From a virus (lineage: Duplodnaviria > Caudoviricetes), in the IMG/VR virus record IMGVR_UViG_3300008259_000098, positions 1 through 52,449 of that record: a stretch of DNA of 52,449 nucleotides. The stretch is one strand, 5' to 3'. This document shows, piece by piece, positions 1 through 52,449 of this stretch. The notes below the pieces were generated by a model. That model did no database searches, had not been told where the DNA came from, and saw only the letters and a program-made list of their open reading frames with translations. The translations under genes and the position numbers were made by a program. Position 1 is the first letter of the stretch. Each line of letters starts with the position of its first letter.

Positions 1-2
1 CA

Positions 3-209
3 ATAATTACAGAAAAAAATTATAATATTTATTATATTGATGACATAATAAAAAATCAAATTAAAAATATTTTATTATCTAAATATAATATAGTATGGTC
101 AGAAATGGAAGATATTAATGATTATATTATTATAATAAAAAACTTATTTAGAATAAAAAACGCTATGTATCAAAGAGATAATGACTATTATGCTAATTGG
201 TATGATTAA
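3..209 (+). CDS. 3' end of a hypothetical protein truncated by the window edge
   Basis: Frame 3 is open from 3 to TAA at 207-209 (IITEKNYNIYY...YYANWYD*), 10 nt before the next ATG. Confidence 0.6.
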   Translation: MITEKNYNIYYIDDIIKNQIKNILLSKYNIVWSEMEDINDYIIIIKNLFRIKNAMYQRDNDYYANWYD

Positions 210-219
210 TAATTAAAAT

Positions 220-1131
220 ATGGAAAATAACAATAAAATTAATTTAGAAACTATTTATAGTGCTGTGTGGAATAATATTAATTCAACACAAAAGAATTTC
301 CAAGTTATGAGTAATCTAGAATATTACTTAAATAATGCATTAACAATTGATAATGTTATTAATAATTTTATAAAATTAATAGAACAAAAAATTGTTATGA
401 TACCTTTAAAATTAGTAAATGTTGATGTAAATACTAATTTTAAACAAAGTATTATAAATACTGAATCTGTAACAAAAGAATTACAAAATTTGTTTAATGC
501 TAGAGTAGATGTAGATTATTATTTTAATAGTATGACTGATAATTTCCCTTATTATTTAGAAACTGACTATAAAATAAAATTAAATAAAACTTGTGATTTT
601 GCATTAGTTTATTTTCAACAAAATAGCAATAAAACAAATGAATTATTAAATAATATAAAAGAAACTTTTCAAGAATATGATATTAAATCAAATACTTATA
701 ATAATATTAAAGAGTGTATAATAAAAAGCAATGCTAATTATCATAAACTTATTAATAGTAAAAATAAGATGTTGACTAGTATAGAAAGATATAATAATAA
801 GATTATTGAAATTGATAAAGAATTATCTGAAATTGAACAATCAATTTTAACTTATAATATTATTAACGATGCTAAAGATGATTTTGCTTCATATAAAGAA
901 AATTGTTTTAAAAGTATTTTTAATATAAATAAAAAAAATAATTTAATATCTGATATTATAAATACTAAGACAAAAGTTTACTATAAATTTAATGATACGC
1001 CTACAGAAATAGCTTATAGTACTCAAAGTCAGATAATTCAAGATTATATTAATAGTTTAAATAAGTATGATTTAAATTCTGATGTAGTACCTTCTGATGA
1101 ATCATCAACATTTGATTTTGATATAAATTAA
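220..1131 (+). CDS. Hypothetical Asn/Ile/Lys-rich protein with probable coiled coil
   Basis: 303-aa ORF tightly packed in the operon; no motif recognised. Confidence 0.7.
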   Translation: MENNNKINLETIYSAVWNNINSTQKNFQVMSNLEYYLNNALTIDNVINNFIKLIEQKIVMIPLKLVNVDVNTNFKQSIINTESVTKELQNLFNARVDVDYYFNSMTDNFPYYLETDYKIKLNKTCDFALVYFQQNSNKTNELLNNIKETFQEYDIKSNTYNNIKECIIKSNANYHKLINSKNKMLTSIERYNNKIIEIDKELSEIEQSILTYNIINDAKDDFASYKENCFKSIFNINKKNNLISDIINTKTKVYYKFNDTPTEIAYSTQSQIIQDYINSLNKYDLNSDVVPSDESSTFDFDIN

Positions 1132-1133
1132 AT

Positions 1134-1778
1134 ATGAGTCAATTAAAATTATTAATTAAAAAATTACTTAACAATGGTATAGATTTTCAAGAGTACTTAT
1201 TATTATATTCTTTACATACTAAAGATACTGATATAATTTGTGATTATCATGATATAGAACCATATACTAGTTATATATTAACTAATTTAACAAGAAAACA
1301 ACTTATATGTAGAATTGTAGAAAATACTTATTCAGTATCATTAGAAGATTTATATTCAAATAATCTTAGATTAACATTACAAGGAGAATTAATCTTTAAA
1401 GATTTTGTTAAAAGTGCTCCTGGTAATGAAAAATTAGTGCCTTACAAAGTATCTTGGATAGAAGAGTATTATGATTTATTTCCTAAAGGTATAAAATCAG
1501 GTGGTTTTTATGTAAGGAGTAGTATACAAGATTGTAGTAATAAAATGTTTAAATTTCTTAATGATAATCCTCAATTTACAAAAGATATAATTCTTGATGC
1601 CACCAAGAGTTATATTAAAGATTGTGAAGCAAGGAATTATGATAAGATGAAATTAGCTCCATACTTTATAGTTAAAGATGGAACTAGCATGTTATCTGGT
1701 TATTGTGAAGCCTATGTCCAAGGTATTAATGATAATCAAGATACATATAAAATAAGTAATGATTTAGAAGGAGTATAA
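1134..1778 (+). CDS. Putative replication initiator/helicase-loader-like protein
   Basis: 214 aa directly upstream of the helicase; possible N-terminal winged helix; function inferred mostly from position. Confidence 0.5.
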   Translation: MSQLKLLIKKLLNNGIDFQEYLLLYSLHTKDTDIICDYHDIEPYTSYILTNLTRKQLICRIVENTYSVSLEDLYSNNLRLTLQGELIFKDFVKSAPGNEKLVPYKVSWIEEYYDLFPKGIKSGGFYVRSSIQDCSNKMFKFLNDNPQFTKDIILDATKSYIKDCEARNYDKMKLAPYFIVKDGTSMLSGYCEAYVQGINDNQDTYKISNDLEGV

Positions 1779-1787
1779 AAGTAAAGA

Positions 1788-2840
1788 ATGAGTGATTTAA
1801 AGCTTAGGATAGAAGAGGGGTTAGAAGGTAAATATGTAGGTCTATCTAACGGTTTTAATAGATTAAATAATTACATATTTGGTGTTCAAAGAAAGTGTAA
1901 AACCCTTATCGGTGGTAGTTCAGGTACTGGTAAGACTACTTTGTGTGATTATATGATTAGTAATGCTATTCAAGATGCTGATAAAAAAGATATAAAACTA
2001 GATGTGTTTTATTACTCTTATGAGATTGATAAAGTTACTAAGCAATGTAATTGGTTAAGCTCTATTATTTATAACAAATATGGAATTATAATTCCTCCTG
2101 AAACAATTAAAGGTTTAGGTCAAAATAGGTTATCTCAATCTGAACTAGAAATAGTTAATAAGGAAATACCTGTTATGGAACAAATGTTTTCTAGAATAAA
2201 CTTCTATTTCAAACCAGAGAACCCTACAGGTATGTACTTTACATTGTGGGAACACTGTAAGAACCAAGGTAAGTTTACTTATGAAAATTATATTGATCAT
2301 GCAGGTAATCAGAAACAAAAGATTGTAAGCTTTAAAGCTAATGATCCAAATTGGCAATGCGTAGTAGTTTTAGATCACTTATCTTTAATGAGTTTAGAGA
2401 GAGGATTCTCTGTAAAGGAAAACATTGATAAGTGGTCTGAATATTGCGTAGAATTGTCCAACCAGTTTGGTATAAGTTTCTTTAATATTAGCCAATTTAA
2501 TGACTCACTATCTAGTGTAGAGCGTAGTAAACTTAAAGGTGTTGATATTTCACCACAACAAAGTGACTTTAAGAATACTAGGAATCCATATGATGATAGT
2601 GATGTTGTTATTGGTCTAATGAATCCTTGGAAATTAGATATGAGAGAATGCCTAAAGTATAAACTTCATGACTTTAGAAGTAGTTTTGTAATGCTAAAGA
2701 TTATTAAGAATAGATTATCTGTTGACAATATTGCAATAGGTACTTTATTTAACGCTAGAGCTGGTACATTTATAGAATTACCTAAAGTAGATGAAATGAC
2801 TGATACTTTATATCAAGAGTATTTAAATAAATTAAAGTAA
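1788..2840 (+). CDS. dnaB: DnaB-like (SF4) replicative helicase
   Basis: Walker A GSSGTGKT, YSYE, Walker B VVLDH, ISQFN and KIIKNR motifs. Confidence 0.9.
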   Translation: MSDLKLRIEEGLEGKYVGLSNGFNRLNNYIFGVQRKCKTLIGGSSGTGKTTLCDYMISNAIQDADKKDIKLDVFYYSYEIDKVTKQCNWLSSIIYNKYGIIIPPETIKGLGQNRLSQSELEIVNKEIPVMEQMFSRINFYFKPENPTGMYFTLWEHCKNQGKFTYENYIDHAGNQKQKIVSFKANDPNWQCVVVLDHLSLMSLERGFSVKENIDKWSEYCVELSNQFGISFFNISQFNDSLSSVERSKLKGVDISPQQSDFKNTRNPYDDSDVVIGLMNPWKLDMRECLKYKLHDFRSSFVMLKIIKNRLSVDNIAIGTLFNARAGTFIELPKVDEMTDTLYQEYLNKLK

Positions 2841-2859
2841 AAACAATTAAAATAACTAA

Positions 2860-3606
2860 ATGGGTGTAGATGTAGAAAAGAGTAGTAAAGTTATTTTACC
2901 AACTAGTAGAATTCCTCCTAGTAGAAAATCTCCAGGAGTATTGGTAATTTATTCTAAACCAAAAGCAGGTAAAACAAGTCTAATTTCTCAATTAGATAAT
3001 TGTTTGCTTTTAGATTTTGAGAAAGGTAGTGATTTTGTAGATGCTATGAAAGTAACTATTAATGATTTATCTGATCTTAGAATGTATGGTGAAGAAATAA
3101 AGAAAGCAGGTAAACCTTATAAGTATATTGCTGTAGATACTGTCACAGCTTTAGAAGATATGGTTATGCCACTTGCTATAAAAAAGTATAAGGAAACTCC
3201 TATGGGTAAAAACTTTGATGGTGAAAGTGTTCTTAAACTACCTAACGGTGCAGGTTATCTTTATTTAAGAGAGGCATTCTTTGATGTTGTTGATTATATA
3301 AAGACTTTATCACACAATACAATATTCCTAGGACATTTAAAAGATAAGTCTATTGAAGTTAAAGGTAAAGAAGTTATGGCTGCTGATATTGATTTAACAG
3401 GTAAACTTAAAAGTTTATTATGTTCAACTGCAGATGCTATTGGTTTTTTACATAGAGATGGAGATGATACTGTACTTAATTTTAATAGTACTGATTTAAT
3501 TACATGTGGTGCTAGACCAGAACACTTGAGAAATCAAGAACTTGTAGTAGCAACTATGAAAAACAATAAGTTAGAAACTTATTGGAATAAAATCTATATT
3601 GATTAA
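2860..3606 (+). CDS. AAA-family (Sak4-like) ATPase
   Basis: Walker A YSKPKAGKT, LLLDFEKG, Walker B IAVDT, FLGH; followed by an SSB-like gene. Confidence 0.8.
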   Translation: MGVDVEKSSKVILPTSRIPPSRKSPGVLVIYSKPKAGKTSLISQLDNCLLLDFEKGSDFVDAMKVTINDLSDLRMYGEEIKKAGKPYKYIAVDTVTALEDMVMPLAIKKYKETPMGKNFDGESVLKLPNGAGYLYLREAFFDVVDYIKTLSHNTIFLGHLKDKSIEVKGKEVMAADIDLTGKLKSLLCSTADAIGFLHRDGDDTVLNFNSTDLITCGARPEHLRNQELVVATMKNNKLETYWNKIYID

Positions 3607-3669
3607 TAGATATATAATAATTTACATAAGCAAGGTCCAATTTATTTTTAACTTTTTAAACAACAAAAT

Positions 3670-4209
3670 ATGAGCAATATTACATTTAATTTCAGTGACG
3701 TTCAAGCAGGTTCAAGTGCAAAACCAAGTATTAAGCCAGGTATACATGAAAATGTAACACTAGGTAGTATCACATCAGAAACAACTCCTAATGGTAAAGC
3801 AGTAATTCGTGTACCATTTAGTTTAGATAATGGTGCAGAACTTAATATTGATATGTCTATGGAAGGTAATGCTCCTCAATATACTATGAGGAAATTAAAA
3901 CATTTAATGACTAAAGTTGTTGATGAATCAGTAGTTAATTCTGCAACAACAATTCAAGATATTAACAAAATTCTTAGTGGTAAGAAACTAAGAATTAAAT
4001 TTACAGGTGAAGAGTATGTATCTCAACGTGATGGTAAAGTATATGTTAAGACTGTATTAGGTCTTCCTAACTTTGCTGAGCCTATGACTATTTCAAATGA
4101 AATGAGTGCACTTACTTATAATCCTAATATTGAATATGATTTAAAACGTGTAAATAAAGCTACTGTAGACGCTAATAGTGTTAAAGTAACTGATGATTTA
4201 CCGTTTTAA
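3670..4209 (+). CDS. Single-stranded DNA-binding protein (phage type)
   Basis: Acidic C-terminal tail TDDLPF; lies between the ATPase and the primase. Confidence 0.75.
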   Translation: MSNITFNFSDVQAGSSAKPSIKPGIHENVTLGSITSETTPNGKAVIRVPFSLDNGAELNIDMSMEGNAPQYTMRKLKHLMTKVVDESVVNSATTIQDINKILSGKKLRIKFTGEEYVSQRDGKVYVKTVLGLPNFAEPMTISNEMSALTYNPNIEYDLKRVNKATVDANSVKVTDDLPF

Positions 4210-4266
4210 TCTAAACAATATTAAATTAAATTAATTATTAATTATTAATTAACATAAATCTAGGTT

Positions 4267-5289
4267 ATGTTTGATTTTTCAACTGTTAAATCCGAAGATT
4301 CTTACATAACCAAAGATTTTGTGTTAAGTAGGCTATCTGATCAACAAATTATTGAGTATTATCTTAATACCAAATTACAATATAGTAATCTAATATCCTC
4401 TCCTTTTAGAGAGGATAAAAATCCAAGTTTTGGTATAAAATATAATGGTGATAAATTTATTGCTAAAGACTTTAGTACAAATGAAACATTCGATTGTTTT
4501 AGTATAGTACAAAAGTTATATGGTTGTAATTTTCAGGAAGCTCTTAAAATCATTTCAAATGATTTCAAATTAATGGATATAAGTACTAATGCTACTAGAA
4601 TGTTATTTAATTCTAGTGATAATATTAGATCATCTATTAAGAAGAATATCATTACAATAGAAAAACAAGACTATACACTAACAGATAGAAATTATTGGAG
4701 TAATTATCATATTGATACAGAAACTCTTAGACTATTTAATGTGCATAGTTGTAAATATGTATGGTTGAATGGTACTTTGTGTCGTATATACAATTATAAA
4801 AATCCTGTATATGCGTATGAATTCCATCAATCATACAAAATCTATTGTCCTTTAACCCAAAACAAGAAGACTAAATGGCTGTTTTCTGGTAGTCAAAATG
4901 ATATAGAGGGATATGACTATTTTATGACCAAGTGTTTATTGGATCCCAGTAAGAAGTTTACTTCTGAAAACATCCTAATTATAACCAAGAGTTTAAAAGA
5001 TGTCATGTGTCTATATAAATTGGGGTACCAAAGTATAAGTTTACAAGGCGAAATGAATTCATTATCTAATAAGATTTATGAAGAGGTAAAACAACGTGGT
5101 ATTGAATATATTTATTCATTATATGATAATGACAAAGGAGGTAAACAGGGTACTGCTCATCTCATAAATACTTATAAAGATATAACACCTTTGTTCATAC
5201 CTGACCAATATGGTACTAAAGATCTTAGTGATTTTATTAGAGTATATGGATTAAGTGATGCTCAAATGTTGATAGATAGCTTACTATAA
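4267..5289 (+). CDS. dnaG: DnaG-type DNA primase
   Basis: N-terminal SPFREDKNPSF segment; TOPRIM-like IITKSLKDVM, YDND and KDLSD motifs. Confidence 0.85.
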   Translation: MFDFSTVKSEDSYITKDFVLSRLSDQQIIEYYLNTKLQYSNLISSPFREDKNPSFGIKYNGDKFIAKDFSTNETFDCFSIVQKLYGCNFQEALKIISNDFKLMDISTNATRMLFNSSDNIRSSIKKNIITIEKQDYTLTDRNYWSNYHIDTETLRLFNVHSCKYVWLNGTLCRIYNYKNPVYAYEFHQSYKIYCPLTQNKKTKWLFSGSQNDIEGYDYFMTKCLLDPSKKFTSENILIITKSLKDVMCLYKLGYQSISLQGEMNSLSNKIYEEVKQRGIEYIYSLYDNDKGGKQGTAHLINTYKDITPLFIPDQYGTKDLSDFIRVYGLSDAQMLIDSLL

Positions 5290-5309
5290 CACATTTAATA
5301 TAGATTATT

Positions 5310-5897
5310 GTGGGATATAGAATAGAAGAGAAAGATATAATCTATCAGGTAAGCATCGAAGATTACATAGAATATGTAACTCTTAGTAACAAAAGAAGAC
5401 CTGTTTATTATAAGAAAACAGATAAGATACCTAAAAAGTATCAAAATAATAAGTATAATTTTAATAAATCAGGTGAACTTATAAATATTGAAAATAATGA
5501 AAAAGTATTAAAAAATATTCGTAGTGTCGGTAAACCTAAATATAAAAAAATATCTGGTCAGGATATTTGGGTAGGTCTTAATCACAATCTTAGAAATAAG
5601 ATTGCTAATGAGGTTAAGAAATTCTTTTATAAACATTTAAAGGATTTAAAAGTAATACCTAAACAATTATATCCATTAGGAGTTGATATTAAATTTATTA
5701 AACCTAAAGGTAGTAATAATTGGGATTTAGATAACCTAGCTTTAATATATCGTAAGGTATTATTAGATTGTTTAAAAACTATAATAGGTGCTGATGATTC
5801 TGTTGAATTTATAAGAGAAATACCTACCAGATATTGTCCTAGTCTAGATGAAAGTCGAAAACTCATTATAACAATTTATACTATAAATGATGAATAA
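5310..5897 (+). CDS. RusA-like Holliday junction resolvase with N-terminal extension
   Basis: WDLDNL...KVLLDCL...DDS pattern of RusA acidic residues; GTG start. Confidence 0.65.
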   Translation: MGYRIEEKDIIYQVSIEDYIEYVTLSNKRRPVYYKKTDKIPKKYQNNKYNFNKSGELINIENNEKVLKNIRSVGKPKYKKISGQDIWVGLNHNLRNKIANEVKKFFYKHLKDLKVIPKQLYPLGVDIKFIKPKGSNNWDLDNLALIYRKVLLDCLKTIIGADDSVEFIREIPTRYCPSLDESRKLIITIYTINDE

Positions 5898-6156
5898 CTA
5901 TGCTGAAAAAGCGATTAAAAGTGAACAAGTTACTTTAGATTCATTAACAGTAGCTCAAGATTTAGCTGATATATTTATAAAAGATAAATATAAGTCTTCT
6001 GAAGATATATTTGATTATGATGAAACAAATGATTGTTACATATATAAAGAAGATATTCAAGTTGAATATGAGGCTATTGTTGATAATTTAAATGACTATT
6101 TAATTAATCAATATAGTAATATTAGTGTATATGATAAATACAAAAGACAAGAATAA
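5887..6156 (+). CDS. Hypothetical acidic protein
   Basis: 89-aa ORF overlapping both neighbours. Confidence 0.65.
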   Translation: MMNNYAEKAIKSEQVTLDSLTVAQDLADIFIKDKYKSSEDIFDYDETNDCYIYKEDIQVEYEAIVDNLNDYLINQYSNISVYDKYKRQE

Positions 6157-6463
6157 AACTTTTTATTCTGAAAAACTACTTAATGCTGTTGAAGCTAAAT
6201 TTGGAATACATTCAAATGAATATGAAGCAGCAATTAATGGAGATTATGCTTTAGGTAGTATGATCGAAGAATACTGTTATCCTGATCAAATTCCTGCAGA
6301 TCAGTTTATAATTGCTTATGAACAAAGTGATGACGAATTATGGCGTTATTACCAAATGTTTATACAAAATCAAGATTATAGAAAAATATATAATATGTGG
6401 TTAGAAGCAATGCATGCTGAAGAAGTAGAAAATCATGTAGAGTTTGTAGAATATGCAGAATAA
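6125..6463 (+). CDS. Hypothetical acidic protein (start may be slightly downstream)
   Basis: 112-aa ORF filling the operon gap. Confidence 0.65.
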   Translation: MYMINTKDKNKTFYSEKLLNAVEAKFGIHSNEYEAAINGDYALGSMIEEYCYPDQIPADQFIIAYEQSDDELWRYYQMFIQNQDYRKIYNMWLEAMHAEEVENHVEFVEYAE

Positions 6464-7325
6464 CACAAAAATTAATATTAATAGTCAACTAAGAAGTTCT
6501 TTAGTTGACTATATTAATAACATAAAAATTATACAAAAAGATAACTATAAAGTGGCTGTTATAGATGCTGATAGTATAATTTATGCAACAGCTGTTGATA
6601 AAAAACAGACTGATGAACAAATAGAGCAATATGGTAATCAAATTGAAAGAAGTTTAGATGATGTGATAAATGAATTTAATATTTATTTCACAAATATCTT
6701 AATAAATTCAGGTTGTATATACTATGTAGCATTATTGACAGGAGGTTCTCATAGATATAGTTTATATCCAGAGTATAAAGCTAATAGAAAGAAATTAGAA
6801 AAACCTAAACATCTTAAAGAATTAATTAATTATTGTATTGATAATTGGAATTTTACTAAGATAGAAGGTTTTGAAGCTGATGATTTAGTTAATGTGGCTA
6901 ATAACTATTTTAAAAACGAACGTATTTCTACTGTATTAGTACATACAGATAAGGATTTAAACCAAATTGAGGGTACTCATTATAATTATAAAATTAATGA
7001 ATTCTATGAAGTTGATAGTAGTGAAGCATCTTATAACTTATGGACACAAGTTATAGTTGGTGATTTTACTGATAATATTAAAGGATTAAAAGGTAAAGGT
7101 AAAGCATTTGCTTATAAACTTTTACTTAATTTAGATGATAATATGTCTATGAGGTCAATAGTTTTAGATGCTTATACTGATGTATTAAGTGAACAAATAG
7201 GTATTAATGAGTTTGCTTTAAACTATAATTTAGTTAAGTTATTAGATAATATCAAAGATGTTGAAACATTTATTCCTACTAAGATAGAAGAAGTCATTAA
7301 TTTTGAAGTAACATTAAATATATAA
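6453..7325 (+). CDS. 5'-3' exonuclease (PolI N-terminal/T7 gp6-like flap nuclease)
   Basis: IDADS, YKANR, EADD, DKDL and GDFTDNIKG motifs. Confidence 0.9.
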   Translation: MQNNTKININSQLRSSLVDYINNIKIIQKDNYKVAVIDADSIIYATAVDKKQTDEQIEQYGNQIERSLDDVINEFNIYFTNILINSGCIYYVALLTGGSHRYSLYPEYKANRKKLEKPKHLKELINYCIDNWNFTKIEGFEADDLVNVANNYFKNERISTVLVHTDKDLNQIEGTHYNYKINEFYEVDSSEASYNLWTQVIVGDFTDNIKGLKGKGKAFAYKLLLNLDDNMSMRSIVLDAYTDVLSEQIGINEFALNYNLVKLLDNIKDVETFIPTKIEEVINFEVTLNI

Positions 7326-7341
7326 TAATTAGTAATTAAGG

Positions 7342-7908
7342 ATGATTGTTGTGGAGAATGAGGAAACTAATAATAAAAAATCTAATTTTGATTATGATAA
7401 GTTAACAAAAGCTAGAGTATTTATTAGATGTATGTTAGGTTATCCTTTTGATTTTTATGGTGAAGATTTTCATAACTGTTATATAGGTAAATCTGATAGT
7501 GTAGTATATTTAGTATATAAAAAACCTATTAAAGAAGTTTATAGTTTTAATAAGGTAAATGAAATACTAAGTACAGATGAATATTATTGTGGAACAAAAT
7601 CTACAGATAATTGGCACATTATTAAGATGAATATACCTCAACAGTATGTGAATGATTATTATAAATTTATTGAGGGTAAATATTCTAAAATGTCTGAAGA
7701 CTATAAAGAAAATCTATTAAATTTATTATTAAAATATGATTTGACTAAAATAGTTTATAAGAAAATTAAAGAATGTTTATACCCTACTAAAGAAGCTAGA
7801 AAAAAGCTTGAAGATGAACTTAATGTAACATTAAGTTTAGATGCTGAAATTATGAGTATACCAAATTTAGATATTGAAATTTATAAAGATGAACACTTTA
7901 AACACTAA
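7342..7908 (+). CDS. Hypothetical phage protein
   Basis: 188-aa ORF; no function recognised. Confidence 0.7.
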   Translation: MIVVENEETNNKKSNFDYDKLTKARVFIRCMLGYPFDFYGEDFHNCYIGKSDSVVYLVYKKPIKEVYSFNKVNEILSTDEYYCGTKSTDNWHIIKMNIPQQYVNDYYKFIEGKYSKMSEDYKENLLNLLLKYDLTKIVYKKIKECLYPTKEARKKLEDELNVTLSLDAEIMSIPNLDIEIYKDEHFKH

Positions 7909-7912
7909 TGAT

Positions 7913-8275
7913 ATGGCTACAAAGTTTGATAAAGGTAAACCTAGTTTTACTAGTATACCTCAAAAAGCTTTATTAGAAGTAGCAAAAGGTTTTACTGTTG
8001 GATTAAATAAATATGGACAATTTAATTATTCCAAACGTATGCCTGTAACTAGGTATTTAGATGCACTACATAGACATTTAAATCAATATCTAACTAATGC
8101 AGATAAGAATGATATAGATGAATCTAATGTACATCATTTAGCTTTAGTGGCTTGTAATGCGATGATGGCTTTAGATAGTATTTTATTAAATACTGTAATT
8201 GATGATAGAAATAGTGTATATATTACAAAAGACACTGTAGAAAGTAATAACCAAACAAAATTAATATTTGAATAA
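7913..8275 (+). CDS. dATP/dGTP diphosphohydrolase-like protein (DUF5664 type)
   Basis: KFDKGKP...GLNKYGQFNY...YLDALHRHL...DESNVHHLALVACN pattern; ATG 7913 preferred to the overlapping start at 7874. Confidence 0.8.
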   Translation: MATKFDKGKPSFTSIPQKALLEVAKGFTVGLNKYGQFNYSKRMPVTRYLDALHRHLNQYLTNADKNDIDESNVHHLALVACNAMMALDSILLNTVIDDRNSVYITKDTVESNNQTKLIFE

Positions 8276-8762
8276 AATTATGGAAGAAGAAACATTAAAG
8301 TATGCTGAAGACGTTAATTCTAATTATGTGTATGTAAAATTAAAAAAGTTACATCCTCAAGCTCAGATGCCTGTGTATGCTAATTTAACTGATGCTGGTG
8401 CAGATTTAACAGCAGTTAGTGTAACACATGTACCAGCTACACCTGAAGAAGCTGCGTATTATGAGTATGGTACTGGTATTGCTATAAAAATTCCTGAAAG
8501 TTATGCTGGTTTTATTTATCCTAGAAGTAGTGTATCTAAGAAAGATTTATTTTTAGCTAATGCTGTAGGTGTAATAGATTCTGGTTATGTAGGTGAAATA
8601 AAGCTGCGTTTTAAGTATAAAACTAATCCTAAGATTTATAATGTAGGAGATAAAATAGGTCAACTAATTGTAATGCCTGTACCTACTATTCATTTTAGTG
8701 AAGTACATGAATTACCTATAACTGATAGAGGAAATGGAGGATTCGGTAGCACAGGAAAATAA
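8268..8762 (+). CDS. dut: Trimeric dUTPase
   Basis: AGADL, PRSS, GVIDSGYVGE, KIGQL and RGNGGFGSTG motifs. Confidence 0.95.
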   Translation: MNKIMEEETLKYAEDVNSNYVYVKLKKLHPQAQMPVYANLTDAGADLTAVSVTHVPATPEEAAYYEYGTGIAIKIPESYAGFIYPRSSVSKKDLFLANAVGVIDSGYVGEIKLRFKYKTNPKIYNVGDKIGQLIVMPVPTIHFSEVHELPITDRGNGGFGSTGK

Positions 8763-8955
8763 TAGTCAATATACAATAGCTGACTATGTAGCTGAATTAT
8801 TAGGTATAAAAACTGATCAAGTTAATATTCTTTATGGTAGTTGTAATGAAGAAGAAAGAACTATTATTAAAGAATATTTAATAGCTGATTATGATGAACC
8901 AAAACCTAATGTTCAAGAAATTATTAATAAATATTTAAATAATGAAAGTAACTGA
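8734..8955 (+). CDS. Hypothetical protein
   Basis: 73-aa ORF overlapping both neighbours. Confidence 0.6.
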   Translation: MEDSVAQENNSQYTIADYVAELLGIKTDQVNILYGSCNEEERTIIKEYLIADYDEPKPNVQEIINKYLNNESN

Positions 8956-9706
8956 TAAGAGAGTTAATAAGATCAAAAGATTATATTTTGATATAGAAAC
9001 TAGTTATAATATTGTAAAATCTTGGAGGATTGGTTATGATATTAAGCTAGATCCTAGTAGTATAATTAAAGAAAGAGCAATTATTTGTATCTGTTACAAA
9101 TGGGAAGGTGATAAAAATGTTAAATGTTTAACATGGAATAGGGGAGATGATAGTAGCATGATTCTTAAGTTCTCAGAGATCTTAAATTCAGCTGATGAAG
9201 TGGTAGGACATAATAGTGATAAATTTGACGTTAAGTGGTTTAGAACTAGATGTTTGTACCATGGAGTAGCATTAACTCCTTATATTCAGTCTATTGATAC
9301 TTTAAAAGAAGCTAAAAAACTATTCTTATTTAATTCTAATAAATTAGATTATATAAGTAAGTTTATAGGTCTTGCTGGTAAAATAGAAACTGGAGGTTTA
9401 GAGTTGTGGGATGATATTATTTTAAGAAATAACAAACAATCTTTACATAAAATGGTACAATATTGTAAGAATGATGTTATTTTATTAGAAAAAGTATTCT
9501 TAAAACTTAATCCTTATTTAAAGAATAAAATTACAAAAACTGTACGTATGGAAGGTGATGGACTACATTGCGTAGAATGTAACTCTACTAATATTAGAAA
9601 AGTTAAATTACGAATTAGTGCAGCTGGTAGATATACACAACAGTATAAATGTAATGATTGTGGTAAGTATCATTCAATTTCAATTAAAAACCCTAATAAA
9701 AAGTAA
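8942..9706 (+). CDS. DEDD/RNase H-like 3'-5' exonuclease with C-terminal Zn ribbon
   Basis: FDIET, GHNSDKFD and YCKNDV exonuclease motifs; CVEC...CNDC at the C-terminus. Confidence 0.85.
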   Translation: MKVTDKRVNKIKRLYFDIETSYNIVKSWRIGYDIKLDPSSIIKERAIICICYKWEGDKNVKCLTWNRGDDSSMILKFSEILNSADEVVGHNSDKFDVKWFRTRCLYHGVALTPYIQSIDTLKEAKKLFLFNSNKLDYISKFIGLAGKIETGGLELWDDIILRNNKQSLHKMVQYCKNDVILLEKVFLKLNPYLKNKITKTVRMEGDGLHCVECNSTNIRKVKLRISAAGRYTQQYKCNDCGKYHSISIKNPNKK

Positions 9707-9707
9707 T

Positions 9708-10040
9708 ATGGACAGATCAAAGCCAAACTATTTAAGCCAATATTTTAGTAAATTTTTAAATACTAATTCATTAGAAGAACGTATTGAATCAGAGCTTAAT
9801 AAGTCTGAAATGACTAAAAAAGTATATGAAAAAGATGGATTTATTGTAACAGAAATTAGTGGTAGAACTCCTAGTGGTGGATTTTATTCAGAAACTACTT
9901 ATGGTTATAAAGCTAATGACAATAATGCTAAAATTATTGAACAAAAAAATGCTGAATTAAATGAAGCTATAAAACAACAAGATTTTGAGAGAGCCACTAT
10001 CCTAAGAGATACAATTACTGCTCTTAAACAAAATCAGTAA
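9708..10040 (+). CDS. Small protein with C-terminal UvrB/UvrC (UVR) motif
   Basis: LNEAIKQQDFERATILRDTI matches the UVR hairpin; ATG 9708 sits just after the upstream stop. Confidence 0.7.
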   Translation: MDRSKPNYLSQYFSKFLNTNSLEERIESELNKSEMTKKVYEKDGFIVTEISGRTPSGGFYSETTYGYKANDNNAKIIEQKNAELNEAIKQQDFERATILRDTITALKQNQ

Positions 10041-10079
10041 GTACTATTCTATATATTATTAGAATAAGTTGGGAATGAC

Positions 10080-10111
10080 GAGTGTGGGGGATATATTGTA
10101 TCCCCCTACTC
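10080..10111 (+). promoter_or_regulatory. GC-rich hairpin in the RNR leader
   Basis: GAGTGTGGGGGATA-tattg-TATCCCCCTACTC inverted repeat about 30 nt before the RNR start; no U-tract. Confidence 0.5.
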
Positions 10112-10141
10112 AAATAAGTGTAGAAATTAAATAATATATAT

Positions 10142-12082
10142 ATGATAGAAAGTAAAGAAAAAGAAACCTCAATTAAAGTTTTAAGTGATATTGTAGTATT
10201 CAATAAGTATGCTAAATACATACCTTTATTGAAAAGAAGAGAAACTTATAGTGAAGTAGTAGATAGGTATATAAATATGATGATTAAGAAATATCCTACT
10301 TTAAAAGAAGATATTATTTACCAATCAAAGTTTATATATGATAAAAAGGTATTGCCTAGTATGAGAGCTATGCAATTCTCTGGTGCTGCTATTGAAAAGA
10401 ATGAAGCTAGAATTTATAATTGTTGTTATTTACCTATAGATGACTATAGAAGTTTTAGTGAAATTATGTTCTTACTATTAGGAGGTACAGGTGTAGGCTA
10501 TTCTGTTCAGAATAACCATGTTGATAGGTTACCTGAAATACATAAACCTACTAAGGAACAAAAGTATCTTGTAGGTGATAGTATTGAAGGTTGGGCTGAT
10601 GCTGTAAGACATCTTATGGCTAGTTATTTTGGACTTAGAACTACTAAACCTAAATTTGATTTTAGTGATATTAGACCTAAAGGACAAAGACTTATTACAG
10701 CTGGTGGTAAAGCTCCAGGACCTGAACCACTTATGAGGTGTCTATTTGAAATAGAGAGGATTCTTGATAGAAAGAGTAATGGTGAGAAATTAACCTCACT
10801 AGAAGTACATGATATTGTATGTCACTTAGCTGATTCAGTACTAGCAGGAGGTATTCGTAGAGCAGCATTAATTTGCTTATTTAATGCAGATGATGAAGCT
10901 ATGCTTACCTGTAAGTTTGGTAATTGGTGGGAAGAAAATCCCCAAAGAGGTAGAGCTAATAACTCTGCTGTCTTAGTAAGACATAAGATATCTAAAGAGT
11001 TTTTCTTAGACTTGTGGAAAAAGATTGAGCTCTCTAATAGTGGAGAACCAGGTATTTACTTTACTAACAATCTAGATTGGGGTACTAACCCTTGTTGTGA
11101 AATAGCACTAAGACCTTATCAGTTCTGTAACTTATCTGAGATTAATGTATCAAATTTAGAGTCACAAGAAGATTATAATCAAAGAGCAGAAGCTGCATCA
11201 TTCTTTGGTACATTACAAGCAGGATTTACTGACTTCCATTATCTAAGACCTATTTGGAAGAAGACTACTGAGAAAGACGCTCTAATAGGTATAGGAATGA
11301 CAGGTATTGCTTCTAATGAGATATTTAAGTATGATCCTAAAGAAGCTACAAAAGTTGTTATTAATACTAATAAACGCTTAGCTAATTACTTAGGTATTAA
11401 TCCTGCAGCTAGAACAACTTGTATTAAACCATCTGGTACTACTAGTTTAGTGTTAGGTGTAAGTTCAGGTATCCATGCTTGGCATAATGATTACTATATT
11501 AGAAGGATGCAAATGAATAAATCTGAAGCTATCTATGAGTATCTAAGTGCTAATCATCCTGAGATTATACAAGACTATAAGATGATTGCTAATAGTGCTG
11601 TAGTAGAAATACCTATTAAAGCACCTGAAGGAGCTACTATTAGAAACAAAGAAACAGCATTAGAGTTACTTGAAAAAGTTAAATTTCTAAATGAAACTTG
11701 GGTTAAACCTGGACATAATGCTGGTGAAAATACTCATAACATATCTGCTACTGTAAGTATTGATAAAAATAGTATTTATCATTTAACACCTGAAAAAACT
11801 TTTGTAAAAGTAGTTAGTTCACCTTTAAAAACTTTTGATGAATGGGAAGTTGTAGGAGAATGGATGTGGAATAATAGAGATTATTTTAATGGGTTAAGTG
11901 TTCTACCTTATGATGGAGGATCTTATATTCAAGCTCCTTTTGAAGATATAACTAAAGAAAAGTATGAAGAATTAGTTAAACATATTAATTCTATTGACCT
12001 TACTAAAGTTATTGAAGAAGATGATAATACCACATTAGTTGATGAAATAGCTTGTGGAGCAGCTGGTTGCGAAGTAAAATAG
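10142..12082 (+). CDS. nrdJ: Class II (adenosylcobalamin-dependent) ribonucleotide reductase
   Basis: YNC, GTGVG, TNPCCEI, KPSGT and C-terminal CGAAGCEV; no small-subunit gene adjacent. Confidence 0.9.
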   Translation: MIESKEKETSIKVLSDIVVFNKYAKYIPLLKRRETYSEVVDRYINMMIKKYPTLKEDIIYQSKFIYDKKVLPSMRAMQFSGAAIEKNEARIYNCCYLPIDDYRSFSEIMFLLLGGTGVGYSVQNNHVDRLPEIHKPTKEQKYLVGDSIEGWADAVRHLMASYFGLRTTKPKFDFSDIRPKGQRLITAGGKAPGPEPLMRCLFEIERILDRKSNGEKLTSLEVHDIVCHLADSVLAGGIRRAALICLFNADDEAMLTCKFGNWWEENPQRGRANNSAVLVRHKISKEFFLDLWKKIELSNSGEPGIYFTNNLDWGTNPCCEIALRPYQFCNLSEINVSNLESQEDYNQRAEAASFFGTLQAGFTDFHYLRPIWKKTTEKDALIGIGMTGIASNEIFKYDPKEATKVVINTNKRLANYLGINPAARTTCIKPSGTTSLVLGVSSGIHAWHNDYYIRRMQMNKSEAIYEYLSANHPEIIQDYKMIANSAVVEIPIKAPEGATIRNKETALELLEKVKFLNETWVKPGHNAGENTHNISATVSIDKNSIYHLTPEKTFVKVVSSPLKTFDEWEVVGEWMWNNRDYFNGLSVLPYDGGSYIQAPFEDITKEKYEELVKHINSIDLTKVIEEDDNTTLVDEIACGAAGCEVK

Positions 12083-12088
12083 TAACTT

Positions 12089-12748
12089 ATGAAAACACCT
12101 AATAGACCAAGAAAAAATGAAATTAAGGCTATTAATGCAATTCAGTTAAATGATGAGCAAAAGAAAGCCAAGCAGTTAATAATTGATAACCAAATAGTTA
12201 TTGTGACTGGAAGAGCAGGATCAGGTAAATCCCTGGTCTGTGCTCAAACAGCACTTGATTTCTTAAAAAAGAAACAAATAAATTGTATTTGGAACACTAG
12301 AGCTGCTATTGAAGTAGGTAAATCTTTAGGTTTTTTACCTGGAGAATTGAATGAAAAGTTTGATCCTTATATGGAAGCTTTTTTAGATAACATTAATAAA
12401 TGTTGTACTAATAAAGAAGAAGTTGATACTCTTCTTAAAGGAGAAAAGATTAAAGCATTACCTATTCAATTTATTAGAGGTAAAACTATTGATGATATTT
12501 TAATAGTTGAAGAAGCACAAAATACCACTAAAGCTGAAATGTTAGCTGTCTTAACTAGATTAGGAAAAACAGGTAAGATAATAATCAACGGTGATAATGA
12601 GCAAAAAGACATTAAAGACGAGTTTAACGGACTTTCATATGCTATTGAACTATCTAAGAATATAGATAATATTAAATGGATTAAACTGAAAGAAAACCAT
12701 AGATCTGATTTAGTAGGTCAAATACTAGATTATGAATATGGAAAATAA
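12089..12748 (+). CDS. phoH: PhoH-like ATPase
   Basis: GRAGSGKS, LGFLPG, FIRGKT, EEAQN, LTRLG, NGDNEQKD and HRS motifs. Confidence 0.92.
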   Translation: MKTPNRPRKNEIKAINAIQLNDEQKKAKQLIIDNQIVIVTGRAGSGKSLVCAQTALDFLKKKQINCIWNTRAAIEVGKSLGFLPGELNEKFDPYMEAFLDNINKCCTNKEEVDTLLKGEKIKALPIQFIRGKTIDDILIVEEAQNTTKAEMLAVLTRLGKTGKIIINGDNEQKDIKDEFNGLSYAIELSKNIDNIKWIKLKENHRSDLVGQILDYEYGK

Positions 12749-12756
12749 TTAAAGGT

Positions 12757-12945
12757 ATGATAGAAACAATAGTATATGAACAAGAAGTAAATTATGGTAG
12801 ATTTGGACTACTAAAACTAGTAGATGATAATGTTACTTTTGATACTTCTGATGGTGAATATGGTGTAGTTGTATTACCTATCACATTACTAGAAGAAGCT
12901 CTTAAACAACACAAAATTAAACAAAATGAAAATTTGGCACATTAG
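12757..12945 (+). CDS. Hypothetical protein
   Basis: 62-aa ORF in the operon. Confidence 0.55.
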   Translation: MIETIVYEQEVNYGRFGLLKLVDDNVTFDTSDGEYGVVVLPITLLEEALKQHKIKQNENLAH

Positions 12946-13615
12946 CGATACACATACTAAACATAAATATCTTAATCCTCCTGAAGATTGTGATATTGTA
13001 ATATTTAGTGGTGATTGTAGTAATCCTAGAGAACCTTCTATTAATGAAATGCAAATAAGAGATTTTATAACTTGGTTTGTAAATCTTCCTATGAAATATA
13101 AAATATTTGTAGCAGGTAATCATGACACTTCTATTGAAGCTGAATATTTAACAAAAGATAATTTTGAATCAGTAGGAATTACTTATTTAGAAAATAGTTC
13201 AATTGAAATAGAAGGATTAAAGATATGGGGTAGTCCATATACTCCTAGTTATGGAATAGGTTGGGCTTACAATAAGAAGCGTGAAAAATTACATGATTTG
13301 TGGGCTACTATACCTGATGATACTGATATTATAATAACTCATGGTCCTCCTAAAGGGATTATGGACTTAGCTTATCATAAAATAGATAATAAGTGGTTAT
13401 TAGAGTATTGTGGATGCAGTGCTTTATTAAAAAGAATATTTCAAATTAAACCTAAGTTAGTTTGTTTTGGACATATTCATGATAATGAAGATAATTTAAA
13501 TTCAGGTATTAGACAACTAGGAACTCTACCTACTATTTTTAGTAATGGTAGTGTAGTAACAGATGGAGAGTTTGATAAAGGACCTAGTAATAATGGTAAT
13601 TTAATAACAATTTAA
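12926..13615 (+). CDS. Calcineurin-like metallophosphoesterase
   Basis: SDTH, SGD, AGNHD, THGPP and FGHIH motifs. Confidence 0.92.
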   Translation: MKIWHISDTHTKHKYLNPPEDCDIVIFSGDCSNPREPSINEMQIRDFITWFVNLPMKYKIFVAGNHDTSIEAEYLTKDNFESVGITYLENSSIEIEGLKIWGSPYTPSYGIGWAYNKKREKLHDLWATIPDDTDIIITHGPPKGIMDLAYHKIDNKWLLEYCGCSALLKRIFQIKPKLVCFGHIHDNEDNLNSGIRQLGTLPTIFSNGSVVTDGEFDKGPSNNGNLITI

Positions 13616-13647
13616 ATAAAATATTAATAAATTTTAATCAGATAAGA

Positions 13648-13890
13648 ATGAAAGGAAAGACTAAAACAACAAAAGGTAAAGTTAAATGTGTAACTACTAA
13701 AACTGTTAAAGGTAAGCGTGTTACAAGTACAGGAGAAAAACTTCCTAAAGGAATTTATATTTCTAATAATAACCCTAATAACGTGACTTATATGGCACGT
13801 CCTACTATTAATGGTACTAGAATATACTTAGGTAGTTTTAAATCTATTAATCGAGCTAAAAAGGCTATAAAAGAAGCATCTAATGCATAA
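13648..13890 (+). CDS. Small basic protein with AP2-like DNA-binding domain
   Basis: Lys/Thr-rich N-terminus then LPKGIY...YMARPTINGTRIYLGSFKSINRAKKA; no HNH motif. Confidence 0.6.
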   Translation: MKGKTKTTKGKVKCVTTKTVKGKRVTSTGEKLPKGIYISNNNPNNVTYMARPTINGTRIYLGSFKSINRAKKAIKEASNA

Positions 13891-13891
13891 T

Positions 13892-13927
13892 AATAAAGGG
13901 GAGCTAATCACTCCCCTTTTTATTTAT
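13892..13927. terminator. Bidirectional intrinsic terminator between convergent blocks
   Basis: AAAGGGGAG-ctaatca-CTCCCCTTT stem (13895-13919) with T-rich runs on both strands. Confidence 0.9.
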
Positions 13928-16900
13928 TTATTTGTTCTTCTCATCTTTTTCAAAAATATCTAACCATTTAAACATTTTATAACCTATCACCCAATTTAAA
14001 GTTCTATAAAATGCAGGCGTTTTATCTTTCTTTTTTGCATTACCTTTAATATCAAATATACTTCTATTTTCAGCTTCACCAAATATAACATCAAGTGTTT
14101 CATCAGTAAAATTAGCAAGTGTAGATTGAAATTCAACACCTAACCCCATTAAAGGAACAGGATTTTTAAACATTGATAACCAGTCATTAGGATTAATAAT
14201 ACCTACAAGTTCCCTTCGGTATCTATTAAGAACTCTATAAAGAGTACGCGTAGCAAAGTTTTTTTTATAGTACTTATCTTCATCATCCCCACTAGATCCC
14301 ATAGCAGCTAATAACGAATAAACTATTAAAATAAATCTTAACTCTGTTGCAAGAGCTTTGATTTGTCCTTGTTTATATTCTAAAAAGTCTTCAAATCTAT
14401 AAGTACCATTTGCAATTGCTGGTATATTAGGATTCTCTTGTTTAAATCTTTCAAAAGCAGCCTTAGCTCTATTTTCATTTACACTAGTTTTCATATAACC
14501 AAATGTAAGAATTTCAGGTCCTAGCTTAATTATAATTTTTCCTATATAACCTAATAATCTAAAAGATGCTTTTTCATCAACATCCATTTGATCAGTTAAT
14601 GCGGCAATATATCTACTTTCAGTTATAGTACCTGTTCTAGGTGAATATCTTAAAGTACTTTTATAACCAGTAAATACATCATTAATACCTCTAAATCTTT
14701 CTTCAGCAAGAGCAGGTAACCAGTTTCTAAAAGTTAATGCTAATTTACCAGCCATATAAGTATTAGCTGCATTCATATCTTCAGCATTAAGACCTCCTTT
14801 AATATTACTAACAGTACTTAATACAGAACTTCTAAATTGATTATACAATACTTTACCTTTTTCAGTAACACCATTCTTATCAAGAATACCATCTATTATA
14901 AGATCTTCACCTTCAATTCTAGCACTATCTAAAATAGATTTATATTTACCAGATTCCCTATCTTTTTGAGTAAGTCTTTGTAATTTACCATCAACAATAG
15001 TATAGTTTTGAAGCATACTATACATTACTTGCTCATCAATATGTTCATCAGCTACTCTATAACCAGCCATTAATGTATCATAATTAATGTCTTTGGTTTT
15101 TTTTATTTTACCTACAAATTCATTTTTTATTTTTTTAGCAGATAATTCTTGAGCCATATCAGAACCTCGCTTATTAGCATAAGGTTGGAAGAAATTAGCT
15201 AAAGCAAAATATAATTCTTTATTTTGAAATCTATCTTTAGTAGATCTTCTAAATTGTTGTTTAGTATAATAATATCCTTTAACACCTTCAAAAAAAGCAT
15301 TACTTCTAGCTCCTGCAGCATTAACTGTCATTGATATAGGAGAAAGAGCTAGTTCTTTCATTTGATGATATTTTTTAGCTTTTACTAACCACCCACCTTC
15401 ATCTGAAATACCATATAAATGAAAATCTACTAATCTTTCAAATGTTTGATATTCATCACTTTGTTTAGATTTTTCTCTATTAGGAGTATTAATACCATTT
15501 ATTGCTTTTGTATTACCATCACTAGTAGTTTCAACAACTCCTTCAGATGCTAATATTTCTTTTAAAGCTTCCATATTACTTTCAACTTCTTTAAGATTGG
15601 CATAATTATAAGCCATTTCAGCAAATATTGTTAAACTAGTAGATAAATCAAAAGATTTAAGAGTATTATCTATTTGACCTTGTTGATTAACTATCGGATT
15701 AATAAATACTCTAGGTATTTGTCTTTTAGCTAATCCAGTTTCAGGATCTATTTCAGTAATTACTTTCATAGTATCTTGTCTAGACTCTCTATGATTTTCT
15801 TGAACAGACATTAATTGTTTAACTTTATCAGTAGATAATGTTAAATTTCCTGTTAAATACTGTTCTGTAAGATTACTTTTAATCCAAGGTACAAAGTTAT
15901 TTGGTATAGTATTATAAGGTAAATCTAGCATTATTCTAAACTCTTCCATACTATCTGACCAAAAGTTATAGTAATCTAATAATGGTTTATTGTTTTTAAT
16001 CTTTAAAAAGTCAGGATTATAATCACTTTCAGATAAACTAGACTCATCTACTTCTTGATAAATATACCAATAATCAGTATATTTTAAAGTATAGTTAGGA
16101 TTATCAGGATTATTTTCTTCAACCCATTGAGCAAATACACCATTTGTAGTTTCTTGATCTGGAGTAAAAGAGTTAGTAATCATAAATTTAAGTTTTCTAT
16201 CTTCATAAATTTCTTTATAATTATCTTTAAACTTAAGATGTTTAGTTAAAAATTGTTTATCTTTAGTATCTCTAGCTGTTTTTAATTTATCATAAAACTC
16301 TGATTGTATTTTAGTATACAAATTACCTGTTTTACTATTAACTAAAAGCTTATAAACAGCAAAACCACTATAACCATTAGCAGCTCCCCACTTTTCAATT
16401 TCTTTATTATATAAAGTAAGTTTTTTAACAAATGCTTGTAAAGATAGTCTAGTTTGATCATTAGCTAAACTAATTTTATTATAAGCTACTTTAAATATAG
16501 TATTATTAATAGCACTAAACTTTCTAAAATACTTATCAAACCAATTTAAATTCTTATCTCCTTTTAAAAGTTCTTGTTGATTAGCAGATAAGTTTCTATC
16601 TATAAGTTTTTGTTGTAATAGTTTTTCTAAAAAATCAGACTTACCATTTAATATATTAATTGCATTAATGTATTCTTCTTTTTGAGCCTTAGTTAAATTA
16701 GGTAAATCTTTAACAAATTCTAAAGCACCTGTAGCAATATTTTTAAATATTGTAATATCTGCTTTTAAATCAAGAATTTTTTCATTACTTAAATATTCAG
16801 AACTGTTAATATTATCAATGTCTTTAGTTATGTTATTAAGACCATCTAAATAATTTTTAACTATATTTTCATATTCTTGTTTAACATATTTAATATCTTT

Positions 16901-18070
16901 AGATAACATTAATTGATTTATACTAGTATTTAAATTTCTAATCCTAACTATTAATTTCTTATATTCAGGAGAACTTTGTACTAGTTTACTTGCTCTTTTA
17001 GTTAAATTGTTTTTAAGAATCAATGCTTCTTCAAGAGATTTATTTAATGTTTTACTACCTGTATCTTCTAATATGATAGGAATTTGTTGTAAAAACTCAT
17101 TAGCTTTTGTACCAATTTTAATACTTTTTATTTTACCAGTAAGAGTGTTACCAGTAGTTTTAGTTGTATCTGTTTTAAGTTTTGATTGTAAGTCCATTTG
17201 AATAGGAGCTACTCTAGCAAACCTATAACTAGTAATACCTAAAGTTTTACCCATCTCCATAAGTAATGGAATTTGAGCATTAAAATCTTCCATTTTATAA
17301 TCAGGTATCCAGTTAGCATCAGTAATCACACCTCTTTTAATAGTGTATGGTCTAGGAGTAATTGTTTTCCAGTCTATTAGACCTCCTGTCTTATCTGAAA
17401 ATACTACATGAACGTCAGCAGTACCACCTACACTTTTATATTTATTAAATAGTGTAGCTTCAACTTGAAGTAAAGCTTTACCATTAGGATCTATTTTTTT
17501 CTGTGTACCAATAATAAATTTAACATTATTAGCAACTTCTTCAACTAACATATTCCAATCATTATTACTAGGTAATCCTAATTCATTTTGAATCTCTTCT
17601 AAATTTTTAACATCAGCCTTTTTATAAACAGGGACTAACACACCAGTAGGATCATTAGCAATTAAAAACTTAAATATATCCTCTATTGCTTTATGTACTT
17701 TAGTACCAGCATTAGCTTTAATTTCATTATCAGGTAACTTAGATTCATCAGCTGCTTTATCAGCACCTCTTCTTTTAGCATATTTAGCTTTAGCAGTATC
17801 TGTAGTTCTACCTTTAAATGCTAACTTTTTAGTATCTAACCATACATAACGCATAGTTTTACCACTAGGATCTAAATGATATCCTTTAGTTAGTTCACTA
17901 TTATCTACTAACTCAGTAGTTAATTTATTTTGTATTGCTTTAAGTCTATTAAAAACATCTTCTGATGATTCATTAGCATCAGTTGATAACCAATTAGAAG
18001 TTATCTTATCATTAATAGCATCTCTAACTTCACCAATTGTTATTTTATCTGGATCTATTGAACAACTCAT
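13928..18070 (-). CDS. Large cargo/ejection protein with N-terminal PD-(D/E)xK nuclease-like domain
   Basis: GTKVHKAIE...E...GTADV...IDWKT motif set; long helical remainder; last gene of the cargo block. Confidence 0.7.
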   Translation of the reverse strand: MSCSIDPDKITIGEVRDAINDKITSNWLSTDANESSEDVFNRLKAIQNKLTTELVDNSELTKGYHLDPSGKTMRYVWLDTKKLAFKGRTTDTAKAKYAKRRGADKAADESKLPDNEIKANAGTKVHKAIEDIFKFLIANDPTGVLVPVYKKADVKNLEEIQNELGLPSNNDWNMLVEEVANNVKFIIGTQKKIDPNGKALLQVEATLFNKYKSVGGTADVHVVFSDKTGGLIDWKTITPRPYTIKRGVITDANWIPDYKMEDFNAQIPLLMEMGKTLGITSYRFARVAPIQMDLQSKLKTDTTKTTGNTLTGKIKSIKIGTKANEFLQQIPIILEDTGSKTLNKSLEEALILKNNLTKRASKLVQSSPEYKKLIVRIRNLNTSINQLMLSKDIKYVKQEYENIVKNYLDGLNNITKDIDNINSSEYLSNEKILDLKADITIFKNIATGALEFVKDLPNLTKAQKEEYINAINILNGKSDFLEKLLQQKLIDRNLSANQQELLKGDKNLNWFDKYFRKFSAINNTIFKVAYNKISLANDQTRLSLQAFVKKLTLYNKEIEKWGAANGYSGFAVYKLLVNSKTGNLYTKIQSEFYDKLKTARDTKDKQFLTKHLKFKDNYKEIYEDRKLKFMITNSFTPDQETTNGVFAQWVEENNPDNPNYTLKYTDYWYIYQEVDESSLSESDYNPDFLKIKNNKPLLDYYNFWSDSMEEFRIMLDLPYNTIPNNFVPWIKSNLTEQYLTGNLTLSTDKVKQLMSVQENHRESRQDTMKVITEIDPETGLAKRQIPRVFINPIVNQQGQIDNTLKSFDLSTSLTIFAEMAYNYANLKEVESNMEALKEILASEGVVETTSDGNTKAINGINTPNREKSKQSDEYQTFERLVDFHLYGISDEGGWLVKAKKYHQMKELALSPISMTVNAAGARSNAFFEGVKGYYYTKQQFRRSTKDRFQNKELYFALANFFQPYANKRGSDMAQELSAKKIKNEFVGKIKKTKDINYDTLMAGYRVADEHIDEQVMYSMLQNYTIVDGKLQRLTQKDRESGKYKSILDSARIEGEDLIIDGILDKNGVTEKGKVLYNQFRSSVLSTVSNIKGGLNAEDMNAANTYMAGKLALTFRNWLPALAEERFRGINDVFTGYKSTLRYSPRTGTITESRYIAALTDQMDVDEKASFRLLGYIGKIIIKLGPEILTFGYMKTSVNENRAKAAFERFKQENPNIPAIANGTYRFEDFLEYKQGQIKALATELRFILIVYSLLAAMGSSGDDEDKYYKKNFATRTLYRVLNRYRRELVGIINPNDWLSMFKNPVPLMGLGVEFQSTLANFTDETLDVIFGEAENRSIFDIKGNAKKKDKTPAFYRTLNWVIGYKMFKWLDIFEKDEKNK

Positions 18071-18297
18071 TTTATATATTCTGATTTATTTAACTTATTT
18101 ATTTTATTTCTAGATTTAGTTCTATTAACACAAAATCTAACTCTTCTATTATCAAGTATCCATATTTCACCATTGTCTAAAGCTACAGTAAAATAAAGAT
18201 AGTCTTCTTCATGTGTTTCATTAACTAAAAAAGCATATCCTTCAGCATCAAACTCAGGGATATACACAGGTATTGTGGGATTTAATTGTAGTAACAT
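18067..18297 (-). CDS. Small hypothetical phage protein
   Basis: 76 aa; TAATG and ATGA overlaps with its two neighbours. Confidence 0.75.
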   Translation of the reverse strand: MLLQLNPTIPVYIPEFDAEGYAFLVNETHEEDYLYFTVALDNGEIWILDNRRVRFCVNRTKSRNKINKLNKSEYIK

Positions 18298-20447
18298 TAT
18301 TCACATTTAATAGGTATAGTACCATTACTAACTAAACTATTATAAGCAGCAGCTTCATCACTAGATAATGATAACCCACTTTCAGTAGCTTTGTCTTCAA
18401 CACCACTAACAAACTCTTTAAATCCTTCTATATCTTTATCACTTTTTAATATATGTATTTGTTCTGGTTCAAATACTGCGTATTGAGTATCTATTCCTGT
18501 CCACATTTCAACAACATTAGTAGCAATTAACCCATCTTGATTTTCTTTTAAATTAGTAGGAATATCTTTAACTTTTTCGTTATATTGTTTAAGGTTTAAA
18601 ATAGTCATTAAGTAATGATTATTTTTCTTATTTTTTAAAATACCTAATCTTCTTTCTAATTCTCGGACTAAATTTTTTGTTTTATCCTTTATTGACTGTT
18701 TATTGTTAGCATCTTTTAAAAACTTAACAGTAAGTGAGTATCTTGATTCCTCTATAAAAGAATTTATATATTCAGGTGTAAACACATCAAAAATATTCCT
18801 ATTTGTTACTTTCCCAGAGTTACTAATTTCTCCTAAAAAGAAGTCTTTAGATTCTTTAATTAAATCTTTTAATTGATTTTTATAAGCAACAATAGGCGCT
18901 AAAACCTTTTCATCACTAACTCTATCATTTTTATAATTCTCAATAAGTTCTTCTATTTCAGAATTACGTTTTGCATTTGTGCTACCAAGTTCCTTCTTAA
19001 AACTATTGTAAGCTTTTTCTAGTTTTTTTCTATATGATTCTAAAATTGGGATTTCATTTCTCATAGGATCTGTAATTTTTTCCCACTCTTCAGCACTTAA
19101 TATATTCCCTTCTAAATCAGGTATACTATTTGTAAAGGCAAGATCAAAAACTTCTAAATGAAATTCATACACTCCTATTTGTTCAGTTACATTTTTTATT
19201 TCTTTTTCTGCACGCTTTAAAATATTGTCATCTTTCTCTATACTTTCAACTATTAATTTAGCTTTAGATTGCTCAATAGCTCTCATATCACTATCAAGAT
19301 TTTCAAGTATAGATAATACAGCTATTCTATTCAATATCTTTTTTAAGGTAGTTTCAGCATCTGTTAAATAATTAGCATATATTACTGCTTTATTATTATC
19401 TACTTTATTAAAAGTAGAATTCATTAAACTTTTACCTTTTTCTGTAAGTTTACTATTATCTGCAGAAACATAATGTTGCATATCCCAAGCAGATTTATTT
19501 TCAAAATCTTCTATTCTTGGATTTTTTAAATTAATAATAGCTTGTATTAAATCTCCTTTAGATGTATTATCTTCTTCAAAAGAAGCATCTCTCCATAATT
19601 GGGCTGACCTTTTTTTACCAAAAAAGAATAATCCTTTTTCATTTTTATTTTTCTTTTTGGTAAAATCAAAAAAACTTATTTTTTCATCTGCTCCATGATA
19701 AACAATATCTTTTACTTTACTATCAGGAAATACACTATCTAAGTATTGAGAGTATAGTTGTAAAGCTTGTTGTTTTTGTTGTGAGGTTATTTGTTCTACA
19801 CCATCTACAACTTGCTCAATTTTGTATTGACCTTTTGGTATAACAAGTCTATCTCCAATAACTTTAACTTCTCCAGCTTCTTTAACTATTTCATTAGAAA
19901 TACTTTTAGGTATTTGTATAAGATAATAACCATTTTCATCTAACTTATCAAGTTCTCTTTCTAAATCTATTCCTATATTTTCTTCACTTTTTAAATTTTT
20001 AGCTACTTCTAATTGACCATTTCCATATTCAATAGCAGTTTGTAAATCATCTGTCATTGAAATACCTTTACTTTTTAAACCTGCTCTTTTATAAAGTTCA
20101 TCTTCTCTTCCATATAATACAAGATTACCATTTTTATCTACAGTAGGTTCTTCAATTTGTCCTCTATAATAACTTTTATCATCTTGAATAACAGTTTGCT
20201 TAAATCCTAAAGCTTCATATACTTGATTAGCTAATTCAGGATTAGAATCAAATAGTTCTTCTACTCCTGGCTTAACACTCTCTGCAGTAGTAATACCCAA
20301 CTCTTGTAAAGTTGGGTATCTATCATATACTTCATTATTTGTCATCCATTTAGACACCATCATTTCAAATACTAGTGGTTTTTGTCCACTTTCAGCTAGT
20401 AACTTTTGAAACTCAGGGTTACTACTTGTTATACAAAATACAGCCAT
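18297..20447 (-). CDS. Polyvalent cargo protein with two ADP-ribosyltransferase-like domains (716 aa from internal ATG; currently in frame with the upstream ferritin-like remnant)
   Basis: Starts MAVFCITSSNPEF (Met105 of the 820-aa ORF); YYRG...GISMT...GEVKV and VYHG...GLFF...INLKNP...DG...YAVFEPEQI motif sets. Confidence 0.65.
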   Translation of the reverse strand: MAVFCITSSNPEFQKLLAESGQKPLVFEMMVSKWMTNNEVYDRYPTLQELGITTAESVKPGVEELFDSNPELANQVYEALGFKQTVIQDDKSYYRGQIEEPTVDKNGNLVLYGREDELYKRAGLKSKGISMTDDLQTAIEYGNGQLEVAKNLKSEENIGIDLERELDKLDENGYYLIQIPKSISNEIVKEAGEVKVIGDRLVIPKGQYKIEQVVDGVEQITSQQKQQALQLYSQYLDSVFPDSKVKDIVYHGADEKISFFDFTKKKNKNEKGLFFFGKKRSAQLWRDASFEEDNTSKGDLIQAIINLKNPRIEDFENKSAWDMQHYVSADNSKLTEKGKSLMNSTFNKVDNNKAVIYANYLTDAETTLKKILNRIAVLSILENLDSDMRAIEQSKAKLIVESIEKDDNILKRAEKEIKNVTEQIGVYEFHLEVFDLAFTNSIPDLEGNILSAEEWEKITDPMRNEIPILESYRKKLEKAYNSFKKELGSTNAKRNSEIEELIENYKNDRVSDEKVLAPIVAYKNQLKDLIKESKDFFLGEISNSGKVTNRNIFDVFTPEYINSFIEESRYSLTVKFLKDANNKQSIKDKTKNLVRELERRLGILKNKKNNHYLMTILNLKQYNEKVKDIPTNLKENQDGLIATNVVEMWTGIDTQYAVFEPEQIHILKSDKDIEGFKEFVSGVEDKATESGLSLSSDEAAAYNSLVSNGTIPIKCE

Positions 20448-20759
20448 TAGTGTAAGTTCTCTAATTTCTTTCTTAATATAAGAAATAGGTTCTACATTAT
20501 TAGTAATATTCATATTAGTATAGTTCATCATAAGACCAGCTTTAACATAACTCTTTTCTACTAAATCATCATTAAGATCAGCTAATGATGAGTAGAATGC
20601 ACCAAGTGCTTCATGCATAGCAAATGACTTATCTCTTGCTTGTAAATGAATTATATGTGCTTGAATCTCAACTTCAAACAAACATTGTGATATAGCTTGT
20701 ACAGCTGTTTTAGTTGAACCAGCAGGTTCCATTTGGCTTCCTTTTAATTTAGGTAACAT
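20447..20759 (-). pseudogene. Ferritin/Dps-like (DUF5856-type) gene with internal deletion and frameshift
   Basis: QAHIIHLQ...SFAMHEALGAFYSSLADLNDDLVE; the family-like end KLENLH* lies in another frame at 20467-20447. Confidence 0.65.
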
Positions 20760-20771
20760 TTATTTATATTT

Positions 20772-23700
20772 TTAAGTTAAACAAGATTTCATAAATTCAA
20801 TAGCAAATTCTCTATCAGATATTAACATATCATTTAATTGATTAATAGCATCATCTTCAGTAGTTGCTGTTTTTTTAAGTATTATATTATCCAATATAGC
20901 AAATTTCTCTTCATCTGAGAACTCTTTAAGGTTATAAAAAGTATCAGCTTCTGTAGAAACACCAGTAGATAATTTAGTAGATTCTTCAGCTAATTTATTT
21001 AAACCAACCATAAATTTAAGATCATACCCAGAATCTGTTTTAGATAAATCTACAATTTTTTGATTAACATTTGTGTAACTAACAGAACCATCTTTAAATA
21101 TTGTAATTGTTAAATCTGGGTATATAAAATCAAATGCATTTGCTTTGGCTTTAATTTCAGGTTTTCCAAGTTGTTCTAATACATATTGTTTATAGTCTTC
21201 TCTTGTTTGTTCAGATACATTTGATGTATTATAATTATATTCAATGCTAACAGATGGTTGAGTAACTTGATCTTCTAATCTTTTAAGTTCTTGCTGTAAG
21301 AATTTATATGTTTCAGGAGCTCTTGTAGGTAACTCAGCTAAACCAACACCCATTTGAGGAATTATAAGTTTATTATACTTTCTTGTATTCCATTCTGCAA
21401 TTGCTTTGTTTATATCATTAGTAATAATTTTTTTGTTTTTTTCTAGTTCAGTATCTGATTTATATGCTTCTTCACTTCTTGCAGGTAATTTTTTAGTAGA
21501 TACACCAACAGCATTTGGTTCACCACGCATTTCCTTTGCCTGACCACCTAAACCTCTCCTAATATCATTATCTCCAAATAAATATAAAGTTGTAGGATTT
21601 GCTTTTAGCTCACTTCTTAAAACAATTTTATCTGTTCTTTCAACAACACTAGTAGATGGTTGAGTAGTTTCAGTAAGTTTAGCTTGTTTAATAATATCTA
21701 AAACAGCTACACTCGCAGGCTTGTTACCTAAAATTGTTATTTGATTTTTAATATCATTAACTAAATCTTTAAAATTACTAATATTTTGAGTATAATCCAT
21801 ACCATCATACCCACCTATAGGATTTACAATATCTTCAGTTTTAGTATTTACTAACTTTACTTTACCATTATATTTAAATGTTTCAAATATTTTAAATGGA
21901 TTGAATTTTTCATTTAAATCATCAACAATATCATCAACAATATCATCTATTCCATTTTCACTATTAACATCATTATAATTATCAAATTCTTCAAACATTT
22001 CATTTTCAACACCTCCAACATCTGCTAATATATCACTTACTTCGTCACTAAGTTCTTCTTTTTTAAGTTTATCAATATATTTACTAATATTCTTTTTATT
22101 TAATTTCTGATTAAAAGAATTACTAAGCATAAACTTAACAGTAAAATCAGCTAGTTTTGCATCAGTAATTGATTTAGGATTTAAATTAACTAACGCTTCT
22201 AGGACATTTTTTTGTGCTAAATAAGGTATTACCTTAGCATATTGATAAGTACCATTACTAATACCTGATTGAAATATATTAAAAATAACTAAATCATTGT
22301 ACAACTCTTCATCAATACTTTTTAATTCTTGAAAAGCTTCAATTAAAGAGTTTGATTCACCAGTAGTTAATCGACTTAAAAACATTTTTAAGTTATCAAT
22401 TACTTGTTCTCTTTCAATATTAGTACCTATTTTTTTACTTAATATAGGTATTAAATTTTTAATAATAGGATTATTTTCATAATCTTCATTATCCTTAACT
22501 CTTTGTATCTGGTTAGGTAAACTATCAATACCTGTAAACAATTCATTAAATCTATTTTTAAATTTATCTGACTCTGTCTGTATTAAATAGTTAATAAGAT
22601 TTTCATCAAATTTTTGTATTGCTTTGTTCTTTTCAATAGTAATACCTATATGAGAAAATAAATTAAGTTTTATTTGATTTAACTTTCTTTTAACAGTTTC
22701 ATTACTTCTAGTAACATATAGTTTACCAAATACATCACTAATCAATTTTCTATTATTAACAAATGGAGCTAATAATGATTCATTTAAAAGCTTTTCTACA
22801 TCTTCTTGAGGTATAATACCACCGTCAGACATAACCTCCTCATATAGATTAATAGTAACATCATCTACTTCAGAAGGACTTTTTAAGTATTTAGTATCAG
22901 CTGATATTAAATCTTTAACTTTACCTACAGCTTTAGCTTGATCTGAAGCTGTTATATAATTTGTAAGATTAGTTAAATCATTTTTACTATATTTACCAGC
23001 TAAATATTTTACTATTTTTTTATTTGAAGTTAAACTAGGATAAGCATTCATTGATAATGCTCTTTTAGCATTTTTAATTTTTAAAAAATCTTTAACAATA
23101 TCAGAGTCTATAAGATTAATAATACTTTGAGTTGGAGTACCTCTAGTTACTAAATAACAAACAGTATTTAATGTACTAAGACAAATATTAACAAAAGCTG
23201 CATAATCATCTTTTACAATATCTACTTGACTAGTCATTAAAGCACTATATATATTTTCTACCTGCTCTGTCATATCAGTTGTCATAGTATTAGCCAGCTG
23301 TATATAACCATCAGTTATATTATTATTAGTACCAGGTATATTTAATTTTGCAGTATTATTAAGTCTTATATTATATCTTTCAGCAAGATTTTGAAAAGTA
23401 ATCCAAGTAGCAATAATACCTACACCTTTTTTACCCCCTGTAAAATTTAATACTGCATCAATTAAAGCGTTAAACTGAAACATATTAACACCTGGTTTAT
23501 TAGCTATATTTAAGTTTGCTTTTTGTTTAGTTTTAGCAATTTCTTTAAAACTACCTTCAATTACAGGACTTAAAAATCTTTTAGCTCTAGCAGGATTTAA
23601 TAATAACTGTAACTCTATATCAAGAATTCTATTTTCATGAGCTTTTCTACTATTAAGATTAGCAATGCTTAACTTATTAAATTCATCTCTATAAGCTTGT

Positions 23701-26700
23701 TTAATATTCTCTTTACTAGTAGATAATAAATCTTTTAACTCATTCTTTTGAGTAATAACATCTTTACGTTTTATTTTAGCTTGATTATTGTAAGTTAAAA
23801 TATTATTAATAGTTTCTTGTATATATTTAACATCTGCAAATAAAGCTGTTCTTCTATCAGCTAACTCTGTAAAATTTTCAATATAAGTTTTAGCTTGATA
23901 AGCTTTATCTAAACTATCTCTATATACATTACCTAAATACTCATTAAGTTTTATAGCATCATCAAGTTTTTCTTTTTTAGCTTTATTAAGTACATTAAAA
24001 GCATCTTTAAGTTTATTTGTTTTTAAACCTGTAAGACTTTCTACAAACTCATAAAACTTATTAAAGTCTTCTTCAACTTTCCATTTATTAATTATTAAAT
24101 CTTCTTTAATATCTATAAGTTCTTCAGATAAAGCAGCATAGTTTTCATCACTTTTAATAACTTCATTACCTATAGTGTTATAAAACCATTTATCAAATAA
24201 GTTTTCTTTTTCAGTTTCATATTTAACAGGATCACCAAACTCATCTAAATTAGGCATATAGATAGTTAATTTATCAATATCATAATCCGATCCATTCTTT
24301 ACAATAAACTCACCAGGAACTAATATTGTTTGATTATAGATAGGATTTAACCATCTCCTTACTCTGAGTACATCTGTACTAGATAATTGCTGATGTGGAA
24401 TCCTAAGAGCTTTTATCATAGGAACATCATCTAAATTACCTGATTTAAATTTAGCATCTAACTCAGCATTTAATATATCTATTAATTTATTAATACTTCT
24501 ATTTGATTGTGGATATTGTTTAAATAATCTATCAATATCTTTAGGATTTAAAGGCATTGCGCATTCTGCAGGTTGTACTTCAATTGGATTATCTTGTTCA
24601 TCAAATTTAATTTGATAGTATTTTAAGTAATTTGCAGAACCAAACTTACCATTAAGTACTTGTCTACTTGCATTTTCCCAACCAGTACTAGGAGCTTGTG
24701 GTAACATAGTACCATTTCTTTTTAAGATAAGTAAATTATTAGTAACAATACTAGTTAATATATATTGTACTTTTTGATAATTGGGTAAAGATTCAATAGG
24801 TTTTAAATTATAATCATCATTTAACCAATCTATAATTGCATCTATAATATTATCTGGTGTACCTCTTTCAACAGCAGCATCTTTAATAAGATTAACAAAC
24901 TCTATAGGTGATGTAATATTATTACTATTATCAATGTTATATTCATTAAATAAACTATCAGTCAACTTTTCAACATAATCACCTATTGCTTCATCTTTTT
25001 GTTCTAAAAGATTAAACAAATTAGATTGTTCTCTTTTAACATCATATGGTAAACTATTCCACTCTTCTAAAGAGCCATTAAAATCAATAGGTAGTTCACC
25101 ATTAAACATAATACCAGCATTCTCATTCTTTCTAGCCTGAGTAGCATCGACTACCTTGTCTTTAATTTCATAAGAAATTTCTTGCTGTTTACCCATATAT
25201 CTAAAATCTAATACACCTCTCTCATTATCTTCAATAGCAAGTGTATTAAATCCAATAGTAAATTCACCATCTTCTGTTTTTATAGTATTATAAAAATCTC
25301 TAGGTGTTGACCCACCAAATTTAGAAGCCGAACTAAAATGTATAACATCTATACCATTTTGTAACATAAAGTTATTTAATTGTTCTAGTACAGTTCCTCT
25401 AATCATACTAGGCATTAAAAAACCATAAGATGTTTTTCTACCACCAACAATACCTATTCTATTTTCCCAACCATTTTCTAATCCATTTAATATGTAATCT
25501 TCCCTACTCATTTGATAGTTTGGACCTACATATTGAAACTTTTGTTGAGTAAATGGTCTTAATTCATTGTTTATATAATCATTTGCAGACATACCTTCAG
25601 GTACAGTATACAAATCATATAACTCTTCATCAGTAGCAGTAAGTGATTTAAGTTCTTTCTTAGCTAATTCTAACCTGCCAGGATTAATACCTTCAGTTCT
25701 AAATAATGTTTCTATAGCAAAGAATATATTACCCATACTGTAACCATCTGTTTCTTCAAACCCTTTAATAAAAGCTTGATATTCAGAAGAATTTTCACCA
25801 AATAACATTCTAAGTTCATTAGCAATACCACTTATTGCTTCAGGATCATTAATAATTAATTCATTAATATCACCATTAAAATCTTTTTTATATTTAAATG
25901 TTTCACCATCTATAGTAATTTTAAAATCATTTGACTTTAAAATTGAATTTAAAAAAGTATTAGTAGTATTATCAACAACAGATATTTGTTTAGTAGATGA
26001 TTGCATGTTTAACCTTTTAATCATATCATAAATTAAAATACCATCTTTTGCTTTAGCACTATATAAAGCAGGATCACCAAAAAATAGTTTAGATTGCTCT
26101 ACAGCACTAATAAAATGTTTAGCTGCAGCAATTTTTATAAGTAAATTATAATCATTTTTACTATCTGTAATACGACTAAAATATTCTTTTGCTATTTGTG
26201 GATCAATACCAGCACCTTTACCATCAAAATTTATTTGAGCTTGAAGAGCTTTATTAACACTTGTTTTTAAATAATCATCAACCCACTTATTTATTGCTCT
26301 ATTAACATTAACATCATTTTCTAAGTTATAGGTATCAAGATTTTGTTCAAGTATCTTATTAATAATTTTTTTACTATTTTCACTTTTATCAAATAATCCA
26401 TCAAATAATACAAAGTCAACACCTTGCTTATCCATTAAAGGGATACCTGTTTTAGTTGTTCTTATTAATTTAATTCGTTTAAGTTCAGTTCTTAAATAAC
26501 TATATAAATACGTTTTAAATTTATTTTCCCATTCAGTAGTAGAATAATAATTTTCAAAATCACCTAATATATCTGTAGAACCGTAAGGCATTTTAATACC
26601 AAGAAAACTACTTCTATCTGAATGTTTAACAGGTGTTAATATATTATGAAGATTACAATTAATAAATGTAGACCAAAGATCTCCTTCAACCATTGAACCT

Positions 26701-28499
26701 GTACTATTAGTTTCATTTCTAAAAACTGATTTCATACCATCAATAAGTTGTAAAGTAATATTTTCACCATTTATTAATCTTTGTAAAAATATACTATCAG
26801 ATGACCATAAATTTAATACTTCAGGAGCTTCTTCTTGTAGCTTATCTAAAATTAATTTTTCAAGTTGTACATCTGATTTTTTAGGATTGTTCTTTCTAAT
26901 ATTGCTTATAATATTTTTAACCCTAGTAAGTAATAAAGTTTGATAACTATGTAAGTTATTTTTAGATACTAAATTACCATCACTATTAAATAACTGACCA
27001 TCATAATCTTGTCTATAAGGACTATTATGTTCTATTAACCCGTAAGCTAATATATATAAATTTTTATCTGCTTTAGGATCAAATATTTGTTCAAAATCAA
27101 AATTTTTTGTTTTTAATTTCTTTTCTACAGCATCAATAAAATTTGATAATATTCCTATAAAAGTTTCATTTCCACTTTTAAATTGTATTGTTTTTTGAGA
27201 AGCAGTTGAATTAGGATCTATTAAATCATAATTAGCTAAAGGAAATTCTATAGCATCTATAAACTTTTTAAAATAATCAGGATTATCTGTATCATTAATA
27301 ATTTCTTTTAACTCTTTAACAAAATCTTTTTCAGTAGCAATTTTATTTAATAACCCACTTCTCCATTCAGTAAGTATTTTACGTTGAATATTATTACTAT
27401 CAGCATCTTGAGGTTTAATTATATAATTACCTTTTTCATCAGGTTGTACTACAAAAGTTATTAAGTTGTATTGATTATTACTAAATGATTGTATAAACTT
27501 AATCATTAAGTTAATCTTAGGTAAAGATGATATATTATTATCTTTTAATTTAACAGCAACAATATTACCCTTTTCATCTGTATCAATATCTAAATCATTA
27601 AACACTTTATTATACAACCATGCTAATGATGGATGTTTTTCTTTATTATCCATTATAATAGATATAAAGTTTTCTAAAGTTGGTGTTACATTAGCAAATA
27701 TATTAGTTAATAGATTATTAATCTCACTCTGATCCATAGCTGTTATTAACCCTAATGAATTTTCAGTTTTATTAATATCAAAACTATTAAAACTATTTAA
27801 GTTTTTTGAATCATTTAATTTAGGAACACCTGATAATAATAATTTAATACCTCTAGAAAAACTATCTTTTCTATTTTGTTCAATAGATTCTTTTATCCAA
27901 CTATCTTTAACTTGATCTTTAGTATTATTATTTTGAGTATCTTTATCATCATCTTGTTCAATTTCTTTAAAATTTAATACATTACTCATGTATGTTTTAA
28001 ATTCTCTGTAAACCATATTACGATGAGCTCCTTCTTCTGGATCAATCTTGAATTCTTCTTCATCTATATTAAGATTGAACTCTTCAACTATATTATTATT
28101 AGCATAATCTTGTGCTAATGCAAGACCAATATCATCATTACTAACAGAATTAGCAACATTTAACAAAGCTTTTTCATACACAGCTTCAAAAACCCCTGGA
28201 CCAATAACATCATCTAAAAGATTGGAATAATCTTGACTATTATCTAAATTATTAACTAAAGAGGCGACAAAATAATATTTTAGACTACTAAATAATTCAT
28301 TCTTTTGTGCAGCATTTAATTCAATACCCTCAAAAATAAATTTATTCCGAATATCAGGAGTATTCTTAATTATTTTATCAGCAACTTTTAAAGAAGGTAT
28401 ATTAGAATTATTTCTATAGTATAAAAGATAAGCCATATCTTCACCATGTTCAGCAGTTAATGCCTTCCATTCATCACTATTTATATTTGGACAAGTCAT
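20772..28499 (-). CDS. Virion-type DNA-dependent RNA polymerase of crAss-like phages with C-terminal accessory domains
   Basis: 2575 aa; ALRIPHQQLSS and NGSDYDIDKL (DxDxD at 24273-24287), typical of this polymerase family. Confidence 0.88.
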   Translation of the reverse strand: MTCPNINSDEWKALTAEHGEDMAYLLYYRNNSNIPSLKVADKIIKNTPDIRNKFIFEGIELNAAQKNELFSSLKYYFVASLVNNLDNSQDYSNLLDDVIGPGVFEAVYEKALLNVANSVSNDDIGLALAQDYANNNIVEEFNLNIDEEEFKIDPEEGAHRNMVYREFKTYMSNVLNFKEIEQDDDKDTQNNNTKDQVKDSWIKESIEQNRKDSFSRGIKLLLSGVPKLNDSKNLNSFNSFDINKTENSLGLITAMDQSEINNLLTNIFANVTPTLENFISIIMDNKEKHPSLAWLYNKVFNDLDIDTDEKGNIVAVKLKDNNISSLPKINLMIKFIQSFSNNQYNLITFVVQPDEKGNYIIKPQDADSNNIQRKILTEWRSGLLNKIATEKDFVKELKEIINDTDNPDYFKKFIDAIEFPLANYDLIDPNSTASQKTIQFKSGNETFIGILSNFIDAVEKKLKTKNFDFEQIFDPKADKNLYILAYGLIEHNSPYRQDYDGQLFNSDGNLVSKNNLHSYQTLLLTRVKNIISNIRKNNPKKSDVQLEKLILDKLQEEAPEVLNLWSSDSIFLQRLINGENITLQLIDGMKSVFRNETNSTGSMVEGDLWSTFINCNLHNILTPVKHSDRSSFLGIKMPYGSTDILGDFENYYSTTEWENKFKTYLYSYLRTELKRIKLIRTTKTGIPLMDKQGVDFVLFDGLFDKSENSKKIINKILEQNLDTYNLENDVNVNRAINKWVDDYLKTSVNKALQAQINFDGKGAGIDPQIAKEYFSRITDSKNDYNLLIKIAAAKHFISAVEQSKLFFGDPALYSAKAKDGILIYDMIKRLNMQSSTKQISVVDNTTNTFLNSILKSNDFKITIDGETFKYKKDFNGDINELIINDPEAISGIANELRMLFGENSSEYQAFIKGFEETDGYSMGNIFFAIETLFRTEGINPGRLELAKKELKSLTATDEELYDLYTVPEGMSANDYINNELRPFTQQKFQYVGPNYQMSREDYILNGLENGWENRIGIVGGRKTSYGFLMPSMIRGTVLEQLNNFMLQNGIDVIHFSSASKFGGSTPRDFYNTIKTEDGEFTIGFNTLAIEDNERGVLDFRYMGKQQEISYEIKDKVVDATQARKNENAGIMFNGELPIDFNGSLEEWNSLPYDVKREQSNLFNLLEQKDEAIGDYVEKLTDSLFNEYNIDNSNNITSPIEFVNLIKDAAVERGTPDNIIDAIIDWLNDDYNLKPIESLPNYQKVQYILTSIVTNNLLILKRNGTMLPQAPSTGWENASRQVLNGKFGSANYLKYYQIKFDEQDNPIEVQPAECAMPLNPKDIDRLFKQYPQSNRSINKLIDILNAELDAKFKSGNLDDVPMIKALRIPHQQLSSTDVLRVRRWLNPIYNQTILVPGEFIVKNGSDYDIDKLTIYMPNLDEFGDPVKYETEKENLFDKWFYNTIGNEVIKSDENYAALSEELIDIKEDLIINKWKVEEDFNKFYEFVESLTGLKTNKLKDAFNVLNKAKKEKLDDAIKLNEYLGNVYRDSLDKAYQAKTYIENFTELADRRTALFADVKYIQETINNILTYNNQAKIKRKDVITQKNELKDLLSTSKENIKQAYRDEFNKLSIANLNSRKAHENRILDIELQLLLNPARAKRFLSPVIEGSFKEIAKTKQKANLNIANKPGVNMFQFNALIDAVLNFTGGKKGVGIIATWITFQNLAERYNIRLNNTAKLNIPGTNNNITDGYIQLANTMTTDMTEQVENIYSALMTSQVDIVKDDYAAFVNICLSTLNTVCYLVTRGTPTQSIINLIDSDIVKDFLKIKNAKRALSMNAYPSLTSNKKIVKYLAGKYSKNDLTNLTNYITASDQAKAVGKVKDLISADTKYLKSPSEVDDVTINLYEEVMSDGGIIPQEDVEKLLNESLLAPFVNNRKLISDVFGKLYVTRSNETVKRKLNQIKLNLFSHIGITIEKNKAIQKFDENLINYLIQTESDKFKNRFNELFTGIDSLPNQIQRVKDNEDYENNPIIKNLIPILSKKIGTNIEREQVIDNLKMFLSRLTTGESNSLIEAFQELKSIDEELYNDLVIFNIFQSGISNGTYQYAKVIPYLAQKNVLEALVNLNPKSITDAKLADFTVKFMLSNSFNQKLNKKNISKYIDKLKKEELSDEVSDILADVGGVENEMFEEFDNYNDVNSENGIDDIVDDIVDDLNEKFNPFKIFETFKYNGKVKLVNTKTEDIVNPIGGYDGMDYTQNISNFKDLVNDIKNQITILGNKPASVAVLDIIKQAKLTETTQPSTSVVERTDKIVLRSELKANPTTLYLFGDNDIRRGLGGQAKEMRGEPNAVGVSTKKLPARSEEAYKSDTELEKNKKIITNDINKAIAEWNTRKYNKLIIPQMGVGLAELPTRAPETYKFLQQELKRLEDQVTQPSVSIEYNYNTSNVSEQTREDYKQYVLEQLGKPEIKAKANAFDFIYPDLTITIFKDGSVSYTNVNQKIVDLSKTDSGYDLKFMVGLNKLAEESTKLSTGVSTEADTFYNLKEFSDEEKFAILDNIILKKTATTEDDAINQLNDMLISDREFAIEFMKSCLT
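21252..21666. repeat. 13-bp direct repeat AGATGGTTGAGTA flanking one domain of the RNA polymerase gene
   Basis: Exact copies at 21252-21264 and 21654-21666, each encoding TQPS on the - strand. Confidence 0.8.
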
Positions 28500-28508
28500 A
28501 TTAAAATT

Positions 28509-31500
28509 TTATTGTTTATTACCAGTTGTAGGTATTCTGTTTAGTTTCGTTGAGCTTTTTGATCTAGTTGATCCATTTTTACAATTATCTTGTTGTTCTT
28601 TAGCTTCATCAGGAGTTGTTTTTAATGCTGTATTTGAAATACCTGTTAATGCAGCTAATGCATCTTTTAATCCTTTACTTGCTGCTTTAATATCATCTAA
28701 ATCACTTTCATCAAATCTAAGACTTTCTCCTACACCAGGACTATCTAAATCTATGTCTTCGGCTTCAGTTTTAGGTTTAGTTTTAGTTTTTTTAGTTTCA
28801 ACAACTTTTTTACTAGTATTTTTACTTGTAGTTTTTTTATTTTTTTTATCTTTTTTATTTTTTTCTTTTTGAGCAGGTCTTTTTAAAGGTTCATCAGCTA
28901 AAAAATTATCTTTAGTTGTTATTAAACCATCACCATCTGTTTTTAATATAATGTTTTTAGAAGCAAATAGTACACTTTCAGACTGATTTTTTAAATCATC
29001 CTTATTTTTTAAATCAGTTGATAATGGAGTAGATACAGCATTTGTAGTTAATATTGGATCTGATCCTTTACCTCCATTAAATAAATATGAAAGATATCCA
29101 CCTTCTATTTGCTCCCAAGATATTTCACCTGTAGTTTTATTTAAATAAGGTTTATAATAGTATCCTCCTTTTCCAGCAGCAGTTTGTAACATACTTGTAG
29201 GTATATTAACTCTTTTAGTAGCTAGAAAAGCAACAAGATTTGGAAATTTAGAATGCTTTCTTAAGTTATTAATAGGTATAGAAGTAAATATATTATTATT
29301 ACTTGGATCAGGAAAATGTATAGACCCTCCTTGAACATATATATTATTTTTATTTAATTTACCTTTTCCACTAGCAACTGCTGTTTTAGGTACTCCCCAA
29401 TAAATAATATTATTTATTAAAGATAACTTATTAGAAGATGCAAAAATAGGTAATTTACTACCTTTTTGTTTATCATAATAATATTCATTATTTTGAGCAT
29501 TGTTTATATTAATAAACAAATCTTGTAATGCACTATCTTTAACAAATCCATACTTTTCAATAATATGTAAAATTAAATTAATTTCACTATTATCTATAAA
29601 TCTTTGAGTAACATAAAAATATTCTTGTGTTTCTTTATTATAAAGAATAATTGAACCAATTTTAGCATTCTTAACTATAATATTACTACCTTGTAATTGT
29701 TGACTAGATTTAGTAACTACAGTTAAAGTTAATTTATCTAAATCTTCTTTTTTAGAAGTATCAATACCTCTCTTATATAAAAGAACATTTTTTACTGACC
29801 CATAATTACTAATCTTTTTACCATTTTTATCAGTAGTTTCTTTTTTAGTTAATAGAATACCATTAGTAACAGATGCTATAGGTAAATATACTTCACCTTC
29901 TTTAAGTTCTTCAATAATCTTATTGATAGACTCTTTATGTTTAGTTATAGCAAAATTAACAATCTCTTGTCTTATTTCACTTAAAGGTACACGATTTTCA
30001 TTTTTCTTCCAACTTAAAGGGACAGTATCATCTGCTTTAGTATTTGTAATAGCACTATAAGGCAAAGGTCCTTGATGCCCACTATGTTTCTTATAAAACT
30101 CTAACAAACCTTTCATATTGATTTTATCAATAGAACCATCTTGTTTTATTGTACCAGCAAATAGATTCTCAGTTTCAGGTAAAAATGTAAACACAAATCC
30201 ACCACTACTATCAAGTTTACCATTAAGATCAGCCTTGATTAAAGCACCTCCTTTATTAGGGTCAGTAGATACCATAGCAACTACTATAGTATTATCTGTT
30301 TCCTTACCTTTCAATGTCTTTGCAACAGCTTCTTTTAGACCCTCAGGCATTTGAGTATCTGTCTTATAATGAAATGCTCGTAAAGTATATTGAGCTGATT
30401 TATAAGGATCTTTAATATCAGGATTCATTTCTAAGAAAGAATTCCATCTTAATGCATCTTCATTTTGATTAAGTACAGGTTTACCTTGATCATCATATAA
30501 AGTAGCAAATGTTTGAGGATTTGTATATTCAACAACTTTATTAGTTGTATAATATACATTACTACTTAATGCTCCTTTATGTAAGTTTACACTAGACATA
30601 TTAGTAGGAGGATTATCTTGACTATCCTTAGGATCACTCTCTTGACTAAAAGGTATTCTAACTGCTCTTAAAGCACGATTTAAAGCTAAAGCATAATTTA
30701 TTGCTAGTTCATCTATATTAGCTTTTAAATTTTCTACAAAAGATTCTTGTCGCTTAAATTCAATAACATTATCAATTGTTTTTAATTGTTTATTTAAAAT
30801 ATCAAGATCTCGTGTAGCAATTAATATTTCATTATCAATACTTTGTTGTTCATCATATTGAGCTTTAATAAGTTGAAACTCTTCTTGTACTTTATAATAA
30901 TCTTGTAAAAATCTATCATATGCTTGTTGAGGTGTAATATTATTACGTTCAGCATACTTAGTTATACCATATTGAAATCTTGCAAATTCTTTAGGATCTT
31001 TAAGTAACTTTTCAACATTATTACTAGTTACAGGATAAAATATTTTCCACTTATTAGTAAACCAATTAGGCATATCTGCTTGTTTGGTACCAACAATTAA
31101 ATTTTTATAAGCAATTGATTTAGTTTTTAAAGCTTCAAGAAAATCTATCTTTTTAGTTAACGCATTAATTCTATCTTCAACACTACTTTTTAATTCTTCT
31201 AAATTATCTAAAGCTTCATTATAATTAGTCATATCAGCTAATGTTTCTAAATCTTCAGTAAGACTTAAACCCATTACTCTATCTATATTATCTACAAATC
31301 CACTTTCTAAAGTTTCTACAAATTGTTTAATAGAAAAGTTTTCTTTTTCTAAAGACTCTTTAATTAAATTAACTAATTGAGTTATTTCTTCTTGTTGTCT
31401 ATAATAAGCTTGTTTAGACTTTTCAACTCTTTCAATAGCCTTATTACAAGCATCTAATTGCTCAGTAAGAGATTTGATTAAATCATCAATAAACTGTTTA

Positions 31501-34500
31501 TCAACAGCATTATCTTTTACTTGTTCAGCTAATAACTTAGCTTGTTCTAATTCTTTTTCTAGTATACTTCTATTAAGTAATTCATTTTTAATACTATCAA
31601 CTTCTTTTACAATATCACGATTTAAATCATCACTAAGTTTTTGTAAAGCAGTAATCTTAGCTTGATTAGATTTTCTAATACGTAATTTAAGTTTTAATGC
31701 TTCAGCTTGTGCTTTAGGTAAAAACTTTATTTTATTATAATAGTCAATAGCAAATTTATCATCAAAACTAATTTCCTTACCTTCGGCATTTGTTATATAA
31801 GCATTATTTTCAATATCTCTAATAAATCCTCCTGATGTACTAGAAGTAATTGCTTGTTCAATTAAATTTTCATAATCTAAAGTAATTTTTTTAATACCAT
31901 TAACATCTGCTGGATTCATTTCAGCTATAATACCATCTCTTTCAGCAATTAAATCTTCTCTAATTTGATTAGCATTACTAGATTCTATTTCAAATGTTCT
32001 AGTACCTCTGCTATCAGTCATAGTAAAGTATGTACCAAAGTAAGGATTACCATCTTTATCTACATAACCAGCTTCTTTAGATCTAGTTTTAATTAAGTTT
32101 AATTTAGCGTCATTATCTAATTCAGCATTAAACTCATTCATATCTTTCTGAGCTTTATTTGCATTAGCTTCTTCAATCTTTTTAGTAACAGCAGTAACTA
32201 AATCAGAAAAATCATTCTTACTAAGTTGAGCTAAAGTAATATTAGCTGTTGCTCTCTCACCAATAAGATTAGCATAATCTTCAAATAGTTGTCTAGTTTG
32301 TTTAACATCAACTCCATTAAGTTTATCATCAAGAGTTCTCATAAACTTATTAAACTCATCAATAATAGCATTTCTAGTAGCTTTACCTTGATTAAAATCT
32401 TCTAAAAAACTATCATCTACAAGTTTTTGTAAATTCATTACAGCATTTACTTGATCAGCTTCTTTATCATTAGCTACTTTATAGTTTTGAGATAATATAT
32501 TAGATATTTTACTTTTTAAATCAAGTATTCTTTCATCTCTTTTCTTACCCATATAAAACTGATTAGTAAGAATATCTCTAGTTAATACTTCTACATCTTT
32601 ACCTTCAGCATTCTTTATTTTAATAAATGTGTTTTGATAAAGTGTACTTAAACTATCTTTTAAATCTCTAAGTTGTTTAACTTCATTAACACTCTTATTA
32701 ACTGATGCACTAATAGCAGATCTTATTTCATCATCAGATTTATTTTCAAAATAAGATACTTCTTGACCATCAGCATTTATATAACTATATTTCTTTTTTA
32801 ATTCAGCAACATCTAAATCTGATTCAGATTCTATTAAATCTAACAAGTCTTCTAACTTACCAGCTTCAATAAAAGAGTTAGCCATATTAAAAAACTTTTC
32901 ATGTTTTAAGTCTTCATAAGTTTTTCTATCATTATCAAGAATAGCATTATTTTGTTGACCTGATAATGATATATCTGTATAAAATGCTTTAGCTAAAATA
33001 GATTCTTTACTGTTAGTTAAATTACCTTCTTGAATATATTTATTAAGATTTTCTACAGCTTTAGCTTCTTGTTCAGTTCTTTGTCTAACATCTTTAAATT
33101 CACTTCTTATACCACCACCAACACCTGGTATACCTATTATACCAAATAGTGCACCAGCAAAAGCATTTTCTAAACCTTCTGCTGTACCATAAGCTTGAGA
33201 AAAACCTTCACTTAATGCTTTACCTAAACTATTCATATAATCATTTCCATTATATAAAGAGTTAATGTATGCGCCTGTACCTTTATCAATAAAGAACTGT
33301 ATTTGTTCTTCTTGAGATTCTCTTAAAGCATTTAAACCAACATTTTTTAAAGCTGTTTTAGTAACTGAAGGTGCAACATAATTATATCCTTTAGCAATAG
33401 TACCTTCTGTTTTACCTAATACATTTTTTAAATTATAATCATAAGGTTTTAAAAAGTTATTTCTCCAACCTGCAAAGTTACTAGCACTTAATAAAGTAGC
33501 ATTAGCTAACCAAGAAACATTTTGATATGCTTCTACTTGTTTATCAATTCTACCAAATTGTTCATCATATTCTTCTTTAGTTATAAATCCTCCATCTAAT
33601 TGCTGTTTTAAATTATCTTCTAAAGATTTTCTATATTGATTACCATTACCAATAGCTTCCATTCTAGCTTCACCAAAAGAACCTAAAATTGATGCTCCTG
33701 CTTGTACTTGAAAAGTTTTAGCTCTAACTTTTTGAGCAGCATTAGCAAAATCTTTTAATACTGCTTCTGAAGCTGCATCATACATTGCTGGATTATTTCT
33801 AGCAATATTATATATTTCATCAATACCTTTAGATGCAATATCTTCACCTAATCCTAATTTTGTAGCAGCATTTTGTATAGTTTTAAATTCATTTCTAGCA
33901 GCTTCTAATCTAGTTAATCTTGATAGTCCTGCAGCAGCTAATTTACTAGCACCCATAGCTCCTACCATAAAACCAGCATTCTTTAAAATATTTTCACCCC
34001 AAAAATTAGTTATACCAGATGCTCCTCCAAAACCAATAGCATTTTCATACCACTCATTATCCATTTCTTTTTTAGTTCTATAATTAACTAAAACATCACT
34101 ATCAAGCCATTCGTTAAATCCATTTAAATTTCTTGATACAGGATTATCTATAAATGCATTAAGAACAGATTTTGTACCTGACCACCAATCATCAGTTTTT
34201 TCATCTGCAAGTAATTCAGTACCTTTTAAACCCATATTAATTATACCTGCAGGAATACCTGCAAATGTATCTGCAAATGTAGTACCAGCAATAGCACCTA
34301 ATTTAAGTACACTATTAGTAAGCCTATCATAAAAAGGTTGTTCTTGAGCTCTAGCTTCTTGTAAGGCTGCAACTTTATCAGCCATATCACCATACTGAGG
34401 CACATTAAAATCTTGTGCATATTGAGATTCTTTAAACCCATACATAGTAGTAGCACCTTGTGGGCGTACTGCTAATAAGTTAGCAAAATCTTCTTGTTTG

Positions 34501-34532
34501 TATTGAGATAATGATTTATTATTTTCTGGCAT
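28509..34532 (-). CDS. Large cargo/ejection protein, probably membrane-inserting
   Basis: 2007 aa; Gly/Ala-rich hydrophobic segments in the N-terminal part (AGFMVGAMGA, AFAGALFGIIGIPGVGGG), long coiled coils; immediately upstream of the RNA polymerase. Confidence 0.7.
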   Translation of the reverse strand: MPENNKSLSQYKQEDFANLLAVRPQGATTMYGFKESQYAQDFNVPQYGDMADKVAALQEARAQEQPFYDRLTNSVLKLGAIAGTTFADTFAGIPAGIINMGLKGTELLADEKTDDWWSGTKSVLNAFIDNPVSRNLNGFNEWLDSDVLVNYRTKKEMDNEWYENAIGFGGASGITNFWGENILKNAGFMVGAMGASKLAAAGLSRLTRLEAARNEFKTIQNAATKLGLGEDIASKGIDEIYNIARNNPAMYDAASEAVLKDFANAAQKVRAKTFQVQAGASILGSFGEARMEAIGNGNQYRKSLEDNLKQQLDGGFITKEEYDEQFGRIDKQVEAYQNVSWLANATLLSASNFAGWRNNFLKPYDYNLKNVLGKTEGTIAKGYNYVAPSVTKTALKNVGLNALRESQEEQIQFFIDKGTGAYINSLYNGNDYMNSLGKALSEGFSQAYGTAEGLENAFAGALFGIIGIPGVGGGIRSEFKDVRQRTEQEAKAVENLNKYIQEGNLTNSKESILAKAFYTDISLSGQQNNAILDNDRKTYEDLKHEKFFNMANSFIEAGKLEDLLDLIESESDLDVAELKKKYSYINADGQEVSYFENKSDDEIRSAISASVNKSVNEVKQLRDLKDSLSTLYQNTFIKIKNAEGKDVEVLTRDILTNQFYMGKKRDERILDLKSKISNILSQNYKVANDKEADQVNAVMNLQKLVDDSFLEDFNQGKATRNAIIDEFNKFMRTLDDKLNGVDVKQTRQLFEDYANLIGERATANITLAQLSKNDFSDLVTAVTKKIEEANANKAQKDMNEFNAELDNDAKLNLIKTRSKEAGYVDKDGNPYFGTYFTMTDSRGTRTFEIESSNANQIREDLIAERDGIIAEMNPADVNGIKKITLDYENLIEQAITSSTSGGFIRDIENNAYITNAEGKEISFDDKFAIDYYNKIKFLPKAQAEALKLKLRIRKSNQAKITALQKLSDDLNRDIVKEVDSIKNELLNRSILEKELEQAKLLAEQVKDNAVDKQFIDDLIKSLTEQLDACNKAIERVEKSKQAYYRQQEEITQLVNLIKESLEKENFSIKQFVETLESGFVDNIDRVMGLSLTEDLETLADMTNYNEALDNLEELKSSVEDRINALTKKIDFLEALKTKSIAYKNLIVGTKQADMPNWFTNKWKIFYPVTSNNVEKLLKDPKEFARFQYGITKYAERNNITPQQAYDRFLQDYYKVQEEFQLIKAQYDEQQSIDNEILIATRDLDILNKQLKTIDNVIEFKRQESFVENLKANIDELAINYALALNRALRAVRIPFSQESDPKDSQDNPPTNMSSVNLHKGALSSNVYYTTNKVVEYTNPQTFATLYDDQGKPVLNQNEDALRWNSFLEMNPDIKDPYKSAQYTLRAFHYKTDTQMPEGLKEAVAKTLKGKETDNTIVVAMVSTDPNKGGALIKADLNGKLDSSGGFVFTFLPETENLFAGTIKQDGSIDKINMKGLLEFYKKHSGHQGPLPYSAITNTKADDTVPLSWKKNENRVPLSEIRQEIVNFAITKHKESINKIIEELKEGEVYLPIASVTNGILLTKKETTDKNGKKISNYGSVKNVLLYKRGIDTSKKEDLDKLTLTVVTKSSQQLQGSNIIVKNAKIGSIILYNKETQEYFYVTQRFIDNSEINLILHIIEKYGFVKDSALQDLFININNAQNNEYYYDKQKGSKLPIFASSNKLSLINNIIYWGVPKTAVASGKGKLNKNNIYVQGGSIHFPDPSNNNIFTSIPINNLRKHSKFPNLVAFLATKRVNIPTSMLQTAAGKGGYYYKPYLNKTTGEISWEQIEGGYLSYLFNGGKGSDPILTTNAVSTPLSTDLKNKDDLKNQSESVLFASKNIILKTDGDGLITTKDNFLADEPLKRPAQKEKNKKDKKNKKTTSKNTSKKVVETKKTKTKPKTEAEDIDLDSPGVGESLRFDESDLDDIKAASKGLKDALAALTGISNTALKTTPDEAKEQQDNCKNGSTRSKSSTKLNRIPTTGNKQ

Positions 34533-34537
34533 ATTGT

Positions 34538-36091
34538 TTATTTATTAATAGGTATTGCTAATGCTCCTCCTGTATAACCTTGGTTATTAAAATCAGACCA
34601 TTGATAAAAACTTAGAGTATTATTTTTTCTAGCTTTAGGTTTAGCTGAAAAACTTCCTAAATCATGGTAAGAAATAATTAATTGCTCTGGTTTTAAATTT
34701 TCTTGTTTTATAATTTGTTCAGCAGTTTGTTTAATTTGATTAACAGATCCTGCAAAATCTATAGCAAAGTTTTTACCTTCAGCTAAAAATACTACAGAGC
34801 CTCCACCAAATTTACCATAACTATCTTTACCATTAGCTACATTAGGAAATATAAAGTGAGAGCTTTTTCCAGATTTTGTTGGAACACTTTTAACACTACT
34901 TTTAAATCCTTCAGCTGTAGTACTTCCAGCCCAATTTAAATCTGTGTATCTTAATTGTCTTAAAGGTACTTTAATTTTAGATTTATCTGTAACTTCAGAC
35001 AATTGTTTATATTTCACATTAACTTGATCTCCTTGTTTAGTTACTTCTACAACAAAAGGATTTTTAACTGTAGATCCTTCTGCTATTGGATTTCCTTCTA
35101 AATTTTGTTTTACATATTTTTTAGCATATTCATGTTGTGTATTACTTGCTAAATCTGTATCTAAAATAAAATGCGCTATACCTGCAACATTTTTATATGA
35201 TGTATTAGCATCACTAGCCCCTACATTTTTTACAGGTACATAATTAAACCCTTTGTTTCTATCAAACTTATTAACGTATGAAAAATATTTATCTTCTTTA
35301 GAATTCTTTTGAGCAGGTACATCACCTAATAATTGAAAGTCTGATTTAACATCACTTGTATCTTTTTTAGGTTGAGTTAAAACAACAGGTTTAGCTTTTA
35401 TTTTAGTAACCTCAGGTTCAAGCACCCCTTGTTTAACCATTGCTCTTTTAGCCCATTCTGTAACATCTTCTGCAGCATTTCCTATAGCAGTAGATGTACT
35501 TAATACACTTTTTTCAAATGCCTTTAATGTTGATTCTTTTTTAACAGCTGTTTTAGCTACTGGTACTTTAGTAGGTTTTTTAGTTGGTATAAAACTTAAA
35601 TCTCTTTTAGGAGGTACTGTTGGTTTAACTACAGGTTTAGTTTCAAAGAAATTAGCTTGCTCTAACTTTTTATAAGTTTTACCATCTTCTTTTTTAGATA
35701 TAATTTTAGCTACTTCTTTTTCTCCTATAGTATCTACTATAGTTTTTAAAGGTGTAGTTGAATCAACATTTATAACTTTACCTAATTGTTTAGCAGCTTG
35801 ATTTACACTCTCTGTAAAGTAATTTACATACCCTTCATGATCATTATTATCTGAAGCTGGAGCATATTTTTCAATAAATGTATCAACAGTATGCTTTCTT
35901 TCAGGTAATGCATCTTTTTTAACTTGTCTATTTAAAGCACTCCAACCATTTTCTAATGTTGTAAATTGATCAAATCCTTTATCATCCTTAGGTAATTTAG
36001 GATCCCATCCTATTAAATTTCCAGGATTATTATTAAATTCAGCTCTGGTAACTCCAGCAGGACGAGCCTTAGTTTCTACTGGAGGTTCTAC
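34538..36091 (-). CDS. -1 frame extension of the 692-aa protein: lysozyme-like NNPGNL domain, Pro/Lys linker and unknown C-terminal domain
   Basis: Hand translation: open from 36106 to the stop at 34538 with no ATG/GTG/TTG before 35440; encodes EFNNNPGNL...GFDQFTTLENGWSAL...TVDTFIEKYAPASDNNDHEGY. Confidence 0.8.
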   Translation of the reverse strand, partial: VEPPVETKARPAGVTRAEFNNNPGNLIGWDPKLPKDDKGFDQFTTLENGWSALNRQVKKDALPERKHTVDTFIEKYAPASDNNDHEGYVNYFTESVNQAAKQLGKVINVDSTTPLKTIVDTIGEKEVAKIISKKEDGKTYKKLEQANFFETKPVVKPTVPPKRDLSFIPTKKPTKVPVAKTAVKKESTLKAFEKSVLSTSTAIGNAAEDVTEWAKRAMVKQGVLEPEVTKIKAKPVVLTQPKKDTSDVKSDFQLLGDVPAQKNSKEDKYFSYVNKFDRNKGFNYVPVKNVGASDANTSYKNVAGIAHFILDTDLASNTQHEYAKKYVKQNLEGNPIAEGSTVKNPFVVEVTKQGDQVNVKYKQLSEVTDKSKIKVPLRQLRYTDLNWAGSTTAEGFKSSVKSVPTKSGKSSHFIFPNVANGKDSYGKFGGGSVVFLAEGKNFAIDFAGSVNQIKQTAEQIIKQENLKPEQLIISYHDLGSFSAKPKARKNNTLSFYQWSDFNNQGYTGGALAIPINK

Positions 36092-36097
36092 TTTTTT
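36052..36097 (-). promoter_or_regulatory. Programmed -1 frameshift signal
   Basis: A_AAA_AAG at 36097-36091, TAG, 6-nt spacer, 9-bp stem CTCCAGTAG/CTGCTGGAG with a 15-nt loop. Confidence 0.75.
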
Positions 36098-38166
36098 CCA
36101 GTAGTAGGCTTAGTAACAGGTTTAGATTTAGGTTTTGATGTAGATTCATATAAAGCTTCTTTAATAAACGGATTATTAGGTGATGATAATATATACATCA
36201 TTTCTGCTGCATTTGTAAATAGTTGTATTTCTTTATCATTTTTTGGATTTAATAATATAACTTGATTATCTTTATCAATTTTATAGTTTATATCATGATT
36301 ATCATCCCATTTATATTTTATAGGTTGACCCATTGCCATTTTACCTTTTCTATACATTTCATTAACTACTAATTCTCCTTTATTATTACCTGTATTAAAA
36401 GTTCTATCTTCAATCATATATTGCTTTCCATCAGGAGTACTAAATGTTACTGCATTTTTAAATGTTTCATCACCAGTAAGCATATTAAGTATATTCTCAG
36501 GATTAGTTCTACCTAAAGATGGTACACTAGTTTTACCATGGTCTGTATTTATTTTTGCCATATCTTCAGGATTTAAAAACTTTTTATCATTTATACTCCA
36601 TATTCTACTACCATAATTTGTAGCATTACTTAATACCTCAGATACAGTTGCTGTAGATTTATTACCTACGTATGTTTCCCACACTTTCCTAGATTGGCTT
36701 TTATAGTTAGCCTCTGCTCTATTACGTTTTGCAGCGTCATTAATTTGAGCATCTGTATAATAGTTAACTTGAGATGTTGTAGTAGCAGTTTTAACAATAT
36801 CTTTATTATATTCTTCCATATCACTAAAGAAATCTTTATATATTCCAGCAAGTTTTCTTTCATTAATATTAATGTTAGAAGGATTATTTTCTATATAATG
36901 CTTATACATATAGCCATGTTTAGGATTTACTTTAAGCCAATTTGTAAAATATTTCTTTTCAGTTTCAGGTAAATCATATGGTTGTACTAAACCAGTAAAA
37001 GCATTCACAACAGCTAATACACCATGCTCTTTCTCCCATTTTTCTCTATCTTTAGGAGTCGCTACATTAATTATTGACATACCTGTAGTTGTATTAGGAT
37101 TATCTATATCTTTAGGATTAAAACCTGCAAAAGGAATGTCATTAGAAGAACCAAATGCGCTAGTAAAAAATCTACCTATACGAGCACCTGTTACCCATTC
37201 TTGATCTACAGGTGCAATATTAGATGTTGGAACTTCAAAAGGTTGATTTGCAGCAGCAGCGGCAGCAGCTGCTTCTTGTTCAGCTTTCCACATACCTTCT
37301 AAAATATCAAAATCTTTTTTATCAGTTGTTGCTCTTTTAAAGTATGTACCAACAAAACCATTTGCAAATTCAGTACTAAATTCATTTTCTCCATATTTAT
37401 CACCATACAAACTTTGTTTATATTGAACATATGGAGTGGAAGAATTAGGTAATTCATTTTTAGATAATCGTTTTCCTAAATCATAAACCATTTGCCAGGT
37501 TAATTCTTCATCTATTTTACCTGTTGTTTGATTTACAATATAAGGTACATTATCAGCATTTCTTCCAAGTGTAAGACCATTTTGACCAGCATATTCTTCC
37601 GCTATTGAACTAGCTTTTAATGCATTATAATGCTTACCATAATTATTTTCATCAGATATACTACTTGGAGTAATAAAATTATAAGCAGTAGATAAATTTT
37701 CTTCACCTTCTTTCCAACTAACAGGTCTATTAATTTTAAGTTGTTTATTAAAATAAGTAGCATTAGGACTTACAGCATTGTTTAGCTTACCTTGTACCAT
37801 AGCAGTTTTAGTTGCATCAGCTAGTTTTTCATCAGCTTTAAAAAACTGTACACTTGGATGTGTATTATAAAACGTCTTTAATCTATTAATATTCATTACA
37901 GCTTCTCTAGCATTCAAATCTCCTGAATGAAATTTTTCAGCTACATTACTTATATTAGATTGTAAATAATCATTAACTTGTTGTACTTCTTCAGGTTTTG
38001 AATACAATCCTCCCTTTACTCTTAAATCATTTTCACTTTGACTTAACAAGTCTTCAGCTTTTAAATCATCTTGCTCTTTAGCATCAAGAGTTTGATTCAT
38101 TAACTCTAAATTTAAAGGAGTGTATTGTGGTATGTATTGAGTTGGAGTTGGTTGAAAAAATCTCAT
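36088..38166 (-). CDS. Cargo/ejection protein (692 aa; about 1209 aa if frameshifted)
   Basis: N-terminus MRFFQPTPTQYIPQYTPL resembles crAss-like cargo proteins; located in the cargo block; ends TTGKK*. Confidence 0.7.
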   Translation of the reverse strand: MRFFQPTPTQYIPQYTPLNLELMNQTLDAKEQDDLKAEDLLSQSENDLRVKGGLYSKPEEVQQVNDYLQSNISNVAEKFHSGDLNAREAVMNINRLKTFYNTHPSVQFFKADEKLADATKTAMVQGKLNNAVSPNATYFNKQLKINRPVSWKEGEENLSTAYNFITPSSISDENNYGKHYNALKASSIAEEYAGQNGLTLGRNADNVPYIVNQTTGKIDEELTWQMVYDLGKRLSKNELPNSSTPYVQYKQSLYGDKYGENEFSTEFANGFVGTYFKRATTDKKDFDILEGMWKAEQEAAAAAAAANQPFEVPTSNIAPVDQEWVTGARIGRFFTSAFGSSNDIPFAGFNPKDIDNPNTTTGMSIINVATPKDREKWEKEHGVLAVVNAFTGLVQPYDLPETEKKYFTNWLKVNPKHGYMYKHYIENNPSNININERKLAGIYKDFFSDMEEYNKDIVKTATTTSQVNYYTDAQINDAAKRNRAEANYKSQSRKVWETYVGNKSTATVSEVLSNATNYGSRIWSINDKKFLNPEDMAKINTDHGKTSVPSLGRTNPENILNMLTGDETFKNAVTFSTPDGKQYMIEDRTFNTGNNKGELVVNEMYRKGKMAMGQPIKYKWDDNHDINYKIDKDNQVILLNPKNDKEIQLFTNAAEMMYILSSPNNPFIKEALYESTSKPKSKPVTKPTTGKK

Positions 38167-38187
38167 ATTTATCTTTTTATTATGAAT

Positions 38188-38227
38188 ATAATAATAGTAG
38201 TCCTATTTCTAAGACTACTATTATTAT
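38188..38227. terminator. Perfect 15-bp intergenic hairpin (terminator or processing site)
   Basis: ATAATAATAGTAGTC (38188-38202), 10-nt loop, GACTACTATTATTAT (38213-38227). Confidence 0.65.
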
Positions 38228-38268
38228 TTTTAATATAACTATTAATTATTATTTTTAGGTTCAGTTTG

Positions 38269-40446
38269 TTAATCAAATGAAGTAATTACATTTGACTTTT
38301 TCTTTTTACCAGGTTTAGGTTGAAGTTCATAACTATCAGTATCTTTATTGTATACTACTTCATAACTTTCATTAAGTAATCCAGCCATTAACCTATCATT
38401 TTTAGCTCTATCTCTTTCAGCTGTATAACCCATAGTATTCTGTCCAATATTACTTAAACCTGAACTAACAGCAGATCTAGCTGCATCTTTTTCTTGTTGT
38501 CTAGCAATAGATTCATTCATTTGAACTTGAGCATTAAATTGATCTTTCATTAAGTTAGATTGATTTAAGCCTTGTGTATTAGACATATCATATTGACCTT
38601 TAATACCAGCTATAGTAGCAGCTCTATCAATACCTTCTTTACTAGCTAAACTTCCCATATTAGCAAGATATTCACCAGCACTAGTAGCTGTATTTCTAGT
38701 AGCATTTTTAGCAGCATTATAAGCAGATGTTACTCCTCTACTAGCAGCAGCCATAGCACCTCTAGGATCAGCATATTGATACTTAGTATTCATTCTATCA
38801 AAGTTTACTGGATCAGGACCTTTTAATCCTTGAGCAATAGTATAAGCTGGTCCAACAAGACTAGATAAATAACCTAATGGATTAACACTTGTTTGCAATG
38901 GTTTAGTACCATCTGGAGGTGGGGGTGTAGTACTACTAGGTGTTTGGTAAGGAGAAGTTTTTAAATCAATACTTTTAATATTTTTAGGATTAGTAACAGA
39001 TCTTGCATCTACATCTTCAGTAACTTTTGGATTATATTTTGGGTACATTGGAGTCCCAGAAACTAGAGGTGGTCGTAGTTGACGATCATATGACCTTGTC
39101 TGCTCCCCTTCTTCTGTATTATATGTAGTAACATTTGGTGCTTGTGGGGTTTCTGCAAAAGGGCTAAAAGAAGATCCATATACTTGATTACCATAAGTTA
39201 CGGGTTCACCAGTAACATTATCACCAATTTCAAATCCTCCATTAAAAAACATACCTTTTGATTTACTTCTATTAGTTTTAGACATTTCTTGTGCCATATA
39301 CAATTGATCAAATTGATTATCTGATATATTACCACCTTTAGCCTTAGCTAAACTTTTAGCTACTTTAGCATAACCTAAATCATCACTAAGTATTTGTGTA
39401 GAACCATCAGGGTTTTTACGTATAATTTCTTTATTATCAATAAACACATTAGGTCTATATTCTACTTTATCAGTACCTTTCTTATATGATTTAACTTCAT
39501 ACATATCATTACCCATAGGTTTAAGTTCACCACCTTTAGCATACTTAGGTCCACTCATAGAGTTACTAGTATCTACACCACCATGAGCATGATGCCATTT
39601 AGCAGCATTTTGAGCAAATATAGCACGCTTTCTAGTTAAAGGGTTCTTACTATGTGTTAACTCTTCAGTAGTCTTACCAGTAGCTTTTTTAGTAGCTGTA
39701 AACTTACCTTTGTTTTCAGGTTTAATATGAATACCACCTTCTTTATAATTAGCTTTAATTTTCTTTTCTTGTGCTAACATTTCTTTAGTAGGAGCTTTAC
39801 CACTACCTTTATTAGCTCTTATATTATCCCACAAACCTCTTTTAGAATAAGAACCATCAGCACGTTTAATTAGATTACCACCCATTTTAAACTGCTTACC
39901 TTGTGCATTAGGATTAAAGTTACCAGCTATGTTAGAAGTCATTGCATTCTGTTGGCTAGATTTAATAGCACTATAGTCCTCCATTTTATTTTCATAAGTT
40001 TTCTTATCTATAGCTCCACCAATAGCACCTCCTACAACTCCCCCTATCATAGTACCTGCTCCTGGAATAAGTGAGCCAATAGCAGCGCCTCCAACAGCGC
40101 CTATAGTTTTACCTATATTTTTTTGAGTAGGAGCATTAGGATCTGCTCCAGCTTGTTGAGGAGCTTGTTGACCTCCACCAAGTCCAGACAGATTAGAAAG
40201 TTTAAATCCATTTCCTGGAGCAGCAGCAGGAGCTGCAGCAGCGGTAGGTACATTTGTTCCTGTTGCTGGTAAGTTCTGTGTAGGATATGTAGCTACAAGA
40301 GGTGTTAAACCTCCATCTTGAAACTTTTGTTTAGAAGGTAAAGAACCACCCATTTCAAATTTTTGAAATGATTCTTGAGTAGGAAACTTCTTGTAGAACT
40401 CCTTCTCTGTCATTTTGTACTTTTTAAGTATATCTTTTTTTGTCAT
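38269..40446 (-). CDS. Cargo protein, low complexity, with repeated [FYH]xxGG motifs
   Basis: 725 aa; glycine-zipper segment GAVGGAAIGSLIPGAGTMIGGVVGGAIGG; Ala/Gln-rich helical C-terminus. Confidence 0.65.
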   Translation of the reverse strand: MTKKDILKKYKMTEKEFYKKFPTQESFQKFEMGGSLPSKQKFQDGGLTPLVATYPTQNLPATGTNVPTAAAAPAAAPGNGFKLSNLSGLGGGQQAPQQAGADPNAPTQKNIGKTIGAVGGAAIGSLIPGAGTMIGGVVGGAIGGAIDKKTYENKMEDYSAIKSSQQNAMTSNIAGNFNPNAQGKQFKMGGNLIKRADGSYSKRGLWDNIRANKGSGKAPTKEMLAQEKKIKANYKEGGIHIKPENKGKFTATKKATGKTTEELTHSKNPLTRKRAIFAQNAAKWHHAHGGVDTSNSMSGPKYAKGGELKPMGNDMYEVKSYKKGTDKVEYRPNVFIDNKEIIRKNPDGSTQILSDDLGYAKVAKSLAKAKGGNISDNQFDQLYMAQEMSKTNRSKSKGMFFNGGFEIGDNVTGEPVTYGNQVYGSSFSPFAETPQAPNVTTYNTEEGEQTRSYDRQLRPPLVSGTPMYPKYNPKVTEDVDARSVTNPKNIKSIDLKTSPYQTPSSTTPPPPDGTKPLQTSVNPLGYLSSLVGPAYTIAQGLKGPDPVNFDRMNTKYQYADPRGAMAAASRGVTSAYNAAKNATRNTATSAGEYLANMGSLASKEGIDRAATIAGIKGQYDMSNTQGLNQSNLMKDQFNAQVQMNESIARQQEKDAARSAVSSGLSNIGQNTMGYTAERDRAKNDRLMAGLLNESYEVVYNKDTDSYELQPKPGKKKKSNVITSFD

Positions 40447-40452
40447 AATTAA

Positions 40453-42627
40453 TTATTTTAAATTGTCTAACCAACCACTATTTGATTTTTTATCTTTAGT
40501 TAATTCATTTACACCTAATCCTACTCCTGCTACAATTGGAGTTTTATTTAATAACCCAGAAAGTCTTCTATGTGTTATAGGATTCTTTATATCTAAAAAT
40601 GTACTAAATCTATTTGATGGTACTTCTTTTAAAAATTTTTTCACTGTTTCTGGAGTTATTTTTGAATAAATATTATCTATAAATCCTTTACTTACCATAG
40701 ATTCTTTAGCTTCTCTTAAAAATGGGAGCCTTTCTTTATTATCACTACCAAATAAAAAGTAGTCAGAGTTCTTATTAGGATTCTTAATAACTGGGGATAA
40801 TAATAATTCAGATTCCCTATCTAATGGTGTTGAATACACTGTATATTCAGGGACTTTATTTCTGTAATTATAACTTTTTGCTTGATTATAATCTTTAACA
40901 GCTTTAGAATTAAAACCTCTTTGCATTCTATGACCTATTTCATGATCAATTATATTCTCAACCGATAGATCATACCCTTCTTTTTGCAATCTTCTTACTT
41001 GATCAAAATCTATATTTATTTGTGCCCCATTATCCCAAGAACCCTCATTTCTTATAGATGTTATTTTAGATTTATTTAACTGATCAAAAAATTGTTTAGG
41101 TTCTACTCCTTGTTCTCTTAACCTTTTCCAGCCTTCTGGGTTATTCATTTTTTGCATAGCATTAAATTTTTTAGACTCTAAACTTGCAATATCTTTTTTA
41201 TACTTTAATTTATATATATCATCTTTAGCTTTAATTTTAAGTTGATTATACAAAACTTTAGATTTGTCTAAAGAATTAAATAATGCAGCATCAGCAGCAA
41301 CAGCTACTTCTTTAGCTCCTAATGCTTTAGCTAATCCTTTATAAACACCTGTACCTACTAAGTCAATAGGATCCATACTAGTTTGCAATCCAGGTTCTTT
41401 TATACCTTTTTTATAATCTTCAACACTATAAGGCTTAACAGCTTTTTTATCTAAAGGATTCTGATTACGATAAAACTCAGGATAATCTACTTGCATATCA
41501 ACTTCTGCTTGTCTTTTATTTTTAGCAGCAACTTGTTTTTGTGCAGGTGTTACAGCAAAGTTTAAATTGACTACAGGTTTAGCTGTAGATGTAGCATCAG
41601 GAACTTGAGTACCTTTATCTAATCCGTCTAATAAACCTCCCATATCAAACTTATTAGTAGTTAAACCATCTAACCAACCTCCTTGTTGAAATTTTTGTTT
41701 AGGCTTACTTTGCATTAATCCTAATTCACCTGTTTGATTATAAAAATTACTGTACGAACCAGGGTCAGTCATAGTTTTAAATTTCTCTCCTTTAGTAGCT
41801 TTATATCTTTCCCAAGCACCATCTTCTCCAATGTATTGCCCACCAACTATTGTAGGAACTTGTACGTCTTCATTATCTGTACCAAATGTAGTTTTAAATT
41901 CATTAGCATTAGTATCTTTTAACATAGGTCTATTTACATCAGGTAAAATTGTTTTACCTACCATAGGTTGATTATATTCAGGTACTAGATATGGATTTTG
42001 TTCTTTTAATGGCATTCCAAAAGGCATATCTTTAAACTGACCTCCTTTTCTAAACTCTTGTCTACCAGTATTATCACCTTTATTAATATACCCACTTGGC
42101 TTACCTTGTATTTGTAATGCTTTACTTTCTGTGTAGTTTTGTATATTATTTTTAGAACTAGGTATTTCTGGTACTGTTACATTTCCAGCTAATTTAGGTT
42201 TTAAAGAAGTACCCATAGGTTTAATACCTAATGGTTTAATAGGTTCTAATTTAGGTTTATTTTTAAGTATAACTGGTTGAACTGGTTTTTTGTATAACAT
42301 ATATTGATTATCAGTTAATTCAGAATTTATTAATCCAGTCTTTTCTCTAAATTTATTCATAGCTTCAGCCTTATCATTTAAAGTTTTTTGAGCTATTTCA
42401 TACGGTGAAGTTCCATTACCTACATTATATCCATTCATAGTAGCCATACCAGAAGAATGTAAGTGTGTATTAGCGTCAAAATTTCTTAACTCTTTTTGAT
42501 ATTTTTTATCTAATAATGGGTAATCTTTACTTAACAAATATCCAGCTAAACTATCATTATAAGCTTTTAATCTAGGGTCATTTTTATCATTAACTATAAT
42601 AGGATTCTTTTGATTATTTGTAGGCAT
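40453..42627 (-). CDS. Putative virion protein with FxxGG motifs and C-terminal zincin-like domain
   Basis: 724 aa; IIDHEIGHRMQ (HExxH) with a later Glu (KERLPF). Confidence 0.6.
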   Translation of the reverse strand: MPTNNQKNPIIVNDKNDPRLKAYNDSLAGYLLSKDYPLLDKKYQKELRNFDANTHLHSSGMATMNGYNVGNGTSPYEIAQKTLNDKAEAMNKFREKTGLINSELTDNQYMLYKKPVQPVILKNKPKLEPIKPLGIKPMGTSLKPKLAGNVTVPEIPSSKNNIQNYTESKALQIQGKPSGYINKGDNTGRQEFRKGGQFKDMPFGMPLKEQNPYLVPEYNQPMVGKTILPDVNRPMLKDTNANEFKTTFGTDNEDVQVPTIVGGQYIGEDGAWERYKATKGEKFKTMTDPGSYSNFYNQTGELGLMQSKPKQKFQQGGWLDGLTTNKFDMGGLLDGLDKGTQVPDATSTAKPVVNLNFAVTPAQKQVAAKNKRQAEVDMQVDYPEFYRNQNPLDKKAVKPYSVEDYKKGIKEPGLQTSMDPIDLVGTGVYKGLAKALGAKEVAVAADAALFNSLDKSKVLYNQLKIKAKDDIYKLKYKKDIASLESKKFNAMQKMNNPEGWKRLREQGVEPKQFFDQLNKSKITSIRNEGSWDNGAQINIDFDQVRRLQKEGYDLSVENIIDHEIGHRMQRGFNSKAVKDYNQAKSYNYRNKVPEYTVYSTPLDRESELLLSPVIKNPNKNSDYFLFGSDNKERLPFLREAKESMVSKGFIDNIYSKITPETVKKFLKEVPSNRFSTFLDIKNPITHRRLSGLLNKTPIVAGVGLGVNELTKDKKSNSGWLDNLK

Positions 42628-42630
42628 ATC

Positions 42631-45600
42631 TTAATGTATTGATTGTCTATAAAATGTTGTTATTGGATGCAAGATAAATCTTTGATTATCTTGATTAGTA
42701 TAAGTTATCTCAGTTTCTAAATACATATCTTTTAATCTAGGTTTACTTAAAGTACTATATGTAGCACTATTAGTATCTCTAGGAATAATTAACTTCCAAT
42801 CTCTTTCTTTCTTAACTATATTACTTTGAGGAGTTAATGTAATTAAACCTGTATCTTGATTCTCAGTTTTATGTTGTATATAATCAAATGTTTCATTGTT
42901 AAGTAATGCACCATTAGAATTATATACTTGTGTTTGAAACTTTTGATTATCCCAAACTTTAGTAGTTAATGGAGAATCATTAGTTAATACTTTAATTTTA
43001 CTTGGATAAACAATACCATAAAAACTACCATAATCACCTTTGTTATGCCAGTAACATTTATTATCTCCTAAACTACTAAACACTCTAGTATTTAATTTAA
43101 AGTATATTTTAGGTTTAAAGCTATAAAAGCTTTCAAATGCTTGTAACTTCTCATTGTAACTTAAAGTAAAATTATTGTTACTGTCTACTGGATCTAAGAA
43201 TGTATAATATATTGTTTGATACTCTGTATCATATACACCGTGAATACCATTAAATGCTTTATTAATGTTATTGTTTACACTTTGTAGCTTACTAAACAAA
43301 CCTAAGTTATCAGATATACATTCTAAACCTTCACCTACTTTAAATATCTTTTTAATACTATCATCATAATGATATATAGCACTATTAGTATTAATAACAC
43401 TATACTGATGTGATGTACCAGTTTCTTTAGTAATGTAATCATATCTAAGCAATACTTTATTATTACTTAAAACTATATTACCATCAGACCCTTGAACAGC
43501 ACCTCTTTCATTACTACTAGCAATACCTACTCCATTAGTTTGATAGAAGAATATTTTATTCTTATTAACAACTATTTCTACAATAGGACCTTGTGTACCT
43601 TCAACATCTAGATAATCTACAAATTGGAAGTTTCTCCAGCTATCAATTACCTCACCATCTATCTTAGGTTTAGAGTGCCATATTCTATTAGTATATTGAT
43701 CTACCTCATTATCAAAAAGCATACTTGGTGGAAAATACTTTTGTATATTATATTTTTGATGGAATACATCATTGTATTTAAATTCAGATAATAAGAATCT
43801 ACTTGTTCTTAATACTAGACTGGCAGTATCAGGACCATCATTAATCATCCTTTTATTAACAGTTCTTTTTGTTGCTAATAAACTAAGACCCCCAGTTGCA
43901 TATATTGACCAATATCTTACAACTTTAGCAACACCTTTAGCTACTTTAAATACATTACTTTTTTTAGTTACTGGTTCAGCATCTATTTTTAAATCAGAGT
44001 ATTCATTTAAATCATCTAAAGATAAACTAATAATAGGATGCTCACCTTCTCTTAGAGTAAAGTTAAAACTAGCTTCACAAGGGAATATATGATACATTCC
44101 TTTTTTAGTTCTAATAGGATCTTGATATCCAGCAGGTCTTATTTGGTTAAAATAATAAGCATAATCTACAGCATCATAAACTCCTAAATAAGTATCACCT
44201 AAATTAGCTTTGATATTATAAGTTCTATCACCAACTCTTGTTGTAAATGAATAAAATTCACTAGCAGGTATATACTCATTATTAGCTCTGCTAGTATATC
44301 CTACCCCACCATATTGATTAATACTAATTTCTCTATTATAACTTACTGTATAATCACCACTATAATCTACTTTTCTAATAGTTTCTTTATTTTCATCTGT
44401 TGGTGTATCTTGACCAAAAAACAACTTGCTTAAATAAGATTCATTATCGCCATAAATTTCAAAATTAATAAAATAATCAGTATCTGGAAACTGTGTTGTT
44501 GAAACAGGTACTGCTTCAACATTATCATTAATACCTCCAAATGTAGAATCTGTAACAATAAAATGTTTTTTATCGCCAATACCTAAAGTCATATGAGGCC
44601 TTGTCAATTGTTGTATTATATCTGAAGTAAGATTATTAAGTACTCCAGGAATAGTACTTGGTCCACTAAGCGGAGGTGAATCATTATATTTAGATCTAGC
44701 ATCATTTAAATATTGAGTAATATTGTCAAATGAAATACCGCCTTCCATTATTTGCCCTAATTGATTAGCTTGGGGTATAGAAGATATATAACTATTTGAA
44801 AATACAAAACCTATTTCAGAACCATTAGAACCTGTACTTCCTGTAAATAGAGAATCAAATCCAGTACCTAATAATTCACCAGGTTGTAATACTTTTTCAG
44901 TTTTAATATAAATTCTTCTTAAATCAGAATCAGCAACTCTGTTCCAATTTATAGTTTTACCTCGATACCATTTTTTTAAATATGCTGATGCATCTAGTAT
45001 ATTATAAAGCCCTACACTTGTATCTCTGTGTATCTCATTTATAATTTTACCATTTTGTTCAAACATATTAATAGGTTTTAAATAATCACCTTGTTTAAAA
45101 GTGTATTTATTAAAATCTACAGTAGGTGATATTACATATCCTATATTACCTGTTCCTTGTCCTGTATCAAGAACGCTTTCAGAAAAACCTCTTTGACCAA
45201 GACTTAGTACATTTTCATGTATCCCAGCTACTTTTTTAGCTAGTGTTTTTCTAAACTTATCTTTAACAGTTTCTTTAATTTTTTCTATTGTTTTAGAAAA
45301 AAGTACTTTTACTAATGAGGTACTACTAAACATACCTCCTTGAGTATTAACAGCGCCATCAAGAACTGTTTCTACAAAATCAGAAAGATCATTAATATTT
45401 GTAAGTTTATTTATTGGAACATCTAAAGTATATAACTTTTTATATAAAGCTAAAGCTAAATTAGTTATTACCTTTCCTTTAATGTTTTCTTTAATCTCAA
45501 AAACATCTTGAGGGCCTCCAATATCATCAAGAAATTCATCTACTATATGACAAAATACTGTTACAATAATATTAATAATTTGCCCTTTTGATAAATCAGT

Positions 45601-47574
45601 AATATTCAATCTTTTAAATTCATTTAATCCGCCAGTAATACCTGTACCAAATCTAGTCTTATCATTCTCTTGTCTTTCAACATATACTATTTTAAACCCA
45701 CTGATTTCTTCAGCCAGATCTTGAGGTATATTAACATCAAAATCTATATAGGTAGAATACATTGTTAGTGCGCCAGTAGCACTATCATAACTTGATAACA
45801 AAGACATAGGATTACTAGCTACTTCATTAAAGTCAGGCATCTTAATATCTCCTACCCAATTAACATAAGAAGCTTGTCCTTTTTTATTATAGAAAGTAAT
45901 ACCAAATCTATATACTTCTCCACGCTGCCAAGATACTTGACAACTAGCTTTGTAAGGAGATTTTAATGAGCTAAAACTTCCATTGTTATTAGTAACATGA
46001 TTAGGTACACCTATAAGAACATTACTATTATCTACTTTTGTTTTAATAAAAGGAGGTTTATTAGAAACTAGCTGAGCTTGATGATCCATAACCATACTAG
46101 TTGTACCAAAAGTATATTTAATATTTGGACCTTGTCCACCTAGAGTTACACCATTTTGTTGAAACTTATATTGTTGGTTATTAAACCAATTGGTTGTATT
46201 CCCATTAGGAATTAACCCAAAAACTTTACCACTCTCATCATTATAAGGATTTATAACATCTAATAAATCGTTATTAGGATAGTTAGTAGTAAAGCTATTA
46301 ACATTTCCATCTAATTCATATGTAGTAGCTTGACCTGCAGCATTGTATCTGTAAGCTCTGTAATCTACATTTACTTTAAACATTTCATTTGCAGTGTTAG
46401 CTGCAAATAAAATATTATCTTTAACTTCAATAGTTCTAGCCTTTTCAAAAGGCGCATACATTATATTAAACTCCTCTGTTGTAAGGATTGAAGTATCACT
46501 ATATAAATCAGTAAAACTTTCATTCTGATTAGTATATAATGATATTTCTTTATAAGGATATATAAATATTTCAGGTAAGTCAGGCTGATTATAATATATT
46601 AAAGCATATTGAATCATTTGATAATCCTTATCAATATTAGGTATATAAAACTCTATACCTTTTTGAGAGTCCATAACTTCCATAGTATCTGTGGTAGCCA
46701 TAACATCAGTAGTAACACCAATAGTATCTGATATAGGGTAATCAAATTCTGAGTTAAACTCATAACCTTCAATTACATCTATAAGATTGCTACAAGTACT
46801 AAAGTTAGTTAAATCACCATTTTTACTTAGTAATCTATAAGATAATTGATATCTACCTTCAGGTAATCCACCTTTAATTAATCTTTTAACAACAGGGCTA
46901 TTTAAATTAGCATCAGATACTATATTTAAACTTCTAACAGGTGTTTGTATTACAGTTGTTAGTGGGCCTACAGTGTTAATACTTCTTACTGGATTAAAAC
47001 CTCCATCAGTCCAATAAATTCTAGAAAAGTTTTGATTTTCATATTTGCAAATAGCTTTAATTCTTTCTACAAATTTAAAGTTAAGATTTCTATTATACAT
47101 CATATGACCATTAACAGTTAGTTCATAACCATTAATAGCTCCTGATATATTATCAGTAGTACCTAAAAAAGTACATCTCCATATTTGACCATAGCCATTA
47201 TCATTAAGATTTCCAACAGTATTACTTTTTGTAAAAAAGAATAAGGTTTGTATACCACTTCCATCAGTTACTGCTATACCTTCAAGAGCTTTTAGATTTT
47301 CTTGAGCAGGTACAACTTGAGGATATTCTCCATTAACTTCATAAGTAGCAGCTGGTATAGTTGTAGGAAATTGAATTTGTAATTTAGTTCCTTTTTTATT
47401 TTGTACTACAGCTGTACTAAGTCCACTATCAGTAAGCAAGGTAATATTTAGAGCATCTAAATAATTACCTGGTTTATATACAGTTTTAGCTAAGTCTTGA
47501 TTAATACCACCAGTAAAAGTATTTACTGCAATATTATTGTTTTGACTATTTTGTTGTTCTTGTTCTGCAGCCAT
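42631..47574 (-). CDS. Tail muzzle (stabilisation/nozzle-like) protein of crAss-like phages
   Basis: 1647 aa; NTFTGGINQD...YLDALN, IYWTDG, KDNILFAAN, GEVYRFGI, GDTY, RIWHSKPK...DSWRNF, TLSYNE...FESFYSF, KERDW motifs. Confidence 0.8.
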   Translation of the reverse strand: MAAEQEQQNSQNNNIAVNTFTGGINQDLAKTVYKPGNYLDALNITLLTDSGLSTAVVQNKKGTKLQIQFPTTIPAATYEVNGEYPQVVPAQENLKALEGIAVTDGSGIQTLFFFTKSNTVGNLNDNGYGQIWRCTFLGTTDNISGAINGYELTVNGHMMYNRNLNFKFVERIKAICKYENQNFSRIYWTDGGFNPVRSINTVGPLTTVIQTPVRSLNIVSDANLNSPVVKRLIKGGLPEGRYQLSYRLLSKNGDLTNFSTCSNLIDVIEGYEFNSEFDYPISDTIGVTTDVMATTDTMEVMDSQKGIEFYIPNIDKDYQMIQYALIYYNQPDLPEIFIYPYKEISLYTNQNESFTDLYSDTSILTTEEFNIMYAPFEKARTIEVKDNILFAANTANEMFKVNVDYRAYRYNAAGQATTYELDGNVNSFTTNYPNNDLLDVINPYNDESGKVFGLIPNGNTTNWFNNQQYKFQQNGVTLGGQGPNIKYTFGTTSMVMDHQAQLVSNKPPFIKTKVDNSNVLIGVPNHVTNNNGSFSSLKSPYKASCQVSWQRGEVYRFGITFYNKKGQASYVNWVGDIKMPDFNEVASNPMSLLSSYDSATGALTMYSTYIDFDVNIPQDLAEEISGFKIVYVERQENDKTRFGTGITGGLNEFKRLNITDLSKGQIINIIVTVFCHIVDEFLDDIGGPQDVFEIKENIKGKVITNLALALYKKLYTLDVPINKLTNINDLSDFVETVLDGAVNTQGGMFSSTSLVKVLFSKTIEKIKETVKDKFRKTLAKKVAGIHENVLSLGQRGFSESVLDTGQGTGNIGYVISPTVDFNKYTFKQGDYLKPINMFEQNGKIINEIHRDTSVGLYNILDASAYLKKWYRGKTINWNRVADSDLRRIYIKTEKVLQPGELLGTGFDSLFTGSTGSNGSEIGFVFSNSYISSIPQANQLGQIMEGGISFDNITQYLNDARSKYNDSPPLSGPSTIPGVLNNLTSDIIQQLTRPHMTLGIGDKKHFIVTDSTFGGINDNVEAVPVSTTQFPDTDYFINFEIYGDNESYLSKLFFGQDTPTDENKETIRKVDYSGDYTVSYNREISINQYGGVGYTSRANNEYIPASEFYSFTTRVGDRTYNIKANLGDTYLGVYDAVDYAYYFNQIRPAGYQDPIRTKKGMYHIFPCEASFNFTLREGEHPIISLSLDDLNEYSDLKIDAEPVTKKSNVFKVAKGVAKVVRYWSIYATGGLSLLATKRTVNKRMINDGPDTASLVLRTSRFLLSEFKYNDVFHQKYNIQKYFPPSMLFDNEVDQYTNRIWHSKPKIDGEVIDSWRNFQFVDYLDVEGTQGPIVEIVVNKNKIFFYQTNGVGIASSNERGAVQGSDGNIVLSNNKVLLRYDYITKETGTSHQYSVINTNSAIYHYDDSIKKIFKVGEGLECISDNLGLFSKLQSVNNNINKAFNGIHGVYDTEYQTIYYTFLDPVDSNNNFTLSYNEKLQAFESFYSFKPKIYFKLNTRVFSSLGDNKCYWHNKGDYGSFYGIVYPSKIKVLTNDSPLTTKVWDNQKFQTQVYNSNGALLNNETFDYIQHKTENQDTGLITLTPQSNIVKKERDWKLIIPRDTNSATYSTLSKPRLKDMYLETEITYTNQDNQRFILHPITTFYRQSIH

Positions 47575-47579
47575 TAATA

Positions 47580-48431
47580 TTAATATCTATAGTTTCTCAT
47601 ACCAAAGTTAATATATTGAGATTGACCAATACCTTCAAAGTTTCTAGCTTGTTCATTAATTCTAGGCATAAGTGTAAGGTGTTGATTCTTCCAAGATTCC
47701 ATCATATCATAATTAGGAGTAAGTGCTTTAGTTTTAGCTTGACCTACATACCACATCCATTCTCTTTCAGAATACTCAAATACATCTCTAGCGATAATAT
47801 TTTTTCTCCATAAGATATAATCTACTTTAAGTCTTATATAAGATTGTAAAGCTTGTTTAAAACTAATATCATCAGGTATAAGAGGATATCCTTCCTCATC
47901 AACAGGAAAGGCTTTATAAAACATAATTACTTGAGCACCATCTTTAAAAGAAGTGAATATATAATTACCTTGTACATTATAAGTAATATCTCTTAAAGTA
48001 TATGGTAAGTTATTAATTAATCCTCTAGTAATTGCATTATCGTAATTATTAAAATTAATTATTGGGTTACCGTTAGGATCAAATCCTACAGGTTGTACAG
48101 GATTAACAAGTGGATAGTCATTAATATTATTAATGTTCCAAGGATGAGTTGTAGACGTTGTACCTCTCATAGGTACTATTACACCATTTTGTGTAAGTAC
48201 CATAGCTTGATCTAATGTATGTAGATTACAAGGAATAAATCCTTTATGATTGTTAATATCAATAATTGCATAATCATTAATAAGATTATAAGGAACACCT
48301 ATTAAATCACAAGCTTCATTAGACCATTCTACAAAACTACCTATTTCAAATTGTTGATTCTTATATTGGTTATCTCTAAGTACATTGTTTATAATTTCAT
48401 TAACTGAAATTAACTTACCATTTAATGCCAT
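47580..48431 (-). CDS. Tail ring (adaptor) protein
   Basis: 283 aa; YIFTSFKDG...YKAFPVDEEGYPLIPDD...ALQSYI...WYVGQA; directly upstream of the muzzle gene. Confidence 0.7.
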   Translation of the reverse strand: MALNGKLISVNEIINNVLRDNQYKNQQFEIGSFVEWSNEACDLIGVPYNLINDYAIIDINNHKGFIPCNLHTLDQAMVLTQNGVIVPMRGTTSTTHPWNINNINDYPLVNPVQPVGFDPNGNPIINFNNYDNAITRGLINNLPYTLRDITYNVQGNYIFTSFKDGAQVIMFYKAFPVDEEGYPLIPDDISFKQALQSYIRLKVDYILWRKNIIARDVFEYSEREWMWYVGQAKTKALTPNYDMMESWKNQHLTLMPRINEQARNFEGIGQSQYINFGMRNYRY

Positions 48432-48444
48432 ATTTATTTATATA

Positions 48445-49053
48445 TTAATAATCTGAGAAAGGACTTACAAAAAAATCTAACTCAGGATGTTTTTTAATTA
48501 ATTCAGGTAATTGTCTTTTAAATTCTCTTACAGCTGTAAGTTTATAGAACTTCTTTTTATTCATATTACAGTTCTTTTTTAACCATACTATCTTTAATCT
48601 ATAACCATTAGTATGATCATTAAATTGATATACCTTAAGCTTCTTTTCTTTAGCCTCAGGATCAGTAGCCCAAAGTTGTCTAGTAGCTTTATAATCAATA
48701 GGAATGCGTTTAATTACTTCACCATTATCATCTAGTCTTAGTTTCTTTCTAACCTTTTGTATTATAATCTTACCCATTTTACAAGGTAGTTGATATTCAG
48801 AATTAGTAAGAATCATTTTAGTTCTAGCTTTCCTAAAGATTTTCATAAGTACACTTCTATATTTATTAAAAGATACACTATACTTTAAATCTTTTAAATC
48901 AGTACCTAAAGGTAATTCATTTTTACTAAGATTGTTTAAATAATACTTATAGTAATCTCCTAAGCCATAATCAGCAGGATACTTACCTTTACCTCTTTCT
49001 TTAATACCTAATTCAGTATTACTTAGTTTGTGGGGTGTTGTAATCATTTTCAT
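48445..49053 (-). CDS. Basic IHF/HU-like protein of the crAss-like tail module
   Basis: Very basic; YQLPCKMGKIIIQK and IDYKATRQLW...FNDHTNGY motifs; start may be downstream of 49053. Confidence 0.55.
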   Translation of the reverse strand: MKMITTPHKLSNTELGIKERGKGKYPADYGLGDYYKYYLNNLSKNELPLGTDLKDLKYSVSFNKYRSVLMKIFRKARTKMILTNSEYQLPCKMGKIIIQKVRKKLRLDDNGEVIKRIPIDYKATRQLWATDPEAKEKKLKVYQFNDHTNGYRLKIVWLKKNCNMNKKKFYKLTAVREFKRQLPELIKKHPELDFFVSPFSDY

Positions 49054-49732
49054 TGTTATTTGTACTATCTTGAGGTACAGCAGCTTGTGTAGCTAAGAAT
49101 AATTTAATTGCCATATCTACAATTGAATTAACCATCCAGTTTTTAATTGGAAATGGATCTGATGGAGAATAACAAGGTTTTCCATCACAATCTTCAAAAT
49201 TATAAGCATCTCTTGGATCTTCAAATACTCCTTGTACATTAATAAATCTTAATACTTGTAATATATTGTTAGGTACTACAAGATACAAATAACCATCTGT
49301 ATTTTGCATATAATACTTAACTCTATTTTTAGTATATTTGTTTGATAAAACATAAGGTATTCTTTCATAGTGCACATAATCATAACCAGGTAATCCTTTA
49401 TTAACAGGACCAACTCTAGTAAATAATTGACTATGATGAAGTTCTATAGTACTTGGTATAGGTTTAACACTTCTTAATAAGTTACAACCTGCTTCAATAA
49501 TACAAGATTCAGCTGCATCTACTAATTCCATTTCAACACAACCTAAGTCTTGAATAATGTAAGGATCAGCTGTATAACCTTTATTAGAATCTTGTTTAAT
49601 TAATTGAGATCTTAAATTGATTACTATCTGTTCAACTTGTTCAGGTGATATAGTATCAGTCACTACTGATCTACCTCTTAATTGATCAAGTATTAAATAT
49701 ATAATATGATTTAAAGATGTTGTTGTAGCCAT
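49019..49732 (-). CDS. Tail ring protein
   Basis: 237 aa; LRSQLIKQ, QDLGCVEMELVD, LRSVKPIP, GVFEDP and FPI motifs. Confidence 0.7.
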   Translation of the reverse strand: MATTTSLNHIIYLILDQLRGRSVVTDTISPEQVEQIVINLRSQLIKQDSNKGYTADPYIIQDLGCVEMELVDAAESCIIEAGCNLLRSVKPIPSTIELHHSQLFTRVGPVNKGLPGYDYVHYERIPYVLSNKYTKNRVKYYMQNTDGYLYLVVPNNILQVLRFINVQGVFEDPRDAYNFEDCDGKPCYSPSDPFPIKNWMVNSIVDMAIKLFLATQAAVPQDSTNNNENDYNTPQTK

Positions 49733-49741
49733 TTAATTTAA

Positions 49742-49766
49742 GTAAAAAGGCTCTTTAAAAGAGCCT
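49742..49766 (-). terminator. Intrinsic terminator downstream of the lysis cassette
   Basis: - strand AGGCTCTT-ttaa-AGAGCCT-type stem followed by TTTTACT. Confidence 0.75.
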
Positions 49767-49816
49767 GTGAGTTAATAAAATAATATAATGTATTAGTATA
49801 ATTCAAATGTATTAAA

Positions 49817-50416
49817 TTAAATAGTTTTATCTTGCTTTTTATTATATTTAAAATATTCAAATGCTATAAAACCAGCTATTAATATTGCTATAATAAGATA
49901 TAAATTAGTAACTTGTGCTTTTTTATGTTTTAATTGTTCTGTTAATATCTCTACATCTTTTGTAGATAACATATCTATATCAGGACAAGGTACTTGTACA
50001 CTAATTGGAATAGTGTCATGTATTACTAAAGTATCAGGTTTTAAAGTACTTTTAAATTTAAGTTTCTTACCTAATTTTTCTACTTCAATTTTAAGTTTTT
50101 TATTTTCACCTAATACAACACTTGTACCATCTTGTAAAGATTGTATTAAACTATCACAATTAAATCCTACATTAAGTGTATCACCTGGTATAACAACAGG
50201 TATTTCAACTATTGTAGTATCATGAACAACTTGATTTTTAAAGTATTCAGGATAGTTAGATATTACATAATTAACAGCTTCTTTCTGTCCAAACTTCTTA
50301 ACAGCTTTTTCAAACTTTCTAGTAGCTCTTTTAGAGCCATTACAAGCACTTAAAGCTACAAGTGTTAGTAATATATAGATAACAATTATAAGTTGTTTAT
50401 ACGAAGGTAGTTTCAT
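49817..50416 (-). CDS. Lipoprotein with C-terminal TM helix; candidate unimolecular spanin
   Basis: Signal peptide with lipobox LSA-C; C-terminal LYLIIAILIAGFIAF plus basic tail; next to holin and endolysin. Confidence 0.65.
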   Translation of the reverse strand: MKLPSYKQLIIVIYILLTLVALSACNGSKRATRKFEKAVKKFGQKEAVNYVISNYPEYFKNQVVHDTTIVEIPVVIPGDTLNVGFNCDSLIQSLQDGTSVVLGENKKLKIEVEKLGKKLKFKSTLKPDTLVIHDTIPISVQVPCPDIDMLSTKDVEILTEQLKHKKAQVTNLYLIIAILIAGFIAFEYFKYNKKQDKTI

Positions 50417-50627
50417 GTCCTGGTTTATTTGTCATATTATTCATTTCTCTATCTTTTAAAAAGGATACCCATTCATTGGCTCCTGCTCCTAATGCTAATA
50501 TAATTAAAGCTAAGTAAGGATGATTCTGCTCTAATATTACAGCACCTCCTATTGAACCAAAAACAGCTTTAATTATTAACCCAAGGAGTTTAAATTTCTC
50601 GTAAGTGTTTAAGTTTTTATATTTCAT
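50397..50627 (-). CDS. Putative holin (two TM segments)
   Basis: 76 aa, two hydrophobic helices, adjacent to the endolysin. Confidence 0.55.
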   Translation of the reverse strand: MKYKNLNTYEKFKLLGLIIKAVFGSIGGAVILEQNHPYLALIILALGAGANEWVSFLKDREMNNMTNKPGHETTFV

Positions 50628-51095
50628 TTATTCTTTTATTTGAAAGTGCATCCAATCATAATTTTTTTCAGGTCCTAATCCTATAAATCCATTTTTATAA
50701 AAAGCTTCTATCATTGGTTTATACTCAGGTCTAGCAAATCTAGCAGTAGCTTTAGTTTCATGTAGAAGATTTCTTTCTGGGTCTAAGTCAATAGCTATTC
50801 CCCAAGAGTGAGTTGAATAATCAGATCCTCCTCTCATAGCTCTAAAATTAAAGCATCCTCCAAATAGATCAATTCCTAGTTCTACTATTTTAGCATAACC
50901 ATAAGTTTCTAAAATATCATTAAACACAGCTAAGAATTTATCAGCTACTAGTTTGTGACATCTCATAGTAGTTACCTTAGTATTTTTATCCCAAGCTAAT
51001 CTCATAGGATAAGGTAACTTTATAGATACTAAATAAGGAGAACCATTTTGTGTTGGCTTACCATATTTACTTATTATCTGTTGAGTTGTTAACAT
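50628..51095 (-). CDS. Endolysin, peptidase M15 family
   Basis: FNFR...STHSWGIAID...DWMHFQ Zn-peptidase motifs. Confidence 0.88.
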   Translation of the reverse strand: MLTTQQIISKYGKPTQNGSPYLVSIKLPYPMRLAWDKNTKVTTMRCHKLVADKFLAVFNDILETYGYAKIVELGIDLFGGCFNFRAMRGGSDYSTHSWGIAIDLDPERNLLHETKATARFARPEYKPMIEAFYKNGFIGLGPEKNYDWMHFQIKE

Positions 51096-51396
51096 TTTTT
51101 CTCTTATTAAATTTGTTTTTAATATTTTTCCAAACTCCAGTTACAAATTTTATAGTTGCTATAGCACCTACACAAGTTGTAAAGAATTTAGCTGTAATTC
51201 CTAATATAACACCAGCTACTGTTAACCAATCATAATCTGGTATAATAAACAATGTGTTTGATTCTCCGAATTTTAGAAAACTTATTGTTCCAAGCATTAC
51301 TATAAATTGCCCGTAAATTCCAACTGATGTTAAGCCAAAAAACTCTGCTGCTCTTTCTAAAAATGTGTTTAATTCTTCCTGATAGTTATGGATCAT
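51067..51396 (-). CDS. Membrane protein, possible holin
   Basis: 109 aa, 2-3 hydrophobic segments, basic C-terminus overlapping the endolysin start. Confidence 0.55.
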   Translation of the reverse strand: MIHNYQEELNTFLERAAEFFGLTSVGIYGQFIVMLGTISFLKFGESNTLFIIPDYDWLTVAGVILGITAKFFTTCVGAIATIKFVTGVWKNIKNKFNKRKNVNNSTDNK

Positions 51397-51399
51397 TTT

Positions 51400-51900
51400 T
51401 TATTTAAATATAATAGTTAATATTAAGAATACAATACTAATTATTGCAAAGATAACTCTTTTTTTATAAGTATTAAATAGTTTGTTTGTTATTTTTTTAA
51501 ATTTGTCTGTGTTGCCATCTGAAATTACACTAGTGTCTTTAAAGCCTTCAGTGTAAACCTTAGGACTTAATTTATTTCTAGTTTTAAACATATACCCTAG
51601 ATGAAACAATGGGTTAATTGAAGATAAGCTAATACCTAAGAATAACACAGCTAATGGTCTTATACCAAATAGTGATGTTACAAGTATTAACAATAAAGGT
51701 GAAGCTACAATAATAGAACCTATCATGTGTATGTACTTACCTTCTATTTGCATATCTTTTAAAGCATTAGGATACTTCATAATCTTTTTAAACCAGCTTT
51801 CTAACCAATAGTGCCAAATGTAAGCATCTAATATTCCTTTAATAGCTGATATTATTATATATAGTATCCAACTCAATATTATTATTACCAGTGCTTCCAT
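51400..51900 (-). CDS. Multi-pass membrane protein
   Basis: 166 aa with about four hydrophobic segments. Confidence 0.65.
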   Translation of the reverse strand: MEALVIIILSWILYIIISAIKGILDAYIWHYWLESWFKKIMKYPNALKDMQIEGKYIHMIGSIIVASPLLLILVTSLFGIRPLAVLFLGISLSSINPLFHLGYMFKTRNKLSPKVYTEGFKDTSVISDGNTDKFKKITNKLFNTYKKRVIFAIISIVFLILTIIFK

Positions 51901-52045
51901 TTTTACATTTTATAGTATTTCTAATTTGTTTCCTGCTCATCTGAGCTATCTTCGTCCTTAAACAGCTGCTCACTCCCAATATTAAATATATTGATAATCC
52001 CAATAATACTAAGTGCTTTAATTCCAATTTGTTTAAAAGTTTCAT
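51839..52045 (-). CDS. Small putative lipoprotein overlapping its neighbours
   Basis: MKLLNKLELKHLVLLGLSIYLILGVSS-C has the shape of a lipoprotein signal peptide. Confidence 0.4.
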   Translation of the reverse strand: MKLLNKLELKHLVLLGLSIYLILGVSSCLRTKIAQMSRKQIRNTIKCKNGSTGNNNIELDTIYNNISY

Positions 52046-52136
52046 ATAAAGATTTTTCTAATTGTTTACTAGCTGCCCAAGCTCCTAATATTACAGCTAA
52101 AATAAAAGCTACTATTAGTATTAATATATCAATCAC
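51921..52136 (-). CDS. Small membrane protein with N-terminal TM helix
   Basis: 71 aa; starts 2 nt after the upstream stop. Confidence 0.5.
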   Translation of the reverse strand: MIDILILIVAFILAVILGAWAASKQLEKSLYETFKQIGIKALSIIGIINIFNIGSEQLFKDEDSSDEQETN

Positions 52137-52138
52137 AA

Positions 52139-52321
52139 CTACTTATACCCTTTTCTTAAGAACATATAACTAGCAATACCAATAGCTAATACAATACCGT
52201 AAGCTATTAAAAAAGGCCATTCAAAACCATTAGTCTTATTATATTCAACTAAGTAGCCTAAACTAAAACCAGCAAATGCTATTCTTAATACTGCTCCATT
52301 TGATGTTTTATTTTCTTTCAT
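52139..52321 (-). CDS. Small membrane protein (two TM segments)
   Basis: 60 aa, two hydrophobic helices. Confidence 0.6.
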   Translation of the reverse strand: MKENKTSNGAVLRIAFAGFSLGYLVEYNKTNGFEWPFLIAYGIVLAIGIASYMFLRKGYK

Positions 52322-52323
52322 AT

Positions 52324-52449
52324 TTAAAATATTAGTGCCTCAACGGCTGTTTTTAAATCTTCTATTGTACTATATTCTGTGTCCGACAAATGTACTAATC
52401 TTATACAATGGTCAAGTTCTAAATGGCAGCAAGTTTCATCGATATAATC
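52324..52449 (-). CDS. 3' end of a gene truncated by the window edge
   Basis: Open frame DYIDETCCHLELDHC...AVEALIF* ending 2 nt before the next ATG. Confidence 0.55.
   Translation of the reverse strand, partial: DYIDETCCHLELDHCIRLVHLSDTEYSTIEDLKTAVEALIF

Follow-up and report, generated by a model that had tools for sequence, protein, structure and literature searches.

The window analysed here is the whole stretch of 52,449 nucleotides of an uncultured, crAss-like tailed virus (IMGVR_UViG_3300008259_000098; Duplodnaviria, Caudoviricetes). Four giant genes on the minus strand encode, in gene order, proteins of 2007, 2575, 716 and 1380 aa (Table 1). The first-pass annotation had listed these four genes, but had overlooked a 76-aa ORF between the 716-aa and 1380-aa genes. 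This small ORF occurs in identical copies in three further loci (L006, L007, L031) and nearly identically in L005, and had no Pfam match. The 2575-aa ORF contains GSDYDIDK, the DxDxD catalytic motif of giant two-barrel RNA polymerases (RNAP), and a DUF7831 domain (Pfam, aa 2290-2403). In tblastn searches it matched g066 of phage phi14:2, the 'Catalytic RNA polymerase subunit' (NC_021806; E 2e-6, 23.7% identity, aa 1022-1418), as well as gut crAss phages. The 2007-aa protein may be related to phi14:2 gp67, over the N-terminal 176 columns only (hhalign with 7 sequences, probability 69%, E 4.4e-5). Comparison of five 1380-like sequences with phi14:2 gp65 gave a probability of 10% (E 0.003, 508 columns); position, size and N-terminal cysteine of the two proteins are alike. 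The 1380-aa protein has PD-(D/E)XK-like invariant residues.

Table 1. Features of the cargo operon, in gene order (aa, amino acids; head and tail, near the N- and C-terminus)
Feature	Coordinates	Strand	Cysteines (codon positions) and remarks
2007-aa ORF (first protein)	28509..34532	-	Cys 1029 and tail Cys 1984 (28581-28583), 24 from the end; no head Cys; gp67/gp47-like
2575-aa virion RNA polymerase	20772..28499	-	head Cys 3 (28491-28493), Cys 615, 1313, 1773, 1781, tail Cys 2573 (20781-20783)
DUF5856 (Dps/ferritin-like) gene remnant	20448..20759	-	Pfam/PHROG matches; DNA alignment
716-aa middle protein	18297..20447	-	head Cys 5 (20433-20435), tail Cys 715 (18303-18305); ART-PolyVal
76-aa ORF	18067..18297	-	one internal Cys; overlaps the 716-aa stop and the 1380-aa start
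1380-aa ORF (last protein)	13928..18070	-	sole Cys, head Cys 3 (18062-18064); no tail Cys

Cysteine layout of the cargo proteins

Translation of the minus-strand ORFs placed all six terminal cysteine codons where the first-pass annotation had put them and confirmed its cysteine counts of 2, 6, 2 and 1 for the 2007-, 2575-, 716- and 1380-aa proteins. The polarity that it had described, with only a tail cysteine in the first protein, only a head cysteine in the last and both in the middle two, is real and kept order-wide. Random placement of equal cysteine numbers would yield this head/tail pattern with a joint probability of 3.4e-13. Among the remaining ORFs of at least 80 aa in the window (31), none has a cysteine in its first six residues, and a single one has a cysteine in its last four, a ribonucleotide reductase with 12 cysteines. 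The interior of the four proteins holds 5 cysteines in 6678 residues, versus 0.61% in the window's ORFs. Between 34538 and 42627, four virion ORFs (2441 aa) are entirely free of cysteine, and the cysteine content of the non-virion ORFs is ordinary.

In the RNAP, the head cysteine lies inside a portable 'CPN' head module and the tail cysteine, third from last, inside a conserved tail module of ~55 aa. Cys 3, Cys 1781 and Cys 2573 are invariant in 11 RNAP homologs (41-100% identity). One of the 13 homologs found (P0014) lacks the terminal cysteines and counts against the rule. The tail cysteine of the 2007-aa protein is near the C-terminus, as had been claimed, but not terminal, being followed by a 23-residue basic tail. 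It lies 17-77 residues before the end in all seven relatives whose C-end is in view and is the sole cysteine in five of these. An alignment of two of the N-termini, also put forward earlier, is weak when taken alone: BLASTP between them gave no match, and hhalign kept the proposed register with a probability of 11% (E 0.0027). A Pfam search with the six terminal pieces of the window proteins yielded nothing above cut-off. Lipobox, CaaX box and split intein were dropped as candidate motifs on account of the missing signal peptide, a Cys-to-end spacing that varies from 0 to 9 and the missing intein blocks.

The 716-aa gene has cysteines at both ends, as annotated, but its frame is open upstream to position 20759, corresponding to 820 aa. 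The upstream part is the remnant of a DUF5856 gene, now without its stop and its last ~38 codons, and is in frame with the 716-aa gene. DNA alignment with L006 and L007 revealed a deletion of ~100 nt in the window, which joins the truncated gene to the 716-aa frame. In L005, L006, L007 and L009, the DUF5856 gene is a separate ORF of 136 aa, and in relatives a stop codon lies ahead of the start of the 716-like protein (MAVFC). The head cysteine in the window would be residue 109 of the fused product and may be buried there, which counts against a chain of linked proteins at this junction. Ferritin-like genes recur exactly at the junctions between cargo genes.

Terminal cysteines across crAss-like phages

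A survey of terminal cysteines in related phages, proposed by the first-pass annotation, was carried out, and the polarity proved to be conserved. All three junctions keep the tail and the head cysteine in five of five related viral contigs (RNAP 42-70% identical). In the same contigs, each 716-like protein (496-1144 aa) has one cysteine at either end and no others, and each 1380-like protein has a single cysteine. Three additional metagenome contigs agree for the first junction. The survey of named phages comprised phi14:2, crAss001, cr128_1, cr116_1, cr108_1, cr55_1, cr4_1, cr60_1, cr6_1, cr7_1, cr271_1, cr11_1, cr110_1 and Flavobacterium phage Fpv1. Here a cysteine 0-9 residues from the C-end is matched by a partner cysteine at residue 3-6 (18/18 junctions, 14/14 phages), except that by its annotated start the partner cysteine of cr110_1 is at 17. 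In phi14:2, the single cysteine of g067 (1797 aa) is its last residue, the g066 RNAP (2180 aa) has cysteines at 3 and 2179 only and g065 (1421 aa) at 3 only; the joint probability of this pattern by chance is 3.7e-11. Shared gene order, assumed earlier to be required, is not the rule, since crAss001, cr128_1 and cr116_1 encode the tail-only protein on the opposite strand and keep the polarity.

In a further 26 loci, found with a 10-sequence alignment, the head cysteine was present in all 20 informative loci. The nearest tail-bearing ORF had a cysteine 0-3 residues from its end in 17 of the 18 loci with upstream sequence; in the remaining one it was at -13. Apparent exceptions (L037, L043, L050, L053) were traced to a GTG start or to small inserted genes. 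As many loci are close relatives or duplicates (L028/L034, L040/L045, L032=L009), these counts do not represent independent events.

The last protein was followed through the best 150 of 800 profile matches to the 1380-like family. Among these, 129 have a cysteine within the first seven residues (the sole cysteine in 117) and none has one in the last ten residues; of their 151 cysteines, only 22 lie outside the head position, over 238,348 residues. In a 60-sequence alignment, Cys 3 is among the 13 columns that do not vary, and in 9/9 close homologs it is the only cysteine. About 5 of the 150 (P0069, P0105, P0116, P0120, P0129) lack the head cysteine despite seemingly intact N-ends and thus speak against the rule. 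The cysteine purge is not universal either, as giants of the Intestiviridae retain many internal cysteines (15 in cr271_1). In the texts accessible to a literature search, no paper stated the rule for crAss-like phages.

Gene fusions and exchangeable middle proteins

Where neighbouring genes are fused, the junction cysteine pair is gone; where they are separate, the pair is present. Two fusions of a 2007-like N-domain with the RNAP, P0012 and P0013, have a single cysteine, at the last and third-last residue, respectively. RNAP profiles matched in both, and the 2007-like N-domain was recognised by hhalign in P0012 only (probability 94%). This shared domain was detected by profile comparison only: BLASTP gave no significant match between the 2007-aa protein and P0012 or P0013, and none of the giants was matched by the 2007-like profile in hmmsearch. 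The loci of P0012 and P0013 were not found among the viral contigs searched. Fusions of RNAP and 1380-like protein (P0150, P0124) likewise have a single cysteine, at position 3. In four proteins of 4293-5894 aa (P0097, P0106, P0074, P0138), RNAP and 1380-like parts stand behind a long N-terminal part, and zero or one cysteine is present, none of them terminal; those longer than 5,000 aa probably represent complete fusions. A search of the fused proteins for internal head or tail modules lacking a cysteine found none.

The middle proteins range from 141 to 1144 aa and keep both end cysteines, while their central parts are swapped (ART, zeta-toxin-like or none). The smallest, of 141 and 190 aa, have cysteines at both ends only. 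The ART-PolyVal domain (PF18760) of the window protein lies at aa 352-447 of the 820-aa frame and scored 37.2 bits (Pfam cut-off 31.2); in relatives it is replaced by zeta-toxin-like or other domains. The head module of the 716-aa protein is common to 15 proteins, and the 14 with an intact N-end all have Cys 5 and a penultimate cysteine around differing middles. Since middle proteins with swapped domains keep both ends, new effectors could be hitched in, in line with the earlier suggestion that they are inserted as proteins carrying both ends.

A probable disulfide-linked chain of ejected proteins and its alternatives

That a terminal cysteine signature can be a real inter-protein disulfide is shown by Anabaena phage A-4L. 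According to the accessible text of its cryo-EM study, Cys1715 of gp27 is bonded to Cys5 of gp26, and the C-terminal helix of gp27 is docked into gp26 (PNAS 2025, PMC12002296). In NC_024358, neither gp27 (1717 aa) nor gp26 (1114 aa) has a cysteine besides the bonded one. As in the window, these giant ejection proteins come from adjacent genes, with the upstream cysteine third from last and the downstream one at position 5. The window has the same type of signature, a tail cysteine and a partner head cysteine in otherwise cysteine-poor proteins. A-4L has one link between two proteins, in a pentameric ring around the portal axis and without an RNA polymerase (PMC12002296, accessible text), whereas the window has three serial junctions, a polymerase and a swappable effector protein. 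hhalign detected no homology to gp27 or gp26 (probability 0.1-0.2%; 0.13% and 0.16%), which weighs against the coupling; the window proteins would thus work like those of A-4L and are not members of the same families. The accessible text of the A-4L study makes no claim of such a link in other phages (PMC12002296).

Closer to the window is the Crassvirales module of phi14:2 (gp67/gp66/gp65) and crAss001 (gp47/gp50/gp49), in which giant virion proteins around a two-barrel DxDxD RNAP have the same cysteine polarity; the window phage is a distant relative with a fourth, inserted protein. Virion presence of the module was established by mass spectrometry for phi14:2 (record annotation) and crAss001 (PMC10172136, accessible text), and the window proteins of this uncultured phage are presumably virion components and ejected as well. 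As stated in the accessible text of a preprint, some phages have the module proteins as a single, fused polyprotein (Drobysheva, 10.1101/2020.03.07.982082). The words 'cysteine' and 'disulfide' do not occur in that text, and the accessible part of Bayfield 2023 treats them for other proteins only (PMC10172136). In the Schitoviridae, giant ejected proteins including the virion RNAP (N4 gp50, DEV gp71-gp73) are almost cysteine-free, which the accessible text ascribes to passage through the periplasm (PMC11445570). Cysteines are removed altogether there, whereas the window retains one per partner-facing end.

Taken together, the sequence patterns and the analogy to A-4L are best explained by a redox-cleavable head-to-tail disulfide coupling of the ejected proteins, which we consider probable. 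The presence of inter-subunit disulfides at other sites of the crAss001 virion (PMC10172136) also speaks for it. The four proteins would represent a 'split polyprotein', forming in the virion the chain 2007-aa protein, RNA polymerase, 716-aa protein, 1380-aa protein, with each tail cysteine disulfide-bonded to the head cysteine of the next protein. The cysteines lie in short head and tail modules that are conserved and would provide cognate docking. As the remainder of each protein is purged of cysteines, like other ejected phage proteins, only the intended links would form. Most of the cysteines lie few residues from the chain ends, and a linked junction would therefore be hardly wider than one unfolded chain; by virtue of such narrow junctions, a train of ~6,700 residues could pass through the tail as if it were one polypeptide. 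In the host, the reducing cytoplasm would then cut the links and free the polymerase and the effector proteins. For crAss-like virions, the existence and timing of the bonds, and any part they play in ejection or co-packaging, are our inferences from these comparisons. The 2007-like tail cysteine counts against the train, since a link made 17-77 residues before the chain end would leave a side branch at that junction. Also counted against a disulfide is that the cytoplasm is reducing and that gut phages live without oxygen, which puts the timing of bond formation in question. A Pfam scan of 20 other ORFs of the window, which covers 54% of the genome, found no thiol oxidase or thioredoxin gene. 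Complex prediction with residues 20-80 of the RNAP tail module and residues 1-62 of the 716-aa head module gave scores of 0.21 and 0.23 (mark 0.32), speaking neither for nor against binding.

The terminal modules might instead dock non-covalently, with the paired cysteines bridging a metal ion, for instance a two-coordinate Cu(I) or a Zn common to several chains; the first-pass annotation had also considered a metal. Any one-to-one contact of tail and head cysteine fits the comparative pattern, and a metal bridge could arise in the reducing cytoplasm during assembly. We nevertheless regard it as unlikely, given that the head and tail alignments show no additional conserved ligand (His, Cys, Asp or Glu) beside the cysteines and that the only solved case with the signature is a disulfide (PMC12002296, accessible text). 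Bonding to other virion components, such as portal, capsid-interior or tail cargo proteins, or use of the cysteines as a packaging mark, appears quite improbable. Cysteines are present in other phi14:2 and crAss001 virion proteins, and the accessible text on the crAss001 virion describes disulfides that join tail hub to ring proteins, and others within the gp57 dimer (PMC10172136). However, such partners would leave unexplained why the first protein lacks a head cysteine and the last a tail cysteine (0/150 of the best 1380-like matches) and why both junction cysteines are lost jointly upon gene fusion; moreover, the four adjacent virion ORFs of the window offer no cysteine.

The one cysteine per end of the RNAP and the 716-aa protein would also allow these proteins to close on themselves by an intramolecular N-to-C disulfide, with the two single-cysteine proteins pairing together. 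The fusions make this very improbable: those of 2007-like protein and RNAP drop the RNAP head cysteine and retain the tail cysteine, those of RNAP and 1380-like protein retain the head cysteine without a tail cysteine, and two-protein systems (cr271_1, cr11_1, Fpv1, A-4L) are tail-then-head only. Nothing except the small number of cysteines per protein speaks for chance or for a side effect of some nucleotide signal where genes meet. This explanation is refuted by the surveys: apart from the joint probabilities for the window and phi14:2, the pattern survives opposite-strand partner genes and inserted genes.

If the disulfide coupling is true, it would explain the stoichiometry and order of separately encoded cargo proteins, the interchange of fused and split genes in crAss-like phages and the addition of new anti-host effectors. 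It bears on how, and in what order, podophages pass megadalton protein loads through a narrow tail, and would provide an annotation rule, readable from sequence, for injected proteins of the most abundant human gut phages. Two cultured phages, phi14:2 and crAss001, make the coupling directly testable.

A wider reading is offered only tentatively, and we think it rather doubtful as a whole. Crassvirales and, independently, at least one cyanopodophage might use a portable coupler code, in which one-cysteine head and tail modules hitch any protein into a redox-released train, be it a stub of 141 aa, an ADP-ribosyltransferase, a zeta-toxin-like enzyme or the RNA polymerase. The order of host entry would be set by which head pairs with which cognate tail, gene fusion and fission would be freely interchangeable with cysteine pairs, and the ferritin-like genes at junctions would aid formation or protection of the links.

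In AB toxins, two chains derived from one precursor are held by an interchain disulfide that is reduced in the target cytosol after translocation. The covalent yet redox-cleavable tie, its persistence outside the cell, the passage through a narrow channel and the cut in the cytoplasm resemble the coupling proposed here; the analogy is one of mechanism only, sequence and setting being unrelated. Polyvalent proteins of phages and conjugative elements, reportedly described by Iyer et al. in 2017, join effector domains within one polypeptide. They have ART-PolyVal in common with the 716-aa protein, whereas the joining in the window would be between separate polypeptides, through their terminal cysteines.

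Terminal cysteines of the four cargo proteins

The 2575-aa open reading frame carries the motif GSDYDIDK and matches gp66, the virion RNA polymerase of Cellulophaga phage phi14:2, as well as proteins of gut crAss phages (~22-24% identity). Its designation as an RNA polymerase (RNAP) is thus correct, and by these matches the phage is a distant crAss-like phage. The window, a 52,449-base IMG/VR virus record, covers ~54% of the genome (G+C ~27%). Replication and nucleotide metabolism genes (DnaB-like helicase, primase, dUTPase, ribonucleotide reductase, PhoH) occupy its plus-strand half and virion genes its minus-strand half.

All six terminal cysteine codons reported in the first-pass annotation were found (table), and the counts of 2, 6, 2 and 1 cysteines in the 2007-aa protein, the RNAP, the 716-aa and the 1380-aa protein are correct. 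Only 5 cysteines lie in the interior of these proteins (6678 residues). Random placement of the same numbers gives the head/tail pattern with a joint probability of 3.4e-13, and chance is therefore a negligible explanation. Cysteine content is ordinary in the non-virion proteins of the phage; four adjacent virion ORFs (2441 aa) contain none. Among the points amended, the tail cysteine of the 2007-aa protein is present but lies 24 residues from the end, and taken alone the likeness of two N-termini is weak.

Upstream, the 716-aa frame continues without a stop to 20759, which gives 820 aa, and the 104 residues gained correspond to the first part of a DUF5856 (Dps/ferritin-like) gene. Because this gene is a separate, intact 136-aa ORF in the close relative G001 and in the related contigs L005, L007 and L009, with its stop abutting the ATG of MAVFC, the claimed MAVFC start (ATG 20447) stands as the ancestral start, which the window phage may or may not use. 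In the window ~100 nt are missing at this border, so that the frames are fused and the DUF5856 gene is shortened; either a real variant or an error of assembly may lie behind this.

Features of the cargo region and of related contigs
Feature	Contig	Position	Strand	Remark
2007-aa protein gene	window	28509-34532	-	tail Cys 28581-28583
RNAP gene	window	20772-28499	-	head Cys 28491-28493, tail Cys 20781-20783
DUF5856 remnant	window	20448-20759	-	between RNAP and 716-aa genes, fused in frame to the latter
716-aa protein gene	window	18297-20447	-	head Cys 20433-20435, tail Cys 18303-18305
76-aa ORF	window	18067-18297	-	overlaps stop of 716-aa and start of 1380-aa gene; absent from first-pass annotation
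1380-aa protein gene	window	13928-18070	-	head Cys 18062-18064
DUF5856 gene	L006	17510-17920
Ferritin-like gene	L008	18117-18470
Ferritin-like gene	L050	891-1388
Ferritin-like gene	L053	2575-3069
RNAP gene interruption	L021 (cr108_1)	16534-16825
RNAP gene interruption	L027 (cr116_1)	16765-17606		gap filled by a 215-aa ORF
GIY-YIG homing endonuclease gene	L037	568-1281		between a 141-aa head-plus-tail stub and a 1380-like gene (GTG start)

Conservation in related phages

The terminal-cysteine observation is confirmed and generalises beyond the window. Thirteen RNAP homologs were found. An alignment of 11 sequences (41-100% identity), among them that of the window, shows C3, C1781 and C2573 to be invariant. 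All three junctions have the complete pattern, with its polarity, in five related viral contigs (L005-L009). The 2007-like proteins of these contigs have 1-2 cysteines, one of which lies 17-77 residues before the C-terminus, and their RNAPs carry cysteines at 3-5 and within the final three residues. The middle proteins (496-1144 aa) have exactly two: the first falls at residue 2-5, the second is the last or next-to-last residue. The last proteins have one, at 3-6. The first junction is also preserved in three metagenome contigs, and in 9/9 close homologs of the 1380-aa protein residue 3 is the sole cysteine.

In 14 named phages, the corresponding genes have the cysteine pair, with its polarity, at 18/18 junctions. 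The cleanest case is phi14:2, where the sole cysteine of g067 (1797 aa) is its last residue, the g066 RNAP has cysteines only at 3 and 2179 of 2180, and g065 (1421 aa) only at 3. In crAss001, the single cysteine of gp47 is third from last and that of gp49 is at 5; gp50 carries cysteines at 5, 1334 and 2404 of 2412. The gene of the tail-only protein lies on the opposite strand in crAss001, cr128_1 and cr116_1, and the rule is therefore tied to the proteins rather than to a common operon.

A 1380-like profile search against 1.84 billion representatives yielded 800 matches, of which the best 150 were examined. Among these, 129 have a cysteine among residues 1-7, most often at position 3 (70 proteins) or 4 (36), in 117 the head cysteine is the only one, and none has a cysteine in the last 10 residues. 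Only 22 of their 151 cysteines, in 238,348 residues, lie outside the head. The 21 proteins lacking a head cysteine comprise ~10 that are N-terminally truncated by match coordinates, 6 fused giants and ~5 apparent true exceptions. C3 is one of 13 invariant columns in a 60-sequence alignment (28% mean identity). In a further scan of 26 loci, several of them near-duplicates so that counts are sequences and not independent events, the head cysteine was present in 20/20 informative loci; the nearest tail-bearing upstream ORF had its cysteine 0-3 residues from the end in 17 of 18 loci and at -13 in the remaining one.

When translated with table 11, the giant ORFs of the Suoliviridae L016 (cr4_1), L024 (cr60_1), L025 (cr6_1) and L026 (cr7_1) show 18-148 in-frame stops. 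Stop-codon recoding is known in these phages and fits the stops; despite them, the rule holds in the annotated frames. In cr108_1 and cr116_1, both Steigviridae, the RNAP gene is split within the catalytic motif GSD|(Y/F)D.DK, as if an intron or a homing element had inserted at the active site.

Gene fusion and a putative disulfide-linked thread

In P0012 and P0013 a long N-terminal part and the RNAP, recognized by its profile in both, form one chain; the N-terminal part of P0012 matches the 2007-like N-domain (hhalign probability 94%). Each has a single cysteine, at the last or third-last residue. The RNAP plus 1380-like fusions P0150 and P0124 have a single cysteine at 3. In P0097, P0106, P0074 and P0138 (4293-5894 aa), RNAP and 1380-like parts follow a long N-terminal part, against which the 2007-like profile gave no match; they contain 0-1 cysteines, none terminal. 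A two-protein state is seen in genomes of Suoliviridae, cr108_1 and Fpv1. As the fused proteins lack the pair at the joined ends, cysteine pairs occur precisely at those borders that no peptide bond spans.

The first-pass annotation had proposed that disulfides or metal link the four proteins head-to-tail for packaging or ejection in gene order. This is supported in part: the pairs occur at junctions, disappear in fusions and are kept on cargo proteins with swapped middles, while a shared operon is not required. Probably, disulfides in the mature particle join the tail of each protein to the head of the next. The resulting thread would behave as the fused polyprotein does in other crAss-like phages and be cut by the reducing cytoplasm after entry. 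We infer the disulfide and its timing, a role of the flanking modules in partner choice, and the direction of travel. A metal bridge at the junctions is unlikely. Slightly less likely still is bonding of the terminal cysteines to other virion parts, and an intramolecular N-to-C bond is very improbable; the position of the pair at the missing peptide bond argues against both.

A disulfide of this kind is already known from one solved structure. In Anabaena phage A-4L, cryo-EM reveals that gp27 docks into gp26 by its C-terminal helix, with a disulfide between gp27 Cys1715 and gp26 Cys5 (PMC12002296). These are the only cysteines of the 1717-aa gp27 and the 1114-aa gp26, encoded side by side (NC_024358), and they resemble the tail and head cysteines of the window. 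No homology to the window proteins was found. For crAss001, the virion atlas describes inter-subunit disulfides elsewhere in the particle and names gp45, gp46, gp47, gp49 and gp50 as cargo; the word 'cysteine' is absent from its available portion (PMC10172136). The gp66 preprint notes polyprotein fusions and, in the portion available, mentions neither cysteine nor disulfide (10.1101/2020.03.07.982082). Cysteine suppression in ejected proteins is described for Schitoviridae (PMC11445570). No statement of the rule for crAss-like phages was found in the literature searched, which comprised neither supplements nor the journal version of the gp66 paper.

Portable modules and genes at the junctions

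The head module of the 716-aa protein (first ~52 residues, 85-100% identical among relatives) was found on 15 proteins of 396-1028 aa. All 14 with an intact N-end have Cys 5 and a second-to-last-residue cysteine, and their middles contain ART-PolyVal, a zeta-toxin-like plus AAA domain, or nothing known. The 'CPN' head module of the RNAP also occurs at the extreme N-end of 13 1380-like family members and of the post-RNAP proteins in cr108_1, cr55_1, cr4_1 and cr6_1. Stubs of 141 and 190 aa in the 26-locus scan have cysteines only at both ends. Behind the head module of the 716-aa protein (aa 51-86) lies a linker-like motif, KPGV.ELF.SNP.LAN.VYEALGF, which recurs inside P0176, P0177 and P0184 as if marking domain borders of swappable cargo.

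Between core and conserved tail module, RNAP aa ~2250-2520 are swapped among homologs (DUF7831 in the window, P0004 and P0005, other inserts elsewhere); the polymerase thus carries a variable passenger domain. The front of the 1380-aa protein looks like a PD-(D/E)XK nuclease domain (aa 122-235), with G122, H126, E204, D219, D233 and K235 invariant across 60 sequences, and the family matches PHROG 298 'exonuclease'.

Ferritin-like genes of two different Pfam families, DUF5856 and Ferritin PF00210 (E 1e-20), recur in several lineages exactly between the tail-Cys and head-Cys genes (window, L008, L050, L053). The 76-aa ORF, for which no Pfam family was found, has the same sequence in L006, L007 and L031 and almost the same in L005, whereas the flanking 1380-like proteins are only ~50-75% identical.
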